Below, piece by piece: positions 1 through 64,000 of a stretch of 64,000 bases of DNA. The position numbers were made by a program, and so were the translations under genes. Origin of the DNA: a virus; the IMG/VR virus record IMGVR_UViG_3300010160_000025, positions 1-64,000 of that record; one strand, given 5' to 3'. The notes under the pieces are model-generated. The model was not told where the DNA came from. It did no database searches and saw only the letters and a program-made list of their open reading frames with translations. Each line of letters opens with the position of its first letter. Position 1 is the first letter of the stretch.

Positions 1-3000
1 CATATCTGGCGAAGTAGAAGTATGAAAATTTGCAACGTTTCCAGAGCCTAATCCCCATCCGCCACTTTGCGATACAACGTCATATAGATAATATTGTCCT
101 GCTTGTATGTGTATTGCTGATTGTGATTTTACTGTTGACCCAGTACCAGTAATAACAGTTGGTAATGTTAAATCACCCGTTGTGTCAAAGGTCCAATGAT
201 TGGCATTTACTGTGGCAACAACAACATTACCACCATGATCAATCTTGACAAATTGATCGTCATTGCCTAGATACAGGTCAGTGGTGCCACCGCCTGCGGT
301 CAAGTGTATGTGATCACCTTCGCCTTCAGCAGTTGGATAAATTAGCAATGCTTGATAAACGTTGGCTCCGCCTGCGGGTGTAATTCGAATAGCACCACTA
401 ATGCCACCGCCTTCTGCAATAGTGCCACCAGCTGGTAGTTGTAAAGAACCATCTGTGCCAAAGGTCCATTGATAATCTGGAACCGGCGGCCCTCCAGCAA
501 CTGCACCTGCTTGTATTACCACACCAGTATTGCCATCTGCTGTTATAGCTGAAATCTGTGTTGGGTTGGAAACACTGTCTGTCCACGCGATGCTTGAGCT
601 CCCATCAGCTCCAATTGACCCAAACCCTCCGCTATTTATTATGCTGGTAGTTCCAGGCAATCCACCAGGCAATGTTAGTTTACCATCTGGTTTGAACTGC
701 CATAAGTAATCGCCTACTTCAATATTAACAACACTTGCGTTCAATGCTGCCTGCCAAGCATACCACGCATCTCTTGCGTTCTTAGCTTTAACAACAAGGT
801 CTGCTGGAGGCTGATTAAATGGTGTCCCTAGATACTCTGTTAATTCTTCATAAGTTAGCGGACTACTTATTGGTAGTGTGCAACCCCACGGATATCCAGA
901 ACTATACTCATTTGCTTGCCAGACTTCTTCTAGTATCAGCTGTTCTACCTGATATCGAGCATCCAGACCTGCTATGTCAAGTCCGGTTATAAAATTTAAA
1001 GCCTTCTCCGATTCTAAATTTAAGTTGTTGACGCTGTGTAGCACATCAGTGCCAGTAGGGTCATTAGAGGCAAATGTTGCTCCTGTTCCATTGGGGGCTG
1101 GGAATGTTAACTTACCATCTGAGCCAAATGTCCAGCCTTGTGAATTGTCCACATCGGTCATTATCACTATGTCAGCATTGTCTGATTTGAGTGAGAATGC
1201 ACCCCAGGTTTGTGTTCTAATAATACTAGAGTCTGGCAACTTTGTTGTGCCATCGTCGTCAAATGTCCAAATATTATTTTGAGTTGAAAGTTCAGGAAAG
1301 TTAATACTAACAATGCCTGTTTGGTCTACTGGTATGGTTCCATCTATTCTACCACTATAGCGTTGTCTAGAAAATTGATCGGATTGACCTGCCGCTGTAA
1401 ACAGTTGACTTAATACACTATTAAATGTTTGATTACCAGAGGCAGTTGAATAGGTAACAATAACTGTTCTTCCCAAAGCTAGATTAGTTAATAAAACATA
1501 TATAGGAGCAGGAGCCACAAACAGATTAACTTCGATTTGCTGACTATTACGTTGACGCCATCCAGGGATAACACCAAATCCAATAACAGTTTGGTCGGTT
1601 GAAAACTCAAACCCAGAACCATTCCTTATGATATTATCAGTAGTTAAAGTTTTACTTGTTTGAATACCTAAATTAGAATCTGAGACTTGTGAAATTTTGT
1701 TATCTGGGAATGTTATTGTACCATCAGTGCCAAATGTCCATTTAGGTAATCGTGCAGTACCAGATACTGATACATTTGTAATCACATCATTAACTGTGGT
1801 AACACTTAATAGGCAGTCGTTGGCAGGAGAAGTACCGCCTAAGTCTACACCCGATATTGTATAAGTTGGATTAGTTCCGTTTTGTATAGCTGGAGGATAA
1901 ACACTGGCTGAATATGTCCCATCGTTGTTAACATTAACGATATTAATATAAAAATACCCAGCATAACCACTCAAGTGAACACCATTTACGCTACCATTGC
2001 CACTTGCAAAATAAACGTCGTCAAACGGACCATATGTAGCAGGTAATTTAGTTTGTATTGTTAATGGTGTATTAGATGTGGTAATAGCATTGTTAGGAAA
2101 TGAAGTTGTACCATCTCCGTCAAAGGCCCAACTGTATCCAGGAGGACCTCCAAAGATTTCAAATGCATGATCAGCGCCGCCAATTTTGATTTGACTGTTT
2201 GGTGCAACTGTAGTAGCAAAACTTCCAATGCGAAGTCCAAGATCGCCTTCCACAGCAATCTCACCATAGCTTTGTATTCTTAATATACCATCGGCACCAA
2301 ACTCCCAACCGTTCATTCCATTATCTGTCCAAATGGTTACAGGTTTATCTGCGTTAGAAGATAATAGAGGACCGCCATTTGAATCACCAAGCAAGCCATT
2401 CGGTAATGTTAAACTACCACCTGCTCCAAAAGTCCAACCGTGAGCAGTATCACCGTTGTAGGTATATATTAAAATATCTTTGTCAACAGCACCGTCTATG
2501 ATAAATGCACCTGGTCCGTCGGCAGTGCCAAGAAAGGTGCCTTGTGGGAATGTTAGTCCACCAGCATTATTAAAATGCCAAAGTTTTTGATCTGTATTAT
2601 ATTTTGTACCAATCCAAGCACCGTCGCCGTCTACCCACATCCATGAATCTTCATCACGACCTTGTGGTCCGGCAGTAATACCAGCATAGTTACCTGCTAC
2701 TGATTTTAGTGTAGCACCGTTGATTGTACTTTGATCCGGCAATACAACAACGCCACCATCAGTAACTTCTAATACAAAGTGATTGTTAAGTGCTAGGTTA
2801 GCGGGTCTATTGTATAGTTTGCTAGTGGTAATCTTTCCAGCATCTAATGTGTCGGTAAAGCCTTGGCCAAAGTCTGATATAGATAATCCACCACCTGTTC
2901 CACCGCCTAATACTGTAGTACCGTTGCTGTCTACAATATCACCACCTATTGGCAATGTTAACTTGCCATCTGTGTTAAAAGACCAACTTTTAACAGTGTT

Positions 3001-4080
3001 ACCATCACTAGATGAGATATACGCACCGCCATCGTTTGCTGTCCACATCCAACTGTTTCCATTTAGACTAGATAATCCTGCATAGCCGTCGTTTCCTGGA
3101 TTTGCCTGCAAATAAGTTCCGTCTTGACTGTCACCAATAACTTTACCTCCGGAGGGGAATGTCAAATCACCGCCTGTTCCAAAGAGCCAATCTTTTCGAC
3201 CACCTCCAGCATTTGCCGATAATCTCACTGCACTTTCTGCTGATGTTAAAATAATTTCATCGCCGATGGCAGAAATTTCGCCGCCCTGAACGCCAATATG
3301 CACTCCATCATCTGCTGGAAAGGTCACATATGGACCTGCTCCGCCCACATGCAATACTAACTCGTGAACACCGTTGATTAGTCTATCACCAGTGCCGCCT
3401 GCACCTAGCAAACTATCAACGTCTGTTAGTTGATTAACGTCAAGTGGAATAGAGGGTGTGTTAGTTAAATCTAAATAACTGCCTGAAAATAGAGTTGGTC
3501 TATGAACTAGGTCAAGATAGCTACCACTAAACAATGTTGGTCTGTTAGTTAAAGACAGATAACTGCCGTTAAACAGAGCAGGCTTGTTAGTTAGATCAGT
3601 CCATGATCCTGAAAATGTTGTGTATCCAGCATCATTAGTCAGCTGACTTGTCAGTGTTGGTATTGTAGGTTTATGTGATAACTGTCTATAATCGTTTGAT
3701 GTTGCTACTGCTGATAGTATGGGTTTGTTAAGGATTGAACTAGGACCACTGGCAGCTGACCAGTCTGATTGTACTGGATCGCCATTAGGTGTAGCAACTA
3801 CATCTCCGTTGACTGTTATTGCCCCTTGAACATTAACCGACAGCAGTTTATCACCAATATGTACACCTTCAGGGCTTAGCCATAAGGCATGCCAAGTACG
3901 ATCAATACCGCCTAGATCGTGTTCTCCGCTAGTTGCGGGTCTAACATTAGTCGCAATGTTAAGCAGATCAAGCCCTACATAAAGCTCGCTAAAGTTGTCA
4001 TTTATTTTGCCAAAAGCAACTCGTACAGTATCGCCGTCTCTACCGTTAGGAGTGCCCAGATTAATCAGTTGTTTTGCCAT
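1..4080 (-). CDS. Large repeat-rich tail/baseplate fibre protein (>1360 aa, C-terminus beyond window start); absent from ORF track
   Basis: ATG at 4080 with GAGG SD and late motif at 4109-4116. No in-frame stop seen in the stretches translated by hand (most of 1-4080). N-terminus MAKQLINLGTPNGRDGDTVRVAFGKINDNFSELY resembles the T4 gp9/gp10-type anchor motif. Contains FSGSYxDLxNxP and WxFxxDGxLxxP repeats. Confidence 0.85.
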   Translation of the reverse strand, partial: MAKQLINLGTPNGRDGDTVRVAFGKINDNFSELYVGLDLLNIATNVRPATSGEHDLGGIDRTWHALWLSPEGVHIGDKLLSVNVQGAITVNGDVVATPNGDPVQSDWSAASGPSSILNKPILSAVATSNDYRQLSHKPTIPTLTSQLTNDAGYTTFSGSWTDLTNKPALFNGSYLSLTNRPTLFSGSYLDLVHRPTLFSGSYLDLTNTPSIPLDVNQLTDVDSLLGAGGTGDRLINGVHELVLHVGGAGPYVTFPADDGVHIGVQGGEISAIGDEIILTSAESAVRLSANAGGGRKDWLFGTGGDLTFPSGGKVIGDSQDGTYLQANPGNDGYAGLSSLNGNSWMWTANDGGAYISSSDGNTVKSWSFNTDGKLTLPIGGDIVDSNGTTVLGGGTGGGLSISDFGQGFTDTLDAGKITTSKLYNRPANLALNNHFVLEVTDGGVVVLPDQSTINGATLKSVAGNYAGITAGPQGRDEDSWMWVDGDGAWIGTKYNTDQKLWHFNNAGGLTFPQGTFLGTADGPGAFIIDGAVDKDILIYTYNGDTAHGWTFGAGGSLTLPNGLLGDSNGGPLLSSNADKPVTIWTDNGMNGWEFGADGILRIQSYGEIAVEGDLGLRIGSFATTVAPNSQIKIGGADHAFEIFGGPPGYSWAFDGDGTTSFPNNAITTSNTPLTIQTKLPATYGPFDDVYFASGNGSVNGVHLSGYAGYFYINIVNVNNDGTYSASVYPPAIQNGTNPTYTISGVDLGGTSPANDCLLSVTTVNDVITNVSVSGTARLPKWTFGTDGTITFPDNKISQVSDSNLGIQTSKTLTTDNIIRNGSGFEFSTDQTVIGFGVIPGWRQRNSQQIEVNLFVAPAPIYVLLTNLALGRTVIVTYSTASGNQTFNSVLSQLFTAAGQSDQFSRQRYSGRIDGTIPVDQTGIVSINFPELSTQNNIWTFDDDGTTKLPDSSIIRTQTWGAFSLKSDNADIVIMTDVDNSQGWTFGSDGKLTFPAPNGTGATFASNDPTGTDVLHSVNNLNLESEKALNFITGLDIAGLDARYQVEQLILEEVWQANEYSSGYPWGCTLPISSPLTYEELTEYLGTPFNQPPADLVVKAKNARDAWYAWQAALNASVVNIEVGDYLWQFKPDGKLTLPGGLPGTTSIINSGGFGSIGADGSSSIAWTDSVSNPTQISAITADGNTGVVIQAGAVAGGPPVPDYQWTFGTDGSLQLPAGGTIAEGGGISGAIRITPAGGANVYQALLIYPTAEGEGDHIHLTAGGGTTDLYLGNDDQFVKIDHGGNVVVATVNANHWTFDTTGDLTLPTVITGTGSTVKSQSAIHIQAGQYYLYDVVSQSGGWGLGSGNVANFHTSTSPDM
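3448..3615 (-). repeat. Four tandem 42-nt/14-aa repeats in fibre gene
   Basis: Translated: FSGSWTDLTNKPAL / FNGSYLSLTNRPTL / FSGSYLDLVHRPTL / FSGSYLDLTNTPSI. Confidence 0.9.
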
Positions 4081-4108
4081 TTTATAGTAGCCTCATGCTC
4101 GTTACTAG

Positions 4109-4130
4109 TATTTATTGCATCCGATAAATA
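4109..4130. promoter_or_regulatory. Back-to-back T4-late-type promoters (AATAAATA on -, 4109-4116; GATAAATA on +, 4123-4130)
   Basis: Match to T4 gp55 consensus TATAAATA, lying in the 57-nt gap between divergent structural genes. Confidence 0.7.
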
Positions 4131-4137
4131 TAATACT

Positions 4138-5712
4138 ATGCCAAGACTAAGCCTTTACCGTCCCGAAAAAAGCAAAGATTACAAGTTCTTTGACCGCACT
4201 ATCTATGAAATGTTTCAAGTGGGCGGAGTAGAAGTCCATGTACACAAGTACATCGGGCCCGTAGATCCTACAGATCCATCAAAAGCACTTGGTGCTACAA
4301 CTATTCAAGATGTGCTGTTTTTAGAAAATCGTGATCGCAAATACGATCTAGACATCTATACACTTCGCGGACACTATCAAACACAAGACATTGACTTTAA
4401 CCTAAGTCAGTTTGGCCTATTCTTAACCAATGACACGGTGTTTATGACTGTGCATATTAACAACTCAGTGGATTTGTTAGGACGTAAGATCATGCCCGGT
4501 GACGTATTTGAACTACCCAATCTACGTGAAGAATACATACCCGATATCAATAACCTACGCAACTTTGCAGCCGCAATTAAAAAGTATTATGTAGTAGAAG
4601 AAATCAATCGTGCGGCAGAAGGATTCTCAGCCACATGGTATCCACACTTATATCGTATTAAACTAAAACCTATTACAGCAAGTCAAGAATACTCTGATAT
4701 TCTTAATCAGCCAGCAAATACAGATACCTATGCAGGTGCATTTGATCCTGATAAAACTTATTATCCAGGGCAAACTGTCATGTATAACGGACAAATTTAT
4801 ACAGTTATAAATGCTGTTGGTCCGCAAGGAACACAGCTAACGCCGCCAGATCCTGCCGCCTGGGCCGCAAGCACTGAAAATACACTCGGCGATCTAATGA
4901 GCACTTACAATATATCATTAGAAGTCAATGCGGCTGTGGTTGCAGAAGCAGAAAACGATGCTCCACTAAGTGGCTATGAAACTAGTCAGTATTATACACT
5001 AGCAGTTGATCCCCTAACTGGTCGCAGTTTACTAAACACCGTTGACGACACCGTTGACAGCGTGTCTGATATTGATGGCAATGTAAGTGATATTAATGCG
5101 CCTCCTATTAGGGATGGCTATAAAGGTTATCTAATAGACGACGGTGCGCCTCCTAACGGTCCACTAGCCAGTGATGCACAATTTGGTTTTGGTATACAAT
5201 TTCCCTTTGGTCCCGTTAAAGGCGATACTTTCTTGCGTACAGATTACTTGCCCAATAGACTGTTTTTATGGGACGGAAGTCGTTGGGTTAAACAGGAAGA
5301 TAACGTGCGAATGACCATGACCAACACTGACACACGTCAGACTCTCAAGACCAGCTTTATTAATAATACTGCTGTCAGTGGTATTGACAAAGCAGGTTGG
5401 GATACTCTTGTTGTTGGCAAACCGTTTGATACATCAAGCATTACTACAGTATTCACAGTTAATCCTAGTAGCGTTATTATTGTTACTAGCCTAGATTATA
5501 ATGCTAACTTTAGAGTTGAAGCCTGGTTAAACGAATCTAGCCAAGCACAGAATGTTACAAATCAGAATGTTAGCGGCAAGTTTGGATTTACTATTCCTGA
5601 AACAGTAGTAGAAGGTACAAGAATACGTTACACAGTATTTGCTAAATTTGTTGAACAGCGTCAAGCAGTCAGCAAAGCACTAAGAAAAATTAAACCCGAG
5701 GCGGATCTATAA
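4138..5712 (+). CDS. Neck/head-completion protein, T4 gp14-like, with inserted carbohydrate-binding-like module
   Basis: Likely start MPRLSLYRPEK at 4138, since the ORF-track extension overlaps the opposite gene. Motifs DVLFLENRDRKYD, LSQFGLF, PGDVFELP. Lies directly before the gp15-like gene. Confidence 0.65.
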   Translation: MPRLSLYRPEKSKDYKFFDRTIYEMFQVGGVEVHVHKYIGPVDPTDPSKALGATTIQDVLFLENRDRKYDLDIYTLRGHYQTQDIDFNLSQFGLFLTNDTVFMTVHINNSVDLLGRKIMPGDVFELPNLREEYIPDINNLRNFAAAIKKYYVVEEINRAAEGFSATWYPHLYRIKLKPITASQEYSDILNQPANTDTYAGAFDPDKTYYPGQTVMYNGQIYTVINAVGPQGTQLTPPDPAAWAASTENTLGDLMSTYNISLEVNAAVVAEAENDAPLSGYETSQYYTLAVDPLTGRSLLNTVDDTVDSVSDIDGNVSDINAPPIRDGYKGYLIDDGAPPNGPLASDAQFGFGIQFPFGPVKGDTFLRTDYLPNRLFLWDGSRWVKQEDNVRMTMTNTDTRQTLKTSFINNTAVSGIDKAGWDTLVVGKPFDTSSITTVFTVNPSSVIIVTSLDYNANFRVEAWLNESSQAQNVTNQNVSGKFGFTIPETVVEGTRIRYTVFAKFVEQRQAVSKALRKIKPEADL

Positions 5713-7058
5713 TGCAGTGGTTCTACGATGGACAAATCCGACGTTATGTTGGACAACTAATCCGCATGTTAAGCGGCTACAAATACCAAGACGGTACTGG
5801 TAAGCAAATCGTTGTGCCTGTGTTATATGGTGACATGAGTCGTCAAGTTGCTAGTATATTGAATAGCAACAGCGAAAATAAAATGCCAAGTGCTCCACGT
5901 ATTGCTGTTTATATTAGCAATGTACAACTAGATCGAACACGTCTTGCAGATGCTACACATATCAGCAAAGTGAATATTCGAGAGCGTGAAAAAATATACG
6001 ATAACACTGGCGCATTTATTGGTTACAGTCAAAATCAAGGTAGTGGTTATACCGTAGAACGCCTAATGCCTACGCCCTACAAGCTGACAGTTAAAGCAGA
6101 CATATGGTCAACTAACACAGATCAAAAACTACAAATCATGGAACAGATCATGATGATGTTTAATCCCAGTTTAGAAATACAGACTACAGATAACTATGTA
6201 GACTGGACTAGTTTGAGTGTGGTTGAACTTACTGACATTACATTTACTAGTCGTCAAGTTCCGCAGGGAACAGAAAGCGAAATAGACATTGGCACATTAA
6301 CATTAGAAACTCCTATCTGGATCAGTGCCCCAAGCAAGGTTAAACGTCTTGGTGTTATTCATGATATTGTAATGAACATACACGATAATGAATATACATT
6401 TGAAACACAAGAAACTGTGACAATTGGTGGATTTAATATATTTGTGTTCAATGAGGGCGGAAATTACTATGCAGAATTGCTAGATCCAAGCTCAGTTATA
6501 GAAGCATTGCCGGACATTGGCGATACGCTATGGAAAAAACACGGCAATGATTTAAACTGGCGTTTACTATTAGATCAGTATACTAATTTTAAAGCAGGAA
6601 GTAGTCAGTTGTTTTTAACGCAGCCTAACGGCAACGAAGTTATAGGCACAGTAGCACTTAATCCTGTAAATGAAACTAGACTAAGTATTACCTTTGATCG
6701 AGACACTTACAATACTAACACAGTTATTGCAGGTCCTGCACGTAATAGTGCCAACTGGGGTACTGTAGATGCTATAGTTAATCCTGAAACATATAATCCA
6801 GGAACTCCCTTAGAAGGCCAACGTGTGTTATTGTTAAATGATATACCTGAAAATACACCAGCATGGAATACGTTTACAGCAAGTGCTAATAGTATTGTAG
6901 AATTTGACGGCACTGTGTGGACTAAATTAGTGCCACCCGAGGGCATTGTCTATACTACAAACATTCGCACTGGCGTACAATACAAGTACGAAGACGGTGA
7001 GTGGACTCGTGCATTTGAAGGTGACTATTCAAAAGGATCCTGGCGCCTAGTAATCTAA
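5712..7058 (+). CDS. Tail sheath stabiliser/tail completion protein, T4 gp15-like, with C-terminal extension
   Basis: N-terminal FYDGQIRRY...VPVLYGD; MPTPYKLTVKADIW..DQKLQIMEQI...FNPS; TAATG coupling to upstream gene. Confidence 0.75.
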   Translation: MQWFYDGQIRRYVGQLIRMLSGYKYQDGTGKQIVVPVLYGDMSRQVASILNSNSENKMPSAPRIAVYISNVQLDRTRLADATHISKVNIREREKIYDNTGAFIGYSQNQGSGYTVERLMPTPYKLTVKADIWSTNTDQKLQIMEQIMMMFNPSLEIQTTDNYVDWTSLSVVELTDITFTSRQVPQGTESEIDIGTLTLETPIWISAPSKVKRLGVIHDIVMNIHDNEYTFETQETVTIGGFNIFVFNEGGNYYAELLDPSSVIEALPDIGDTLWKKHGNDLNWRLLLDQYTNFKAGSSQLFLTQPNGNEVIGTVALNPVNETRLSITFDRDTYNTNTVIAGPARNSANWGTVDAIVNPETYNPGTPLEGQRVLLLNDIPENTPAWNTFTASANSIVEFDGTVWTKLVPPEGIVYTTNIRTGVQYKYEDGEWTRAFEGDYSKGSWRLVI

Positions 7059-7066
7059 AATAAGTA
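7059..7066 (+). promoter_or_regulatory. Late-type promoter AATAAGTA, 5 nt before ATG 7072
   Basis: Variant of the NATAA(A/G)TA motif recurring at unit starts. Confidence 0.5.
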
Positions 7067-7071
7067 CATAC

Positions 7072-7506
7072 ATGTCAGAACAGATTGTATGTAGTGGCGC
7101 CTTATTTTACGCTAAATCAACTCGCAGATTTCTCCTGCTACAAAAAGCAGAAGGCAAACACGCGGGTACATGGGGCTTAGTTGGTGGCACTAACATAGAA
7201 GGCGAGTCTGCGTGGCAAGGCTTGCAGAGAGAAGTTGTCGAAGAAATAGGCACTATGCCTACTATTCTAAAAACAATTCCATTAGAAACTTTTGTATCTA
7301 ACGATACTATTTTTAACTTCCATACATACTTGTGCGTTATAGACTCTGAGTTTATTCCTACACTTAGCAACGAACACAAAGGTTGGGCATGGGCAACAAT
7401 GGATCATGCTCCAAAACCTCTACACCAAGGACTTCGTAACAGTTTTGGTAACAAGATTATTCGTACAAAACTACAAACAATCTTTGATATAGTAGATTTA
7501 ATCTAA
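7072..7506 (+). CDS. Nudix hydrolase
   Basis: Nudix box GGTNIEGESAWQGLQREVVEEIG. Confidence 0.9.
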   Translation: MSEQIVCSGALFYAKSTRRFLLLQKAEGKHAGTWGLVGGTNIEGESAWQGLQREVVEEIGTMPTILKTIPLETFVSNDTIFNFHTYLCVIDSEFIPTLSNEHKGWAWATMDHAPKPLHQGLRNSFGNKIIRTKLQTIFDIVDLI

Positions 7507-7507
7507 C

Positions 7508-8065
7508 ATGTCTCAAGTTATACAATCTTCAGTAAACTTAGCCGAGCATCATCGAACATTTATCGAAACACAAGTTCTCGGAAACTACTTTCCTTGGTAT
7601 TGGGTAGGCGGACAAACTGTAACAGTTCCTCCTTCGCCGGTTCCTACAGGACAAAACTCCCCATACTTTAGTCACACTCTCCTTCGCCGCCCTGAAGACA
7701 GAGACGGCACAGCTAGCGATCGTAGCAAATACTTAGAGCCATTTATTGAAATATTCCATCAGTGGAGTTTGGAAAACAATATTGCCTATTCTAAAATATT
7801 GCGAGCAAACTTAAATCTAAATCTAGTATCATTAGATGGGTTTACTGTGCCACATGTGGATCATGATTATCCCCATTCTAACTTTATCATGTACTTAGAT
7901 GATTGCCCAGATGCTGATACTATAGTTTTTTCTGATGATTTTACACAGTACGATTCGTACAAAGCTATAAAGTATACCGCAATAACATTTAATGCACAAT
8001 GGCATGCCCATAAATATCCCAAACCAGGAACACGCAGAACCGTGTTTGTTCTAACATATATATAA
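7508..8065 (+). CDS. 2OG-Fe(II) oxygenase-fold protein
   Basis: FPWY N-terminal motif, PHVD...WHA...RRTV (HxD..H..R). Confidence 0.75.
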   Translation: MSQVIQSSVNLAEHHRTFIETQVLGNYFPWYWVGGQTVTVPPSPVPTGQNSPYFSHTLLRRPEDRDGTASDRSKYLEPFIEIFHQWSLENNIAYSKILRANLNLNLVSLDGFTVPHVDHDYPHSNFIMYLDDCPDADTIVFSDDFTQYDSYKAIKYTAITFNAQWHAHKYPKPGTRRTVFVLTYI

Positions 8066-8066
8066 G

Positions 8067-8795
8067 ATGTTTAGTTTTTTTAAAAAATCGCCGATTGTTT
8101 TTGCATGTAGTATACCTGCGGTATTACATCGATACCCAGTTGAATTAGCATCTAAAGTAAAACGCAGTTGGATTAAATCTAGTGTGGCTGCTTATAAACA
8201 TCAAGTACAGGCTATTGGAAAAACTCAAAGTGTGGCAGGCACAGCAAAGTGTCCCGGATTACATAACATAATGGGAGAAGGTTATATTCTTCGGTCATGG
8301 TTTGACTTAACTGTACAAACTACTAACGACGAGTATTCTTTTAATTGCACATTTCCGGCAGGCATGTCCAGTGTCTGCAAAGACAATAACTTTAATGAAG
8401 AACTAATATCTTCATTTTCAGGCAAACAACCAAACTTAGCAGTTCCGGTCTCTAACGGTAGTATTAAATCGTTAATCAAGATCAATACCCCATGGGCTGT
8501 AAAGATTCCCAAGGGCTGGAGTATGTTAATGTTGCCAGTTAGTTACGGCGATGATACTCGATTTACAGCAAAGCCAGGTATATTTACTGAGGGCGAGTTT
8601 TATACTATTAACCCTATAATTGAATGGCATGTTAAAAACTCTGTAGAAAAAATAGAAGCAGGTACTCCGCTATTGCAGATGATTCCAATTCGATCAGAGA
8701 AGGCGGAAGCAACTATTCAACTGTTTGACAATAGTTTTTATTTAAATCAAAAATATGCTAATTACGAAACTAATCACAAAAATGTTAGGAGCTAG
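8067..8795 (+). CDS. Conserved phage protein, KCP / GTPL.Q.IP family (dUTPase-like fold suspected)
   Basis: TAKCPG..GYILRSWFD, INTPW, PG, IEAGTPLLQMIPI; paralogue of 21598 and 23804. Confidence 0.55.
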   Translation: MFSFFKKSPIVFACSIPAVLHRYPVELASKVKRSWIKSSVAAYKHQVQAIGKTQSVAGTAKCPGLHNIMGEGYILRSWFDLTVQTTNDEYSFNCTFPAGMSSVCKDNNFNEELISSFSGKQPNLAVPVSNGSIKSLIKINTPWAVKIPKGWSMLMLPVSYGDDTRFTAKPGIFTEGEFYTINPIIEWHVKNSVEKIEAGTPLLQMIPIRSEKAEATIQLFDNSFYLNQKYANYETNHKNVRS

Positions 8796-8797
8796 TT

Positions 8798-9346
8798 ATG
8801 ATATTACCAGTTAAAAATCTACTAGGCAGTAACAAACTAATACATCTGCAACAGCAAGTTCGTGCCGAAGGCTTAAACTGGTATTACCTTCCCTATATTG
8901 CTTCAAAGACTGATACTCGCAATGATTACTCTGGAAGTTTTGGCCACTTAATATATCAGCATCAGCAAGGTGCTATTAGTGCGCTATTTGAAGTTACAAA
9001 TCAAATATTATTAGATGCACTTGATGCACAAGGACAGCGACTAGAGAAGTTGTTTCGTATACGATTAGGAATGATTACTAGAGCTCCTTATAATAAAGTT
9101 CATGCACCACATATTGACAGTGACGGGCCGCATCGGACTGGTATATTTTATCCTTATGATTCGTCGGGTGACACCATTGTATACAACGAGCAAACAGTTA
9201 GCGATACATATACTGAACAGTTTAGACATAGCCCAACAGAGAATGTATGGTTTGATTTTGATGGGCGCACATTCCATAGTTCCTCTGCGCCCACTGAGCA
9301 CGAAACTAGATTAGTATTAACTTTTAATTATCTTATATATGAATAA
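8798..9346 (+). CDS. 2OG-Fe(II) oxygenase-fold protein
   Basis: RIRLG..PHID..GDT..FDG..FHSSS.P..RLVLTFN. Confidence 0.75.
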   Translation: MILPVKNLLGSNKLIHLQQQVRAEGLNWYYLPYIASKTDTRNDYSGSFGHLIYQHQQGAISALFEVTNQILLDALDAQGQRLEKLFRIRLGMITRAPYNKVHAPHIDSDGPHRTGIFYPYDSSGDTIVYNEQTVSDTYTEQFRHSPTENVWFDFDGRTFHSSSAPTEHETRLVLTFNYLIYE

Positions 9347-9989
9347 CCCCATAGTTGAATTAAATGTGTTAGAACAGACTAACATTTTAAGAATTAAATC
9401 TGCTTTTACAAAAGAACAGTGTTTAGAAATTACTAAACAAATTCTTGATTATAAAAACAATGCACCACTTGAGTTAGGAACTAATCAAAATGCTAATCCA
9501 GGTTGTTGGTTAGGTAGGCCGCATTTTCACGGTGGTTTTTCTCCTAATATAGAACAACTACTAATAGATACTTTCAAAGAATCCTGCGATTTATATTATC
9601 AATCAATGCCTAAGCCTGCTAATATTACTAGGCCTAACATAGATAGTATCGATGCAAATAGTTTAGAAGTATGGGCTTGGGCTAATGTCAACGAGCCAGG
9701 AGCAGAGAATAGGGAACATATGCATAATGGCGGATTCATCAGCGGTGTAGCTTATTTTCAAGCAGAAAATACCGGATACATAGAGTTCATGCCCTACAAC
9801 TACACATATAAAATGACACATCAAGCATGGCCCTATACTGGCGTATCGTATTACTACCCAGAAAACGGTGACATTATATTGTTTCCAAGTTTTCTGTTGC
9901 ATAAGATTGAAAGAAATCCCAGTGATAAGCAACGAGTCAATATGGCCTTTAACGCAACGATACCCGGAGTTGGCGGTCTTGCATATTAA
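9339..9989 (+). CDS. 2OG-Fe(II) oxygenase, TIGR02466-like (HxH)
   Basis: WANVN..EHMH..SGVAY..LFPSFLLHKI..RVNMAFN. Confidence 0.8.
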   Translation: MNNPIVELNVLEQTNILRIKSAFTKEQCLEITKQILDYKNNAPLELGTNQNANPGCWLGRPHFHGGFSPNIEQLLIDTFKESCDLYYQSMPKPANITRPNIDSIDANSLEVWAWANVNEPGAENREHMHNGGFISGVAYFQAENTGYIEFMPYNYTYKMTHQAWPYTGVSYYYPENGDIILFPSFLLHKIERNPSDKQRVNMAFNATIPGVGGLAY

Positions 9990-10026
9990 AACTAGTCCAA
10001 ATCTAACAAAATAGAATCTGCATTAC

Positions 10027-10034
10027 CTTAAATA
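10027..10034 (+). promoter_or_regulatory. Late-type promoter CTTAAATA upstream of groES
   Basis: TAAATA core 35 nt before ATG 10070, followed by AGGAG SD and flanked by an ATCTGC/GCAGAT inverted repeat. Confidence 0.45.
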
Positions 10035-10069
10035 AGCAGATAGGAATTTTAATCAAGATAGGAGAAAAA

Positions 10070-12038
<1,969 letters not shown>

Positions 12039-12049
12039 TAAACTGTAGT

Positions 12050-12085
12050 AATAAAAAAAGCAACCTTAGCGGTTGCTTTTTTATT
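12050..12085. terminator. Bidirectional intrinsic terminator between convergent groEL and tail-chaperone genes
   Basis: AATAAAAAAAGCAACC-TTAGC-GGTTGCTTTTTTATT. Confidence 0.9.
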
Positions 12086-12100
12086 GACTAAAAAGTCTCC

Positions 12101-12538
12101 TTATGGTTTTTCAGGCCAGCGAACTTCCCATGGGAATGTCAGTTGATTTGGTACATCTCTTAAGTCTGCTCTATACCCCTGAAACGCTATCTGTTTTTCG
12201 CTAGATAATCTCGTTTGTCCCGCTGGAGTTTCAGTCCAATCAGATGCGATTAATAGTTGATCGCGTTTTTCGCGAATTTCGGCTTCAAGCTCTTCTTGCT
12301 CTTTAGGCTGAGTTTGAAAACTGCCCATGCCGTGACTAAGTTCTCCGTACTCGCCAGCTTGTAACTTTTCTAACAGAGCTTTAGAAAACTCGTTACGTGC
12401 TCGTTTCCATGCTACGAATTCTACCGGGTTGGAGCATCCTTTAAATAGAACATGGCACCAAATAGTGTCTACAACACCGGTCATATGTTCTCTTACTGGA
12501 ACTTCAACTACATCATCAATTGTGAATACTTTTACCAT
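12101..12538 (-). CDS. Phage tail (fibre) assembly chaperone-like protein
   Basis: C-terminal REKRDQLLIASDWT...YRADLRDVPNQLTFPWEVRWPEKP is typical of Tfa/tail assembly chaperones. Confidence 0.8.
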   Translation of the reverse strand: MVKVFTIDDVVEVPVREHMTGVVDTIWCHVLFKGCSNPVEFVAWKRARNEFSKALLEKLQAGEYGELSHGMGSFQTQPKEQEELEAEIREKRDQLLIASDWTETPAGQTRLSSEKQIAFQGYRADLRDVPNQLTFPWEVRWPEKP

Positions 12539-12565
12539 AATATCTCCGTAAATAACTTTACTGTG

Positions 12566-12573
12566 TATTTATA
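12566..12573 (-). promoter_or_regulatory. Late promoter TATAAATA
   Basis: Perfect T4 late consensus 27 nt before ATG 12538, overlapping the upstream stop codon; GGAG SD follows. Confidence 0.7.
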
Positions 12574-13231
12574 CTTTGTATTTATGTTTCCAACCAATTC
12601 CCGGTCGGTTATCAAATGCAAATTTAGGATAAAAAGGACCGTTTTTATCAATATAGTGAAAAAATGCTTGAACTTGATAGCTACCCGGAGAGGCAACAAA
12701 CGGATCTCTCCAATGCTCAACATCACACCCTCTATAAACTATGATATCGCCCGGATTTTGTTTGATACATTGTCCAGGGTTATTTCCGCTAATAAATTCC
12801 CCGTTTGGTCCAAAACTTACTTTTGTAGATTCTTTATCAACGTACATGCCCCAGTTATAACTAGGATCAGAAACTATATAATTATTGCCAAGGCATACTG
12901 TTGTACTAATTTCGCAACTCTCTCGGTCTTTGTGTCGTTTTAGATCTGCACCAGGGCGATATACTCGATAATAGGTATACGTAGGACACAGAGATAACCC
13001 TGTATTTTTTTCCATAATGGGTAACAAGAAGTGAAGTAGTGTTTCCATTAAGGTATCAGAGTAAACAGAATGAACTCCTGCTACTTGTGCGTCTGCGCCT
13101 TCGGGAGTAAACTCACATTCTTCTTTTAACAAAGCATATTTGGTTGCTACTCTGCATATGTCGGCAGGTAATACTGATTTTAAATCCAAATAACTGTCTT
13201 GTTTAAATTGTTCAGGGTTTGTCATTTCCAT
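12569..13231 (-). CDS. 2OG-Fe(II) oxygenase-fold protein (HKDR.SCEIS family)
   Basis: PTYTYYRVY..LKRHKDRESCEISTTV..YRGCDVEHWR..QAFFHY; start 13231 preferred (AGGA SD). Confidence 0.75.
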   Translation of the reverse strand: MEMTNPEQFKQDSYLDLKSVLPADICRVATKYALLKEECEFTPEGADAQVAGVHSVYSDTLMETLLHFLLPIMEKNTGLSLCPTYTYYRVYRPGADLKRHKDRESCEISTTVCLGNNYIVSDPSYNWGMYVDKESTKVSFGPNGEFISGNNPGQCIKQNPGDIIVYRGCDVEHWRDPFVASPGSYQVQAFFHYIDKNGPFYPKFAFDNRPGIGWKHKYKV

Positions 13232-14007
13232 GGTTTTCCTAAATTCCAACACACTAGACTAAATCTAGTACCCTTTGTAACCGGCGTTACTTGGTGATGT
13301 ACATGTGAAGGGAATACTACTATAGATCCTTTTGGTCTTATTTCTGTGCATAAATGATATCGGTCAGGACGGTGAGGACCAAGATCAAATCGTAGATTAC
13401 CTCCAGAATACTGTGCCGGATCGTTAAGACTAACAGTAACACTTAGTTTTCTAATTTTACCTACCATTTGTTGATTGGTTGTTCGATGAAACTCTTCGGG
13501 CATTTCTGCGCCGCCCATGTCAATCATTGGTGTGCCGTCTTGATTTTTATGAATAGCATGAATCTCAGGATCAAAATTGTCATAAACGTGTTCATTAGCA
13601 TCAGTGTGCCAGCCATAAAATTGACCTTTACTATATTTTGTAAACTGAAAATTCTCAGTATAATCCCAATCAAAATTCCACCCTGCGCTAGCATTCGCTT
13701 TATGTATATACGGCCATATCAGTTGGTATAATGACGGATCATCTAAAAACGTCACATTTGAATCTCTAACATAAACTGATGCAGGATCTATCTTTTTTTT
13801 CTGTAGACCAGATACTGTATGGTCCTGTACAGGGACTGTACTATTTTCATTTTTTTGTCTCCAGCCGCCCACTGTTGCATTAGTGATATCTTTTCCAAAT
13901 GTTTCTTCTTGGTCGGCCATCTTATTAAGACCAATTTCAATAATTTGATCGCAAACCTCAGGCGGAATAGCCGAAATAAAAAACCAATAATAGTATTTTA
14001 AAATCAC
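13222..14007 (-). CDS. Prolyl-4-hydroxylase/PKHD-type 2OG-Fe(II) oxygenase
   Basis: QFTKY..YGWHTD..RKLSVTV..GG.L.F..VFPSHVHHQVTPVTKGTRFSLVCW. Confidence 0.88.
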   Translation of the reverse strand: MILKYYYWFFISAIPPEVCDQIIEIGLNKMADQEETFGKDITNATVGGWRQKNENSTVPVQDHTVSGLQKKKIDPASVYVRDSNVTFLDDPSLYQLIWPYIHKANASAGWNFDWDYTENFQFTKYSKGQFYGWHTDANEHVYDNFDPEIHAIHKNQDGTPMIDMGGAEMPEEFHRTTNQQMVGKIRKLSVTVSLNDPAQYSGGNLRFDLGPHRPDRYHLCTEIRPKGSIVVFPSHVHHQVTPVTKGTRFSLVCWNLGKPWK

Positions 14008-14615
14008 TTAAACAAAGCTCCGTGTACACTACCAATGATGAATTTTGCATTGCCTTTTGTAATTTTATTAATTTTAAATGCAGTGTATGATGGAAATACC
14101 AAACAAACACCCCTATCATTAATGCCGGCATTTTTGGTGTCTACATTTAAAAATTCAATCTCGCCGCCATCGTATTCAGTTGGATCGGTTAGATTAATAA
14201 TAAACGTTAGTTTTCTAGAAGGAGCCATTGGGTTTAATTCCATGTGCCAGTTATACTCATCGCCTTCTGAATATTTAAAAATTTGTGGAAAATCTTGATC
14301 TATGATTCCAAGCAAGTTAAAATCATATACATTATCGTTGGCATCTTTAGTAACTGTTCTAATATCTAAAAATGGAAAACCCTGTACATCTCCACGAAGT
14401 TTTTGTCTACTTGCTGAATGTAATGCTTTGTCCCCAACTACTTTGGTGGGCAACCATAGTTCCTCAATACAGCTATTTAAAATAGTATCGCACTGCTCAG
14501 GAGTAAAGACATCTGATTTATTAACGGATACAATATCTAAAGAGGCAAGTTTGGCAGTTACTGCGTAGTCTGTGAACTGGTCGGTATTACTTAGTTCTAA
14601 ATTTTCGTCTGACAT
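14004..14615 (-). CDS. Degenerate PKHD-type oxygenase paralogue (probable pseudoenzyme)
   Basis: Same scaffold (YNWHME, RKLTFII, EYDGGEIEF, VFPSY) but distal His replaced by Phe and the 2OG-binding Arg is absent. Confidence 0.7.
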   Translation of the reverse strand: MSDENLELSNTDQFTDYAVTAKLASLDIVSVNKSDVFTPEQCDTILNSCIEELWLPTKVVGDKALHSASRQKLRGDVQGFPFLDIRTVTKDANDNVYDFNLLGIIDQDFPQIFKYSEGDEYNWHMELNPMAPSRKLTFIINLTDPTEYDGGEIEFLNVDTKNAGINDRGVCLVFPSYTAFKINKITKGNAKFIIGSVHGALFK

Positions 14616-14640
14616 AAAGTCACTCCTGTAAAATATATTG

Positions 14641-14699
14641 TACTTATCTGTATTGATCTGGGGGAGAAATATTTTTGACTTATTGCATATACATAAATA
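14641..14699. promoter_or_regulatory. Divergent late-type promoters (GATAAGTA on -, 14641-14648; CATAAATA on +, 14692-14699)
   Basis: Both motifs lie 25-26 nt upstream of the respective start codons. Confidence 0.6.
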
Positions 14700-14725
14700 T
14701 TTTTATTAACTACAAGGGATATTAA

Positions 14726-16279
14726 ATGCATATTGTTATAGTAGGAGGCGGAACCGCTGGTTGGGCAACAGCTCTATTAACAGCTAGTCGACATCCAAAT
14801 CACCAAATTACAGTAATTGAGTCTTCAAAAATTGGCATTATAGGAGTTGGTGAAAGCACCACTGGAAGATTGACAGATGTGCTGACTAATTTTATCTACG
14901 ATTTAGGCTGCGACCATGACGAATTTATCGTTGAGACTGGTGCTACCTTAAAATATGCAATCAAACACAAGGGATGGACCAGCGACATAGACGATTATTA
15001 TATTGGGCCAATCGACGGATCTTGGACCAAAGACAGCATTCCAGACCCTATGTTTAACTGGGGTATTAATAATTTAACCGATAAAGAACTGATAAATGTA
15101 TCGCAATGTGGTTTTTGGATTGACCAAGGCATGTCAAACTTCAATAAAGATAATGTGTTTGATAATTCTAGACATGCAATGCACGTAGATGCACATCTTG
15201 TGGGGAAATATTTTAAAAAAGTATGTTTAAGAAACAACAATGCTAGGCATATTGACAGCCAAGTACTAGATGTAAATCTACATCCCGAAAGCGGAGTTAT
15301 CGAATCTGTAGTTCTGCAAAATGGTGACACAATCAACGGCGATTTTTTCATTGACTGTTCTGGATTTAATAAAGTGTTGATGAATAAGTTAGGCGGTAAG
15401 TGGGTCAGCTATCAAGACAATTTACCAGTCAACACAGGACTACCATTCCAGTTAAAATATCTTGACGGAGAAATGCCAGAATCCTATACCACTGCATGGG
15501 CACAGAGTGCAGGATGGATGTGGCAAATTCCCCTGATGGATCGCAAAGGCTGCGGTTATGTGTTTGACGATAGATTTACAACTCCCGAAAAAGCACAGGA
15601 CGAGATTGAAATGCGTCTTGGTAGAAAAATAGATCCTATCAAAGTTATAAAGTTTAATACCGGCAGACAAGAATCTGCATGGATTAAAAACTGTATAACC
15701 ATTGGACTAAGTAGTGCATTTTTAGAACCATTAGAAGCTACATCTATTCATACAACAATAGTACAAGCACAGTGGTTTGTGTTTGAGTATCTAAAAGGTA
15801 CCGTAGAAGAAACTATAAACGAAGGTTCACGACGATTATACAATCAGCGTACTCGTACTATTTTTGACGATACTCGTGATTTTCTAGTAATGCATTACAT
15901 GGGCAATCGACGCGATAGTGAGTTTTGGAAGTACATTGGAACAGGAGCAACTAAAACTGAGTTTGTAGAAAATTTAATGTTATCAGCTAAAACAAAAATG
16001 CCAACTGCCGCAGATTTTCCGCAGTATAGTGGAAGTGCAGGTTGGGCGTTATACAGTTATGTAATGGCTGGTTTAAATTTACTAAACAAGAAAGGTGCAT
16101 GGGATAACGAGATGAGTCACAAGTTACCAAAGTACGGAGAATTGCGTTCATTATCTACAGAGATGCATTATAATATGCAAGACTTATGGACGTCTGAGAT
16201 GAAAAATAGACATTCATATAATGATTTTATAAAACATTTTAGACAACTACGGAAACAATATGGCTTTTCAGATATCTAA
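14726..16279 (+). CDS. Flavin-dependent (tryptophan-halogenase family) halogenase 1
   Basis: GGGTAG, GVGEST, ATLK (catalytic Lys), FIDCSGF, GWMWQIP, FLEPLEATSI. Confidence 0.9.
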   Translation: MHIVIVGGGTAGWATALLTASRHPNHQITVIESSKIGIIGVGESTTGRLTDVLTNFIYDLGCDHDEFIVETGATLKYAIKHKGWTSDIDDYYIGPIDGSWTKDSIPDPMFNWGINNLTDKELINVSQCGFWIDQGMSNFNKDNVFDNSRHAMHVDAHLVGKYFKKVCLRNNNARHIDSQVLDVNLHPESGVIESVVLQNGDTINGDFFIDCSGFNKVLMNKLGGKWVSYQDNLPVNTGLPFQLKYLDGEMPESYTTAWAQSAGWMWQIPLMDRKGCGYVFDDRFTTPEKAQDEIEMRLGRKIDPIKVIKFNTGRQESAWIKNCITIGLSSAFLEPLEATSIHTTIVQAQWFVFEYLKGTVEETINEGSRRLYNQRTRTIFDDTRDFLVMHYMGNRRDSEFWKYIGTGATKTEFVENLMLSAKTKMPTAADFPQYSGSAGWALYSYVMAGLNLLNKKGAWDNEMSHKLPKYGELRSLSTEMHYNMQDLWTSEMKNRHSYNDFIKHFRQLRKQYGFSDI

Positions 16280-16916
16280 TATTAAAGATGAGATCTTAGT
16301 AGTTGAGAATGTTGTTCCGCTACAATTACAAGATGCTATTATAGAAAGAGTACAAGGTGATCAGCATTTTCCCTGGTTCTTGTTGCATAGGATAGGGCAT
16401 CCTGATTATTTTGGGCCTGGTACAACACCTAACTATGCAGATTCCAATATCACAGACGATGTTGGGTTTTTTCACATGGCGTTTGATGGCAACGCCGCGA
16501 GCCCGCATTATGACTTTTTTAGATCTATATTAGATTTTTTTGCGGAAAAGGTAGATATCAAAATTAAAAATATACTTAGAATAAGATTGCGATATACTCA
16601 CAAAGGACAACATCACTCCAATAGCAAGTATTCAGCGCCACACGTTGATTTTAACACAGGTCAGCCATATTATACACTAGTGTATTATGTGGCCAACAGT
16701 GACGGGGATACTATTATCTTTGATAAGATTTTTCACCCTGAGCAAGAAGTATACGATCCAGCATTTGCCGATCCACTCCCTGAGCTGTTAAGAGTCACTC
16801 CTAAAAAAGGTTCTGGTTTATTTTTTAACGGTCATCGATATCATTCCGGAAACTATCCAATTGACTACAGTTCTAGAATAGTCATTAACTTTGATTTTGA
16901 AATCACGAAAAATTAA
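16260..16916 (+). CDS. 2OG-Fe(II) oxygenase-fold protein
   Basis: FPWF, RIRLR, PHVD, SDGDT, FNG.RYHSG..P..RIVINF. Confidence 0.78.
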   Translation: MAFQISNIKDEILVVENVVPLQLQDAIIERVQGDQHFPWFLLHRIGHPDYFGPGTTPNYADSNITDDVGFFHMAFDGNAASPHYDFFRSILDFFAEKVDIKIKNILRIRLRYTHKGQHHSNSKYSAPHVDFNTGQPYYTLVYYVANSDGDTIIFDKIFHPEQEVYDPAFADPLPELLRVTPKKGSGLFFNGHRYHSGNYPIDYSSRIVINFDFEITKN

Positions 16917-17520
16917 AAGATAGTGATACTCGGCGGTCGTCTTCGTCTGTTGTCATATTTTGTTCTACATAATGACTGAGATGGCCGGGAAATAATATTA
17001 ACATTCCTTCCGCTGGTACAAACCAATGTTCTGTATTAGTTCTACTGTTGTTAGTGTTTAACTTTTCATCGTAGATAATTTTAGTTAAAAAATTCATTCT
17101 GTCAGCTTCATTTTGTGCCCGTGTAAAATATATATTTCCACTATCTTTAGGAACTTTTAAGTAGTACACTCCACTAATAAAAGAAGAGCCGTGAGTATGT
17201 TCTCGGTTATATGTATATTTTGGATTTACATTATACCAATAACTAATTTTATCAGGTGAACAGGGTAGTTGCCAAGATTTAATAACTATTTTTGCGGCGG
17301 GAACTATATATTTTTCAAAAAGTTGCATTACGGGGTAGTTATCATAGTTGGGATTCCCCATCGCCAATGACTGCCACCCGCCAACATTACTTCTAATATT
17401 TCCCGGACTAGTTTGTTGCATTTGAAAGATGCTGTCAGTAATGCCCTGATTGTCCACTCCTTTTAAATAAGTAGTAAAGCAGGAAGAAACAAATAGTAAA
17501 TTTTCTTGTAGTGTAGTCAT
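16903..17520 (-). CDS. 2OG-Fe(II) oxygenase, TIGR02466-like (HxH)
   Basis: SNVGGWQS, WYNVN, EHTH..SGVYY, FPGHLSHYV, RVSLSFN; start 17520 chosen because it lies just after the late motif. Confidence 0.82.
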   Translation of the reverse strand: MTTLQENLLFVSSCFTTYLKGVDNQGITDSIFQMQQTSPGNIRSNVGGWQSLAMGNPNYDNYPVMQLFEKYIVPAAKIVIKSWQLPCSPDKISYWYNVNPKYTYNREHTHGSSFISGVYYLKVPKDSGNIYFTRAQNEADRMNFLTKIIYDEKLNTNNSRTNTEHWFVPAEGMLILFPGHLSHYVEQNMTTDEDDRRVSLSFNFS

Positions 17521-17525
17521 GAAAA

Positions 17526-17533
17526 TATTTATA
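17526..17533 (-). promoter_or_regulatory. Late promoter TATAAATA (overlapping TATAAACA on + strand)
   Basis: Perfect consensus 5 nt before ATG 17520 in a 29-nt divergent gap. Confidence 0.65.
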
Positions 17534-17549
17534 AACATCGGCCTTTAAA

Positions 17550-19022
17550 ATGAACAAACTTGAAAAGATATCAATCATCGGTGGCGGCACGGCTGGCTTT
17601 GTTGCAGCCTTGATTTTAAAGACTAGATTCCCTCAAAAAACTATAGAAGTTATACGATCTACAAAAATTGGTATCATTGGTGTAGGCGAGGGCAGTACTG
17701 AACATTGGACAGAGTTTGTAAACTATATCGGTGTTAATCCCCGTGCAGTAATCTCCCATTGCGATGCTACATTTAAATCTGGAATTATGTTTAAGGGGTG
17801 GGGGAAGCACGACTACTTACATAGTATAGGCCCAGAATCTGATATTAGAAACGGGCAATACCAAGCAGTATACGGTAAACTAATATCAGAAGGTGCACCA
17901 AAAGAGCTGTTTAATCCAAGCCTTGCATGGCAGAATAGAATATTTGAACATCAGCTAGATCCAAATGAAATTTTACCCTACAATCAGTTTCATTTTAACA
18001 CTAACAAGCTGAACGAGTTTCTCACAACCGTGGCTAAACTAAAAGATATTAATGTTATAGATGATGAAATCGTTGATATTGAACTAAATGATCAAGGCGA
18101 AATTAAAAAAGTAATAGGAGAAAAACAATCCTACGAAGCAGATTTTTACATTGACAGTACAGGTTTTAAAAAAATATTAATTTCTAAGTTAGGTGCTAAA
18201 TGGCAAAGTTATAGTGAATATTTAAAAATGAATTCTGCTATAGTATTTCCAATAGAGGACACAGAAGAGTATAATATGTGGACTGTGGCGCAGGCAATGG
18301 ACTATGGCTGGATGTTTAAAATACCAGTTTGGGGACGTAGCGGCAATGGTTATATATTTGACAGTAACTATATCACACCGCAACAGGCCCAGGAAGAAGT
18401 TGAAAAGTTTCTAGGACACTCTATCACTGTTGGTAAACATTTGACATTTGATCCGGGCGCTTTAGATCAAGTATGGATCAAAAACTGCTGTGCTATTGGA
18501 CTAAGTGCAAGTTTTGTAGAACCGTTAGAAGCAACTAGTATTGGCTCAAGTATTCAACAATCATTTTTATTAATGCATCGTTTACCGAACTATAATGAAA
18601 AAACTATAAAAAGATATAACAAGGATGTTTCTGATATATTGACCAATATACGAGATTTTGTTATTCTTCATTATATAACCAATAGAAACGATACAGATTT
18701 TTGGAAAGATGTTGCTAAAATAAAACTTCCCGATAGCTTATCTGAGAATTTAGAAAAGTGGCGCAACAATCTGCCTATAGCAGAAGACTTTCGCGGAACA
18801 ACTGATTATGTCATGTTTAGAGAATCGCACTACATACATGTTCTCAACGGATTACGATTGTTTAATCAAGAAAATATTCGTCGAGAATATAAGATGCAAG
18901 CTCTTAAAATACAAGAGTGGGCCGACAGTGTAGTTAGAGAAAAACAAACATTTGAAAAACTCCACCCAAGTATTGGGCATAAAGAGTTTATAGGGCGCAC
19001 ACGTAATCTAGTTAAAAAATAA
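17550..19022 (+). CDS. Flavin-dependent halogenase 2
   Basis: GGGTAG, GVGEGS, CDATFKSGI, YIDSTGF, GWMFKIP, FVEPLEATSI. Confidence 0.88.
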   Translation: MNKLEKISIIGGGTAGFVAALILKTRFPQKTIEVIRSTKIGIIGVGEGSTEHWTEFVNYIGVNPRAVISHCDATFKSGIMFKGWGKHDYLHSIGPESDIRNGQYQAVYGKLISEGAPKELFNPSLAWQNRIFEHQLDPNEILPYNQFHFNTNKLNEFLTTVAKLKDINVIDDEIVDIELNDQGEIKKVIGEKQSYEADFYIDSTGFKKILISKLGAKWQSYSEYLKMNSAIVFPIEDTEEYNMWTVAQAMDYGWMFKIPVWGRSGNGYIFDSNYITPQQAQEEVEKFLGHSITVGKHLTFDPGALDQVWIKNCCAIGLSASFVEPLEATSIGSSIQQSFLLMHRLPNYNEKTIKRYNKDVSDILTNIRDFVILHYITNRNDTDFWKDVAKIKLPDSLSENLEKWRNNLPIAEDFRGTTDYVMFRESHYIHVLNGLRLFNQENIRREYKMQALKIQEWADSVVREKQTFEKLHPSIGHKEFIGRTRNLVKK

Positions 19023-19634
19023 TACTTGATTAATACGATGTATATTAAAAAATTCATTGGATGAAATATCCATCCCATGTAAAAATTTTGCGCCGTCAAA
19101 CATTATTAGTCGATTAAACTTTCCATCTAACTGTTTTATAATTTTATATTTGTTTTTTGGACGCCAGGGTGCAAAATGCTCAGGCGTATCCCACTCGTCT
19201 AGAGCAATCTGCTCGTATAGGTTGGTAACTCCCCCGCTGGCATTTAAATATATAATAGCATTATAACCCAGATCTCGATGCGGGCCCCAATAGTTATTTT
19301 TATAGTCGTTAAATTCTGTATCAATAAACTTAATGCAGTTTGTGTTAACTGTTCCAGGAGATCTTAGTGGTTGATTGCATATTATTGATAGCCCTATGCT
19401 AATTTCCTTAAACTGTTCATTATAAAAATTATGTCGACGATCTGTAAAATGTATATTATTAAATGATGGCGTTTCTTTTTCTTTCCAAAGTTTGGCAGGC
19501 TCTGTTAGAAACAAATAAGATAATAACTCATCTGGATATTTGTAAAAATCATCCATGATATATATGTTGGAGTCTTGAAACTTTTCTACTGTTATATTTT
19601 CAAGATTGTTAGTTTCAAAAATTTTATTTAACAT
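19008..19634 (-). CDS. 2OG-Fe(II) oxygenase-fold protein
   Basis: DDFYKYPD, PHRD, IIYLN, KFNRLIMF..FLHG..RINQV. Confidence 0.7.
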   Translation of the reverse strand: MLNKIFETNNLENITVEKFQDSNIYIMDDFYKYPDELLSYLFLTEPAKLWKEKETPSFNNIHFTDRRHNFYNEQFKEISIGLSIICNQPLRSPGTVNTNCIKFIDTEFNDYKNNYWGPHRDLGYNAIIYLNASGGVTNLYEQIALDEWDTPEHFAPWRPKNKYKIIKQLDGKFNRLIMFDGAKFLHGMDISSNEFFNIHRINQVLFFN

Positions 19635-19635
19635 G

Positions 19636-20217
19636 CTAATTAAAGTTCATTGCTATCGATATTCGATTCTCAGTATTTGTTCCAGGTTCTACCATGTGAC
19701 GAAGGTATGATCTAAAAATTAATAAAGATCCAACTTTAGGAGGATATCCTATTCTTGAAAAACTCAACTGGTTTCTTGAGGGTATATTTTTTATAGGGCA
19801 CATGTCAGGTTCTTTAGGATCTTCAAAAACAATTTCGCCTGACCCTTCAGGCGCACTAACATAATATACTGCACTGAAAACAGATCCATTGTGTGTGTGA
19901 AATTCTTGAAAGTTTTTTCCGGTAGATACATTTGCCCATGCGCCACCGTTTATATAGGATCCAGTTGACCCGTGCATTTTTGAAAATTCGTATATATGCT
20001 CAGTAACTGCGACTATCAGCGGTTTGAAAAGCGGATCAGTTCTTAAATCATAGGTACAGTGTGTATTGTACGTGTCACCGATCCATCCGTCGCCGCCATT
20101 GGGAATGGTTTCTTGCAATTTTAGTATAGCAGTTTCCCATATTTTATTTTGTTCCTTTGTGAATAAATCAGATTGATGATATATTGCCACTGGAAACCAT
20201 AATGCTACTTCAGCCAT
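19636..20217 (-). CDS. 2OG-Fe(II) oxygenase, TIGR02466-like (HxH)
   Basis: WFPVAIY, WANV, FHTH..SAVYY, FEDP, FRSYLRHMV, RISIAMN. Confidence 0.82.
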   Translation of the reverse strand: MAEVALWFPVAIYHQSDLFTKEQNKIWETAILKLQETIPNGGDGWIGDTYNTHCTYDLRTDPLFKPLIVAVTEHIYEFSKMHGSTGSYINGGAWANVSTGKNFQEFHTHNGSVFSAVYYVSAPEGSGEIVFEDPKEPDMCPIKNIPSRNQLSFSRIGYPPKVGSLLIFRSYLRHMVEPGTNTENRISIAMNFN

Positions 20218-20244
20218 TTTTATCCGCCCATATATTATTTTGAG

Positions 20245-20922
20245 TCATGCATATATCTCATATATTGGATAGTTTGCGTTTTTTTTAAAAACTGTAAAAC
20301 TATTTTGTATTTTTTTGTGCGGTTCTACAAACGTTATCATTTCAAACTCGTCACTTAGCTTGTTTTTTAGTTTAATCTCTGCTAAAAACAAGCGACCAAA
20401 AGCATTACCTGCTGTACTATGTATGATTATAATGCCACCAGGTAGTAACTGTTTGTAGGCACAATCAAACAAGTAAGCATACTCGGCGCCACTGCCAAAG
20501 TCTAACCAAATAAAGTCATATTTGTTGTGCTGAGTACTTATAGTTTTTAAAAACTCAAGACCTTCGTCAGTAACAAACTCAACTAATGTGTTTAAGTTTT
20601 CTTGTTTTAATATTTCAGGAACATCGTCAACTGCATAATCTTGATTAAATGTATCAACAACGGTAAATTTAGGATTATATCTGTTTTCCATAAACGCATT
20701 ATCTTTGTTGTTTATAAAAAATTCGTTGGGTTGTTTACTGTAATCTTCTTTTTTGATATCGTCGATTGCCTTTGCTAAAAATAAAGTTGAGTATCCTGCA
20801 CCAATTTCTAATATATTTTGAGGACGACAGCATCTAATCATTGAATACAAAAATACAGAAACTTCTTCTGTTAAGAAGTTTTTTGATAAAAGTTCAGTGT
20901 ATCGTGTATTGATTAATGACAT
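20245..20922 (-). CDS. Class I SAM-dependent methyltransferase (O-methyltransferase-like)
   Basis: ILEIGAGYST, YDFIWLD, LLPGGIIIIH. Confidence 0.8.
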   Translation of the reverse strand: MSLINTRYTELLSKNFLTEEVSVFLYSMIRCCRPQNILEIGAGYSTLFLAKAIDDIKKEDYSKQPNEFFINNKDNAFMENRYNPKFTVVDTFNQDYAVDDVPEILKQENLNTLVEFVTDEGLEFLKTISTQHNKYDFIWLDFGSGAEYAYLFDCAYKQLLPGGIIIIHSTAGNAFGRLFLAEIKLKNKLSDEFEMITFVEPHKKIQNSFTVFKKNANYPIYEIYA

Positions 20923-20923
20923 G

Positions 20924-21505
20924 TTATAGGGGTTCTAAGTTAATATTAAGTATTACTCGTCTATTACTATTGATTGGATTACTAGCAGTATGATATCTAA
21001 GTCCGTTAAATGCTATTAGCCTATTTGCCTTAGGTGAAATACGTTGTTTAGTAGTAAATGTTGTTGGCCTATCCAATATTGTAAATTGTTGATTAAAAAA
21101 CCAAGTATCGCCATCAGAGTCGTTAAGATAAAAGATTAATACATCGTGGGGACACGGGTAATCTACATGTGGAATATTATAATTTTCAGATGTAAATCCA
21201 ACCTTTGGAGTTTTTTGACTTAGTCTAGCTCTCACTAGATGATCCCTTGTGTATCCTAATTCGTCTTCTAACCGGGCCATAAAAATATCAAGCCATTTAT
21301 ATGTAAAACTCTCAATACCAGATTGTCGGTCATATATTATATGGTGCAGGCCGTCTGTTTCAATGGCCATTGGATCTATTACATGATTTTCTTCGGGAGC
21401 GATTGATACCGTTTCAGCATAGAACCATGGAAACTCTTCGCTAAGAACCGCGCGGTGCCATCGATTAAAGTCGTCCAGTGGCAAAAAATTATCTATTATG
21501 TGCAT
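20924..21505 (-). CDS. 2OG-Fe(II) oxygenase-fold protein
   Basis: IIDNFL, FPWFY, PHVD, YLNDSDGDT, FNGLRYHTASNP, RVILNIN. Confidence 0.8.
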   Translation of the reverse strand: MHIIDNFLPLDDFNRWHRAVLSEEFPWFYAETVSIAPEENHVIDPMAIETDGLHHIIYDRQSGIESFTYKWLDIFMARLEDELGYTRDHLVRARLSQKTPKVGFTSENYNIPHVDYPCPHDVLIFYLNDSDGDTWFFNQQFTILDRPTTFTTKQRISPKANRLIAFNGLRYHTASNPINSNRRVILNINLEPL

Positions 21506-21512
21506 AGTTTAA

Positions 21513-21554
21513 TATTTATAAAATATTTTGTGGGGCTGTAAAAAAATATAAGTA
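21513..21554. promoter_or_regulatory. Divergent late promoters (TATAAATA on -, 21513-21520; TATAAGTA on +, 21547-21554)
   Basis: Consensus and one-mismatch motifs in a divergent intergenic gap. Confidence 0.65.
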
Positions 21555-21597
21555 CTACTATGAATCACTGTATACTTGCTATTATTTAGGATCCAAA

Positions 21598-22323
21598 ATG
21601 TTTGATATTTTTTTTAAAAGAAAGAAAATAGTTATAGACTGCTTTACTACCAACATAAATGCTCATAAGCTATTTCCTATACAACGTGCCGCAAGATTTT
21701 ATCCAGAATGGTGGAAGCAATTACCAAAAAGTGAAATGATAGAAAATAATGTTGGTTTACTAGTTGAGCGGCCAACAATAAAATCGTGTAGCGGGATTAA
21801 TAACTTGTATCAAGAAGGATTTGTGATCCCTTTATGGAGCGATGTAGTTATACAAACACGTGGCTTGAACTATTTGTTTACATTTGCTGATGGTGTTAGT
21901 TCGTTACCTTATCACAATTTAGACCAGTTAGGTTCAGATTTTTACGGATTTCTAAATATCAAATTTGATTCTCCTTGGAGAATACAAGAAAAAACAGGTG
22001 TTAAGTTTATCTTTATACAGCCTAGTTGGAATAATCCGATAGATTTGTTTAACAGCCATGCACTTCCGGGAGTTGTTGAATTTAAACATCAGCACACTAG
22101 CAATATAAACATGCTGATGTCTCGCCAACAACGATATCAGTGGGATGCTGGAAGGCCGTTGGCCCATGTAATACCAATTACTGATCAAGATATAGAAGTC
22201 AAAACACATCTAGTCGGCGAAGTTGAAGCTAGAGCTATGCAAGTTTTTAACCAACGTTCTCCATTTTTTTCAGGTTCGTACAAAAAGACTAAACAAATTA
22301 ATAAAGGAGTATGTCCGTTTTGA
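21598..22323 (+). CDS. KCP/dUTPase-like-fold family protein
   Basis: PEWWKQLP, TIKSCSG..GFVIPLWSD, SPW, LPG, AGRPLAHVIP, C-terminal CPF. Confidence 0.55.
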   Translation: MFDIFFKRKKIVIDCFTTNINAHKLFPIQRAARFYPEWWKQLPKSEMIENNVGLLVERPTIKSCSGINNLYQEGFVIPLWSDVVIQTRGLNYLFTFADGVSSLPYHNLDQLGSDFYGFLNIKFDSPWRIQEKTGVKFIFIQPSWNNPIDLFNSHALPGVVEFKHQHTSNINMLMSRQQRYQWDAGRPLAHVIPITDQDIEVKTHLVGEVEARAMQVFNQRSPFFSGSYKKTKQINKGVCPF

Positions 22324-23807
22324 AAATATCTAGCATAGTAATAGTTGGTGGTGGAACTAGCGGATGGCTCACAGCCGCTTACTTGTCAAATGCCTGTCCG
22401 GAAGTCTCTATAACAGTAATTGACAAAGAGATAGGAACTCCCATTGGAGTTGGGGAAGCTACCTTATTAAATTTTAAACCATTCATGGAAGAATGTGGAT
22501 TTGAAGTTGATGATTGGTTTTCTAAAATAGATGCTGGTTATAAATCTGGGATTTTATTCACAAACTGGTGTAAATCAAATCACGAAATTTGGCACCCGTT
22601 TTATAAAGGAAATCGAACAGTATCGATTGGCAATACAAAAAACAAACCGGTATACATGCACGATGTATGGTCAAAAGCACAACATCTTGATTTTAAGAAA
22701 TACAGTTTAGGCTACTACGAAGCATCTATTGATCACAATGTTGTTGATTCGTCAAGTTTGCACAACTATGCTTTTCATGTTGACTGCGGCAAGTTGGTTA
22801 CATACATTCAAGAAAAAATAAAAGATAAAATTAATATTATTCGTTCAGACGTTGTCAATGTTGTAGTTAATGATAGCGGCGGGGTCAAGCATTTAGAACT
22901 AAAAAATGGCAGTACAATCACTACTGATTTGTTTGTTGACTGTACTGGGTTTAAAAATCTATTAAGAGCTCCTAAAAAACGAGTTGATTTGACGGATCGC
23001 TTATTTGTCAATACCGCAGTGGTATGCCAAGTTCCTTATAAAGATCGCCCTGAAGAATTTAAACCATATGCTGTTTGTGATGCAGTGGATCATGGATGGA
23101 TATGGAAGATAGGTGTTAGTAGTCGTATAGGTAGCGGGTTAGTGTTTAACCGTGATCTTACCAGTATCGATGAAGCCAAACAATGTTTTGCAGATTACTG
23201 GAAAGGCCGAGTAGATATAGATAAAATTCGAGTGATTGATTGGACTCCGTTCTATAATAAAGATCAGTGGGAAGATAATGTTGTCAGTATTGGACTAAGT
23301 GCTGGATTTATTGAGCCACTGGAAAGTACAGGAATAGGGTTAATCACTGCTGGTATCACACAATTAAACAATGTTGTTAGAGAACAATATTATGACCAAG
23401 ACAATGTTGATTTTTTTAATCTACAAATGAAATTATATTTTGAAGACTGTGTTGATTTTGTATCAGGACATTATGCTAACAACAACAGAACAAGTAAGTT
23501 TTGGAATTTTGTCAAAGATAAATTTGAGCCTTCTGAAAAAATGAAATATTTTATTGAACATCTTGCTGACCCCACTATCAATATACCCTACAATGGCAAG
23601 TTTAACTTGATATTTGCAGGGGTTAACTGGTCGCTGATGTTATTACAACTTGGTTATCCTGTTGCTCCAAGAGATATCGATATCACAGATGAGCAAGCTG
23701 AAGAACTATTGATCAAGAACTATTTAAAATATGAAAAACATAAACATGTATGGTCTCGACCACATAGTTTAGAAGTAGATAGATTATCAGAAATAAGTAA
23801 ATTATGA
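22311..23807 (+). CDS. Flavin-dependent halogenase 3
   Basis: GGGTSG, GVGEAT, DAGYKSGI, FVDCTGF, GWIWKIG, FIEPLESTGI. Confidence 0.88.
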   Translation: MSVLKISSIVIVGGGTSGWLTAAYLSNACPEVSITVIDKEIGTPIGVGEATLLNFKPFMEECGFEVDDWFSKIDAGYKSGILFTNWCKSNHEIWHPFYKGNRTVSIGNTKNKPVYMHDVWSKAQHLDFKKYSLGYYEASIDHNVVDSSSLHNYAFHVDCGKLVTYIQEKIKDKINIIRSDVVNVVVNDSGGVKHLELKNGSTITTDLFVDCTGFKNLLRAPKKRVDLTDRLFVNTAVVCQVPYKDRPEEFKPYAVCDAVDHGWIWKIGVSSRIGSGLVFNRDLTSIDEAKQCFADYWKGRVDIDKIRVIDWTPFYNKDQWEDNVVSIGLSAGFIEPLESTGIGLITAGITQLNNVVREQYYDQDNVDFFNLQMKLYFEDCVDFVSGHYANNNRTSKFWNFVKDKFEPSEKMKYFIEHLADPTINIPYNGKFNLIFAGVNWSLMLLQLGYPVAPRDIDITDEQAEELLIKNYLKYEKHKHVWSRPHSLEVDRLSEISKL

Positions 23808-24541
23808 AAATAGTCAAATGGTCGTTCAATACCAGTCACGAATGGGATGTTGACCACCCGGAGTGCATTAAACCATTAGTAGATGGAGATTATTATCCGT
23901 TCAAACATCTAACTAAAGAAGCCACTGCTGTTAGAAAAGGCGCAACATTTTTAAAATGTCCGGCGCATACTGATTTTTTAAAAAATACATTTATATTCTG
24001 TGCTCCGTTTGACATAACAATAGAGCTTGATATAAAAGATGAAGGTGCAAGTAGGATATTTTGTGAAAACATTACCCAAGAACAATTTGAAAAATTAATT
24101 GATATGCGATTTTTATACAATGTTGACCGAGGTATTAATCCTTATCCGATTGTGGGTATTGATTGGTTGACTACTTTTCAAACTGACGAGTCTATGCTGT
24201 TACAAGTTTTTCCAGCTTTCATGCATCGTAATGATTTTACCGAAAAAGCAACAGTAGTCCCGGGGGAGTACGATATTAGCAAATGGACTAGGCCCGTTGA
24301 ATGTGTTTTTGAAGTTCGATCAAATGTTGAAAAGATTGTTATTAAAAAAGGTGATGCTATTTCTTATTTTAAATTTCACAGTGATGAAATCGTTAAACTT
24401 GAAAATCAACCAACACCGTGGCCAGATATACATCAGTGTAATGAAATACGTAATCAAAATGTATTCCGTCCTTTGAAAGAAAGATATCAGGCATTGGTTG
24501 AAGACAATAAAAAAAGGTGTCCGTATGATAAGCAAGATTAA
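23804..24541 (+). CDS. KCP/dUTPase-like-fold family protein
   Basis: FLKCPA..NTF..CAPFD, VPGEYDISKWTRP, IKKGDAISY, C-terminal RCPY. Confidence 0.55.
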   Translation: MKIVKWSFNTSHEWDVDHPECIKPLVDGDYYPFKHLTKEATAVRKGATFLKCPAHTDFLKNTFIFCAPFDITIELDIKDEGASRIFCENITQEQFEKLIDMRFLYNVDRGINPYPIVGIDWLTTFQTDESMLLQVFPAFMHRNDFTEKATVVPGEYDISKWTRPVECVFEVRSNVEKIVIKKGDAISYFKFHSDEIVKLENQPTPWPDIHQCNEIRNQNVFRPLKERYQALVEDNKKRCPYDKQD

Positions 24542-26087
24542 TAATATTGTAGTTGTTGGTGGTGGTAGTGCCGGTTGGATAGTGGCTACTACTCTGATAT
24601 CTCAGTTGCCCAATACTAAAATTACAGTGATTGAAAGTCCAAACATACCAACTGTTGGGGTAGGGGAAAGCACTATCGGTGGCATACGTGCATGGCTAAG
24701 ATTAGTTGGAATAAAAGACAATGATTTTATGTCTGCTTGTGATGCCAGTTACAAGCTAGCCATCAAATTTAATAATTTTTACAAACAAGATTCAGGGGCT
24801 TGGTATTATCCGTTTGGCGCTCCCTATTTGAAAGATACTATGCACGGGAGAGATGACTGGTTTATTAAAAAAACGCTGTATCCTAACACCCCAACAGAAG
24901 ATTATGCAAACACGTATTATTCTCAAATGGCTCTAGTTAATTCTAATACAATTCTTACAAACAATTTAGATCTAGATGGTTTTGATTTTTATAATCATAC
25001 AGCATTTCATTTTGATGCGGCCAAATTGGGAATATGGTTACGTGATCAATATTGTAAACCAAAAGGTATTAATCATATCGCCGCTGAAGTTGTAGAAATA
25101 ACACAGGATGATTCTGGAATTAAAGAACTTATATTGAGTTCAGGTGAAACAGTAACAGCTGATCTGTTTGTGGACTGTACTGGATTTAAATCATTGCTAC
25201 TGGGAGATGCACTGCAAGTTCCATTCAAAAGTTATGAACACCTATTGCCTAACAATCGTGCATGGGCCACTAGAATTGAATATACTGATAAAGAAAAACA
25301 ATTGGACTCAGTTACAGACTGTACTGCGTTAGATAACGGCTGGGTTTGGAATATACCTCTATGGAGTAGGATTGGCACTGGCTACGTTTACAGTGATAAA
25401 TTTATTAGTCCAGAACAAGCCAAACTAGATTTTATTACACATTTGCAATCAAAAGGGTACGATACTAAACATTGCGAATTTAGAGATATTAATATACGTG
25501 TAGGCATGCATGAAAAATTATGGGTTAAAAATGTAGTGGCTCTAGGTCTCAGTGCGGCTTTTATTGAACCATTAGAAAGTACTGGATTACTTACTACGCA
25601 CGATTTTGCTAAAACTTTGTGTAATGTGTTATTACGTGGTAGTGTTAGCCAATGGGATCGAGACGAGTTTAATTTAAAATGTGAAGATGAGTTTAACTAC
25701 TGGGCACAATTTGTAAGTATGCATTATGCATTGAGTCATCGAGACGATAGTGAATACTGGAGAGCCATTAGTAGGAAATCATTTACAGACTTAACACCAT
25801 TTGTTAATAAAATGCAAACTCAAGGTTTGTATTTTCAAACTATGTATCAAAAAAACTTTGTAAAATTTTTCCAAGACGACAACGGTATTAATTGCTTGGC
25901 GGCAGGAATGAACTGGAATCCCAACGACTATGTAACATTACGCAGTATATTTGCTGTTGGTACAGATCTAAGAGAAGAGTTTGGTCTAATTATTATGCGA
26001 TTAACTGAAAGACAAACAAAATGGAAAGAGGCTGTAAAAACAGCCCCTAGTCTATATCAGTATCTTAAAGATAAGTTTTATAGTTAA
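24525..26087 (+). CDS. Flavin-dependent halogenase 4
   Basis: GGGSAG, GVGEST, CDASYKLAI, FVDCTGF, GWVWNIP, FIEPLESTGL; start ATG 24525 after AAGGTG. Confidence 0.92.
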   Translation: MISKINNIVVVGGGSAGWIVATTLISQLPNTKITVIESPNIPTVGVGESTIGGIRAWLRLVGIKDNDFMSACDASYKLAIKFNNFYKQDSGAWYYPFGAPYLKDTMHGRDDWFIKKTLYPNTPTEDYANTYYSQMALVNSNTILTNNLDLDGFDFYNHTAFHFDAAKLGIWLRDQYCKPKGINHIAAEVVEITQDDSGIKELILSSGETVTADLFVDCTGFKSLLLGDALQVPFKSYEHLLPNNRAWATRIEYTDKEKQLDSVTDCTALDNGWVWNIPLWSRIGTGYVYSDKFISPEQAKLDFITHLQSKGYDTKHCEFRDINIRVGMHEKLWVKNVVALGLSAAFIEPLESTGLLTTHDFAKTLCNVLLRGSVSQWDRDEFNLKCEDEFNYWAQFVSMHYALSHRDDSEYWRAISRKSFTDLTPFVNKMQTQGLYFQTMYQKNFVKFFQDDNGINCLAAGMNWNPNDYVTLRSIFAVGTDLREEFGLIIMRLTERQTKWKEAVKTAPSLYQYLKDKFYS

Positions 26088-27205
26088 TACTTGACAATAA
26101 CAACACCCGATCCACCGTCTGCACCATGTTGTCCGCCGCCACCGCCACCACCAGTATTAGCACCGCCAGTACCGCCTCGTGCTGTAGGTTGTCCGTTTTG
26201 ACCGGCATTAAACGACATACCGCCACCTACACCGTGTCTAGTTGGAGGAGCACCATATGGTCCAGCATGGTGACTCGATCCACCACCGCCACCACCAATG
26301 CCGCCATTATAGTGGCCAAACCCGTAGTGTGCGCCACCTGCGCCACCACCACCAAAATACATAACGCTGTTTAATATATCACTGGCAGCACCTGCACCAC
26401 CATTGTGGTCACAGCCGTTAAAACTGCTTCGACGATTAGTTCGTGTATCTGGAGCATCGGTGCCGCGGCCACCTGCACCACCACCGCCACCGCCCAGGTG
26501 AGCGTTGTCAGTTTCTTGATTGAAACGAACACCACTTCCGCCTGGAAATCCTTGACCCGCAGTACCAATACCCCCATAACTGCGAGTACGGTTATCAACG
26601 CCGTCACCAGTATTAGCGCCGCCGCCTCCTGTTGCACCAGAGCGACCCGGGGTATCAGTACGACCAATGGCACCCGGACTAGAATGACTCCAACTGCCAC
26701 CTCCACCGCCACCCAGTGCAGTTAATGATCCAAATACTGAGTTACCGCCATTTGGTCCTGCCACAGTAGGACTACGTCCGCCACCGCCGCCACCTACTGT
26801 GACAGGAACTCCGCTACCGTTTGTTACTGCATAGGATCGACTTTGAATGACTCCGCCACCGCCGCCACCACCGCACCAGTCATAGCCACTTGAGCCACCA
26901 CCACCGACTACTAGTACTTGCACATTTCCACTAAATGTTGGCGTAAATGTAGCAGTACCAACTGTGCTAAAAATATGTACAATACCGTTAGTCGTGTAAA
27001 ATATGCTGTCTCCGCCTGTGCCGATTAAGCCTGGTGAAAAGCCAGTTACTGGTCTCCATGCGGCACCGTCATAAAACTCTAAAGTATTAGATCCACTGGC
27101 TGTGCTGAATCGAATCTTTCCGGCAGCGCCTGCTGTACTTTGCGTTTGATTTGGCAAAGTCACTGCGGTAGTATTGTTAAACGTGGTATTTTGTAATATT
27201 GCCAT
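26084..27205 (-). CDS. Glycine-rich (polyglycine-II-type) adhesin-like virion protein 3
   Basis: VLVVGGGG, multiple G5-G7 runs, GQGFPGGSGVRFN, C-terminal GGSGVVIVKY. Confidence 0.7.
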   Translation of the reverse strand: MAILQNTTFNNTTAVTLPNQTQSTAGAAGKIRFSTASGSNTLEFYDGAAWRPVTGFSPGLIGTGGDSIFYTTNGIVHIFSTVGTATFTPTFSGNVQVLVVGGGGSSGYDWCGGGGGGGVIQSRSYAVTNGSGVPVTVGGGGGGRSPTVAGPNGGNSVFGSLTALGGGGGGSWSHSSPGAIGRTDTPGRSGATGGGGANTGDGVDNRTRSYGGIGTAGQGFPGGSGVRFNQETDNAHLGGGGGGAGGRGTDAPDTRTNRRSSFNGCDHNGGAGAASDILNSVMYFGGGGAGGAHYGFGHYNGGIGGGGGGSSHHAGPYGAPPTRHGVGGGMSFNAGQNGQPTARGGTGGANTGGGGGGGQHGADGGSGVVIVKY

Positions 27206-27218
27206 TTTTTATTCTCTA

Positions 27219-28367
27219 TTAGTATCTTACGATCACAATGCCTGCACCGCCGGCTGATCCATGGTTGCCATATTGGTACTGTGTTCCGCCGCCGCCGCCA
27301 CCTGTGTTGGCTCCACCATCACCTGCATTATTCTGTGCTGTACATGCGCCACCTGCATTTAGTGCCATGCCGCCACCTGGGCCATTAAAAAAGTTTGCGC
27401 CGGGCTGACGTGGGTTTCCGTGTTGTATACCAGCACCTCCACCTCCACCAATACCGCCTGCGGCTGCTGTAGTTCCGTTAGCTTGGTGAATAGCACCACC
27501 ACCACCGCCGCCCCAGTATAGGGTATAACCTAAAATATCACTGGCTGCTCCTGGTCCGCCATGTCCAAGACCGCCTTCGTGTGCATCGTCTGCGGCATTC
27601 ATGCCAGCTCCGCCAGCTCCGCCACCACCACCATTTGTGTGAGTATTATCGCCTTGGTTATTAAATCTCACACCACTTCCACCTGGGAAGCCTTGACCTT
27701 GAACGCCGAGGCCGCCAAAACATCGTTGACGGCTATCTGCAGGACCGTAACCGTATGGGTTTCCAGATCCATGGTCAGTAGTACATCCACCACCACCCGA
27801 ACCACCAGGTTGTCCTGCTTGACCGTCCCATGATCCGCCAGCTCCGCCACCATAACTAGTGATTGAACCAAATACTGAATTACTGCCAGTGTTTCCTCTA
27901 TTTGGAAAACTTGGACGAGGGGCTCCTGCTCCTACTGTAATAGGAATACCTGTGCCGCTTGATACTGAATATGCTCTGTTATAGATTACTCCACCACCAC
28001 CACCACCGCCACCAAGGTGAGATCCACCACTTCCGCCACCTGCGATTACTAACACTTCTACGGTGCCAGTGAATGCCGGTGTAAATGTAAAGTTACCCGT
28101 TGAGGTAAACATGTGTACTACGCCACTGGCTCTGTTGGCATTATTTGCAGTTGAATACATGATAGTATCACCGCCTGTGCCGATTGACCCTTTACTGATA
28201 CCAGTAACAGGTTTCCATCCAGTAGCATCATAAAATTCTAGTAAGTTACTTGCAGTATTAACACGAATCATGCCGGCTGTAGGCGAGCCCGGTCTATTAC
28301 CAGTAGTACTAATCGGTAATGTTACAGATCCAGTTTGATTAAAACTTGTTGTTTGTAGTTGTGCCAT
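27219..28367 (-). CDS. Glycine-rich adhesin-like virion protein 2
   Basis: Paralogue: RPGSPTAGMIRVNT N-module, GQGFPGGSGVRFN, GAASDIL, GGAGIVIVRY. Confidence 0.7.
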   Translation of the reverse strand: MAQLQTTSFNQTGSVTLPISTTGNRPGSPTAGMIRVNTASNLLEFYDATGWKPVTGISKGSIGTGGDTIMYSTANNANRASGVVHMFTSTGNFTFTPAFTGTVEVLVIAGGGSGGSHLGGGGGGGGVIYNRAYSVSSGTGIPITVGAGAPRPSFPNRGNTGSNSVFGSITSYGGGAGGSWDGQAGQPGGSGGGGCTTDHGSGNPYGYGPADSRQRCFGGLGVQGQGFPGGSGVRFNNQGDNTHTNGGGGGAGGAGMNAADDAHEGGLGHGGPGAASDILGYTLYWGGGGGGAIHQANGTTAAAGGIGGGGGAGIQHGNPRQPGANFFNGPGGGMALNAGGACTAQNNAGDGGANTGGGGGGTQYQYGNHGSAGGAGIVIVRY

Positions 28368-28380
28368 TTATTCTTCTCTG

Positions 28381-29466
28381 TTAGTATCTTACGACAACAA
28401 TGCCGGAACCGCCAACGTTTCCACCACCACCGCCACCACCGCCACCACCGCCTGTGTTGGTTCCACCTGCACCGCCGCCAGTGCCGTGTGAGCCGTTTTG
28501 TGTAGCATCACCGCCTCGATTTAGTGCTTGTCCACCACCAAATCCGCAAGCTCTTGGTAATGGAGTTCCAGGATAATAGTGGGTAGCTCCGCCACCACCA
28601 CCACCAATACCGCCTTCGTCACCACCGCCGTCACAAATATGTGCGCCTGATGCGCCGCCTCCGCCCCAGTACAATACTTCACCTAAAATATCACTGGCTG
28701 CTCCGGGGCCACCTTGACTACTCATTCTGCTGTTACAATCAGGGGCATCACATCCGGGGCCACCTGCTCCGCCGCCACCGCCGGCGTGGTGTGTATTTTC
28801 ACCGTCATCGTTGTAACGTACACCTGATCCGCCTGGAAATCCCTGTCCTTGAGTTCCTAATCCGCCTGAAACACGGAAACGACTGCCGTCTGCACTAGTA
28901 CATCCTGCTCCGCCACCTGATCCGCCATTTCCGCCTGGGTTAGTTTGGTCCCAATAGCCCGAGCCGCCGCCGCCATAACTGGTGATTGATCCAAATGTTG
29001 AGTTTCCGCCGGCAGCAACTGCGGCAGGTGTACCTTGGTTTGAATTTCCTGCTCCACCGCCACCTACACTGAGAGAAATTCCTACGCCTGCACTAACTGG
29101 GTAAGAGCGTTGGAATACCATTCCGCCACCGCCACCACCGCCGTTCCAACCACCACCACTGTTGCCTCCTCCGCCGATTACTAGTACCTGTACATATCCA
29201 GTGTGCGCTGGAGTAAATGTTGCAGAGCCCACAGCGGTAAATGTATGACAGATTCCGCCGTTGCGTAATTGAGTAGTGCCGCCGCTGCCGATAATACCGT
29301 TACTGTATCCAGTTACTGGTCGCCAGTTTGTACCGTCGTAATATTCCAATAACCCAAAATCAGTATTGTAACGCATCATTCCGGATGATGGACTTGCTGG
29401 TCGCTGTGCTGTTGAGCCTGACGGTAATGTTAAGTCGGTAAATGAGGATGCTTGTAGCTGTGCCAT
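28381..29466 (-). CDS. Glycine-rich adhesin-like virion protein 1
   Basis: Paralogue: LPSGSTAQRP..GMMRYNT, GQGFPGGSGVRYN, GAASDIL, GGSGIVVVRY. Confidence 0.7.
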   Translation of the reverse strand: MAQLQASSFTDLTLPSGSTAQRPASPSSGMMRYNTDFGLLEYYDGTNWRPVTGYSNGIIGSGGTTQLRNGGICHTFTAVGSATFTPAHTGYVQVLVIGGGGNSGGGWNGGGGGGGMVFQRSYPVSAGVGISLSVGGGGAGNSNQGTPAAVAAGGNSTFGSITSYGGGGSGYWDQTNPGGNGGSGGGAGCTSADGSRFRVSGGLGTQGQGFPGGSGVRYNDDGENTHHAGGGGGAGGPGCDAPDCNSRMSSQGGPGAASDILGEVLYWGGGGASGAHICDGGGDEGGIGGGGGGATHYYPGTPLPRACGFGGGQALNRGGDATQNGSHGTGGGAGGTNTGGGGGGGGGGGNVGGSGIVVVRY

Positions 29467-29468
29467 TT

Positions 29469-30623
29469 TTACTTATTACCTTTTGTTTTGTTCTTACCTT
29501 TTAGTTGATCAATTTCTGCTTGAAGTGTTTTAACACACTCGATTAGATAAGCACTAATCTTAGTATAGTGAATACCATAAGGTTTACCTTTTTCATCTAA
29601 TGCAACTAAATCTGGAGCGAACTTGTAAACTTCTTCAGCAATTAAACCTGCTTCGTGTTTTTTATTATCTTTACGATCATATGTAACACCGGTTAACTGT
29701 AGGATAGCATCTAATGCACCGTTGATTGGATTAATATTTTCTTTAAATGCAATACTAGAAGTTTCAACTAAACCAACTGTATATATTGTACCGCTGACAC
29801 CTAAACCGCCTGTAACGTTTACTGAGTTAGTGGCATCAGTAGCAGTTGTACCTTGTCCGCCTTGCGTAAATGTTGTTAAACCGTTGGCGGCCAGTGTAGT
29901 AAATGCGCCGGAACGTCTAGTTGATCCGCCGATGGCCATGTTGTCAATAGATCCAACAGTTCCAGGGCTAATAGTAACTGAACCAGTGCCAGAGGGACTT
30001 AGTGTCACGTTGGCATTTGCAGGGCTAAATGTCACTGTGTTGTTAGCGCCTAGGGTTGTAAACAATCCAGATCCGCGTGTAGTAGCACCAATAGTGCTAA
30101 AGTTACCAGCGGCTGCGGTAGTAACGCCAATAGCGGTGTTATCAATACTACTAGCTGTTGTAGGGTTAATAGTTAACGCACCTGCTGGGTTAATAGTTAC
30201 TGTGCCAGTTCCTGTTGGACTGATAGTCACGTTGGCATTTGCAGGATTTAATGATACTGTAGACGTTGCTGTTAGTGTTGTTCCGCTTAATGGGCCACCA
30301 ACGTTAACTACTGCTACCCAGTTGGTCCCGTCGCTGTATACTACCATTGAAGTATTAGCGGCCATAGCTTGCGTAGTAGCGTTGCCAGCAGTTCCGTATC
30401 CAATAAATTTGCCAAGACCGACAGTACTAAATGACAAAGTAACTACGCCACTTGTAGCATTGTAAAATGTCTGGCTGCTTCCGTTGAATAATACTGGATC
30501 ACCGATCGTTACAGTATAAGGAGCAGTGCCAGTAAATTTAGTAAAAATACCTTGTGTAGGTGAATCAACTGACGCTGTTGTTGTAGTTGTAGTTGATGGT
30601 AATACCGTATTATAACGTGCCAT
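29469..30623 (-). CDS. Tail fibre protein with C-terminal intramolecular chaperone (peptidase S74) domain
   Basis: TSSIAFKENI..ALDAILQL.GVTY..GLIAEEV..PDLV..Y.KI.AYLIE.VK.LQ coiled coil; Thr/Gly-rich shaft. Confidence 0.85.
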   Translation of the reverse strand: MARYNTVLPSTTTTTTASVDSPTQGIFTKFTGTAPYTVTIGDPVLFNGSSQTFYNATSGVVTLSFSTVGLGKFIGYGTAGNATTQAMAANTSMVVYSDGTNWVAVVNVGGPLSGTTLTATSTVSLNPANANVTISPTGTGTVTINPAGALTINPTTASSIDNTAIGVTTAAAGNFSTIGATTRGSGLFTTLGANNTVTFSPANANVTLSPSGTGSVTISPGTVGSIDNMAIGGSTRRSGAFTTLAANGLTTFTQGGQGTTATDATNSVNVTGGLGVSGTIYTVGLVETSSIAFKENINPINGALDAILQLTGVTYDRKDNKKHEAGLIAEEVYKFAPDLVALDEKGKPYGIHYTKISAYLIECVKTLQAEIDQLKGKNKTKGNK

Positions 30624-30647
30624 GTTTTATCTCTCTTATAGTTCTAA

Positions 30648-31001
30648 TTATGATGTTGCAGTTTCAATGCCGTAAATGTTAACATTCACTGCGGCAGTTG
30701 AAGCATATGCAACAATATATTTTGCACCGGTTGCCGCAGCCATTACTAATCCAGTACGTTCAAATACCCCTTTTGGTGGAACTACAGTATCGTATTCAAT
30801 AGCTTCGCTAGTAACCAATGTTCCTGTAGGTGAACCTGCGGTTCCTAAACTAGTACCAATATACAAACGAATAGTTGCCGCTACAGTACCTGTATTGGTA
30901 AAGCTAACGTTAACTACGCTGTATGTGTTGTTAGGTACTGTGTACGTAGTAGTAGCAGTTGTTGCTCCTAATGTACCTGTGTATAAAATTCCTGTTGCCA
31001 T
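30648..31001 (-). CDS. Small beta-rich virion protein (paralogue of 51200 and 58203)
   Basis: YTVP..VNVSFTN..IEYD.VVPP..ERTGLVM..YGIE pattern. Confidence 0.6.
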   Translation of the reverse strand: MATGILYTGTLGATTATTTYTVPNNTYSVVNVSFTNTGTVAATIRLYIGTSLGTAGSPTGTLVTSEAIEYDTVVPPKGVFERTGLVMAAATGAKYIVAYASTAAVNVNIYGIETATS

Positions 31002-31025
31002 GTTATTTTCTCCAAATTTTTATGT

Positions 31026-34000
31026 TTATCGTTGGCCAAAGAATACAAGAGCTACAGGAGCCCCATCTATTCCACCCTGAAATGTCATCTTGCTTGTTAT
31101 CAAGATTTGTGCATTGTTAGTATTACTTATCGTATTTCCAGCAATATATATCTGTCCCGAAGTTATTGTATTTACGTTTAATGAGCTCTGGCCTCCACCA
31201 ATTTGGGCTGTAATAAACGCTTTAATAGCTTTCTGCGTTGGAACTACGCTGTCACTGTTAGCTGTAAAGTAGGGATCTGTACTGAACTGAGTAATAGTTG
31301 CTGATCCAACTCCTAAACTAACTGATCCAAGTGTCAAAGATTGTAGTCCTGACAAATTAAACGCACTAGCGTTCAATGTAGCAGTACCAGTTGACTGTTG
31401 AACTCCAAACAAGTTACCAACGTTGAAGTTACCGTCTTGATCAGTACTTGTAAAGAACACTCGTCCACCACCTACAAATAACTGTTGGTTAGCTGATACA
31501 GCTTTAGTAGCATCAACATACGGATAGTTAGTTGCTGAGAAACCACCTGTACCAATATACAAGAAGTCATGTCCAGTTAAACGAACGTTACTATATGACA
31601 AGTTAGTTGTAATCAAGTCATTGTGTGTAGGTGCTAATAGTGTTGACAATCCAGGATTAATCTGGAATGTAGCAGTATAGTTACCCGGGATACCTAATAT
31701 ATTAGTTACACTAACTAGTTTGTACCAACGACTTGTTCCAGTAATACTACTAAACACCACGTTACAACCTGCTGTTGGGATTTGATATAATCCGGTCACG
31801 TTGACATATGTACCTACTTGATATAGGTCAGCATATCCGTCACCTAAGTAACTTGCTGTAGCAGTTGTGTTAGCAATACCACGATTAGCAAAACTTGGAT
31901 TACCTAAAGCACCATTGCCAATACGTGCTGCCAATGGCGCTGTGTTAACCTTGTTAGGGTCAGTTTGTGTCATGATTGGACCAGCAAAATATGTCATGCT
32001 AGTCGGTGTTGACGCTGTTAGTGCAAATATACTTCCGCCTGCTACAGTAGATATTTGGAATGTTCCTGCTAGACCACCTGTACTTGTTGGTGTGCCTTTA
32101 ACAAAATAGTATGTTCCTGCAACGATGCCGCCTGAGCTTGCACCAAATACTATAGGTTGATTTGCTGTTAAGTTTGTAATATTATCAACTGTGATAGTAC
32201 CAGTACTTGTTGTACTTGTTGCTGTAACAATACCGCGTGGATAACCACTTCCCGGTTCAATCATACGAACTTCAGTAACTGCATTATTGACAATCTTGAT
32301 ACGACCTTGTGCTCTTGCACCAGTTCTAATTCTAGTAGCTGTCTTACCACTTGTATTAGATACTGCTACCCAAGTTGGTACACGACCTAGTGTAGCGTCA
32401 ACTGGATTACCAAATGCTAAACCTAACCAGTTGCTTGAACTTGGCATGCCTGTTGCATAGTAGGTCCAGTTTACGCCGTCTGGACTGGTTGCACATGCTT
32501 GACTTGATGTTGCAATAGCTATAAACAAGCCTTGACCGTATTTAATTCTACTCCAAGTTGTTACACCGTTTGCGTACAATGGATTATTTACTGCGGTAAC
32601 CCATGTGTTATTTGCGGCATATGACGGACTTGTGGTCCATGCACCTTGTTGCCAGTTAATGGTATAACAAATAGTACCGTCACTAGCTAATGCAATGAAT
32701 CGGCCGTTACCGTAGGCAATACTTGCCCAAGTCTTGCTTGGCAATGTTGCACCAGCATACCATTTTGTCGGATCTGAACCAGTGAATGAACTTACGGTTC
32801 CTCCAATAGCACAGAATACTCCGGCGCCGTAGGCAATATAACCATAACCGGATGAGTTAGCGGTAATGTTGCTTGATTGATCTGACCAAGTAGTACTTGA
32901 CAAACTGCTTGAGCTACCTGGTGAGTATGATACTGCCACTGCTGAACTTGTTCCACCAATTGCGATATACAAGTTATTACCATACGCTAGAGATCTAAGG
33001 TTAGTTTTACCAGTATTACCAGCAGTAGACGACCATGTTGCTCCTTGGTCTGTACTGTATGCCGCAGAGTTTGTAGAAGTAGAAATAGCCATAAATGCCG
33101 CGTTTGCGTCAGTTACTGTTACTGTTGGAGTTGTTACATACCCGTAGCCTGTTTGTGATATGGTATAACCAATCACACCATAGCCTGCGGCATTTGTATT
33201 TGTATTAGCTCCAGAAACTGCTAATGTACCAACATAAGTTAATGCCACACCGTATGTACCGCTTGCTCCAACACCGCTTGCTCCATATCCAGATTTACCA
33301 TAAAATGAGTTAGTAAATGTTGGCTTAGTAGAACTAAATGTTCCGCTTCCGCCTGCTAGATAATAGTTGGTTACAGCCGGACTTACTGTTGTGTCGACTG
33401 CTGAGTAGTATGACCCGCTTGTTGCGGCGCCGCCTGAGCTCCAACCAGTGGCAGTGAACGGTGGTGCAATAGTTACTATTGGTGATGTATAGTACCCAGA
33501 ACCATATGTTGTAGCTGTAATGCTTGATAAACTGCTAGTAACTGCTGTAACTACTGGGCTTGAATATACACTACCAGTAATGATCATGTCAACTGCTTGT
33601 ATGGATCCGTTTAGTACTCGAGCTGTTGCAGTTGCTCCTGTTCCATTAGCATCTGTAATCACAATAGTCGGCGGTGTTAGATAGTTATATCCACCGTTAA
33701 CTACTGTAACACTTATAATTTGTCCTGCTACGTTAGTACCGACTGCGCCAACTACCGCAGATAGTATTGCGCCACTTCCGCCAAGCCCGCCAACTACAGG
33801 TGTAGCTACTGCATTTTGGCCGCCACCGTAAACAACTCTGCCCCAAGTAGAACTTGCATCTGTTGGTAGTGCGCCGCCTGCGGCCCATGTTGTGCCATCT
33901 GTAGTTTTTGCAGTTGAGGCAACACCTGTTGCATTTGATATAGCAACGAATGTGCCTTGACCGTATGCCACACTAGACCAAGTTGTACTAACTGCCGCTG

Positions 34001-37000
34001 TCATAGTGATTGCAGTACTTGTAAATCCTGGAGCAGTATATGATAGTGTTGGTTCAATAGTGTATGCTGATGTAGCATCTAACAATGGTTGAATAGTAGT
34101 GCCTGGAACAACATGATCCCATCCTGCTTCGTATACAGGAACTGCAACGCTACCACTTAAATCTGTACTTGCTAAGTTTTGACTTACACTAACAGTCCAA
34201 GTTGACCCTGCGCCGCTACCTGATTGATTAGCAACAATATATGTGTTGGCTAATATTGATCCGCCTGTTAGTAACATACCTGGGTAGATTGTACCCGATG
34301 TTAATCCGCCCACAGTTAGAGTCGTTCCAATAATGATCGACGATGTTGTTACTGCGGTAGTTGCACTAGTAGCTGTTAATGTAATACCAGTTCCAGCTGA
34401 TGCATTAGCAGCCGATGTACAAAGTTTAAATGTAGTGCCGTTTACTACGTTTGCAAAATAAACTGTTGGAGTATATACTGCTGTAGATCCCGAACCAGTT
34501 ACACTTAACCCGCCAATGGCAGCGCCCAAGTATATTGGTTGCCCTGTAAACATAGTTGCTGTACTTGCTACTGTAAATACCGTAGTTGAGTTAGTTGTGA
34601 TTGTTAGTGTTGCAAAGTTTGGTCGAACTATGTTAGCAAGTTTGCTAGACTGTGCGTAGCCGATAATATTAGCAAACTGTCCAACACCGGTACCGCCAAT
34701 AAGCTGTATTCTCATACCAATATAAGCTGAACTTAGTTGAATATCCGAGTTAGCAATCGATACTGTTCCTACGGTACCAGTTTGTGCTACGTTACTTGCT
34801 GTTAGATAGTTACTACCACCAATACCTTGACCGTTGTTTAGGTCAACTAGACGTGTTTCAAATACCGCTGAATCACGGAACTCGTCCTGTACTGTTACGA
34901 TATTATATCCTGCACCATTGATAGTTGGGATCGCATTAGTGTATGCATTACCTGCATTTTCAAATTCTAAGCGAAGAATTTTATCTGTGCTGTCAGTTAC
35001 TACGTTAGTAATATATGCTGGGTTAGCACGATTATTTAAGCGACCATAGATTGGTGTTTCATATGAGTCAATACCTTCAGCAATAACACCATATGTACCA
35101 TATGAACTGTTACCGTTTGTAGCACGGATACGTCCACCGTATTCTGCTAAGTAGCCTGCATATGAATAGTAGGCAAACACTGAAACAAGTTCTGTTAACG
35201 CATTTGAACCAGTACACCATACTCCAATACCGTCTGAAATAATAGTTGTATAGTCGTTAGCAACAATAGATTTGTTACCGCCAGCATGTAACGCCGCATC
35301 AATCTTCATACCACTACAACCAGCGCCAAATAGTGTCACGTTCTGTGTATATGGTGAACGATTGCTAATCCATGCGCCACTGTCCTGTGGTCCAAATCCT
35401 GCGTCAAGACTTGAATACGAACCTGCTGTAGGACGTTTGGTTCCTAGTGCATTAGGCAATGTCATTGCTCCAGAAAGACCGTTTAATGTCATATTTCTTA
35501 AACCAGTACCGTTACGTAGATGGAATAAGTCATTGGATGTTGACCCTGCTTGTGCTGCCAAGTATATTTGTACGGCTCTTGTTGATTTATAGTTACCAGT
35601 TAGTGCTAAATCATAAACTAATGCATCAATATACTGATTAGCATCACGGATACATTTTGTTGAGGACATGTAATAACTAACAGTCATAGTACCTAAACCA
35701 CCTGATAATGTTTTAGCAGTCTGCGGTCCTGTGCCAGGTACTGTTGTTGTAATAGTAAATGTTGTAGTGCTTGGTGTTGTTAATACCCAATATACTGTGC
35801 CTAGTGCAATAGAAAGATCAATAGATGACCCTGTATTACTAAACACCACTGGGTCATTTACTGTTAAGTTATGTGCTCCGCTAGTTGTAATGGTTCCATT
35901 TGACACTGTAGTGGTAACTGTTGCAGTGTATATAGATTGCACATAAGCAACCATTTCACTAGCTAAGAATGTTTTATTAGCACGGATAACTTCTGCACCT
36001 TGTATTGTAGACAATGTATTATTGTAACCAGTAACAGAACCATATGATCCTGTTGGGTTGTTCCAAGGTTGGATAGTACCGTTAGTGTTCTTATCACAAA
36101 TACCTTGATTGATTGGCATACCGGCAGTAGCTGTGGCTGTTAATCCTGTTAAAGAATTTGTAATCGTTAATGCAGTACCGCTCTTATAAGTAGCTGTAAC
36201 TGTGATACTTGTTCCGGCTGCTGGATATGTTCCAGCTGTTACACTGTTAATCCAATAGATATTACCCGGAGTTAGACCACCAGCGGCATCAAATGTTGCT
36301 GTTAGTGTTAAGCCAGTAGCATTAGTTAGTGTAATAGCTGATCCACCAAATGTTGCGGCAATGGTAATAGTACTACTTACTATTGATTGAACATAATAAC
36401 GTTGGTTAGCTACAATGCTTGAAGCTGTGCCGCTTGCCTGTGGAGCATATCCTGTAAACCAAACACGTTGTCCTACAGCTACGCCAGTGACACTTGACAG
36501 CGTAATTGCATTACTTGTAATAGCTGTTGCTGTTGTGGTAATGTTTGCTGGTAATCCAGTGAAAGTAATTGGCATGTTAACATACATGCCAGCATTAGTT
36601 GCTACTGTGATCAAGTTTGTACTTGTAGTTACGGCAGTAACTGGTATAGTTGTTCCGCTAGCTGTAATACTTGTAGTTAGAGCAAGTCCGCCGTAGATAC
36701 CATACACAACTGCTGTCATTGCTCCAGTAGCAGTACTGTTAATAGCAAATACTGATCCAAGATATGTTTGGCTAACTGTAAACTGTGTTGAGCTTAATAC
36801 TTGTTTAATATAGTATGTGCCAGCTACAAGATTACTAATACTTGTTCCTGTAAGTGTGATAACTAATCCCGGAACATATCCACTTGTACTACCTGCTGTA
36901 AGAATATTAGTATATGTAGTTCCGTTTAATACTACACTTGTAGTTACATTAATAATACTTGTAGTAGTTGAGGCTGCTGACTGATTATAGTTCAATAACC

Positions 37001-40000
37001 ATGTTGTTCCACTTCCTGAAACAATGCTTGTTCCATTAGCTATACCAGTTCCTGAAAGGGTCATGCCAATAGCAAGAGTTCCTACAAGAGTGGCAGCATT
37101 AACAACTAGCTGTGTGCCAGTAATGGTACCAGTAAATGTTGCTGTACTTGTAGGCTGTCCATAAATCTGTGCGACCATTTCGTCAACCACAGTTTGTGTT
37201 TGTACAACAGCACCGTTTGATGCCAATAGTTTTACACGCTCACCGATAAATCCAAGAGCGCCATATGTAGAATCTGCAAGGCTAGTATGTAATGTAGCAA
37301 CTGAAGGAACTAAACTGTTATATAAACGTCCAGATTGAATACTTTGGAAGTTGCCGCCAAACAATACGTCATATGCTAGTGCTGAAACTACATATCCTGC
37401 ATCACGGTTTGTTAATGTTAGGATAGGGCTTTCATTTTGATAGAAACGTGTGACCCATGATTGAGCATCGTTAGCAACTTCGCTTGCACGAGCTTGGATA
37501 GCATCGAACGATCCTTTATTTGCTGTGGTTGCTAGTGCATATGCTCCAGATACTATTGGAGTAATAGCTAGTGTAGAACCAGTAGCTGTTGCTGTCTGAC
37601 TTATGCTAACTGTCCAAAGCAAGTTAGAACCTGCTGTAATATAGGTGCCTACAGCAACCGATCCGCCTGTAACAATCTGTCCAATTTTAACAGTACCTGT
37701 AACAGAACTTACAGTTAGTGTTGTCCCACTGATAGTACCAGTAAATGTTGCGGCTGATGTGTCAGGAGCGCCATTGTTAATCCAATATAGTATATCAGCA
37801 ACCCGAGCCTGTGCAAATGATGCCGATACCGCAGATCCAGCTGTACCAGTTGTATATTGTGTAGTGGTGTTTCCTGTGCTACGTGTTACACTTGTCTTCT
37901 GAACAATTTGTCCAAGGATAACAGATAATCTAGATACTGCTTCTTGCACACCAAGTAGATATGGTGGAACTAATTGTGCAGTATTCAAACTGTAATATGA
38001 GCTTCCGGTAATCAATGATTGGCTATTACATCCATATGTCATATCATAACAGATTGCGTCAAGCATATTAGTTAAGTCGCGCAATGTTTCTGCTTTGTAA
38101 GTATCACTGTAAGAACTCCACTGTGCTGAGCCAGTTAAAACTCCATCTGTGTTCAAGAAACTTACAATTTCATCTTTGATAAACTGATAGTTAGCTTGAA
38201 TTAATGTTACTGCATCGCCATAGTTTGCTAGATATGATGAGTTATATCCAGTAACCGTTGGCATGCTGATTGCTGGTTGGTGTAACAACCCTTTTGGATA
38301 ATTTGGATTTGTTGGGCCAGTGATAACGCCGCCGCCTGCAAACATATCTTGAATAATTCTAATATTAGTTACAACAAGATTAACCGCTGATGTATTTCCA
38401 GTATCGCCTGCAGGTAATGTTTTTACCTGTGTTGCTGTGTTGCCACTAGTAGCTGTTACGGTGCTGTTGGCCACTAGGTCTGACAGTACTGATTGTACAC
38501 GCTGTAATGCCACTGCTGTTTTAGGTTTGTCGCTAACCAAATATTGATTAGCACTTGAAACTTGAACAATGGTACTACGTAACTCGTCACCAACAATGGC
38601 AGTATATGTTGGAACTACGATAGGACCGTATTCGTTGTATGTACCAGTTTTTAAATAAATTGTTGTATTTGGACGTAATAGTTGAGGGATACTTCCATAA
38701 GAGCTTGCTGATATTGAACTAGTAATAATACTTGCTAGTCCTTGTACTATTGTTAATGCACTGCTTTCAACTACAGTAGTTGCCACACCGGTAATATTTT
38801 GAATAGCTTTTGTGCTAACACCGTTTACTGTTTGATAGTTAACTGCCGGTGCTGAGTTAGACAGTACCGCAGGGAATAATGTGTCTTTTAAGTATATTAA
38901 ACTTCCTGCAAATACTGGCGCTTGTTGCGTAGTTCCTGTGCTAGTGAATGTTGTTAGTGTTTTAAAATATGCTTGTGTTGCAGTTTCAGTATATAAGTTG
39001 CCGCCGTGAGTTAAGTCAAATATAATTCCGTCAACTACTGTTCCGGTGTCGCGTTCAGCTTTGCTTTGTACGTAGTTAAAGGCTGCAACTGATGCTGTGC
39101 TACTACTAGCACTGATTGCTCGAGTTATACCAGATTGATACGCTTCGCTAATTGTAAATGTTGTTGTAGAAGGAATTGTGTTTACATAATATACAGTTCC
39201 TGCGGTTATGCCGCCGGTGGCTGCTGAGAATGTAATAGGCATTCCGTAATACATGTTAGCAGTAGTTATCTGACTAGTGGTGCTTGAGCCGCCAACAATA
39301 AATGTATTTCCGCTTCCGCTAGTGCCAGTTACATTAAATGAATAGTTAACTTGAATAAAGTTGTTAACTTCTTTCATCATAAACTGTTTGTTAAGTTTTA
39401 ATAATAATCCGGCATTGGTATTTAGATAACCGTCTTCAATTTGTCGGCAAGCATATAATAATGTTGCCCATGGTTTATCTAGTGTTAGGCCTTGTCCGTT
39501 TCCAGTAGTATCAGTACCGCTTGGAGCAACATAAACGATGTTTTGTAGTTGTCCGTAGTACGACCATGCTGGCTGATTACCATTAACACGTAGTACTTGT
39601 CCGTCTGTACCGATTGGTAAACGTACAGGACCAGTAGTACCGTAGTATACCATGTCACCTTGTGTTGTCAATGCGCCTGTATCTGCTCCGCTTGACAAAA
39701 TATTCCAATAAGTTGCAGTTGTGTCGCTAATAGGATCGTTTACACCAGTAGAACCAATGTGAACACTGATACAGATGTAACTGCTGTTTCCATAATAAAC
39801 TGCATCGCCTGCAACATAAGTAACACCTGTTTTCCAAGTTGATGCATATCCGCTAGAAACTGTAACAGTGCCAATAGGACCTGTACCACCACCGCCAGTA
39901 ATAGTTGCTACTTTAACAATTAGATCATTACCTGGAGTTGCACCGCCTAAGGCGCTGCCTAAAATCTTTAATGTATCATTGACTGTATACCCTGTTCCTG

Positions 40001-41390
40001 CAGTACTACCAATAACTGCTGAATATGCAGTTCCTGTGCGGGTCACAGTGAATGTTGGGCTTCCGCTGCCAGTTGCACTTACGTTTGAGCTTGCAACGTT
40101 TGTGTAGGTTGTGTTAGCGGACGATGCCCAACGGATACCAGAACTTAATTTATTCCAGTATGTAGAATATGGAGGACTTGGATTAGTTGTAGCAGTTATT
40201 GACTGACTTGTTGTAGTACTTGTTATAACAAATACTGAGCCTGCAAGCCCACTAGGTGCTGTTGCACTGACTGTAAAGTGTGTACTATCAACAATAGTTT
40301 TTACATAGTATGTTGCAGTATTGCTTAATCCGCCAACTGCTGATGCAAATGTAACAGGTATGTTAACAGATAGAACGCTTGTATTACCGCTTGTTGTAAT
40401 TTGATTAGGACGAGTTGGGTCGGTACTGATAGTTGTACCTGTAACAGTTAATGTTTGAACACTGTTATCGACAGTAGCGGCATAGGTATAACCGCCTAAT
40501 GTTACAACATTACCAATCTTATAAGATGTAGCTGAAGTCCATTCGCCAGAATATACTAGTCCAGGTGTAAATAGTTTCCAATAGGTAGTTGCTGTACTTG
40601 GATTTTGTGGGCTTGCTGATCCATTATTTACTACGGCAGTATATGTATTACCGCCATATGATACAACATCGCCTGCTAGGTAATCACTAGATGAGCTCCA
40701 TGCGCCGCCAAATTGGAATCCGTTGACAAAAATAGCAAACTTGTCTGTATCAATAGCTGTGCCGGTTGATGTATGATAAGCAGTGCAAATCCATAAGTTT
40801 GCTCCGGACTTGACAACGTCATTTATTTTATATCTTACACTGCTACCGCTCCAGTTTCCAAGATATGAAAGACTCTGATTGAATAAATCCCAGTTTGCAC
40901 TATCGGCTTCTAAGCCACTAGCGGCTGTTGAAGCACTAGTATGTTGTGTTTTACAAACGTAACTACTTCCACCGTAGTAGACTAAATCACGAACTTTGTA
41001 TCGTGTACTGGTTGTCCATGCACCTAACCATTTGAATCCTGCAGAGAATGTATCCCATTTACTTAGATCATCTTCTAAGTAAGTTTGACTAGTATGTGCT
41101 GTTTTACAAATGTAAACAGTTGCTCCCCAGATGACAATGTCGCCTGGATTATAATAGGTAGTACCGGCCCAGGTATTTCTCCATGTTGAACCGTCAGCAA
41201 TCAAGTTCCACTTGGTGACTCCGGGAATGCCTGCTAAATCTGTAGCAAATGCTGCCGAACTAGTATGACTTATTACACAAATGAAAGTTTTTCCGCCATT
41301 TGTAACAACGTCATCAACAACATAGCTGTGACTTGCTGTCCATGTACCCTGATACACAAACTTAATTCTACCTAATTTAAATTCTGCCAT
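31026..41390 (-). CDS. Giant virion fibre/structural protein (3454 aa)
   Basis: N-terminal W-x4-Y-x3-D-V-V-x-x-G-G CBM-like repeats, YVAPSGTD, IVGDELRS, beta-helix-like segment, Asp-box-like SPDGVNWT repeats; Thr/Ser/Gly-rich. Confidence 0.8.
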   Translation of the reverse strand: MAEFKLGRIKFVYQGTWTASHSYVVDDVVTNGGKTFICVISHTSSAAFATDLAGIPGVTKWNLIADGSTWRNTWAGTTYYNPGDIVIWGATVYICKTAHTSQTYLEDDLSKWDTFSAGFKWLGAWTTSTRYKVRDLVYYGGSSYVCKTQHTSASTAASGLEADSANWDLFNQSLSYLGNWSGSSVRYKINDVVKSGANLWICTAYHTSTGTAIDTDKFAIFVNGFQFGGAWSSSSDYLAGDVVSYGGNTYTAVVNNGSASPQNPSTATTYWKLFTPGLVYSGEWTSATSYKIGNVVTLGGYTYAATVDNSVQTLTVTGTTISTDPTRPNQITTSGNTSVLSVNIPVTFASAVGGLSNTATYYVKTIVDSTHFTVSATAPSGLAGSVFVITSTTTSQSITATTNPSPPYSTYWNKLSSGIRWASSANTTYTNVASSNVSATGSGSPTFTVTRTGTAYSAVIGSTAGTGYTVNDTLKILGSALGGATPGNDLIVKVATITGGGGTGPIGTVTVSSGYASTWKTGVTYVAGDAVYYGNSSYICISVHIGSTGVNDPISDTTATYWNILSSGADTGALTTQGDMVYYGTTGPVRLPIGTDGQVLRVNGNQPAWSYYGQLQNIVYVAPSGTDTTGNGQGLTLDKPWATLLYACRQIEDGYLNTNAGLLLKLNKQFMMKEVNNFIQVNYSFNVTGTSGSGNTFIVGGSSTTSQITTANMYYGMPITFSAATGGITAGTVYYVNTIPSTTTFTISEAYQSGITRAISASSSTASVAAFNYVQSKAERDTGTVVDGIIFDLTHGGNLYTETATQAYFKTLTTFTSTGTTQQAPVFAGSLIYLKDTLFPAVLSNSAPAVNYQTVNGVSTKAIQNITGVATTVVESSALTIVQGLASIITSSISASSYGSIPQLLRPNTTIYLKTGTYNEYGPIVVPTYTAIVGDELRSTIVQVSSANQYLVSDKPKTAVALQRVQSVLSDLVANSTVTATSGNTATQVKTLPAGDTGNTSAVNLVVTNIRIIQDMFAGGGVITGPTNPNYPKGLLHQPAISMPTVTGYNSSYLANYGDAVTLIQANYQFIKDEIVSFLNTDGVLTGSAQWSSYSDTYKAETLRDLTNMLDAICYDMTYGCNSQSLITGSSYYSLNTAQLVPPYLLGVQEAVSRLSVILGQIVQKTSVTRSTGNTTTQYTTGTAGSAVSASFAQARVADILYWINNGAPDTSAATFTGTISGTTLTVSSVTGTVKIGQIVTGGSVAVGTYITAGSNLLWTVSISQTATATGSTLAITPIVSGAYALATTANKGSFDAIQARASEVANDAQSWVTRFYQNESPILTLTNRDAGYVVSALAYDVLFGGNFQSIQSGRLYNSLVPSVATLHTSLADSTYGALGFIGERVKLLASNGAVVQTQTVVDEMVAQIYGQPTSTATFTGTITGTQLVVNAATLVGTLAIGMTLSGTGIANGTSIVSGSGTTWLLNYNQSAASTTTSIINVTTSVVLNGTTYTNILTAGSTSGYVPGLVITLTGTSISNLVAGTYYIKQVLSSTQFTVSQTYLGSVFAINSTATGAMTAVVYGIYGGLALTTSITASGTTIPVTAVTTSTNLITVATNAGMYVNMPITFTGLPANITTTATAITSNAITLSSVTGVAVGQRVWFTGYAPQASGTASSIVANQRYYVQSIVSSTITIAATFGGSAITLTNATGLTLTATFDAAGGLTPGNIYWINSVTAGTYPAAGTSITVTATYKSGTALTITNSLTGLTATATAGMPINQGICDKNTNGTIQPWNNPTGSYGSVTGYNNTLSTIQGAEVIRANKTFLASEMVAYVQSIYTATVTTTVSNGTITTSGAHNLTVNDPVVFSNTGSSIDLSIALGTVYWVLTTPSTTTFTITTTVPGTGPQTAKTLSGGLGTMTVSYYMSSTKCIRDANQYIDALVYDLALTGNYKSTRAVQIYLAAQAGSTSNDLFHLRNGTGLRNMTLNGLSGAMTLPNALGTKRPTAGSYSSLDAGFGPQDSGAWISNRSPYTQNVTLFGAGCSGMKIDAALHAGGNKSIVANDYTTIISDGIGVWCTGSNALTELVSVFAYYSYAGYLAEYGGRIRATNGNSSYGTYGVIAEGIDSYETPIYGRLNNRANPAYITNVVTDSTDKILRLEFENAGNAYTNAIPTINGAGYNIVTVQDEFRDSAVFETRLVDLNNGQGIGGSNYLTASNVAQTGTVGTVSIANSDIQLSSAYIGMRIQLIGGTGVGQFANIIGYAQSSKLANIVRPNFATLTITTNSTTVFTVASTATMFTGQPIYLGAAIGGLSVTGSGSTAVYTPTVYFANVVNGTTFKLCTSAANASAGTGITLTATSATTAVTTSSIIIGTTLTVGGLTSGTIYPGMLLTGGSILANTYIVANQSGSGAGSTWTVSVSQNLASTDLSGSVAVPVYEAGWDHVVPGTTIQPLLDATSAYTIEPTLSYTAPGFTSTAITMTAAVSTTWSSVAYGQGTFVAISNATGVASTAKTTDGTTWAAGGALPTDASSTWGRVVYGGGQNAVATPVVGGLGGSGAILSAVVGAVGTNVAGQIISVTVVNGGYNYLTPPTIVITDANGTGATATARVLNGSIQAVDMIITGSVYSSPVVTAVTSSLSSITATTYGSGYYTSPIVTIAPPFTATGWSSGGAATSGSYYSAVDTTVSPAVTNYYLAGGSGTFSSTKPTFTNSFYGKSGYGASGVGASGTYGVALTYVGTLAVSGANTNTNAAGYGVIGYTISQTGYGYVTTPTVTVTDANAAFMAISTSTNSAAYSTDQGATWSSTAGNTGKTNLRSLAYGNNLYIAIGGTSSAVAVSYSPGSSSSLSSTTWSDQSSNITANSSGYGYIAYGAGVFCAIGGTVSSFTGSDPTKWYAGATLPSKTWASIAYGNGRFIALASDGTICYTINWQQGAWTTSPSYAANNTWVTAVNNPLYANGVTTWSRIKYGQGLFIAIATSSQACATSPDGVNWTYYATGMPSSSNWLGLAFGNPVDATLGRVPTWVAVSNTSGKTATRIRTGARAQGRIKIVNNAVTEVRMIEPGSGYPRGIVTATSTTSTGTITVDNITNLTANQPIVFGASSGGIVAGTYYFVKGTPTSTGGLAGTFQISTVAGGSIFALTASTPTSMTYFAGPIMTQTDPNKVNTAPLAARIGNGALGNPSFANRGIANTTATASYLGDGYADLYQVGTYVNVTGLYQIPTAGCNVVFSSITGTSRWYKLVSVTNILGIPGNYTATFQINPGLSTLLAPTHNDLITTNLSYSNVRLTGHDFLYIGTGGFSATNYPYVDATKAVSANQQLFVGGGRVFFTSTDQDGNFNVGNLFGVQQSTGTATLNASAFNLSGLQSLTLGSVSLGVGSATITQFSTDPYFTANSDSVVPTQKAIKAFITAQIGGGQSSLNVNTITSGQIYIAGNTISNTNNAQILITSKMTFQGGIDGAPVALVFFGQR

Positions 41391-41410
41391 TTTATATCAT
41401 CCTCTGATAG

Positions 41411-41418
41411 TATTTATC
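41411..41418 (-). promoter_or_regulatory. Late promoter GATAAATA
   Basis: 20 nt before ATG 41390 with GAGG SD. Confidence 0.7.
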
Positions 41419-41443
41419 TTTGTTGTATTTCTTATGTTTGTAA

Positions 41444-44400
41444 TTAACGATTTCTTGCGCTTCTCATAAACATGTCTAATGCTGCCATACCGCCATCTAC
41501 TTTAGAACCAGGAATATAGACCTTATTAACCATTTTAATGTCGGATCCGACTAGTCCAGGTGCAACCGTCGATTTCATATAGTTTGGACCACCAACACTT
41601 ATTGTACCTGCAATAAAGTTACCGGTATAGGTATTTGCACCACCCTGACTTAAACGGCCTGTTAAGTAAGATTTAACTGCTCGCTGTGTCGAGATTATTG
41701 CGTCAGAGTTGGCTGCAAATGTGTTGTCTGTACTAAACTGCGTTACAACTACACTCGAGTTACCTACAGCAATACCGCCTAGACTCAATGTTTGTAGACC
41801 GGTTAGTCCAAACTGTGTTGCACTTAGGGTAACTGTACCAGTTGCCTGCTGTACTCCAAATAATCCACCAACACTAAAGTTACCGTTTTCGTCTGTGCTT
41901 GAATAGAATACGTGTCCCTGATTGGTTTCAACTGCTTGATTTTGAATTTGAGCAGTTGTAATATCAGTATATGGATAGTTAGCTGTGGCCTTATTACCTG
42001 TACCAACTAACAAGAAGTCATGGTTAGTTACACGACACTGACTATATAGTTGGCGTAACTGAATGGCAGTTCCGTGTGCCGGACTCTTTGCTGTAGTCAT
42101 CTCAGGAGACACTTGAATAGTTGCTTCAATAAACGGAGCTGTGGTTCCAAATACTGCACTTGCACTAGTTACTTTATAAATCTGACTGTTCCCTGCAATA
42201 GATAAGTTGCTGCCAACCAACGGTACTGATGCTAGATTACTGACAATCAAGTTTAATCCTATCTGATATGTATCAGCATAACCATCTCCAGTAATAGTTA
42301 CCACTGTAGACGTTGTACTGTATCCAGTTCCTCTATTGATAAATGTTGGGTTGGCTATTGCGCCGTTGCCGACTCGAGGAGTTAATGTAGCAGATACTGA
42401 TACGTTATAATCTATAAGACTGATAGTAGGAGTTGTTAGTGCTGGATCATAGTTTGAGCCAGTTTCCCATAATGACAATGCAGTGATTACGCCCGAATTA
42501 ATAGTTGGGCGGCCCTGTGCCTTTGCACCTTCACTAATCGCTGTTGCATTTCCTGATTGACTACCGTCGCCAGTTAGTGTTGCAAACACTCCAATGTTTG
42601 AACTAGTTATTCCAAATACTATTGAGTCAATACTTCCGTAAGTTAGTGTTCTATTAGTCCAAGAAATACCGTGCTCGCTTGCCCATGCCGATGTACTGTC
42701 TGAGTTAATGGCAACAAATACTCCTTGGCCGTATCTTACCTTAGTAGCAGACATATAGTTTAATGATTGGGTCCAGTTAGCGCCGTCAAAACTAATTGCT
42801 GAACGTAGACCTGTGCCAGATTGAACTGCCACAAACTTGTTATTACCAAATGACACGCTAGTATATGCTGGTGCTCCTACTGAGAATGTTAACCCACTAG
42901 GTGTACCAGAGCTTGTTGTTATAGCATTAGTACCGGCAATAGCGTGTGCATATGTATCTGATAGTACAAATGTTGATTTACCGTCAGTAGCACTGATATA
43001 GTATGTGCCGTTTGTTACTGCACCGTATGTACCGGACGGAGTTAAGTTTGCACCAGTGATAACTACCGACTGTCCAACAACTAACTGCGTGGTTGTTGTT
43101 GTGCAAGTAAACTGTCCAGCACCACCGGCAATACTAACACCACTAAGTATAACATTGCTAGTTGGTAATGTTGACAATGTCCAACTAATACCGTTGGTGC
43201 TCCATGCGCTTTGTCCGTTACTATTAATAGCAAGGAATATTCCTGAACCATATGTTAAACTAACCCATGATCCTATTGAGCTAGTGATAGCTGTACTTCC
43301 ATTAATATCATCAAAGTGCATTAACAGCATGGTATTTGCATCTGGTGTAAAGGCAAACAATGAGGGCGTAAATGTGGTTGAGTATCTAGAAACGCCTCTA
43401 GTAACTCTTACTTCGTCAATATAACCAGTAGCAAAAGTTCCTCCTGTCCGTGATGCTCCTATTACTATAGGGCGTGCCGCATAGGCATTAGCATCTGTAT
43501 AAGTTGTTGGCGTTAGTGTTCCGTTGACAAACATCCTAGTTATTCCGCTAGACCTTGATATTGCTACATGGTTCCAAGATCCTGCTGAGCAGGCCACACT
43601 AGATGTAATCTGATAAGCATTGTTGACAAATAATCTTATATTTCCAGATGTATTCATCTCTAAATAGATTGCCGCATCATTTGAGGTACTACGTTGATCA
43701 AATAGTACTTGTTGTGTACCTAATGCAGTTGGTCTCCAGAAAAATTCAATTGTAAAATCTTCGTTATTATAGGCAAAGCGTGTATCACTTGCTACAGTAA
43801 CGTAACTTGAACCGTTTAAAGATAAACTAGAAATTCCAAACTTTTGTTGTGCAGTACTTATTACCGGTGTGCCGGTTAATGTTGTCGGCGTACTGCTTGG
43901 CAAACTACTTGCTGTCCATGTTTGTCCTTGATTTGTTGAGTAGGCTGCACGAGTGTTATCGCTACTAATGGCAACAAAAGTTCCGTTGCCGTACATGATT
44001 TTACTCCAAGTAGAAGTAGAAGGTAATGAACTTTGTCTCCAGCCTAATCCGTTTGAATTAGAATATGCCGCAATAGAGGCACCACCGTTAGCTGTTCCCA
44101 ATGCTATCCAATAGTTATTTCCGTAGGCAATAGTAGACCATGCTGTTATCCCTGTTGGTAATTTTATTGAAGTCCATGTTGCCCCGTCAGTTGATGATGC
44201 ACCAATAGTACCAGTTGTTGGAATAGCTATAAAATAGTTATTTCCGTAGGCAACACTAGTAAAAGATGCTCCACCAACTAGTGATGTTGCTACTGTTCCT
44301 GAAGTCTGTGAATACGGCGGAGCCGATGCTACAGTTCTAGGTTCAATAAAGTATGCACTTGTAGAATCTAGTGATATCACTGGAGGAGTTCCTGGAGTAA

Positions 44401-47400
44401 TATTATCCCATCCACTTGCGGCCATTCTCATATTACCTACACCAGTAGTTAATGTGATTGGAGTTCCTGCCTGTGCTGTGCTGATTGATAAAGTTGGATT
44501 TTGTCCGCTTGTTAAGGCAGTTATGTAATAAATGGTATAAGAGTTTACTCCGCCAAATAGACTAGTTGAGAATGTTCCATTCATAGTACTAATGTTTCCA
44601 ATACTATGTGTAACTACTGTCTTGGCTCCGGTAGTAGTTAGTGTCATTGACCCAGTACCGCCTCCTAATGTCAGCGGTTCCGGGCATGTTCTTGCCTGTA
44701 TTAAACCACTTCTATTAGTCAATATATACGGGTTTGTTTTATCTGAGCTGATTGTAATTTTATTAGTAACAGCATTAATTGTTAAAATATAGTATACAGT
44801 TTCAGGAGCAATGTTACCAAATGTTCTTCCTGCCTGTATTCCGCTGAATATTATAGGTTGTCCTGCAATAAATCCAGTTACGTCATCAACTGTAACTAGG
44901 TTAGTGCTGAACTCTGTATTAGTTACAGTTGTTCTAATAATGCTAGATGCAAGATTAAAGCTGGCAGCATCAACAATATTGCTGATATAATAAACTACGC
45001 CTGGTTGAATTGCCGCGTCAAATATTGTTCCGCTGAACACTACTGGAGTCATTGGCACTAACGACGTTGTTGTGGCTTTTACTTGATTAATAGGAGTACT
45101 AACTGGCGTACCAACAGTTTCAACAGTAGTTAACTTTACAAGAGTCGTAGATATTGTAAAGTTATTTGAGTCAACGATCTCGTTAATATAATAGTTTGTT
45201 CCTAGTACTACACCACCTAATGCTACACCGGTGAACTGTATAGGAATATTTGGAACCATATTTGCAGTTGGTGCTTTAATGTATCCAGAATATCTTGGAT
45301 AAGACATAGTCTGAGAACCAGTTGCTACGTTATTTAGATCAATAGGGTTACCCGATAGCGTAGTTGATATTTGTATTGCATTATTCACATAATCGATATC
45401 GGTAATATAATATTGGTATCCTGGAGTGATGTTAAAAGGACCTTCGCCGAATGTTACTGGCATGTTCAATAATAAACTAGCAGTAGGTATAGAAATGGTG
45501 TTTATAGTACCTCCAGCAGTGGCAGTAGCAACCACAGTGTCAACAGATGTTGATGTTGCCGTTGTTGTATAGTAAGTTGGAATAAACTGTACTGCTTGAT
45601 TTACATACCACGGGCTTACGTCAGTTCCTGATGCCAATGTTAGTAAGTTATTAGCCGGTGTTGAGTTATATGTTGATGTTATTATAGTTAACGGATCATA
45701 ACTTTCTTTTAATACCAGTGCTGTTTTAGTAGCAATACCATTTGAGTCAACTCCAGCGGCATTGTTATAGTATGAAATAAATCCATACTGGCCTGCTCCT
45801 GTTCCTGAGTTAATAAAAACACGCATACCAAGATAGTTATAAAGTCCTTGATCAGTTGATGCTAGTTTAATACTATAAGTGCCACCGTCTTGGGCAGTAT
45901 TTGAGCTATTGGCATATCCTGCTCCGCCGGTAAAACCATTGTTGTCTGTTGTAATCCTTGCATTAAATATTGCTTGACTGCGAGGTTCGTCTCCAGATAA
46001 TACAGCATTAGCACCTGCTCCTACTACTTCATAGTTTGCATATGCTGTAAATCTATTAGTTGTTGTTTCAAGATAGAACTTTGGAGAAACTGTATTGCCT
46101 GATATTTCTACTTGGCTTCCGTAAATTATTGAATAAGTGTTTGCTATAGGTGCATTGGCGCCTTGTGGGAAAAACTTAAATGTTAAAGTATTATTAACGC
46201 CTACTGAGTCACTAACTGAGAACCAAACTCTATACCAACCATTTACTAGAGTTTTTTGTGCGCCATAACTAGTTGGTAATATTCCGCCATTTGCTGAACT
46301 TGTAAGACTTGTTCCGCTATACGGTGTCACTGTGTGACTAGATACGTTATAGTTAATACCGCTGGTCACTGTAGTTGTTCCAGAAAACACAGCTTGAATA
46401 TCAACACTTGCTGATGTTCCTGCATATACATATAGACTTAATGTATATGCTTGACTGCTACCAAAAGGTACAGTTCCTGTTGATGCTGAAATAGTAGAAA
46501 TACTAGTACCTGATAAGTTACCTACAACAATTGTTAAATCATTATCAGTATCTATTCCGCCAAGCACTGACCCTTTAATAAGGATATTATTTCCTGTTTG
46601 ATATAGTGATCCTCCTGTATTTACTGTTACTACATATGCAGTAGGTGTAACGGTAATATTAAATGTTGCACTGTTGCCAGGAGCACCTTCCTGAGTAGCG
46701 CCGCTAATATTAGTATATGTGTACCCTGCTGGATTGATTTCTATAATTTGTTGTATATAGCCTGTACCTTGAGTTCCTGTTGATCCTGTAAGTAACCATG
46801 CTTCTGTATAACCTGTTGGTGCAGTACTATTTTTAATAAACGATAAGTTAGCATCGTTAGTCCAAGTTGTAAGAAACTCATTACTATATTTTAGCATATT
46901 AGTTACAGGTGTATAATATCCTGAACCGGCATTGTTATAGTTTAACTTTAATAGTTGGTCAGTTGTACCAAACGCACTGGTAACAGTAGCTTGAACTTGT
47001 TGTGATTGGTTATTTACTGTTCCGCTTAACGGAACTTCTGTTAAGTCATAGCCTTCACTAACAACTCCAAATGTACCATATGAGCTATTACCGTTGGCTG
47101 AACGAATACGCCCGCCAGCTTCTGCAAAATATCCGGCATAGGCATAGTATGAGAATACTGAAATAGCTTCTGTAATCGCGCCAGGGCCTGTACACCAAAT
47201 ACCAATACCGTCACTTATTACCATGGTATAGTCATTAGATACAATCGATTTACTTCCGCCGTTGTGTAATGTACCATCTATCTTGATGCCAGTGGCGCCA
47301 TCACCAAATACTGTTAAGTTTTGTGCATATGGACTTTTACGAATAATCCAGACACTAGTATCGTTTGGTCCGTTTCCTGGATCTAAACTAGTATATGCAG

Positions 47401-50400
47401 GGCCGGTTGGTCTTGCAGTTGTATATTGATTAACGCCAGTAATTGTTCCTTTTAATCCGTATAATGACAAGTTACGAATGGTTGTTCCGTTACGCATTAA
47501 GAACATGTTCTTTAAACAGTCTCCTGCATAGACTGTCATACTACCGCTGCCGTTTTCAAACTGCACCAGATTTCCGCTAGCAGTAAGTGTTCGAATAGTG
47601 CCGCCTACTGATTGATTAGCCGGTACAAATACATATCCGTCAGCTAAGGGGTATCCTATACATAAAGTAATAGTAGCAATACTATTAACATTTTGAGAGA
47701 AAGCATATACATAGGTATTATTTGCAACGGCAACACCTGTTATTTTCATTCCAACTGCTAGTGATGTAATGTTAATAACATTTGATATAATATTACTGCC
47801 GATAACACCACTGCCTGTAAATGTAAATGTGGGTCCATCATTTATTTGTAATGACGTGCTAGTAATACTACTGCCCACAACATAATATGTTTGTCCTGAT
47901 GTTATTCCGCCAAACGATGTTATTGCATTGTTAACTGGAGGACTAATAAACTGCAATGGCATTTGATCTGTTAATCCCACAGTACTGTTGACAACCATAG
48001 TATTTGCAGTTGCCGGGTTGCCGGTAGCAATAGTGTCAGTACAATACATTGTAATGTTAGTTGCTGGTTGGACTACTGAACTTCGTAGTTCGTCACCAAC
48101 AATTGAAACGTTTTCTGGAATAACAATGGGTAACTGTTCACTGTATGTTCCGGTCTTAACATTAATTATTGCAGTGATTCCTGTGTTAGAACTAGGTACT
48201 AGGTAAGTATTTTGATTAGTTAATGCTGTAGTAACTATAGACATTAGACTTGAAATATTAGTAGCTATATTAGTTTCAGCGGCAAAACTGTTGTTAATAG
48301 TTTGATACACAACACTAGTTGCGGCTACTCCATTAGTTGTTTGATAGTTAACAGCTGGCACAGTATTAGTTACAACACTCTGCATCAATGATAACAAATA
48401 GTTAAGTGCTGGACTGTAATAAACAACAGAGGCTGCGGTTAAACTGTTTATAAACTGATCTTTAGTACCAACAAAGAAATATGATAAGGTAGCCGCGACT
48501 ATTTGACTATTGCCACCTCGTTTTAAATCGTAAATCACTGCATCAATAATTCTTTCAGCATCGCGTTGGGTGTAGTTTATATCCCATAGACTATCTGCAC
48601 TAAATGGACTGTTGTTTTGTTGCATTTGATAAAACATCCATTGTAGCATTTCTGCGACCATAAATCCTTTGTTGGCTTTTAATAATGCCACTGCATTTGG
48701 AAAATAAAATCCTGCTGTGACAGTGTCGCAAGCATATCTAATGCTTTTCCAAGGTTGATCCCATGTTCTACCAAAATGTGCAGAGTCAATACCACTGTAT
48801 GCGTCAACATAGTATACTGATGCTACTACGTTTGTTTTTTTCCAGTTGGGTACGTCAGTTAATACAGCTAATACGTATGTGTCAATCTCGCCAAGTGGAC
48901 TAGTAATAGGCAATACGCTAGGTTTTCCGTCTTTGAATGTTCTTAAATCGCCTTGAACATTTAGCGAGTTATTAAGATCATGTGCAATTAACAGTATCCA
49001 ATTAGATGCTCTAGTATCTTGATCAGGACTGATAGTCAGTGATGACGATTGGTAGTTTATACAGACATATGTACCGTTAGCCCAAGAAACTACATCACCA
49101 ACAAAATAAGTATTTCCAGAAGCCCAGCGATTGGCCCATTGTTGTCCAGGGATTAACAAAGACCAATAGACTGAGTTTATACCAACTAATGATACTACTT
49201 GACCATCAGTTATAGTAGCATCTGGTGCTTTTGATAATGTAATGTAGTGGTTAGTCCCAGTAATAGTGGTTGATGTTGCAGTTTGGTTAGTTGCAACAGT
49301 CCAGGTATTTCCTGATCCAGCACTAATATATGCGCCCGATGTTATACCACTTCCTGAAAGTTCCATGCCAATCTCAAACGTACCAGTGATACTGCCAGAT
49401 AGTGTTAAAACACTAGCATTAGCTAGAATTATTGTAGTCGGTGTTAGAGTACTATATGTTCCAGGGTCAATAGCATAACTCAATGTGATGCTAGTGGTAG
49501 AACTAGCTGTACATAATACAGTAGCATTGGTGTTAAGATTACTGTTGCCGCTTACAACATACTGCACACCAGTAGCTGGCGCAGATGCTTGTGTTGGTAT
49601 TGCATATGTTACTAGATAAGGACCTGTTCCTGTTTTAGATGTAAAGGAACTGATAGTTATACTTGTTGGCGCTGTGAGAGTAGCTGTGGCCGATGCTGTG
49701 TTAGTTACAACAGTTGATACTTTTTGTCCGCTAAAAAAACTATCGCTTGATAGTGTCATTCCTGGAGAAATATTAGTAACGGATGACACATTTAGTTTAG
49801 TTCCTGAACTACCAACAGCAACATAACTAGTACTCACAGTAGCAGTATTAGGATCTTGTGCAGTACTGTTTGCAGTTGCTTTATACAAAAGACCATTACG
49901 TGCTACTAGGTCTCCAGGCATATAACTAGCGCCAGACGTCCAAGTATTTCTTGAGTTGTATCCAATATTAAACAATGACCAGTTGGCAGTACTAGTGTTT
50001 GGAGAGTTACTTAGATTGTTTGCTGTTTTGCTGATGTATGCATTGCCGCCAAACAAGACTGAGTCGCCAATTTGATATGTAGTTGCATTTGACCATATCA
50101 GTTTAAATAACTGCCCTGGAGTATACATACTAAAGTTACTAGCATTGAATGTAGAACTTGCCGAGTGATACTGTGTGCAAATGTAAATATTGCCGTTAAG
50201 TTTAACTAAGTCGTTTAGTTTGTATCGTGTGCCAGAACTCCATGCGCCTTTATAATCAACGCCAGAGTAATATACAGTCCAGTTTGCTGAATTTGTTTCA
50301 AGTCCAAGAATATTATCGGCAGCACTGGTATGATTAGCTGTACATTTATAAACAATGCCGCCATATTTTACAACATCGTTAACACCGTAAATTGTGTTAG

Positions 50401-50773
50401 TAGTCCATGTTGTTTTCCACCCATCAGACTCTGTATATTCAGTCCAGTTTGCCACATCGGCCGCAAAAGTAGTACTAGTATGTGCAGTTGATGAGTAGTA
50501 AACTTTGCCGCCAAAAACAACAATATGTCCGACACCGTATGAGTAGTTAGTTAGCCACGGACCTGTCCATGTCTTACCGTCAACTACCAGTGCCCAGCAA
50601 GGAAAAGTAGCATACAAATCTGTATAAAAATTTGCGCTGGATGTATTTGGAATTAGGCAAGTGTATGCTTTACCGTCATTAAGAATTACATCGTCTCGTG
50701 CGTATACAGTACTAGGAGCCCATGCGCCTGCCCATGTATATCGTAGTCTACCTATCTTAAATTCTGCTGCCAT
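41444..50773 (-). CDS. Giant virion fibre/structural protein (3109 aa), paralogue of 31026..41390, with LamG/ConA-like domain
   Basis: Shared N-terminus (EFKIGR), IVGDELRS, GNSSYGT.GV, C-terminal TQFSTD..ANSD; LamG-like DFTIEF..WNHVAI..GYIDEVRVT. Confidence 0.8.
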   Translation of the reverse strand: MAAEFKIGRLRYTWAGAWAPSTVYARDDVILNDGKAYTCLIPNTSSANFYTDLYATFPCWALVVDGKTWTGPWLTNYSYGVGHIVVFGGKVYYSSTAHTSTTFAADVANWTEYTESDGWKTTWTTNTIYGVNDVVKYGGIVYKCTANHTSAADNILGLETNSANWTVYYSGVDYKGAWSSGTRYKLNDLVKLNGNIYICTQYHSASSTFNASNFSMYTPGQLFKLIWSNATTYQIGDSVLFGGNAYISKTANNLSNSPNTSTANWSLFNIGYNSRNTWTSGASYMPGDLVARNGLLYKATANSTAQDPNTATVSTSYVAVGSSGTKLNVSSVTNISPGMTLSSDSFFSGQKVSTVVTNTASATATLTAPTSITISSFTSKTGTGPYLVTYAIPTQASAPATGVQYVVSGNSNLNTNATVLCTASSTTSITLSYAIDPGTYSTLTPTTIILANASVLTLSGSITGTFEIGMELSGSGITSGAYISAGSGNTWTVATNQTATSTTITGTNHYITLSKAPDATITDGQVVSLVGINSVYWSLLIPGQQWANRWASGNTYFVGDVVSWANGTYVCINYQSSSLTISPDQDTRASNWILLIAHDLNNSLNVQGDLRTFKDGKPSVLPITSPLGEIDTYVLAVLTDVPNWKKTNVVASVYYVDAYSGIDSAHFGRTWDQPWKSIRYACDTVTAGFYFPNAVALLKANKGFMVAEMLQWMFYQMQQNNSPFSADSLWDINYTQRDAERIIDAVIYDLKRGGNSQIVAATLSYFFVGTKDQFINSLTAASVVYYSPALNYLLSLMQSVVTNTVPAVNYQTTNGVAATSVVYQTINNSFAAETNIATNISSLMSIVTTALTNQNTYLVPSSNTGITAIINVKTGTYSEQLPIVIPENVSIVGDELRSSVVQPATNITMYCTDTIATGNPATANTMVVNSTVGLTDQMPLQFISPPVNNAITSFGGITSGQTYYVVGSSITSTSLQINDGPTFTFTGSGVIGSNIISNVINITSLAVGMKITGVAVANNTYVYAFSQNVNSIATITLCIGYPLADGYVFVPANQSVGGTIRTLTASGNLVQFENGSGSMTVYAGDCLKNMFLMRNGTTIRNLSLYGLKGTITGVNQYTTARPTGPAYTSLDPGNGPNDTSVWIIRKSPYAQNLTVFGDGATGIKIDGTLHNGGSKSIVSNDYTMVISDGIGIWCTGPGAITEAISVFSYYAYAGYFAEAGGRIRSANGNSSYGTFGVVSEGYDLTEVPLSGTVNNQSQQVQATVTSAFGTTDQLLKLNYNNAGSGYYTPVTNMLKYSNEFLTTWTNDANLSFIKNSTAPTGYTEAWLLTGSTGTQGTGYIQQIIEINPAGYTYTNISGATQEGAPGNSATFNITVTPTAYVVTVNTGGSLYQTGNNILIKGSVLGGIDTDNDLTIVVGNLSGTSISTISASTGTVPFGSSQAYTLSLYVYAGTSASVDIQAVFSGTTTVTSGINYNVSSHTVTPYSGTSLTSSANGGILPTSYGAQKTLVNGWYRVWFSVSDSVGVNNTLTFKFFPQGANAPIANTYSIIYGSQVEISGNTVSPKFYLETTTNRFTAYANYEVVGAGANAVLSGDEPRSQAIFNARITTDNNGFTGGAGYANSSNTAQDGGTYSIKLASTDQGLYNYLGMRVFINSGTGAGQYGFISYYNNAAGVDSNGIATKTALVLKESYDPLTIITSTYNSTPANNLLTLASGTDVSPWYVNQAVQFIPTYYTTTATSTSVDTVVATATAGGTINTISIPTASLLLNMPVTFGEGPFNITPGYQYYITDIDYVNNAIQISTTLSGNPIDLNNVATGSQTMSYPRYSGYIKAPTANMVPNIPIQFTGVALGGVVLGTNYYINEIVDSNNFTISTTLVKLTTVETVGTPVSTPINQVKATTTSLVPMTPVVFSGTIFDAAIQPGVVYYISNIVDAASFNLASSIIRTTVTNTEFSTNLVTVDDVTGFIAGQPIIFSGIQAGRTFGNIAPETVYYILTINAVTNKITISSDKTNPYILTNRSGLIQARTCPEPLTLGGGTGSMTLTTTGAKTVVTHSIGNISTMNGTFSTSLFGGVNSYTIYYITALTSGQNPTLSISTAQAGTPITLTTGVGNMRMAASGWDNITPGTPPVISLDSTSAYFIEPRTVASAPPYSQTSGTVATSLVGGASFTSVAYGNNYFIAIPTTGTIGASSTDGATWTSIKLPTGITAWSTIAYGNNYWIALGTANGGASIAAYSNSNGLGWRQSSLPSTSTWSKIMYGNGTFVAISSDNTRAAYSTNQGQTWTASSLPSSTPTTLTGTPVISTAQQKFGISSLSLNGSSYVTVASDTRFAYNNEDFTIEFFWRPTALGTQQVLFDQRSTSNDAAIYLEMNTSGNIRLFVNNAYQITSSVACSAGSWNHVAISRSSGITRMFVNGTLTPTTYTDANAYAARPIVIGASRTGGTFATGYIDEVRVTRGVSRYSTTFTPSLFAFTPDANTMLLMHFDDINGSTAITSSIGSWVSLTYGSGIFLAINSNGQSAWSTNGISWTLSTLPTSNVILSGVSIAGGAGQFTCTTTTTQLVVGQSVVITGANLTPSGTYGAVTNGTYYISATDGKSTFVLSDTYAHAIAGTNAITTSSGTPSGLTFSVGAPAYTSVSFGNNKFVAVQSGTGLRSAISFDGANWTQSLNYMSATKVRYGQGVFVAINSDSTSAWASEHGISWTNRTLTYGSIDSIVFGITSSNIGVFATLTGDGSQSGNATAISEGAKAQGRPTINSGVITALSLWETGSNYDPALTTPTISLIDYNVSVSATLTPRVGNGAIANPTFINRGTGYSTTSTVVTITGDGYADTYQIGLNLIVSNLASVPLVGSNLSIAGNSQIYKVTSASAVFGTTAPFIEATIQVSPEMTTAKSPAHGTAIQLRQLYSQCRVTNHDFLLVGTGNKATANYPYTDITTAQIQNQAVETNQGHVFYSSTDENGNFSVGGLFGVQQATGTVTLSATQFGLTGLQTLSLGGIAVGNSSVVVTQFSTDNTFAANSDAIISTQRAVKSYLTGRLSQGGANTYTGNFIAGTISVGGPNYMKSTVAPGLVGSDIKMVNKVYIPGSKVDGGMAALDMFMRSARNR

Positions 50774-50797
50774 GTTATATTTTCCTTATCTCTCTAT

Positions 50798-50805
50798 TAC
50801 TTATC
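50798..50805 (-). promoter_or_regulatory. Late-type promoter GATAAGTA
   Basis: 24 nt before ATG 50773 with AAGGA SD. Confidence 0.55.
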
Positions 50806-50813
50806 TGTTTGTT

Positions 50814-51188
50814 TTAACTTACAATTTGGCTTTGATCATATACATATGCTTGATTAATTCTTACCACTAGTTCGCCGTTAGCGTTGATATAGTAATAACA
50901 ATTTTTACCGTCAAATCGATATTGGTCAAATGTTAAATTTGGATAGGGACGACTGTGATCAGTTGCTAATCGACCATCAAAGAAATCAATACCATACTCA
51001 AAATTTTCAAAATTTCCATCGTTTGGTCCCGGTGCATTTAGTGTAATTGTATCAAAATCTTTGAGCTGGTCAATTTTATAAAAATAAAGTGTACCGTCAT
51101 CTGTGCGTTGTAGTCCGTAGAAAAATCTAGGATTACCTTCACCTAATATATCATTTAAACTAAGTTCGCCGCCTGCATAATAAGTCAT
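50814..51188 (-). CDS. Small acidic/aromatic hypothetical virion-region protein
   Basis: Good SD, within a structural operon; FYGLQRTDDG, QYRFD, YYINANGELVVRIN. Confidence 0.6.
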   Translation of the reverse strand: MTYYAGGELSLNDILGEGNPRFFYGLQRTDDGTLYFYKIDQLKDFDTITLNAPGPNDGNFENFEYGIDFFDGRLATDHSRPYPNLTFDQYRFDGKNCYYYINANGELVVRINQAYVYDQSQIVS

Positions 51189-51199
51189 AATCTTTTCCT

Positions 51200-51544
51200 T
51201 TAAACTATTTCAACGTAGCTCATTACCAAATCTAAACTACTATCAAAGTTTGCACTCATCTTAATACTTGTGGATGGTCCCAATACTAACTTTTCACCGC
51301 CGTTAACTACTCTCAAACTTTGATTAGGCGGTATAACAACTTCTTTTATGAAGTATGCTGTAACTGGACTTCCGCTGTTGCCTGTTGGATCCGTTAATCT
51401 AATATTGGCCAGCACAATACCGTTGGTCATGTTGGTCAAACTAAGACCAATAACAGTAGTCTTTGCGTTTGCGCCTGTGGTTAAGATAGTAGACTCCACT
51501 GTTCCTAAACCTGTTTTTAATACGTTTTTAAAATTCGTTGCCAT
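51200..51544 (-). CDS. Small beta-rich virion protein
   Basis: MATNFKN..TTVIGLSLTN..IPPNQSL..GEKLVL..SLDLVMSYVEI; paralogue of 30648 and 58203. Confidence 0.65.
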   Translation of the reverse strand: MATNFKNVLKTGLGTVESTILTTGANAKTTVIGLSLTNMTNGIVLANIRLTDPTGNSGSPVTAYFIKEVVIPPNQSLRVVNGGEKLVLGPSTSIKMSANFDSSLDLVMSYVEIV

Positions 51545-51551
51545 TTTTCTA

Positions 51552-54434
51552 TTATCCTAACATTATTGCGGACGTGATGCCCAAACTTTCTGCTTCTGCG
51601 GCAGTTACGCCGCCAACTGTTCCTGCTATACCTGACCAATACGTTCCAGTATAGACTTCAACTCTGCCGTCTGTGGTATTATATCTAACCATACCTGTTT
51701 CTACGATTGCGGGTCTAGAATCTGTGTTTCCTACTGGGATAACAAATCCGCCACTGCCACCTATTTTAAAATAACCAGTACCTGTATTTGATATTTCAGT
51801 AACACTGTCAGCAATAATATTACTTATCAAATTTCCCCGAACTTCAAAATTCCCAATTTGTACAGTTGCATCTAGTACTAAATCTGTGCCAGATGTTGTT
51901 GTGGCAATGGTGTTTCCGTCAATTTTAATATTTTCAAACTGTGCGTATCCAGTAGTAGTTAGTGTGCCTGTGATATTAGTAACGCCAGTTTGTATATAAT
52001 CACCAGTTTGTGTGTAGTTACCTGCATGTGCTACAGTGCCCGTTACTGTAGTATTGTTTAGAGTTGTAGTACCATTAACTGTTAGGTCTCTTGTGATAAC
52101 AACATCGTTTGAAGGGATTGATATAATGCCACTACCATTAGCCTCTAATACTAAATTGGTGTTGGGTAAACTTGTGGTAATAGTGTTATTGCTGATATTA
52201 ATACTGCTAACATTTATTTCATTAGTATATAAGTATTTCCATCTTAGACTATTACTGCCCAAGTCATATGTGTTAGTAGTGCTTGGTAATAAATCACTAG
52301 TTACTCCGGCAACAAAACTCACAGAATCAGTTGTTTGATCGCCAACTTGTATATTGCCACCTATGGTAACATTGCCAACTACATCAAGATTTCCTGCAAT
52401 GTTTACATTGTTAGTAAAGTTGATTTGATCGTTAGCACTGGTAATGTTTATAGGGCCAGTTGTACTGCTAAATGTATTACCAGTTAGTCTTAGATTACCT
52501 GTTTCAATTTTTACGCCGTCAATGTAGGTAGTGTTAGCACCGTTGGTAAATGTTACTCCGGCGTCTGATTGAATATTAACACTAGCATCGGTAAACTGCA
52601 CTGTGCCGTTTTGTTGATTAACATAAAATAAATCGCCAACACGGAAATCACCTTTATGATCAACTGAGTTGTAATAAATCTTTGCGCCACTGGCTTCTGT
52701 TATTTCATTGTCTTGAACCACAAATGTTACATCATTATCACTGCGTTTGCCTGCACCAATGTATGCTAAATTATGTCCAATCAAATAAGCAATTACTCCT
52801 GCTCCTACACCATATACTCCATAGTTACCATAAACAGTAGCAGAGCCAATAGCACGGACCTCAACACCAAAATCACTGTAATCAACTAATGTAAACTTGG
52901 TAGCGGTTGCTCCGTTCGTGGTGTTACGAATATCTTGAGATAATGTTCCGCCAACTACTAGTCCTGTGATTTTTCCAGTTAGATAAATTTTTCCGTCAGT
53001 GTCTTTTTTAGCAATAGTTCCGCTGGCTAGTACTGTAACTCCGTCAGTGTCATAGTAACTTACAGTATTGCCAACGTTAAATGTTCCTGTAGTGCCGCTT
53101 AGGCGTAGTGCTGTTTTGCCGGCGTTAGCAAAGCCTGTTGCGCCACTGTATAGATACATGCCTTTATCAGCAAAGTAGCTAAAGCTGTTTAACCACTCAA
53201 CACGAGTACCGTTAGTTGCTGACAGGCATTCTTGATTTGGTGTAAAGAATGTTACACTATGGAATAAGCAGGCAGCTTCTTTGCTGGCAATGTTAGCAAC
53301 TGATCCATCTAATAGAATGCCTTTACCTGCATCATTGCTGTCAAATCCGTAAGGATCTCCCTCACTAGTTACACTACCTCTACTAATAACTGTGACGTTT
53401 CTAACGTATGGACTGCGAGTAGTTACTGTAAAATTGTTAGCAAAACGGAATGCATACCCAGTATTATTTGTAGCATTATATCTGTAACCTGTAATGGTTA
53501 AGTCTTCAACAGTTGTTTCACCGTTGAGCAAAAATGCATCTTTATCCACAGTTCCTACTGTGGGCTGTATAGTTACCGAGCGCAGACTTTCGCCTTTAAC
53601 TGTTACACCCACAGGCACTGTTAAGGGAAATATTTCAGTGTATGTACCTGGGTATAAGAAAATAGTATCTCCGCTGGCGGCTACTGTTATTGCTTTCTTT
53701 AAGCTGGCAAATGGATCGTTTTGATGTGTGCCAGTATTAGTGTCAGTACCGTTAGTAGCAACATAATATATTTTACCCTGGCGTAAAGTTAGTTGTATTC
53801 CGTCAACTGTTAAGTTGTCAGTGGCAATTGCATCACTATGGATTGTATTAACCCAGATATCTGCCCAACGTTTATTACTTGCTCCCAGCGTAAATGTGTT
53901 GTCAGTATTTGGGATTATATTGCTATTGATGTCAGCGTTGAATACAATATTATCTGTATTTGCATCGCCGATTGTAATATCACCGTCTGCTGTGATACTG
54001 CCTGTAGCATGAAGGTTGCCGTGAACAGTGGTGTCTGCAAATAGTTCAACTGTTCCAGTAGGACGTAGTTCTAAATTAGTACCGGCAGTATTAGTTGAAA
54101 TAGTATTAGCATCTAATGTAACTGCATCTATTTTAAGTTTATTTTGGTATACTATTGCGGCACCGTTAAATCCTGTAAGATTTAAAATGCCTGTTGAACT
54201 GCTGAAAGTATTACCAGATATGGTAATATTGCTGACATTTAAAGTGTCAGTTTCTAAATATGTTGTTCTTGTTGTGCCGTTTACCTGCAGGTCATGTGTC
54301 GGTGCGTTAGTGTTCACGCCGATACGCATGTGATTCACATCGAGATATAGAAGGTCTGTCTCAAACGCTAAATCAACTCCGTCACGAAGCAGATTTGCCT
54401 TTAAGAGCGGACCGGAAATTCGACCAATGGACAT
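51552..54434 (-). CDS. Virion fibre/structural protein (960 aa)
   Basis: GRISGPLLKANLLRDG N-terminus, YYVATNGTD..PFASLKKA..PGTYTE (DUF1565/pectin-lyase-like start), shaft repeats. Confidence 0.75.
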   Translation of the reverse strand: MSIGRISGPLLKANLLRDGVDLAFETDLLYLDVNHMRIGVNTNAPTHDLQVNGTTRTTYLETDTLNVSNITISGNTFSSSTGILNLTGFNGAAIVYQNKLKIDAVTLDANTISTNTAGTNLELRPTGTVELFADTTVHGNLHATGSITADGDITIGDANTDNIVFNADINSNIIPNTDNTFTLGASNKRWADIWVNTIHSDAIATDNLTVDGIQLTLRQGKIYYVATNGTDTNTGTHQNDPFASLKKAITVAASGDTIFLYPGTYTEIFPLTVPVGVTVKGESLRSVTIQPTVGTVDKDAFLLNGETTVEDLTITGYRYNATNNTGYAFRFANNFTVTTRSPYVRNVTVISRGSVTSEGDPYGFDSNDAGKGILLDGSVANIASKEAACLFHSVTFFTPNQECLSATNGTRVEWLNSFSYFADKGMYLYSGATGFANAGKTALRLSGTTGTFNVGNTVSYYDTDGVTVLASGTIAKKDTDGKIYLTGKITGLVVGGTLSQDIRNTTNGATATKFTLVDYSDFGVEVRAIGSATVYGNYGVYGVGAGVIAYLIGHNLAYIGAGKRSDNDVTFVVQDNEITEASGAKIYYNSVDHKGDFRVGDLFYVNQQNGTVQFTDASVNIQSDAGVTFTNGANTTYIDGVKIETGNLRLTGNTFSSTTGPINITSANDQINFTNNVNIAGNLDVVGNVTIGGNIQVGDQTTDSVSFVAGVTSDLLPSTTNTYDLGSNSLRWKYLYTNEINVSSINISNNTITTSLPNTNLVLEANGSGIISIPSNDVVITRDLTVNGTTTLNNTTVTGTVAHAGNYTQTGDYIQTGVTNITGTLTTTGYAQFENIKIDGNTIATTTSGTDLVLDATVQIGNFEVRGNLISNIIADSVTEISNTGTGYFKIGGSGGFVIPVGNTDSRPAIVETGMVRYNTTDGRVEVYTGTYWSGIAGTVGGVTAAEAESLGITSAIMLG

Positions 54435-54552
54435 GCGCTCTCCTAATGACCCCGCGTTTCACGGTTAACCGAATTCTCATCCCTTGCGGGCTCTATGCTG
54501 GTTTACCACAGGTTGGTATCGGGGGTTTATTGGTCAAACCCCTCAGTAATAT
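54435..54552 (-). promoter_or_regulatory. Putative structured 5' leader / cis-regulatory RNA
   Basis: ~118-nt GC-richer UTR between late motif GATAAATA (54553-54560) and AGGAG SD, containing several hairpins. Confidence 0.55.
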
Positions 54553-54571
54553 TATTTATCTGTTTGGAGAT

Positions 54572-57307
54572 TTAGCCCAGGATTATGCCCCATAACCCAA
54601 GGACTGCTTCGACTTCTTCGTAGGATATTTCTGCGGCAAGGCCTTTAGCTGGTATCCACCCGTTATCTCCCTCTGAGGGGTTTCCTGAATATACTTCTGC
54701 GGCTGCTACAGGATCTTGTACAAATTCAATAACAACATTGTTGTTTATTCTAAACTGTCCAACCTCAGGAGCAGGCTCTCTAGTTGCGCTATTACCAATA
54801 GGTATAGCCAATGCGCCCATGTTGGCAAATTTAATGTATCCTGCGCCAGTGTTGGCAAATTGTATTTTTTTACTTAGAGTAGGACCGTTTAAAGTCAATA
54901 CATCTGTTCCTGATTTGAATGAAACACTACCTGTTGCAGATGCTAAGATAATGTTGGTACTTGATAATGTGGTTCCAGATGTGTCTATATTTGCAAAAGT
55001 TCCGCCTGCGCTGGTTATAACTTGACCAGTTATATGTGTATTACCTGTTCGTGTATTTGTAGTTGGTATTGATGTTAGAGTATTTTCAGCGGATAACGGT
55101 ATAGAATCTTCAGTTAAGATAATACCAAAATTTTCAGTCTGGTAAAGTTGCCCTAATATTGTACTGCTTACATAGTTTCCGGTATGCGTAACATTATTAG
55201 AAATTATAGTATTTGAGAAATAACTATTTCCTGAGACAGTTAGATTATTATCTATTAAAACACTAGTACTATTAGATTTAATTTTATTTGTAGATGTTAA
55301 TACAAGATTTCCGCTAGTTGTAGTAATACCGTTTGTAGATAAGTTTATGTTTGCTGTTTGAGAGTTTAAGCTATATAAATTTTTCCACTTTTGGTCAGGT
55401 GTTCCGGATCCCAAGTCATAGGTGCCAGTAGTCTTAGGCAGTATATCGCTAGATACTTCTGATGCAAAGTTAACCGTATCTGTAGTTTGATTGCCAACAG
55501 TTAGTGTGCCTTCAACTTTAATATTGCCGCTAGTATATAAGTCTTTAGCAAATTGTACATTTTGTGTCAGTGTAGAAAGTCCATTTGCAGGTGTTATTTC
55601 AAACGATCGACTACGAGTAAGAATAGTGTTATCTCGAAGTGTAAAATCACCAATATCTATTTTACTATAATCTATAAACGTTTGATTAGGGGCTGTGCCA
55701 ATAATTAGTCTACTAGCACCGGTTACTACAGCTGAAGCAATATCTATTGATGTTGTGCCCTTATCAAAGTCAACATAAAACTGATCGCCTACTCTAAAGT
55801 TACCTTGTTGATCAACACTTTGATAATAAATTTTACCGCTATTAAGTTCTACAGTTTCGTTGGCTTGTATGACCAGGGTTTGATCGTTGCTGGAGTCTAA
55901 GCCTGTGCCAACATAACCAAAGTTATATTCAATCAAGTACATTAGAGTATTTGTACCGTCTGCTACGGCACCGTAAGTTCCATAAACGCTGGCACTGGCA
56001 ATAGCACGTACTTCAGCACCAAACTTAACTCCCAGTCCGGCTAGTCCTAAAACACCCTGTGTGGCATATAGGCCACGATAGGCAAAGTAGGTAAATGAGT
56101 TTAACCATTCTACACGGACACCGTTGGTCATTGTTAGAGCATCAACGCCCGGAGTAATAAATGTACAGGTGTGGAACAACATTGCGGCTTCATATGTAGT
56201 GGCATCACACGTACTACCGTCTACTAAAGCGCCTTTACCCGCATTAACTCCGCTGGTAATAACTGAAACGTTTTGTATATAGGGACTTCGAGTAGTTGTT
56301 TTTGCGTTTGCCGCAAAGCTAAATGCATATCCTTGATAAAAATTACTAACTGTTAGATCACTAACTGCGGTTTCACCATTAAGTAAAAATGCATTGTTGG
56401 TATTGGTTCCGCTAGTTGGCTGTACTGTAACTGCTCGTAGTCCTGCGCCTTTTATAGTTACCCCCACAGGAACTGTTAAGGGAAATATTTCAGTATATGT
56501 ACCTGGATAGATGTGAACCGTGTCACCGCTTGAGGCCACACTTAATGCTTTTTTGACTGTGGCGTAGGGACCATTTTCATGGTTACCTCGATTCGTATCA
56601 GCCCCGTTAGAAGCAACAAACCATATTTTACCTGGACGCAGAATTACACTTATGCCTGCACTGCCAATTGTATTAGCTACAAGTGCTTGGCCGTTGACAT
56701 GAGCAGTGTAAATGTCTGCCCAACGTTTGCCTCCAATGGCTAAATCGCTACCTAATGAATAGGTAATATCCAGATCTGGAATAATATTGCTGTTAACGTC
56801 TGCACTAAATGCCACATTGTCGCTGTTATTGTTACCAAATATCACACTGCCATCTGCTGTGATATTTCCTGTAGCATGTAGATTTCCTGTAATATTTGTG
56901 TCAGCATATATTTCTAAAGTGCCAGTTGGACTTAGATTAATGTTAGTAGCTGGCGTATATGTTGATATTGCATGTCCGGTAATTTCTAAGTTATCAGTTT
57001 TAATATTGTGAGCGTTGACATAATCACTACCCGATAAGACCACAGTTCCGCTGATTGCTTTTATTAGTTCATCTGGGCCAATTTCTAAATTACCAACATT
57101 GATCTTTGGAGCATCAATTATAATGAAGTCAGTACGCAGGGTGCCGTTAACAAAAAGTTCCTTGTTGATAGGGGTACTGTTAATGCTTAATGTTTTACCT
57201 GTGACGTCTAGATATAGTAACTGATTTTCAAATCTTAGATCATTACCATCTCGCAATAAATTTGCGTTAAGTAACGGACCTGAAATTCGACCAAGCTGTT
57301 TAGACAT
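54572..57307 (-). CDS. Virion fibre/structural protein (911 aa), paralogue of 51552..54434
   Basis: GRISGPLLNANLLRDG, WFVASNGAD, PGTYTEIFPLTVPVG, NGVRVEWLNSF, FRVGD. Confidence 0.75.
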   Translation of the reverse strand: MSKQLGRISGPLLNANLLRDGNDLRFENQLLYLDVTGKTLSINSTPINKELFVNGTLRTDFIIIDAPKINVGNLEIGPDELIKAISGTVVLSGSDYVNAHNIKTDNLEITGHAISTYTPATNINLSPTGTLEIYADTNITGNLHATGNITADGSVIFGNNNSDNVAFSADVNSNIIPDLDITYSLGSDLAIGGKRWADIYTAHVNGQALVANTIGSAGISVILRPGKIWFVASNGADTNRGNHENGPYATVKKALSVASSGDTVHIYPGTYTEIFPLTVPVGVTIKGAGLRAVTVQPTSGTNTNNAFLLNGETAVSDLTVSNFYQGYAFSFAANAKTTTRSPYIQNVSVITSGVNAGKGALVDGSTCDATTYEAAMLFHTCTFITPGVDALTMTNGVRVEWLNSFTYFAYRGLYATQGVLGLAGLGVKFGAEVRAIASASVYGTYGAVADGTNTLMYLIEYNFGYVGTGLDSSNDQTLVIQANETVELNSGKIYYQSVDQQGNFRVGDQFYVDFDKGTTSIDIASAVVTGASRLIIGTAPNQTFIDYSKIDIGDFTLRDNTILTRSRSFEITPANGLSTLTQNVQFAKDLYTSGNIKVEGTLTVGNQTTDTVNFASEVSSDILPKTTGTYDLGSGTPDQKWKNLYSLNSQTANINLSTNGITTTSGNLVLTSTNKIKSNSTSVLIDNNLTVSGNSYFSNTIISNNVTHTGNYVSSTILGQLYQTENFGIILTEDSIPLSAENTLTSIPTTNTRTGNTHITGQVITSAGGTFANIDTSGTTLSSTNIILASATGSVSFKSGTDVLTLNGPTLSKKIQFANTGAGYIKFANMGALAIPIGNSATREPAPEVGQFRINNNVVIEFVQDPVAAAEVYSGNPSEGDNGWIPAKGLAAEISYEEVEAVLGLWGIILG

Positions 57308-57342
57308 AGATAATCCCCGGGTACTAGCAGTACCTTATAGTA

Positions 57343-57350
57343 TATTTATT
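57343..57350 (-). promoter_or_regulatory. Late promoter AATAAATA, followed by GGTACT-GCT-AGTACC hairpin (57320-57334) before the SD
   Basis: Motif in intergenic gap upstream of ATG 57307. Confidence 0.55.
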
Positions 57351-57360
57351 GGGATTTAGA

Positions 57361-58203
57361 TTAACGGTCGAAACCGTGCAGTACAGTCACGTGCTTGGGA
57401 TCTACAGTACCTAGTGGAACTGGACCTTGGAATTGTAGGTAATAGCCTGTTGGATATGCGGCTCCTGCAAATGTTTGTCCCGTTGTTGCACTACTTAATC
57501 CAAGTATAGTAATAGCAGTGCCTGCTGATTCGTTAGCTACTGTTTGGCTAACTGTTATGTCACTAGCAGTTACATTGGTAATTGTATACGTACCGCTGTT
57601 ACTGTTACTGCCCGTTACTGTGATAGTTTGTCCGTTGCGGAAACCGCGATCAACCCAATTAACAGTTGCAGTATTTGAACTATGAATTTTGTTACTAGGC
57701 GGGCTATCTACACGAACAAAACTGATGACCGTATCAGTTACACGGCAGGGATTTTGTAAAATTACATAGTTAGTGGTATGTAACTGCATGACGTTTTCAA
57801 CAAATACTAATAGGTTAGCGCCTGACCATGTTGATTTATCGTCAACTAAATCTGTTGTTGGAGGTGCTGGGTTTAAAGGACCAAATATGTATTCTACGTC
57901 GTCACCGGTACCAAGATCCTGTTGTACAATCTGAGTAGATTCTTTATAACGAAGACTGCGCCATGCGGCACGGCCGCCGGCACCTTGATATACTTCTAAT
58001 TCGTTTGATGTAGTATTGTATCTTAATTGACCAAGACTTGTTGGGTTAATGCTGTCAACACCGCCAGGACGCTGACCAGTAGTTCCTTTTGGAACTCGAA
58101 CTGCATTAGAAGTACCCAGTGTAATTTCATTGCTGATCTGTACAGCAATACTATCGTCTTTTACATTACGAAAGTTAATTTGGCTTTTCTTTAAAAACTT
58201 CAT
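57361..58203 (-). CDS. Virion structural protein
   Basis: Start MKFLKK at 58203 coupled (TAATG) to upstream gene; VPKGTTGQRP..GQLRYNT module. Confidence 0.65.
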   Translation of the reverse strand: MKFLKKSQINFRNVKDDSIAVQISNEITLGTSNAVRVPKGTTGQRPGGVDSINPTSLGQLRYNTTSNELEVYQGAGGRAAWRSLRYKESTQIVQQDLGTGDDVEYIFGPLNPAPPTTDLVDDKSTWSGANLLVFVENVMQLHTTNYVILQNPCRVTDTVISFVRVDSPPSNKIHSSNTATVNWVDRGFRNGQTITVTGSNSNSGTYTITNVTASDITVSQTVANESAGTAITILGLSSATTGQTFAGAAYPTGYYLQFQGPVPLGTVDPKHVTVLHGFDR

Positions 58204-58520
58204 TAGCTTACTCTCATAGCACTTACTGTAGAGGCAACTGCATCGTCTGCAGAGCAAGTTGCATGTATTCTGTCGCCGCCGTTTAACACAAATTTTTCTG
58301 TGTCAAAGGTAAATGTTTCACTTGCTGGTAACTCTAACTGTTTAATAACTAAACTTGCATTACTTACAGCGCCACCACTTGGTACAGCATATACATTAAT
58401 AGTTACAGTTGATGCAGAATAGTTGCAAAACATCACACAGGTAATTGCATACTCTACGTCAGCAGGGCATAAAAATAAATTATTTCCGCCAGTACTTAGT
58501 GTTTGATTATTGATTGCCAT
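58203..58520 (-). CDS. Small beta-rich virion protein
   Basis: AITCVMFCN..LPASETFTFDTEKFVL.GGD; paralogue of 30648 and 51200. Confidence 0.65.
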   Translation of the reverse strand: MAINNQTLSTGGNNLFLCPADVEYAITCVMFCNYSASTVTINVYAVPSGGAVSNASLVIKQLELPASETFTFDTEKFVLNGGDRIHATCSADDAVASTVSAMRVS

Positions 58521-58529
58521 TTTGTGTCC

Positions 58530-59585
58530 TTAAAATATCATACTGTAGGCTAATGCTTTTCTACGGCTGACTAATTCATCTCTTGTTGTTTCATTATTTA
58601 CAAAATATATACCAGTGCCGCCAAATGTTTCTGGCTTAGTGTAGAGCACAATGCTACCAGGTGACTGAGCAGGATCTTCTGCGGCTGTTGTAATTTTTAA
58701 ATCGTCATCAACTGTTACTGAGCCAGTACCTGCGGCTCTTAGTACTAGATCTAATCCTAGATCAGTTGTAGCTATGGTACCATTTGAGAAACTAAAATTC
58801 TGTGTGGTAAATGCGTCAATTTTAAATTCAGCATTTATTACACCGTTTATCAGCAATGAAGCTTTGCTTTCTGCTTCGCCGTTTTGTGTATCAAATACTT
58901 GAAAGCGTGTATTACTACGTGCAATAAAATTTGGAGGAGTTGTATTAAAGTATCCTGCAATAGCACCGTTGACCCACTTTACGTTTGGTATTGCTTCTTC
59001 ATAAGCTATTTGATTTTCTTCAACATACAGCTTATTATTAATTCTGTCTGCGTAATTGACTACGCCGTGTACTGCAATAATAGCAGTGCCTGTGCCTGTT
59101 TCGCCAGGATGTGGACTTGGACCAAGTAAATTTAAATTTTGATCTTTGTCGTTGGTAGTAATACTGTTAGTACGTATGCCTGTTAGTAGGGTATTCTTTG
59201 TTTTAAAAACAAAAGCGCCTTGTTTATTACTGTTGGTTTGATTGTCAAACCACCATAGGCTTTCACTGAACAACATCTGTCCAGCACTATAAACACCACG
59301 ACCTATTTCAATGCCAGCTTCACCAGTAGCGGATAAAATTCCGCTACCAGTGGGCTGTCCATTTTCGCCAAGTTGATTATTGACTACAATGATATTGTCA
59401 ACTATTGATACTGTGCTTGACTTTACTGTTGTGGTATTGCCGTAAACCGTTAGGTCACCTGTAACAATAACATTACCGGGACTTGCACCAACGTCTAAAG
59501 TAATAACGCCATTGCTGTCGTCTTGTCCGTTGTAACGAACTTTAACCTTATAGTCGGAATCGTTTACTTGTATAATTCTTGACAT
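58530..59585 (-). CDS. Virion structural (fibre/baseplate-associated) protein
   Basis: VTGDLTVYGNTTTV..IVDNII shaft motif, AGIEIGRG, hydrophobic C-terminus ALAYSMIF. Confidence 0.65.
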   Translation of the reverse strand: MSRIIQVNDSDYKVKVRYNGQDDSNGVITLDVGASPGNVIVTGDLTVYGNTTTVKSSTVSIVDNIIVVNNQLGENGQPTGSGILSATGEAGIEIGRGVYSAGQMLFSESLWWFDNQTNSNKQGAFVFKTKNTLLTGIRTNSITTNDKDQNLNLLGPSPHPGETGTGTAIIAVHGVVNYADRINNKLYVEENQIAYEEAIPNVKWVNGAIAGYFNTTPPNFIARSNTRFQVFDTQNGEAESKASLLINGVINAEFKIDAFTTQNFSFSNGTIATTDLGLDLVLRAAGTGSVTVDDDLKITTAAEDPAQSPGSIVLYTKPETFGGTGIYFVNNETTRDELVSRRKALAYSMIF

Positions 59586-59597
59586 GTTTTATCCTTG

Positions 59598-59615
59598 TAG
59601 GGGCCGAAGCCCCTA
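59598..59615 (-). other. Intercistronic C(UUCG)G hairpin without U-tract
   Basis: TAGGGGC-TTCG-GCCCCTA directly before the AAGGA SD of 59585. Confidence 0.75.
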
Positions 59616-59621
59616 TTACTA

Positions 59622-60920
59622 TTAAGCGTTTTCTATAGTTACTGTTGACTCATCAGTAGAACTGAAAGTCCATCTTGCTGACTCGCCGTTAGCAAACAAC
59701 CAAGTTTCTTCGTTGTTTACATTCTGAATCAATCTTGCTCTGTGTGCTGTTAGTTTAGTAACAAAGTAAGTATTACCATTGTAATCAGTAGCAGTAATAT
59801 ATGCTTGATTTTCAGCAGGTGTATCATCTGCAACTAGTTTGCAAACTGCAATACCGTTTGCTGTCTTAACTTTGTAACGACGAGCTGATACTTGACGAAT
59901 AATGTCGCCAACTGCAACACTAGCTTCAACATCAACTTTAGCGCGAATGATGATTGCATTTTCTTGATTAGTTGCTGAACCAACTAGACCGCTGTCAGTT
60001 GTTAATACCATAGTGCCAGTTGCACGAGTTTCGCTTAGTCCAGCGTCTGCGGCTGTAAATGTAACTGTTTCTGTACCACGATAGCCAGAACCTTTTTCAG
60101 TTACTTGAATAGTGTTGACACCGTAGTATACATTTAAAGTACAACCTGCGGCTGTGCTTGCTGATAAATCAGCGTGTGTTACCGAAGTTGTATTTGCACT
60201 ACCGGCAACAATTGGATAGACTCCAGCTACTAATACTGTAACTGTCTTAACACCCCATGAGAAGTTAACTGTCAATCCACGTCCGCCAACTTGATTAGGA
60301 TTTGTTTGACCCACTGTTCCTGTTGGAGGAGTTGTTCCTGTATAGCTACCTGCATTAGTTAAAGTTAAACTTGTAACTACACCACGGTCTGCTGGATATC
60401 CGCCAGTCTCGTCAATAGTTGCTACTGTTAACACAACACCGTTGTCAAAGTTTAATGCATCACCTACAGCATAACCGTTTGCTGTATTGCCATCATTCCC
60501 TGCTACAATAGTAAAACCAGAAACTTTTAATGCGCCAACTGTAAATTTTGCAGGAGTTGTTGGTGAGCCTGTTGTTACTGTTAAAATATCGCCAGTTAAG
60601 TAGTCAGCACCGTTTGGTGTTCCTGATTGAACTACTACACCATGAACTGCTTTTACAGTTACTACATCCGCGACTGCTTGCACACCACCTGGAATTGATG
60701 GTGCACCAATTGCTGTAATGTGTGGAATCTTATTTAAGTAAGCGCCGCTGCCGTATGATGTATCAGCTACTGATGCACCAAATGTAACTCCTGCTACACC
60801 TTCTCCGCCGATGCGATCATCAGCGTAGTTTTGATTGTTTGCGTTATTTCCTGTGATTTGATTACCACCAACACCTACGTTGCGGTTACCAAAATATTTT
60901 TTATTTAGAGGACGAGCCAT
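59622..60920 (-). CDS. Virion structural protein downstream of capsid gene (possible head decoration/fibre)
   Basis: MARPLNKKYFGN start, strong SD, own late promoter, Gly/Thr/Val-rich repeats; function inferred from position only. Confidence 0.55.
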   Translation of the reverse strand: MARPLNKKYFGNRNVGVGGNQITGNNANNQNYADDRIGGEGVAGVTFGASVADTSYGSGAYLNKIPHITAIGAPSIPGGVQAVADVVTVKAVHGVVVQSGTPNGADYLTGDILTVTTGSPTTPAKFTVGALKVSGFTIVAGNDGNTANGYAVGDALNFDNGVVLTVATIDETGGYPADRGVVTSLTLTNAGSYTGTTPPTGTVGQTNPNQVGGRGLTVNFSWGVKTVTVLVAGVYPIVAGSANTTSVTHADLSASTAAGCTLNVYYGVNTIQVTEKGSGYRGTETVTFTAADAGLSETRATGTMVLTTDSGLVGSATNQENAIIIRAKVDVEASVAVGDIIRQVSARRYKVKTANGIAVCKLVADDTPAENQAYITATDYNGNTYFVTKLTAHRARLIQNVNNEETWLFANGESARWTFSSTDESTVTIENA

Positions 60921-61008
60921 TTTGTTTTCTCCTTAAGAAATCACGGCGTTCTAGGCCGTACGCGGTTGCTGTTCCGCATAAAACTTGCACCATGCAAGCC
61001 ATACAAAG
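60921..61008 (-). promoter_or_regulatory. Three-hairpin structured 5' leader
   Basis: CTTGCA-TGG-TGCAAG, GCGG-AACAGCAA-CCGC and ACGGC-CTAGAAC-GCCGT between late motif GATAAATA (61009-61016) and AAGGAG. Confidence 0.6.
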
Positions 61009-61015
61009 TATTTAT

Positions 61016-61471
61016 CTAGTTTACTAAGTTAAAGGCTAGGCTTATTCTGTTTTCACTAGATTTGTTGGCTAGTACTCTGTGCTCAGTACCGCTAGGGAAT
61101 ATTAACAACAAGCCTGTATAAGGAGTTATAGCTGATACTTGATTGTTTATTTTAAACTCTATATCTCCGCAGTTCTCGGATGTTTGTAAGTATAATACAC
61201 CTACAGTTGTTGCTGTTCCGTGACTATGCCATCTATGATGCCCACCTGTGGGATTAACATTAAACCAAAATTTATGTACTGGCTTAGATGCAGTCATTGC
61301 AGTGAGACAAGCTGTTACTGTAGATTCTGCCCAGTCTAATTCTTTAAAGTTTCCGTATTGTTTTGACTGCCAACCCGATATATTGCTTCTATTATCTGAA
61401 GGATATTTAGATTGCAGTTTATAGATTTGATCTATAATGTCAGGAACGGCTAACGTGTATTGCTGTATCAT
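61016..61471 (-). CDS. 2OG-Fe(II) oxygenase, TIGR02466-like (HxH), isolated beside capsid gene
   Basis: SNISGWQS, WFNVN, WHSH, VGVLYL, FPSGTEHRV, RISLAFN. Confidence 0.82.
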   Translation of the reverse strand: MIQQYTLAVPDIIDQIYKLQSKYPSDNRSNISGWQSKQYGNFKELDWAESTVTACLTAMTASKPVHKFWFNVNPTGGHHRWHSHGTATTVGVLYLQTSENCGDIEFKINNQVSAITPYTGLLLIFPSGTEHRVLANKSSENRISLAFNLVN

Positions 61472-61480
61472 CAAGTATTT

Positions 61481-61517
61481 AAGTCAAGAAAAAGCCCACC
61501 GAAGTGGGCTTTGACTT
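61481..61517 (-). terminator. Intrinsic terminator after major capsid gene, UUCG tetraloop
   Basis: Minus strand AAAGCCCAC-TTCG-GTGGGCTTTTTCTT. Confidence 0.9.
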
Positions 61518-61534
61518 TATTACTAAGTCAGTGA

Positions 61535-62707
61535 TTAACTGAACTTTAGTTCACCGCTAGTTACTTGAACAGTACCTAGGTAGTCGGCAGCGTTACCTAA
61601 AGATGACGCTGTGTTTGTTAACTCTACATAACCATAACGTGTCATGAATGATACGACTGGTTCGAAAGTTGACGGATCTAAAACAACACCACTGCTCATC
61701 AATGGAATGTATGGGCAATAGAAAGCGGCTGCGTCAGATTCGCTAGAACCTTTGTAACCGATTAGAATGTCGTCTGTACCTGCATAGGTATTAACATAGA
61801 TCTTCATAGCACTATTCAATGTACCAACCATCTTTGTGTTAGTTGGAGCTTCGAATGTACCTTCTGTTGTACGAGCAAATGCGCTAGTAGTTGCAGACTG
61901 TAGAACAGTCAACATTGTTGGGCTAACAACTGCCCAGTTACCAGCACCACGACGTGTACGCTGAGCAATACGGTTAGCAACACGGTTGATTTGAACTGCC
62001 AAAGCGGCGTGTTCGTCACCAACGAATGTAGCTGTACCAGATACATTGCTCTGATCATACGTTTCGTAGTTTTGTGTACCAGCTAATGATGCTAGAGATG
62101 CTAGGATCTCTTGATCGATTTCAGCTGTGATTTCTTGTGCTAGTGCAGCCATGATTTCTGCTTCGATGTCAATGCCTTGTTGGGCTTGTGCATCTTGAGC
62201 AGCCTCGAATGTCCAACGAGCAGACAACTTACGAGTTTTGGCTTCAACTGTTTGCTTCAAGATTTGAATGCTTAGTTTGTTACCTGCTACGCCTTCTAGA
62301 GCGGCTGTTGAGGCAGCACGTCCTGAAGTAGCACCAGAGTAGCTTTCAGCAATCTTGAATGGTGATAGAGCTTCTTCACCAGCTACTGCACCAGATGTTC
62401 CTGCATTGTATGTATCGCTGTAGCGAACACGTAATGTATGGATTTGTCCAACTGGTCCAGTCATTGGTTGTACACCAACTAGTTCATTAGCAATGACTGT
62501 TGGCATTACACGTCTGATCACTGGAAGGATCACACGATTTAGGGTTGCAACGTTACCGGCAGAAGTGGCACCAGCTGTAGCAGATTCTGACAAGTACTTA
62601 CGAGTATTCTCTAAAGTAGTAGCCATTACGCTCTTTTTGGTTCCTTGAAGGCCTTCTAATAGTGCCTCTTTAGTTTCTTGCCAGCGGCTTTCTAGTAGTT
62701 CTGACAT
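61535..62707 (-). CDS. gp23: Major capsid protein, T4 gp23 family
   Basis: RRVMP..IANELVGVQPMTGPVG, VEAKTRKLSARWTFEAAQD, AEIDQE, FYCPYIPL, DPSTFEPVVSFMTRYG. Confidence 0.95.
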   Translation of the reverse strand: MSELLESRWQETKEALLEGLQGTKKSVMATTLENTRKYLSESATAGATSAGNVATLNRVILPVIRRVMPTVIANELVGVQPMTGPVGQIHTLRVRYSDTYNAGTSGAVAGEEALSPFKIAESYSGATSGRAASTAALEGVAGNKLSIQILKQTVEAKTRKLSARWTFEAAQDAQAQQGIDIEAEIMAALAQEITAEIDQEILASLASLAGTQNYETYDQSNVSGTATFVGDEHAALAVQINRVANRIAQRTRRGAGNWAVVSPTMLTVLQSATTSAFARTTEGTFEAPTNTKMVGTLNSAMKIYVNTYAGTDDILIGYKGSSESDAAAFYCPYIPLMSSGVVLDPSTFEPVVSFMTRYGYVELTNTASSLGNAADYLGTVQVTSGELKFS

Positions 62708-62717
62708 AAATTTCTCC

Positions 62718-63809
62718 TTATTTTAATCCAGCTAGGCGACGAATGTCTATTACTTCGCCCTGGCTTTTAGCACTACTAATGCTATGATTTTCTTTATTGC
62801 CTGTGATTTCTTTTGCCTCTACAAGAGCCTTCTTCTTCTCCGGTGTGCTACCGCTGAGTACAGCAGGTAGATATTTGTCAAAACTAGTTCTTAGCTTGGC
62901 AGTTTGCACACTTTCTAGTAACTCACTCATAATCTCTTTCTGATCCTTGTTCAAAGGATTTAGAAGCTCACTCATTACTTCTTTACGAGCCGCAGTAGCT
63001 TGAGCACGAGCAACTTGTTGCTGTGTACTTTCTACTAATGCTTGTTTTTCGGAAATAGCTTGTGTTGCTTCAGCGAGTTGTTTATCTTTTTCTGCAACTA
63101 CTTTCAATAGCTTGCTTGTCTCAGATTTCTCATTTAACAAACTGTGCTGGAATTCAGTAGCATATGCTTCAAAAATCTTACGTCCAAAGTCGTTCTTACG
63201 TGCTTGATCAATGTCTTCTTTAAGTTGTCCGATCTCTTTTGTAAGACCTTTTGTGACAACTGATTCAACAAGCTCAGCACTTTGTTTAACAAACTTGGTT
63301 TTTAATAAACCAAATTGTTCTTTAGCTTCTTTAATGAGACGTACCTTAGTCTCAGCTAAATCTTTCTTATCTTCATAGAAATCAGCGATTTCTTTAGCTA
63401 GAGCTTCTACAATGAAACCTTCCAACTTGGCAAAATTTTCAGCCATAACTTTTTGGTCACTATGTAATTCAGTGATTTCTTTAGCTAGACTATTAAGAAC
63501 AAATCCATTTAGTTTTGTTGAATGTTCACGGATTGCAACAGCATACTTGGCTTTCGCTTCTGCTAGCTGTGCGCGATCTTCTGTGAATTCTTGGATTTCA
63601 GCAGTTAAACGATCAGTAACCATCTTGTCGATAGCTTCGATCATTGTTTGCTTGTCATGTTCGTATTTTTGTGCGAATTCTTCGCGTAGTTGTTGTGTTG
63701 CTTGTTCACGGTTCTCTTGGATCTTTCTATCCCAAGCAGACGTGATGTCAGCTCTGATCTCTTCAGAAATCACATTGTTCTCGAATAATTGTTTAAGTGC
63801 GTCCAACAT
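62718..63809 (-). CDS. gp22: Prohead core scaffold protein, T4 gp22-like
   Basis: Glu/Lys-rich coiled coil between protease and MCP; FGRKIFEAYA, C-terminal RRLAGL. Confidence 0.8.
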   Translation of the reverse strand: MLDALKQLFENNVISEEIRADITSAWDRKIQENREQATQQLREEFAQKYEHDKQTMIEAIDKMVTDRLTAEIQEFTEDRAQLAEAKAKYAVAIREHSTKLNGFVLNSLAKEITELHSDQKVMAENFAKLEGFIVEALAKEIADFYEDKKDLAETKVRLIKEAKEQFGLLKTKFVKQSAELVESVVTKGLTKEIGQLKEDIDQARKNDFGRKIFEAYATEFQHSLLNEKSETSKLLKVVAEKDKQLAEATQAISEKQALVESTQQQVARAQATAARKEVMSELLNPLNKDQKEIMSELLESVQTAKLRTSFDKYLPAVLSGSTPEKKKALVEAKEITGNKENHSISSAKSQGEVIDIRRLAGLK

Positions 63810-63825
63810 ATGTGATTCTCCCTTG

Positions 63826-63999
63826 TTATTGGAGTCCGCCTATTATTTTCAATAGACTTTCTTTCAGGTATTTCTGTGCCTTTGCGTCGCCTGATACTTC
63901 TTGTGCTGTTAAAAATGCCTTATAGCCTCCACGAGTATTCATGATATGCTCATAAATGGGCGTTGGATACGCACCTGGGGCTGATGGTTGAGCTACCAC
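63826..63999 (-). CDS. gp21: Prohead protease gp21, C-terminal part (runs off window)
   Basis: Hand translation VVAQPSAPGAYPTPIYEHIMN...GGLQ*; VA.PSAP.A motif and position before scaffold. Confidence 0.8.
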   Translation of the reverse strand: MVAQPSAPGAYPTPIYEHIMNTRGGYKAFLTAQEVSGDAKAQKYLKESLLKIIGGLQ

Positions 64000-64000
64000 A

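Follow-up and report, generated by a model that had tools for sequence, protein, structure and literature searches.

The 64,000-nucleotide stretch analysed here (the window) comes from an uncultured marine T4-like jumbo phage and carries at 7.1-26.1 kb an enzyme island with four flavin halogenases, 11 Fe/2OG-oxygenase-fold genes, a methyltransferase, GroES/GroEL and a fibre chaperone (Table 1). Tailoring of fibre-tip proteins during assembly is tentatively put forward as the best single reading of the island, because of its linkage to Gly-rich genes, the late motif shared with fibre genes and the fibre-like fold modelled for the Gly-rich proteins.

The island is flanked by the neck gene gp15 on one side and the tail-fibre module on the other. 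Its neighbours at the fibre end are three Gly_rich_2 paralogues, an S74 fibre and giant fibre genes, and its placement within the virion region thus agrees with an earlier sequence-only reading. The gene content described in that reading was borne out by Pfam, PHROG, BLAST and motif evidence. Its list was right for the enzymes named but omitted a NUDIX gene and three dUTPase-fold genes (7072; 8067, 21598 and 23804). Within 152.8 kb of the phage's own genome, the 7-29.5 kb region carries all four halogenases, 11 of the 12 oxygenases and all three Gly-rich ORFs, and the layout is conserved in clade relatives. The enzyme set is not new. The tandem dioxygenase/halogenase neighbourhood of T4-like marine phages was first described in Syn9 (Iyer et al. 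2010; PMC2938197), and the island is an enlarged version of it.

Table 1. Genes of the enzyme island and its surroundings, in window coordinates.
Feature	Coordinates	Strand	Evidence and remarks
gp15-type tail sheath stabiliser	5712..7058	+	PF16724, E 4.5e-23; left border of island
NUDIX hydrolase	7072..7506	+	PF00293, E 7e-15
Fe/2OG-oxygenase-fold, phrog_274 family	7508..8065	+	phrog_274, E 3e-23; PHVDHD...WHAH...RR aligned with Syn9 gp51/53
Conserved-Cys protein, Syn9 gp43 family (dUTPase-fold family of Iyer et al.)	8067..8795	+	phrog_7084, E 1e-37; 33% identity to Syn9 gp43
Fe/2OG-oxygenase-fold, phrog_274 family	8798..9346	+	PHROG, Syn9 BLAST homology, motif
2OG-Fe(II) oxygenase, PF13759 type	9339..9989	+	E 6.5e-17
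GroES-type co-chaperonin	10070..10384	+	PF00166 (Cpn10), E 8.5e-28
GroEL-type chaperonin	10371..12038	+	PF00118 (Cpn60), E 2e-70
Tail fibre assembly chaperone	12101..12538	-	PF16778, E 1.8e-15; ATAAATA upstream at 12566 and 12579
Fe/2OG-oxygenase-fold, Syn9 gp54 family	12569..13252	-	phrog_2954, E 1e-41; HKD...EHWR motif
2OG-Fe(II) oxygenase, prolyl-4-hydroxylase type	13222..14007	-	PF13640, E 1.2e-13
Paralogue of 13222 oxygenase	14004..14615	-	PF13640, E 3e-7; 27% identity to 13222; ATAAGTA upstream at 14641
Flavin-dependent halogenase hal1	14726..16279	+	PF04820, E 9e-91; motifs intact; ATAAATA upstream at 14693
Fe/2OG-oxygenase-fold, phrog_274 family	16260..16916	+	PHROG, Syn9 BLAST homology, motif
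2OG-Fe(II) oxygenase, PF13759 type	16903..17538	-	E 3e-20
Flavin-dependent halogenase hal2, P-SSM2/S-H38 type	17550..19022	+	PF04820, E 1e-95
Fe/2OG-oxygenase-fold protein	19008..19634	-	phrog_1644, E 2e-25; HRD...H motif
2OG-Fe(II) oxygenase, PF13759 type	19636..20217	-	E 8e-22
SAM-dependent methyltransferase (Methyltransf_24)	20245..20922	-	PF13578, E 2.7e-9
Fe/2OG-oxygenase-fold, phrog_274 family	20924..21505	-	PHROG, Syn9 BLAST homology, motif; TATAAATA upstream at 21513
Conserved-Cys protein, Syn9 gp43 family	21598..22323	+	phrog_7084, E 2e-21; overlaps hal3; ATAAGTA upstream at 21548
Flavin-dependent halogenase hal3	22311..23807	+	PF04820, E 2e-88
dUTPase-like-fold protein	23804..24541	+	Between hal3 and hal4, overlapping both; DUF6065 lead
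Flavin-dependent halogenase hal4, VirX1 type	24498..26087	+	PF04820, E 2e-107
Gly-rich fibre-tip-type protein gly1	26084..27205	-	PF21722; phrog_2295
Gly-rich fibre-tip-type protein gly2	27219..28367	-	PF21722, E 6e-15
Gly-rich fibre-tip-type protein gly3	28381..29466	-	PF21722
Fibre protein, C-terminal S74 intramolecular chaperone domain	29469..30623	-	PF13884, E 5.5e-12; many tail-fibre PHROGs
Giant ORF, 3454 aa	31026..41390	-	GATAAATA upstream; relatives' protein at same position carries CBM_5_12
12th 2OG-oxygenase-like gene	61016..61474	-	phrog_81, E 1e-25; matched by island oxygenases

All four halogenases retained GxGxxG, the catalytic Lys column and EPLE. At 30-34% pairwise identity they are old paralogues rather than recent copies. 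hal2 was 47% identical to the S-H38 enzyme and 40% to that of P-SSM2, and hal4 matched VirX1 (6QGM) over its full length (E 1e-106). VirX1 forms a trimer whose site is large and open, and it has no established natural substrate (PMC8407142).

Five of the 11 oxygenase-fold genes were above the Pfam cut-off (9339, 13222, 14004, 16903 and 19636, each E <= 3e-7). The other six were assigned from PHROG matches and visible HxD...H(...R) motifs: 20924 and 19008 had Pfam matches below threshold only, and 7508, 8798, 16260 and 12569 had none even at E 5. BLAST homology to Syn9 gp51/53/54 supports four of these six (8798, 12569, 16260 and 20924). Direct BLAST of 19008 against Syn9 at E 1e-4 gave no match; its PHROG family is shared with Syn9 gp46/gp52, annotated 'minor coat protein'. 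Database labels for the phrog_274 and Syn9 gp54 families read 'endonuclease V' and 'ferrochelatase', respectively. The twelfth oxygenase-like gene sits outside the block, directly downstream of the major head protein gene. Two leads from other phages favour tailoring: a 2OG gene was mutated in S-TIM4 during host adaptation (PMC6224464), and the S-SCSM2R virion proteome contained a 2OG oxygenase (PMC12801897).

The best GroEL matches (~51% identity) were bacterial-type GroL records in the phage collection, and the best named-phage matches (~46%) were from Vibrio and Bacteroides phages; no cyanophage GroEL was among the top matches listed. GroESL, the fibre chaperone and the methyltransferase had been counted as parts of a tailoring system. 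They are present here but missing from the compact islands of a sister clade (L020 and L035). GroES/GroEL and the fibre chaperone probably have a general role in virion assembly and are not fixed components of the module.

The late-type promoters proposed for the island units held for the core motif only. Strict TATAAATA was not enriched (3 sites against 8.5 expected), but in 1.2 kb of intergenic DNA core ATAARTA had 10 occurrences where 2.0 were expected, a count reached in none of 2000 shuffles, and it lies upstream of fibre genes as well as island units. ATAAATA also stands before Syn9 fibre gp34, Gly-rich gp38, and gp40, with which the halogenase cluster of that phage begins. The island is probably transcribed late, alongside the virion genes.

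The three Gly-rich proteins share 47-49% identity. Modelling gives them a phage-fibre or polyglycine-lattice fold that resembles the cyanophage Pam3 fibre, Bxb1 tail-tip proteins and the ALK glycine-rich domain; the gly2 model (pLDDT 82.6) matched the Pam3 fibre and the ALK domain. The loop strings listed earlier as rich in modifiable residues (YDWC, SWSH, SWDG, GWNG, YWDQ, SHHAGPY, AHICD and NPYGYGP) were all found in these proteins. The loop after a conserved mid-domain GGGGG(G/S) run (W180 in gly2) held W, H or Y in 27 of 39 halogenase-adjacent Gly-rich ORFs. Trp content of only 0.8-1.1% counts against tailoring, and the invariant W180 may have a structural role alone. The abutment of hal4 on the Gly-rich genes was confirmed: hal4 (+) and gly1 (-) end in overlapping stop codons within AGTTAA (26082-26087).

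A halogenase alignment retrieved 80 IMG/VR loci with a VirX1-type halogenase. A Gly-rich ORF lay 0-6.2 kb from the halogenase in 42 of the 80 (median ~1.7 kb), and one was present in 43 of 52 loci with sufficient flank, the window included. The gene was upstream and co-directional in 29 cases, downstream and convergent in 12, and upstream and divergent in 2. Sf-CH11 and L084 have a Gly_rich_2 gene on either side of the enzymes, L064 and L093 also have the halogenase among Gly-rich ORFs, and in L028 and L085 it directly follows Gly-rich genes, with no oxygenase present. The isolates Syn9, S-RIM44, P-RSM6 and P-TIM40 share the order fibre, Gly-rich, halogenase, oxygenases, and the Gly-rich gene of pelagiphage HTVC008M adjoins an oxygenase block. 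The link spans the entire halogenase tree with ~6 state changes, and much of it may be inherited and not repeatedly selected. Exceptions run both ways. Halogenases lie away from Gly-rich genes in S-B64, P-SSM2 and S-SSM7; Syn33 has a homologous Gly-rich gene with no nearby halogenase, as do Pam3 and Bxb1 for homologues by fold. These exceptions count against tailoring. The comparative test proposed in the sequence-only reading came out positive for linkage, VirX1-type halogenases in viral contigs being very often beside Gly-rich fibre-type genes, in several arrangements, but the numbers of the two were uncorrelated in loci with both flanks complete (rho -0.04, n 15).

The stretch between the fibres and gp13-15 of cyanomyoviruses is a hot spot for accessory genes. 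In S-SSM7 the same position holds heptose, carbamoyltransferase and epimerase genes with a halogenase and no Gly-rich gene, and therefore the adjacency could stem from insertion at the 3' end of the fibre operon, the part that encodes tip proteins. The enzymes would then be morons in a permissive fibre-to-neck region, acting late on small molecules or host metabolites. The absence of co-variation fits this explanation, as do halogenases beside gp46/47 (S-B64) or gp33 (S-SSM5 and S-MS29) and the many small aromatics halogenated by VirX1 in vitro, as reviewed. The cluster type was published with exactly such readings, either as a source of a halogenated, hydroxylated amino-acid-derived metabolite (Iyer et al. 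2010), a role different from tailoring, or as 2-oxoglutarate consumption steering host nitrogen signalling (Sullivan et al. 2010). In bacteria, relatives of the enzyme families occur in TonB/SapC loci without virion genes (PMC2938197). Positional adjacency is nevertheless somewhat unlikely to be the explanation. As the sequence-only reading had stated, the island has no scaffold-building enzyme (no NRPS, PKS or sugar enzyme among any Pfam matches), and 2OG consumption needs neither five or more oxygenase families nor any halogenase. The Gly-rich linkage persists through inversions, in oxygenase-less contigs and in non-identical backgrounds, and simple boundary insertion does not explain a halogenase between Gly-rich genes (Sf-CH11, L064, L084 and L093).

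It is improbable that the late enzymes instead change host envelope or receptor precursors, blocking superinfection or the sticking of progeny to debris. Genes serving the same interface would travel with receptor-binding genes, which would explain the fibre-tip linkage with no enzyme-substrate relation, and the S-SSM7 locus has LPS-type sugar genes. However, both enzyme classes, flavin halogenases and Fe/2OG oxygenases, are confined to the cytoplasm, the island showed no transporter, signal peptide or envelope-precursor enzyme, and literature searches gave no precedent.

The dUTPase-fold proteins and the NUDIX enzyme hint at nucleotide-like ligands, which counts against tailoring. The top PDB fold matches of the 23804-24541 model (pLDDT 86.7) were all dUTPase or dCTP deaminase, and Cys52/Pro53 is invariant. 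Of the three copies, two share an overlap with a halogenase gene, and the family adjoins halogenases in Syn9, S-RIM44, P-TIM40 and 20 of the 80 IMG/VR loci. In the review, VirX1 kinetic values are quoted for one substrate only, the purine-like heterocycle 6-azaindole. The paired halogenases and oxygenases could act on nucleotides bound by these proteins, altering either a base or a nucleotide-like heteroaromatic precursor, and we infer that the Cys might activate pyrimidine C5 in thymidylate-synthase-type chemistry. Such nucleotide chemistry is very improbable, given weak fold matches (E 1e-3 to 1e-2, TM 0.3-0.5), a family found in only one in four halogenase loci where Gly-rich genes reach one in two, an island lacking genes for base modification, glycosylases or DNA transferases, and a NUDIX gene that in the compact islands goes with gp15 (L020 and L035, 74-78% identity) and not with halogenases.

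In fibre-tip tailoring, the phage's own tip proteins would be covalently modified as virions assemble. Exposed Trp, Tyr or His side chains would be the targets of the four halogenases, which would draw on flavin reduced by the host. Side-chain hydroxylation would fall to the Fe/2OG oxygenases, and some of the new hydroxyls would receive a cap from the methyltransferase. The three adjacent Gly-rich proteins are the prime candidate substrates, and the large fibres are possible ones too. The linkage would then reflect an enzyme-substrate relation, with a possible effect on host recognition. Fifteen or more enzymes are a lot for tailoring a few proteins. The label 'RiPP-like' given to the pathway is an analogy only, because no leader/core precursor, recognition element or protease was present. 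The persistent placement beside fibre-tip genes offers a testable guess at the substrates of viral halogenases such as VirX1.

Annotation of the island, the block of enzyme genes at 7.1-26.1 kb between the gp15-type gene and the Gly-rich genes, recovered by Pfam, PHROG or BLAST matches every gene that the sequence-only reading had listed, among them a methyltransferase, GroES, GroEL and a PF16778 fibre chaperone. A NUDIX gene and three genes of a conserved-Cys family had been missed. The observed gene cluster is real and conserved. Adjacent Cpn10 and Cpn60 genes encode a group I chaperonin. The best matches of this GroES/GroEL pair (~51%) were bacterial-type GroL records within the phage collection; the best named phages were Vibrio and Bacteroides phages (~46%), and no cyanophage was among the matches listed.

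The cluster is carried on a T4-like myovirus backbone with gp15, a T4-type major head protein and baseplate wedge proteins. The source record in IMG/VR is 152.8 kb long and was rated 42% complete by CheckV, which makes a jumbo-sized genome probable. The window contains two giant ORFs (3454 and 3109 residues), and a further ORF of 5165 residues was found beyond it in the same genome (C1:87339-102836, + strand). When searched by megablast, the complete block had no DNA-level match among 50,697 phage records, and the window proteins were 25-47% identical to their cyanomyovirus counterparts. The psbA gene, sought as a host clue, was absent across the 153 kb of the record, which by CheckV is 42% of the genome.

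Positions of the features discussed in the text (window coordinates; a single number is a gene start)
Feature	Position	Strand	Family or match
gp15 tail-sheath stabiliser	5712-7058		PF16724
NUDIX gene	7072		
Conserved-Cys family, copy 1	8067-8795		K-C-P-[GA] ... hydrophobic strand ... D
Conserved-Cys family, copy 2	21598-22323		K-C-P-[GA] ... hydrophobic strand ... D
Conserved-Cys family, copy 3	23804-24541		K-C-P-[GA] ... hydrophobic strand ... D
Genes matching Syn9 gp51, gp53 or gp54	8798, 12569, 16260, 20924		BLAST
GroES/GroEL pair	10070-12038		PF00166, PF00118
Halogenase hal1	14726		PF04820 (Pfam)
Halogenase hal2	17550		PF04820 (Pfam)
Halogenase hal3	22311		PF04820 (Pfam)
Halogenase hal4	24498		PF04820 (Pfam)
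Gly-rich paralogues gly1-gly3	26084-29466	-	PF21722
Baseplate wedge protein	51552-54434		
GC-rich leader, 137 nt	54435-54571		
Structural ORF	57361-58257		
Twelfth 2OG-Fe(II) oxygenase-like gene	61016-61474	-	phrog_81, E 1e-25
T4-type major head protein	61535-62707		phrog_138

The four flavin halogenases, hal1 to hal4, are old paralogues as judged from their alignment, because their mutual identity is only 30-34%. GxGxxG, the catalytic Lys column and EPLE are present in each of the four, the first two being invariant throughout the halogenase alignment, and WxWxIP varies to WxFxIP in hal2 and WxWxIG in hal3. Only hal4 is, by sequence, of the VirX1 type. It matched VirX1, the iodinating flavin-dependent halogenase of Syn10 (PDB 6QGM), over the full length (E 1e-106, residues 13-528) and had the same GxGxxG, Lys79 column, WxWxIP and EPLES; its identity to the Syn9 orthologue was 38%. 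In contrast, hal1-3 resembled bacterial Trp halogenases at least as closely as VirX1, and hal2 is of the P-SSM2/S-H38 type. The PDB sequence neighbours of hal1-3 were rejected as a substrate clue because the Trp 5-, 6- and 7-halogenases were roughly equidistant and no specific solved neighbour was present. VirX1 itself is trimeric, with a large open site, a preference for iodide and no known natural substrate (PMC8407142).

The block contains eleven Fe/2OG oxygenase-fold genes of at least five sequence groups (three PF13759, two PF13640, four phrog_274, one phrog_2954 and one phrog_1644). They include tandem dioxygenases from distinct families, with HxD...H motifs. Five of the eleven passed the Pfam cut-off and two more were sub-threshold. 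The six without a passing match fell into PHROG families whose database labels, 'endonuclease V', 'ferrochelatase' or 'minor coat protein', are wrong, and each of the six carries an HxD...H(...R) motif. Four of the six (8798, 12569, 16260 and 20924) were also matched to Syn9 gp51, gp53 or gp54 by BLAST. Collagen-like G-X-Y repeats, tried as possible targets of P4H-type oxygenases, occurred in no structural ORF. The twelfth oxygenase-like gene (152 residues) lies outside the block, immediately downstream of the major head gene; the order in S-B64 is head protein, hypothetical protein, oxygenase.

Two of the three conserved-Cys genes overlap a halogenase gene, and the products of copies 1 and 2 are homologous to Syn9 gp43. 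The predicted structure of the copy 3 product (pLDDT 86.7) matched only dUTPase and dCTP deaminase folds, weakly; in it, a dUTPase-like fold is extended by two C-terminal helices. Cys52 is invariant in this family.

The window enzyme set is not new in kind, since Iyer, Abhiman, de Souza and Aravind (2010; PMC2938197) already described such a cluster in Syn9: ten dioxygenases in tandem, from five or more families, together with two tryptophan halogenases and a dUTPase-fold protein that has a conserved Cys. It is an enlarged member of this published Syn9-type cluster. Like the Syn9/Syn10 neighbourhood (gp41-gp54, NCBI numbering), the window has tandem Fe/2OG dioxygenases of several unrelated families, Trp-halogenase-type genes in which the Rossmann motif and catalytic Lys are intact, a dUTPase-fold protein with a conserved Cys and a T4-like backbone; it encodes direct homologues of Syn9 gp45, gp48, gp51, gp53 and gp54, and its island is placed just after the fibre and Gly-rich genes. 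Unlike Syn9, it has four halogenases and three dUTPase-fold copies, adds GroES/GroEL, the fibre chaperone, the methyltransferase, the NUDIX gene and a P4H-type pair, and has a mixed-strand island convergent with the fibre genes, whereas the Syn9 cluster is co-directional. It is also without a detectable homologue of the JmjC dioxygenase gp49: no window protein matched gp49 (BLASTP, E 1e-4), nor was there a JmjC/cupin Pfam match. According to Iyer et al. (2010; PMC2938197), gp49 (MINA/No66-like) is one member of the Syn9 array and not a requirement. Two compact islands of the sister clade (L020 and L035) have gp15, NUDIX, oxygenases and two halogenases followed by convergent Gly-rich and S74 genes. 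Because GroESL, the fibre chaperone and the methyltransferase are absent from both, these genes are judged from gene content to be add-ons and not core parts.

Iyer et al. (2010; PMC2938197) proposed that the Syn9 cluster synthesizes a halogenated secondary metabolite, and Sullivan et al. (2010) that the oxygenases adjust 2-oxoglutarate levels. For bacterial operons, co-encoded tail-collar and glycine-rich proteins were proposed as dioxygenase substrates, an idea not extended to the phage cluster (Iyer et al. 2010; PMC2938197). A literature search on phage halogenases in connection with tail fibres or post-translational modifications found no proposal of phage-fibre halogenation, and one on cyanophage prolyl hydroxylase and structural proteins found nothing relevant. 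During adaptation of S-TIM4 to new hosts, a 2OG gene was among the few non-structural genes mutated (PMC6224464), and the virion proteome of S-SCSM2R contains a 2OG oxygenase (PMC12801897). Both leads fit a fibre-tailoring reading but do not prove it.

The three glycine-rich paralogues, gly1 to gly3, were confirmed. Each has a conserved N-terminal module of ~55 residues, followed by a 30%-glycine domain. The module is common to other cyanophage structural proteins and may be a shared docking module. Matches to it (phrog_1325, 2803 and 25721) recur within the window, at the C-terminus of the baseplate wedge protein (residues 880-943) and at the N-terminus of another structural ORF product (57361). 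No PDB chain was matched by a Gly-rich protein at the sequence level. The AlphaFold model of gly2 (pLDDT 82.6) aligned best with the fibre of cyanophage Pam3 (7YPX), then with Bxb1 tail-tip proteins (9D93; Foldseek E 1e-4 to 6e-3 for the two) and then with the ALK/LTK glycine-rich domain (E 0.05-0.5); TM-scores against polyglycine-lattice domains were modest, 0.33-0.48. The gp38 adhesin of T2 and S16 is another polyglycine-lattice receptor-binding protein and is encoded after gp37, and the Gly-rich genes of the window similarly come after a fibre gene. S16 gp38 was not among the Foldseek matches of the model. Since low-complexity filtering limited tblastn to the N-terminal 50 residues, it was replaced by an HMM built from the Gly-rich alignment. 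This profile of 39 homologues also detected 'tail fiber assembly/gp38' genes in Sf-CH11, P-TIM40, S-RIM44, Syn9 and Syn33. From the predicted fold and these relatives, it is reasonable but not proven that the Gly-rich proteins are fibre-tip, receptor-binding-type proteins. W180 of gly2, considered as a candidate marker of halogenase linkage, is invariant in its clade and kept in Sf-CH11, and is not found in other cyanophage homologues. In the same alignment column, in the loop after a conserved GGGGG(G/S) run, 27 of 39 halogenase-adjacent Gly-rich ORFs from IMG/VR loci L017-L096 have W (13), H (8) or Y (6).

The sequence-only reading had suggested a comparison across related phages, and this revealed a linkage between halogenase and Gly-rich genes. 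In the isolates Syn9, S-RIM44, P-RSM6, P-TIM40 and Sf-CH11 the order is fibre, Gly-rich gene, halogenase(s), oxygenase array and neck genes. Pfam gave no match for the small ORFs that separate Gly-rich genes from halogenases in Syn9, S-RIM44, P-TIM40 and P-RSM6. The five enzyme genes of Sf-CH11 have a PF21722 gene on either side, and in pelagiphage HTVC008M a Gly-rich gene stands beside a four-oxygenase block. HTVC008M also has an oxygenase and a halogenase wedged between gp16 and gp17, the small and large terminase genes (L014, 9421-11380). Metagenomic relatives of the window phage keep its exact layout, with orthologues of all four halogenases. Scanning IMG/VR with the halogenase alignment gave 80 loci, 43-75% identical to hal4 and many of them on short contigs, and in 42 of the 80 a Gly-rich ORF lay 0-6.2 kb from the halogenase (median ~1.7 kb). 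On the halogenase tree, window included, 52 loci had flanks long enough for a judgement, and the genes were linked in 43 of them, a count inflated by shared ancestry; the linked state spans every major halogenase clade with ~6 changes. Gly-rich genes were upstream and co-directional (29), downstream and convergent (12) or upstream and divergent (2). By our own estimate, a single Gly-rich cluster positioned at random in a ~180-kb genome would have a chance of ~7% of being 6 kb or less from a given gene. The window genome has only three Gly-rich ORFs in 153 kb, all touching the island. In three loci (L028, L085 and L093) a halogenase adjoins, or lies between, Gly-rich and tail-fibre genes without any oxygenase.

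The island units had been said to start at late-type promoters. This was borne out for the core ATAARTA, with 10 copies in 1.2 kb of intergenic DNA against 2.0 expected (0 of 2000 shuffles equalled this), and not for the strict T4 late box TATAAATA, which was not enriched in the window. ATAARTA stands in the correct orientation before the giant fibre and baseplate genes and before the island units at 12538, 14615, 14726, 21505 and 21598. In Syn9 an ATAARTA-type motif is found 20-33 nt upstream of fibre gp34, of Gly-rich gp38 and of gp40, the gene that opens the halogenase cluster; by this promoter motif the Syn9 cluster would be of the late class. These motifs support late expression of the island, which would then be co-expressed with the fibre genes. 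The convergent genes hal4 and gly1 overlap at their stop codons (26082-26087, AGTTAA), leaving no room for a terminator between the opposing, putatively late units. The GC-rich leader separates an ATAAATA motif from the gene for a 960-residue baseplate wedge protein.

Tailoring of fibre-tip proteins is, tentatively, the best single explanation of the cluster, and we rank it before enzymes acting on small molecules in an accessory-gene hot spot, host-surface editing and nucleotide chemistry, in that order. The narrower proposal that the Gly-rich fibre-tip proteins are the natural substrates of VirX1-type viral halogenases and the accompanying Fe/2OG oxygenases is a doubtful one, though possible. 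Here MibH-type RiPP peptide halogenases (PDB 5UAO) offer a likeness, in that a flavin halogenase acts on a ribosomal polypeptide and not on a free amino acid. MibH was among the weakest PDB matches for all four window halogenases. Unlike MibH-type pathways, the window has no leader peptide, recognition element or protease, and the candidate substrates are structural proteins of 360-380 residues. As for the 'RiPP-like pathway' of the sequence-only reading, no small precursor, RRE or protease domain appeared in any Pfam/PHROG match at 7-30 kb; the RiPP resemblance is an analogy only.

Fibre operons end with the fibre-tip genes, and the interval from fibre to neck genes is known to be a hot spot of accessory genes. 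The linkage could therefore reflect a shared insertion region with enzymes acting on small molecules, which is somewhat unlikely yet the strongest of the alternatives. The tailoring reading is weakened by S-SSM7, whose fibre-to-neck interval has sugar and carbamoyltransferase genes and a halogenase but no Gly-rich gene, by S-B64 and P-SSM2, in which the halogenases are located elsewhere, and by Syn33, with a Gly-rich homologue and no halogenase in the 24 kb examined. The expected co-variation of halogenase and Gly-rich gene counts was weak overall (rho 0.24, p 0.03) and disappeared in loci with both flanks complete (rho -0.04), which weakens that reading too. The P-SSM2 halogenase has as divergent neighbours a pair of genes labelled 'L-shaped tail fiber protein assembly' (L015, 8377-9917), of which only the smaller (8377-8724) matched Pfam LtfC, weakly and below threshold. 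Editing of the host surface is improbable. Nucleotide chemistry is the least probable, and it keeps a place because members of the dUTPase-fold family are found with the halogenase at 20 of the 80 IMG/VR loci and a NUDIX gene is present.

Genes for tryptophan halogenases and 2OG oxygenases rank among the most frequent 'auxiliary' genes in marine T4-like phages. More than 15 years on, no substrates are, to our knowledge, known for these enzymes, and VirX1 is employed as a biocatalyst for which no natural role is known. The halogenase/Gly-rich linkage makes the substrate question a simple experiment on already cultured phages. Even if fibre proteins are not the targets, the linkage identifies a host-range cassette with parts that travel as a unit. 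If fibre-tip tailoring is true, it would provide the first natural substrate for a viral halogenase, and halogenation of virion proteins would be a novelty in phage biology. The receptor-binding surfaces of marine phage virions would in that case be halogenated and hydroxylated. This would add a chemical layer to host recognition, a post-translational means by which it could be tuned or diversified.
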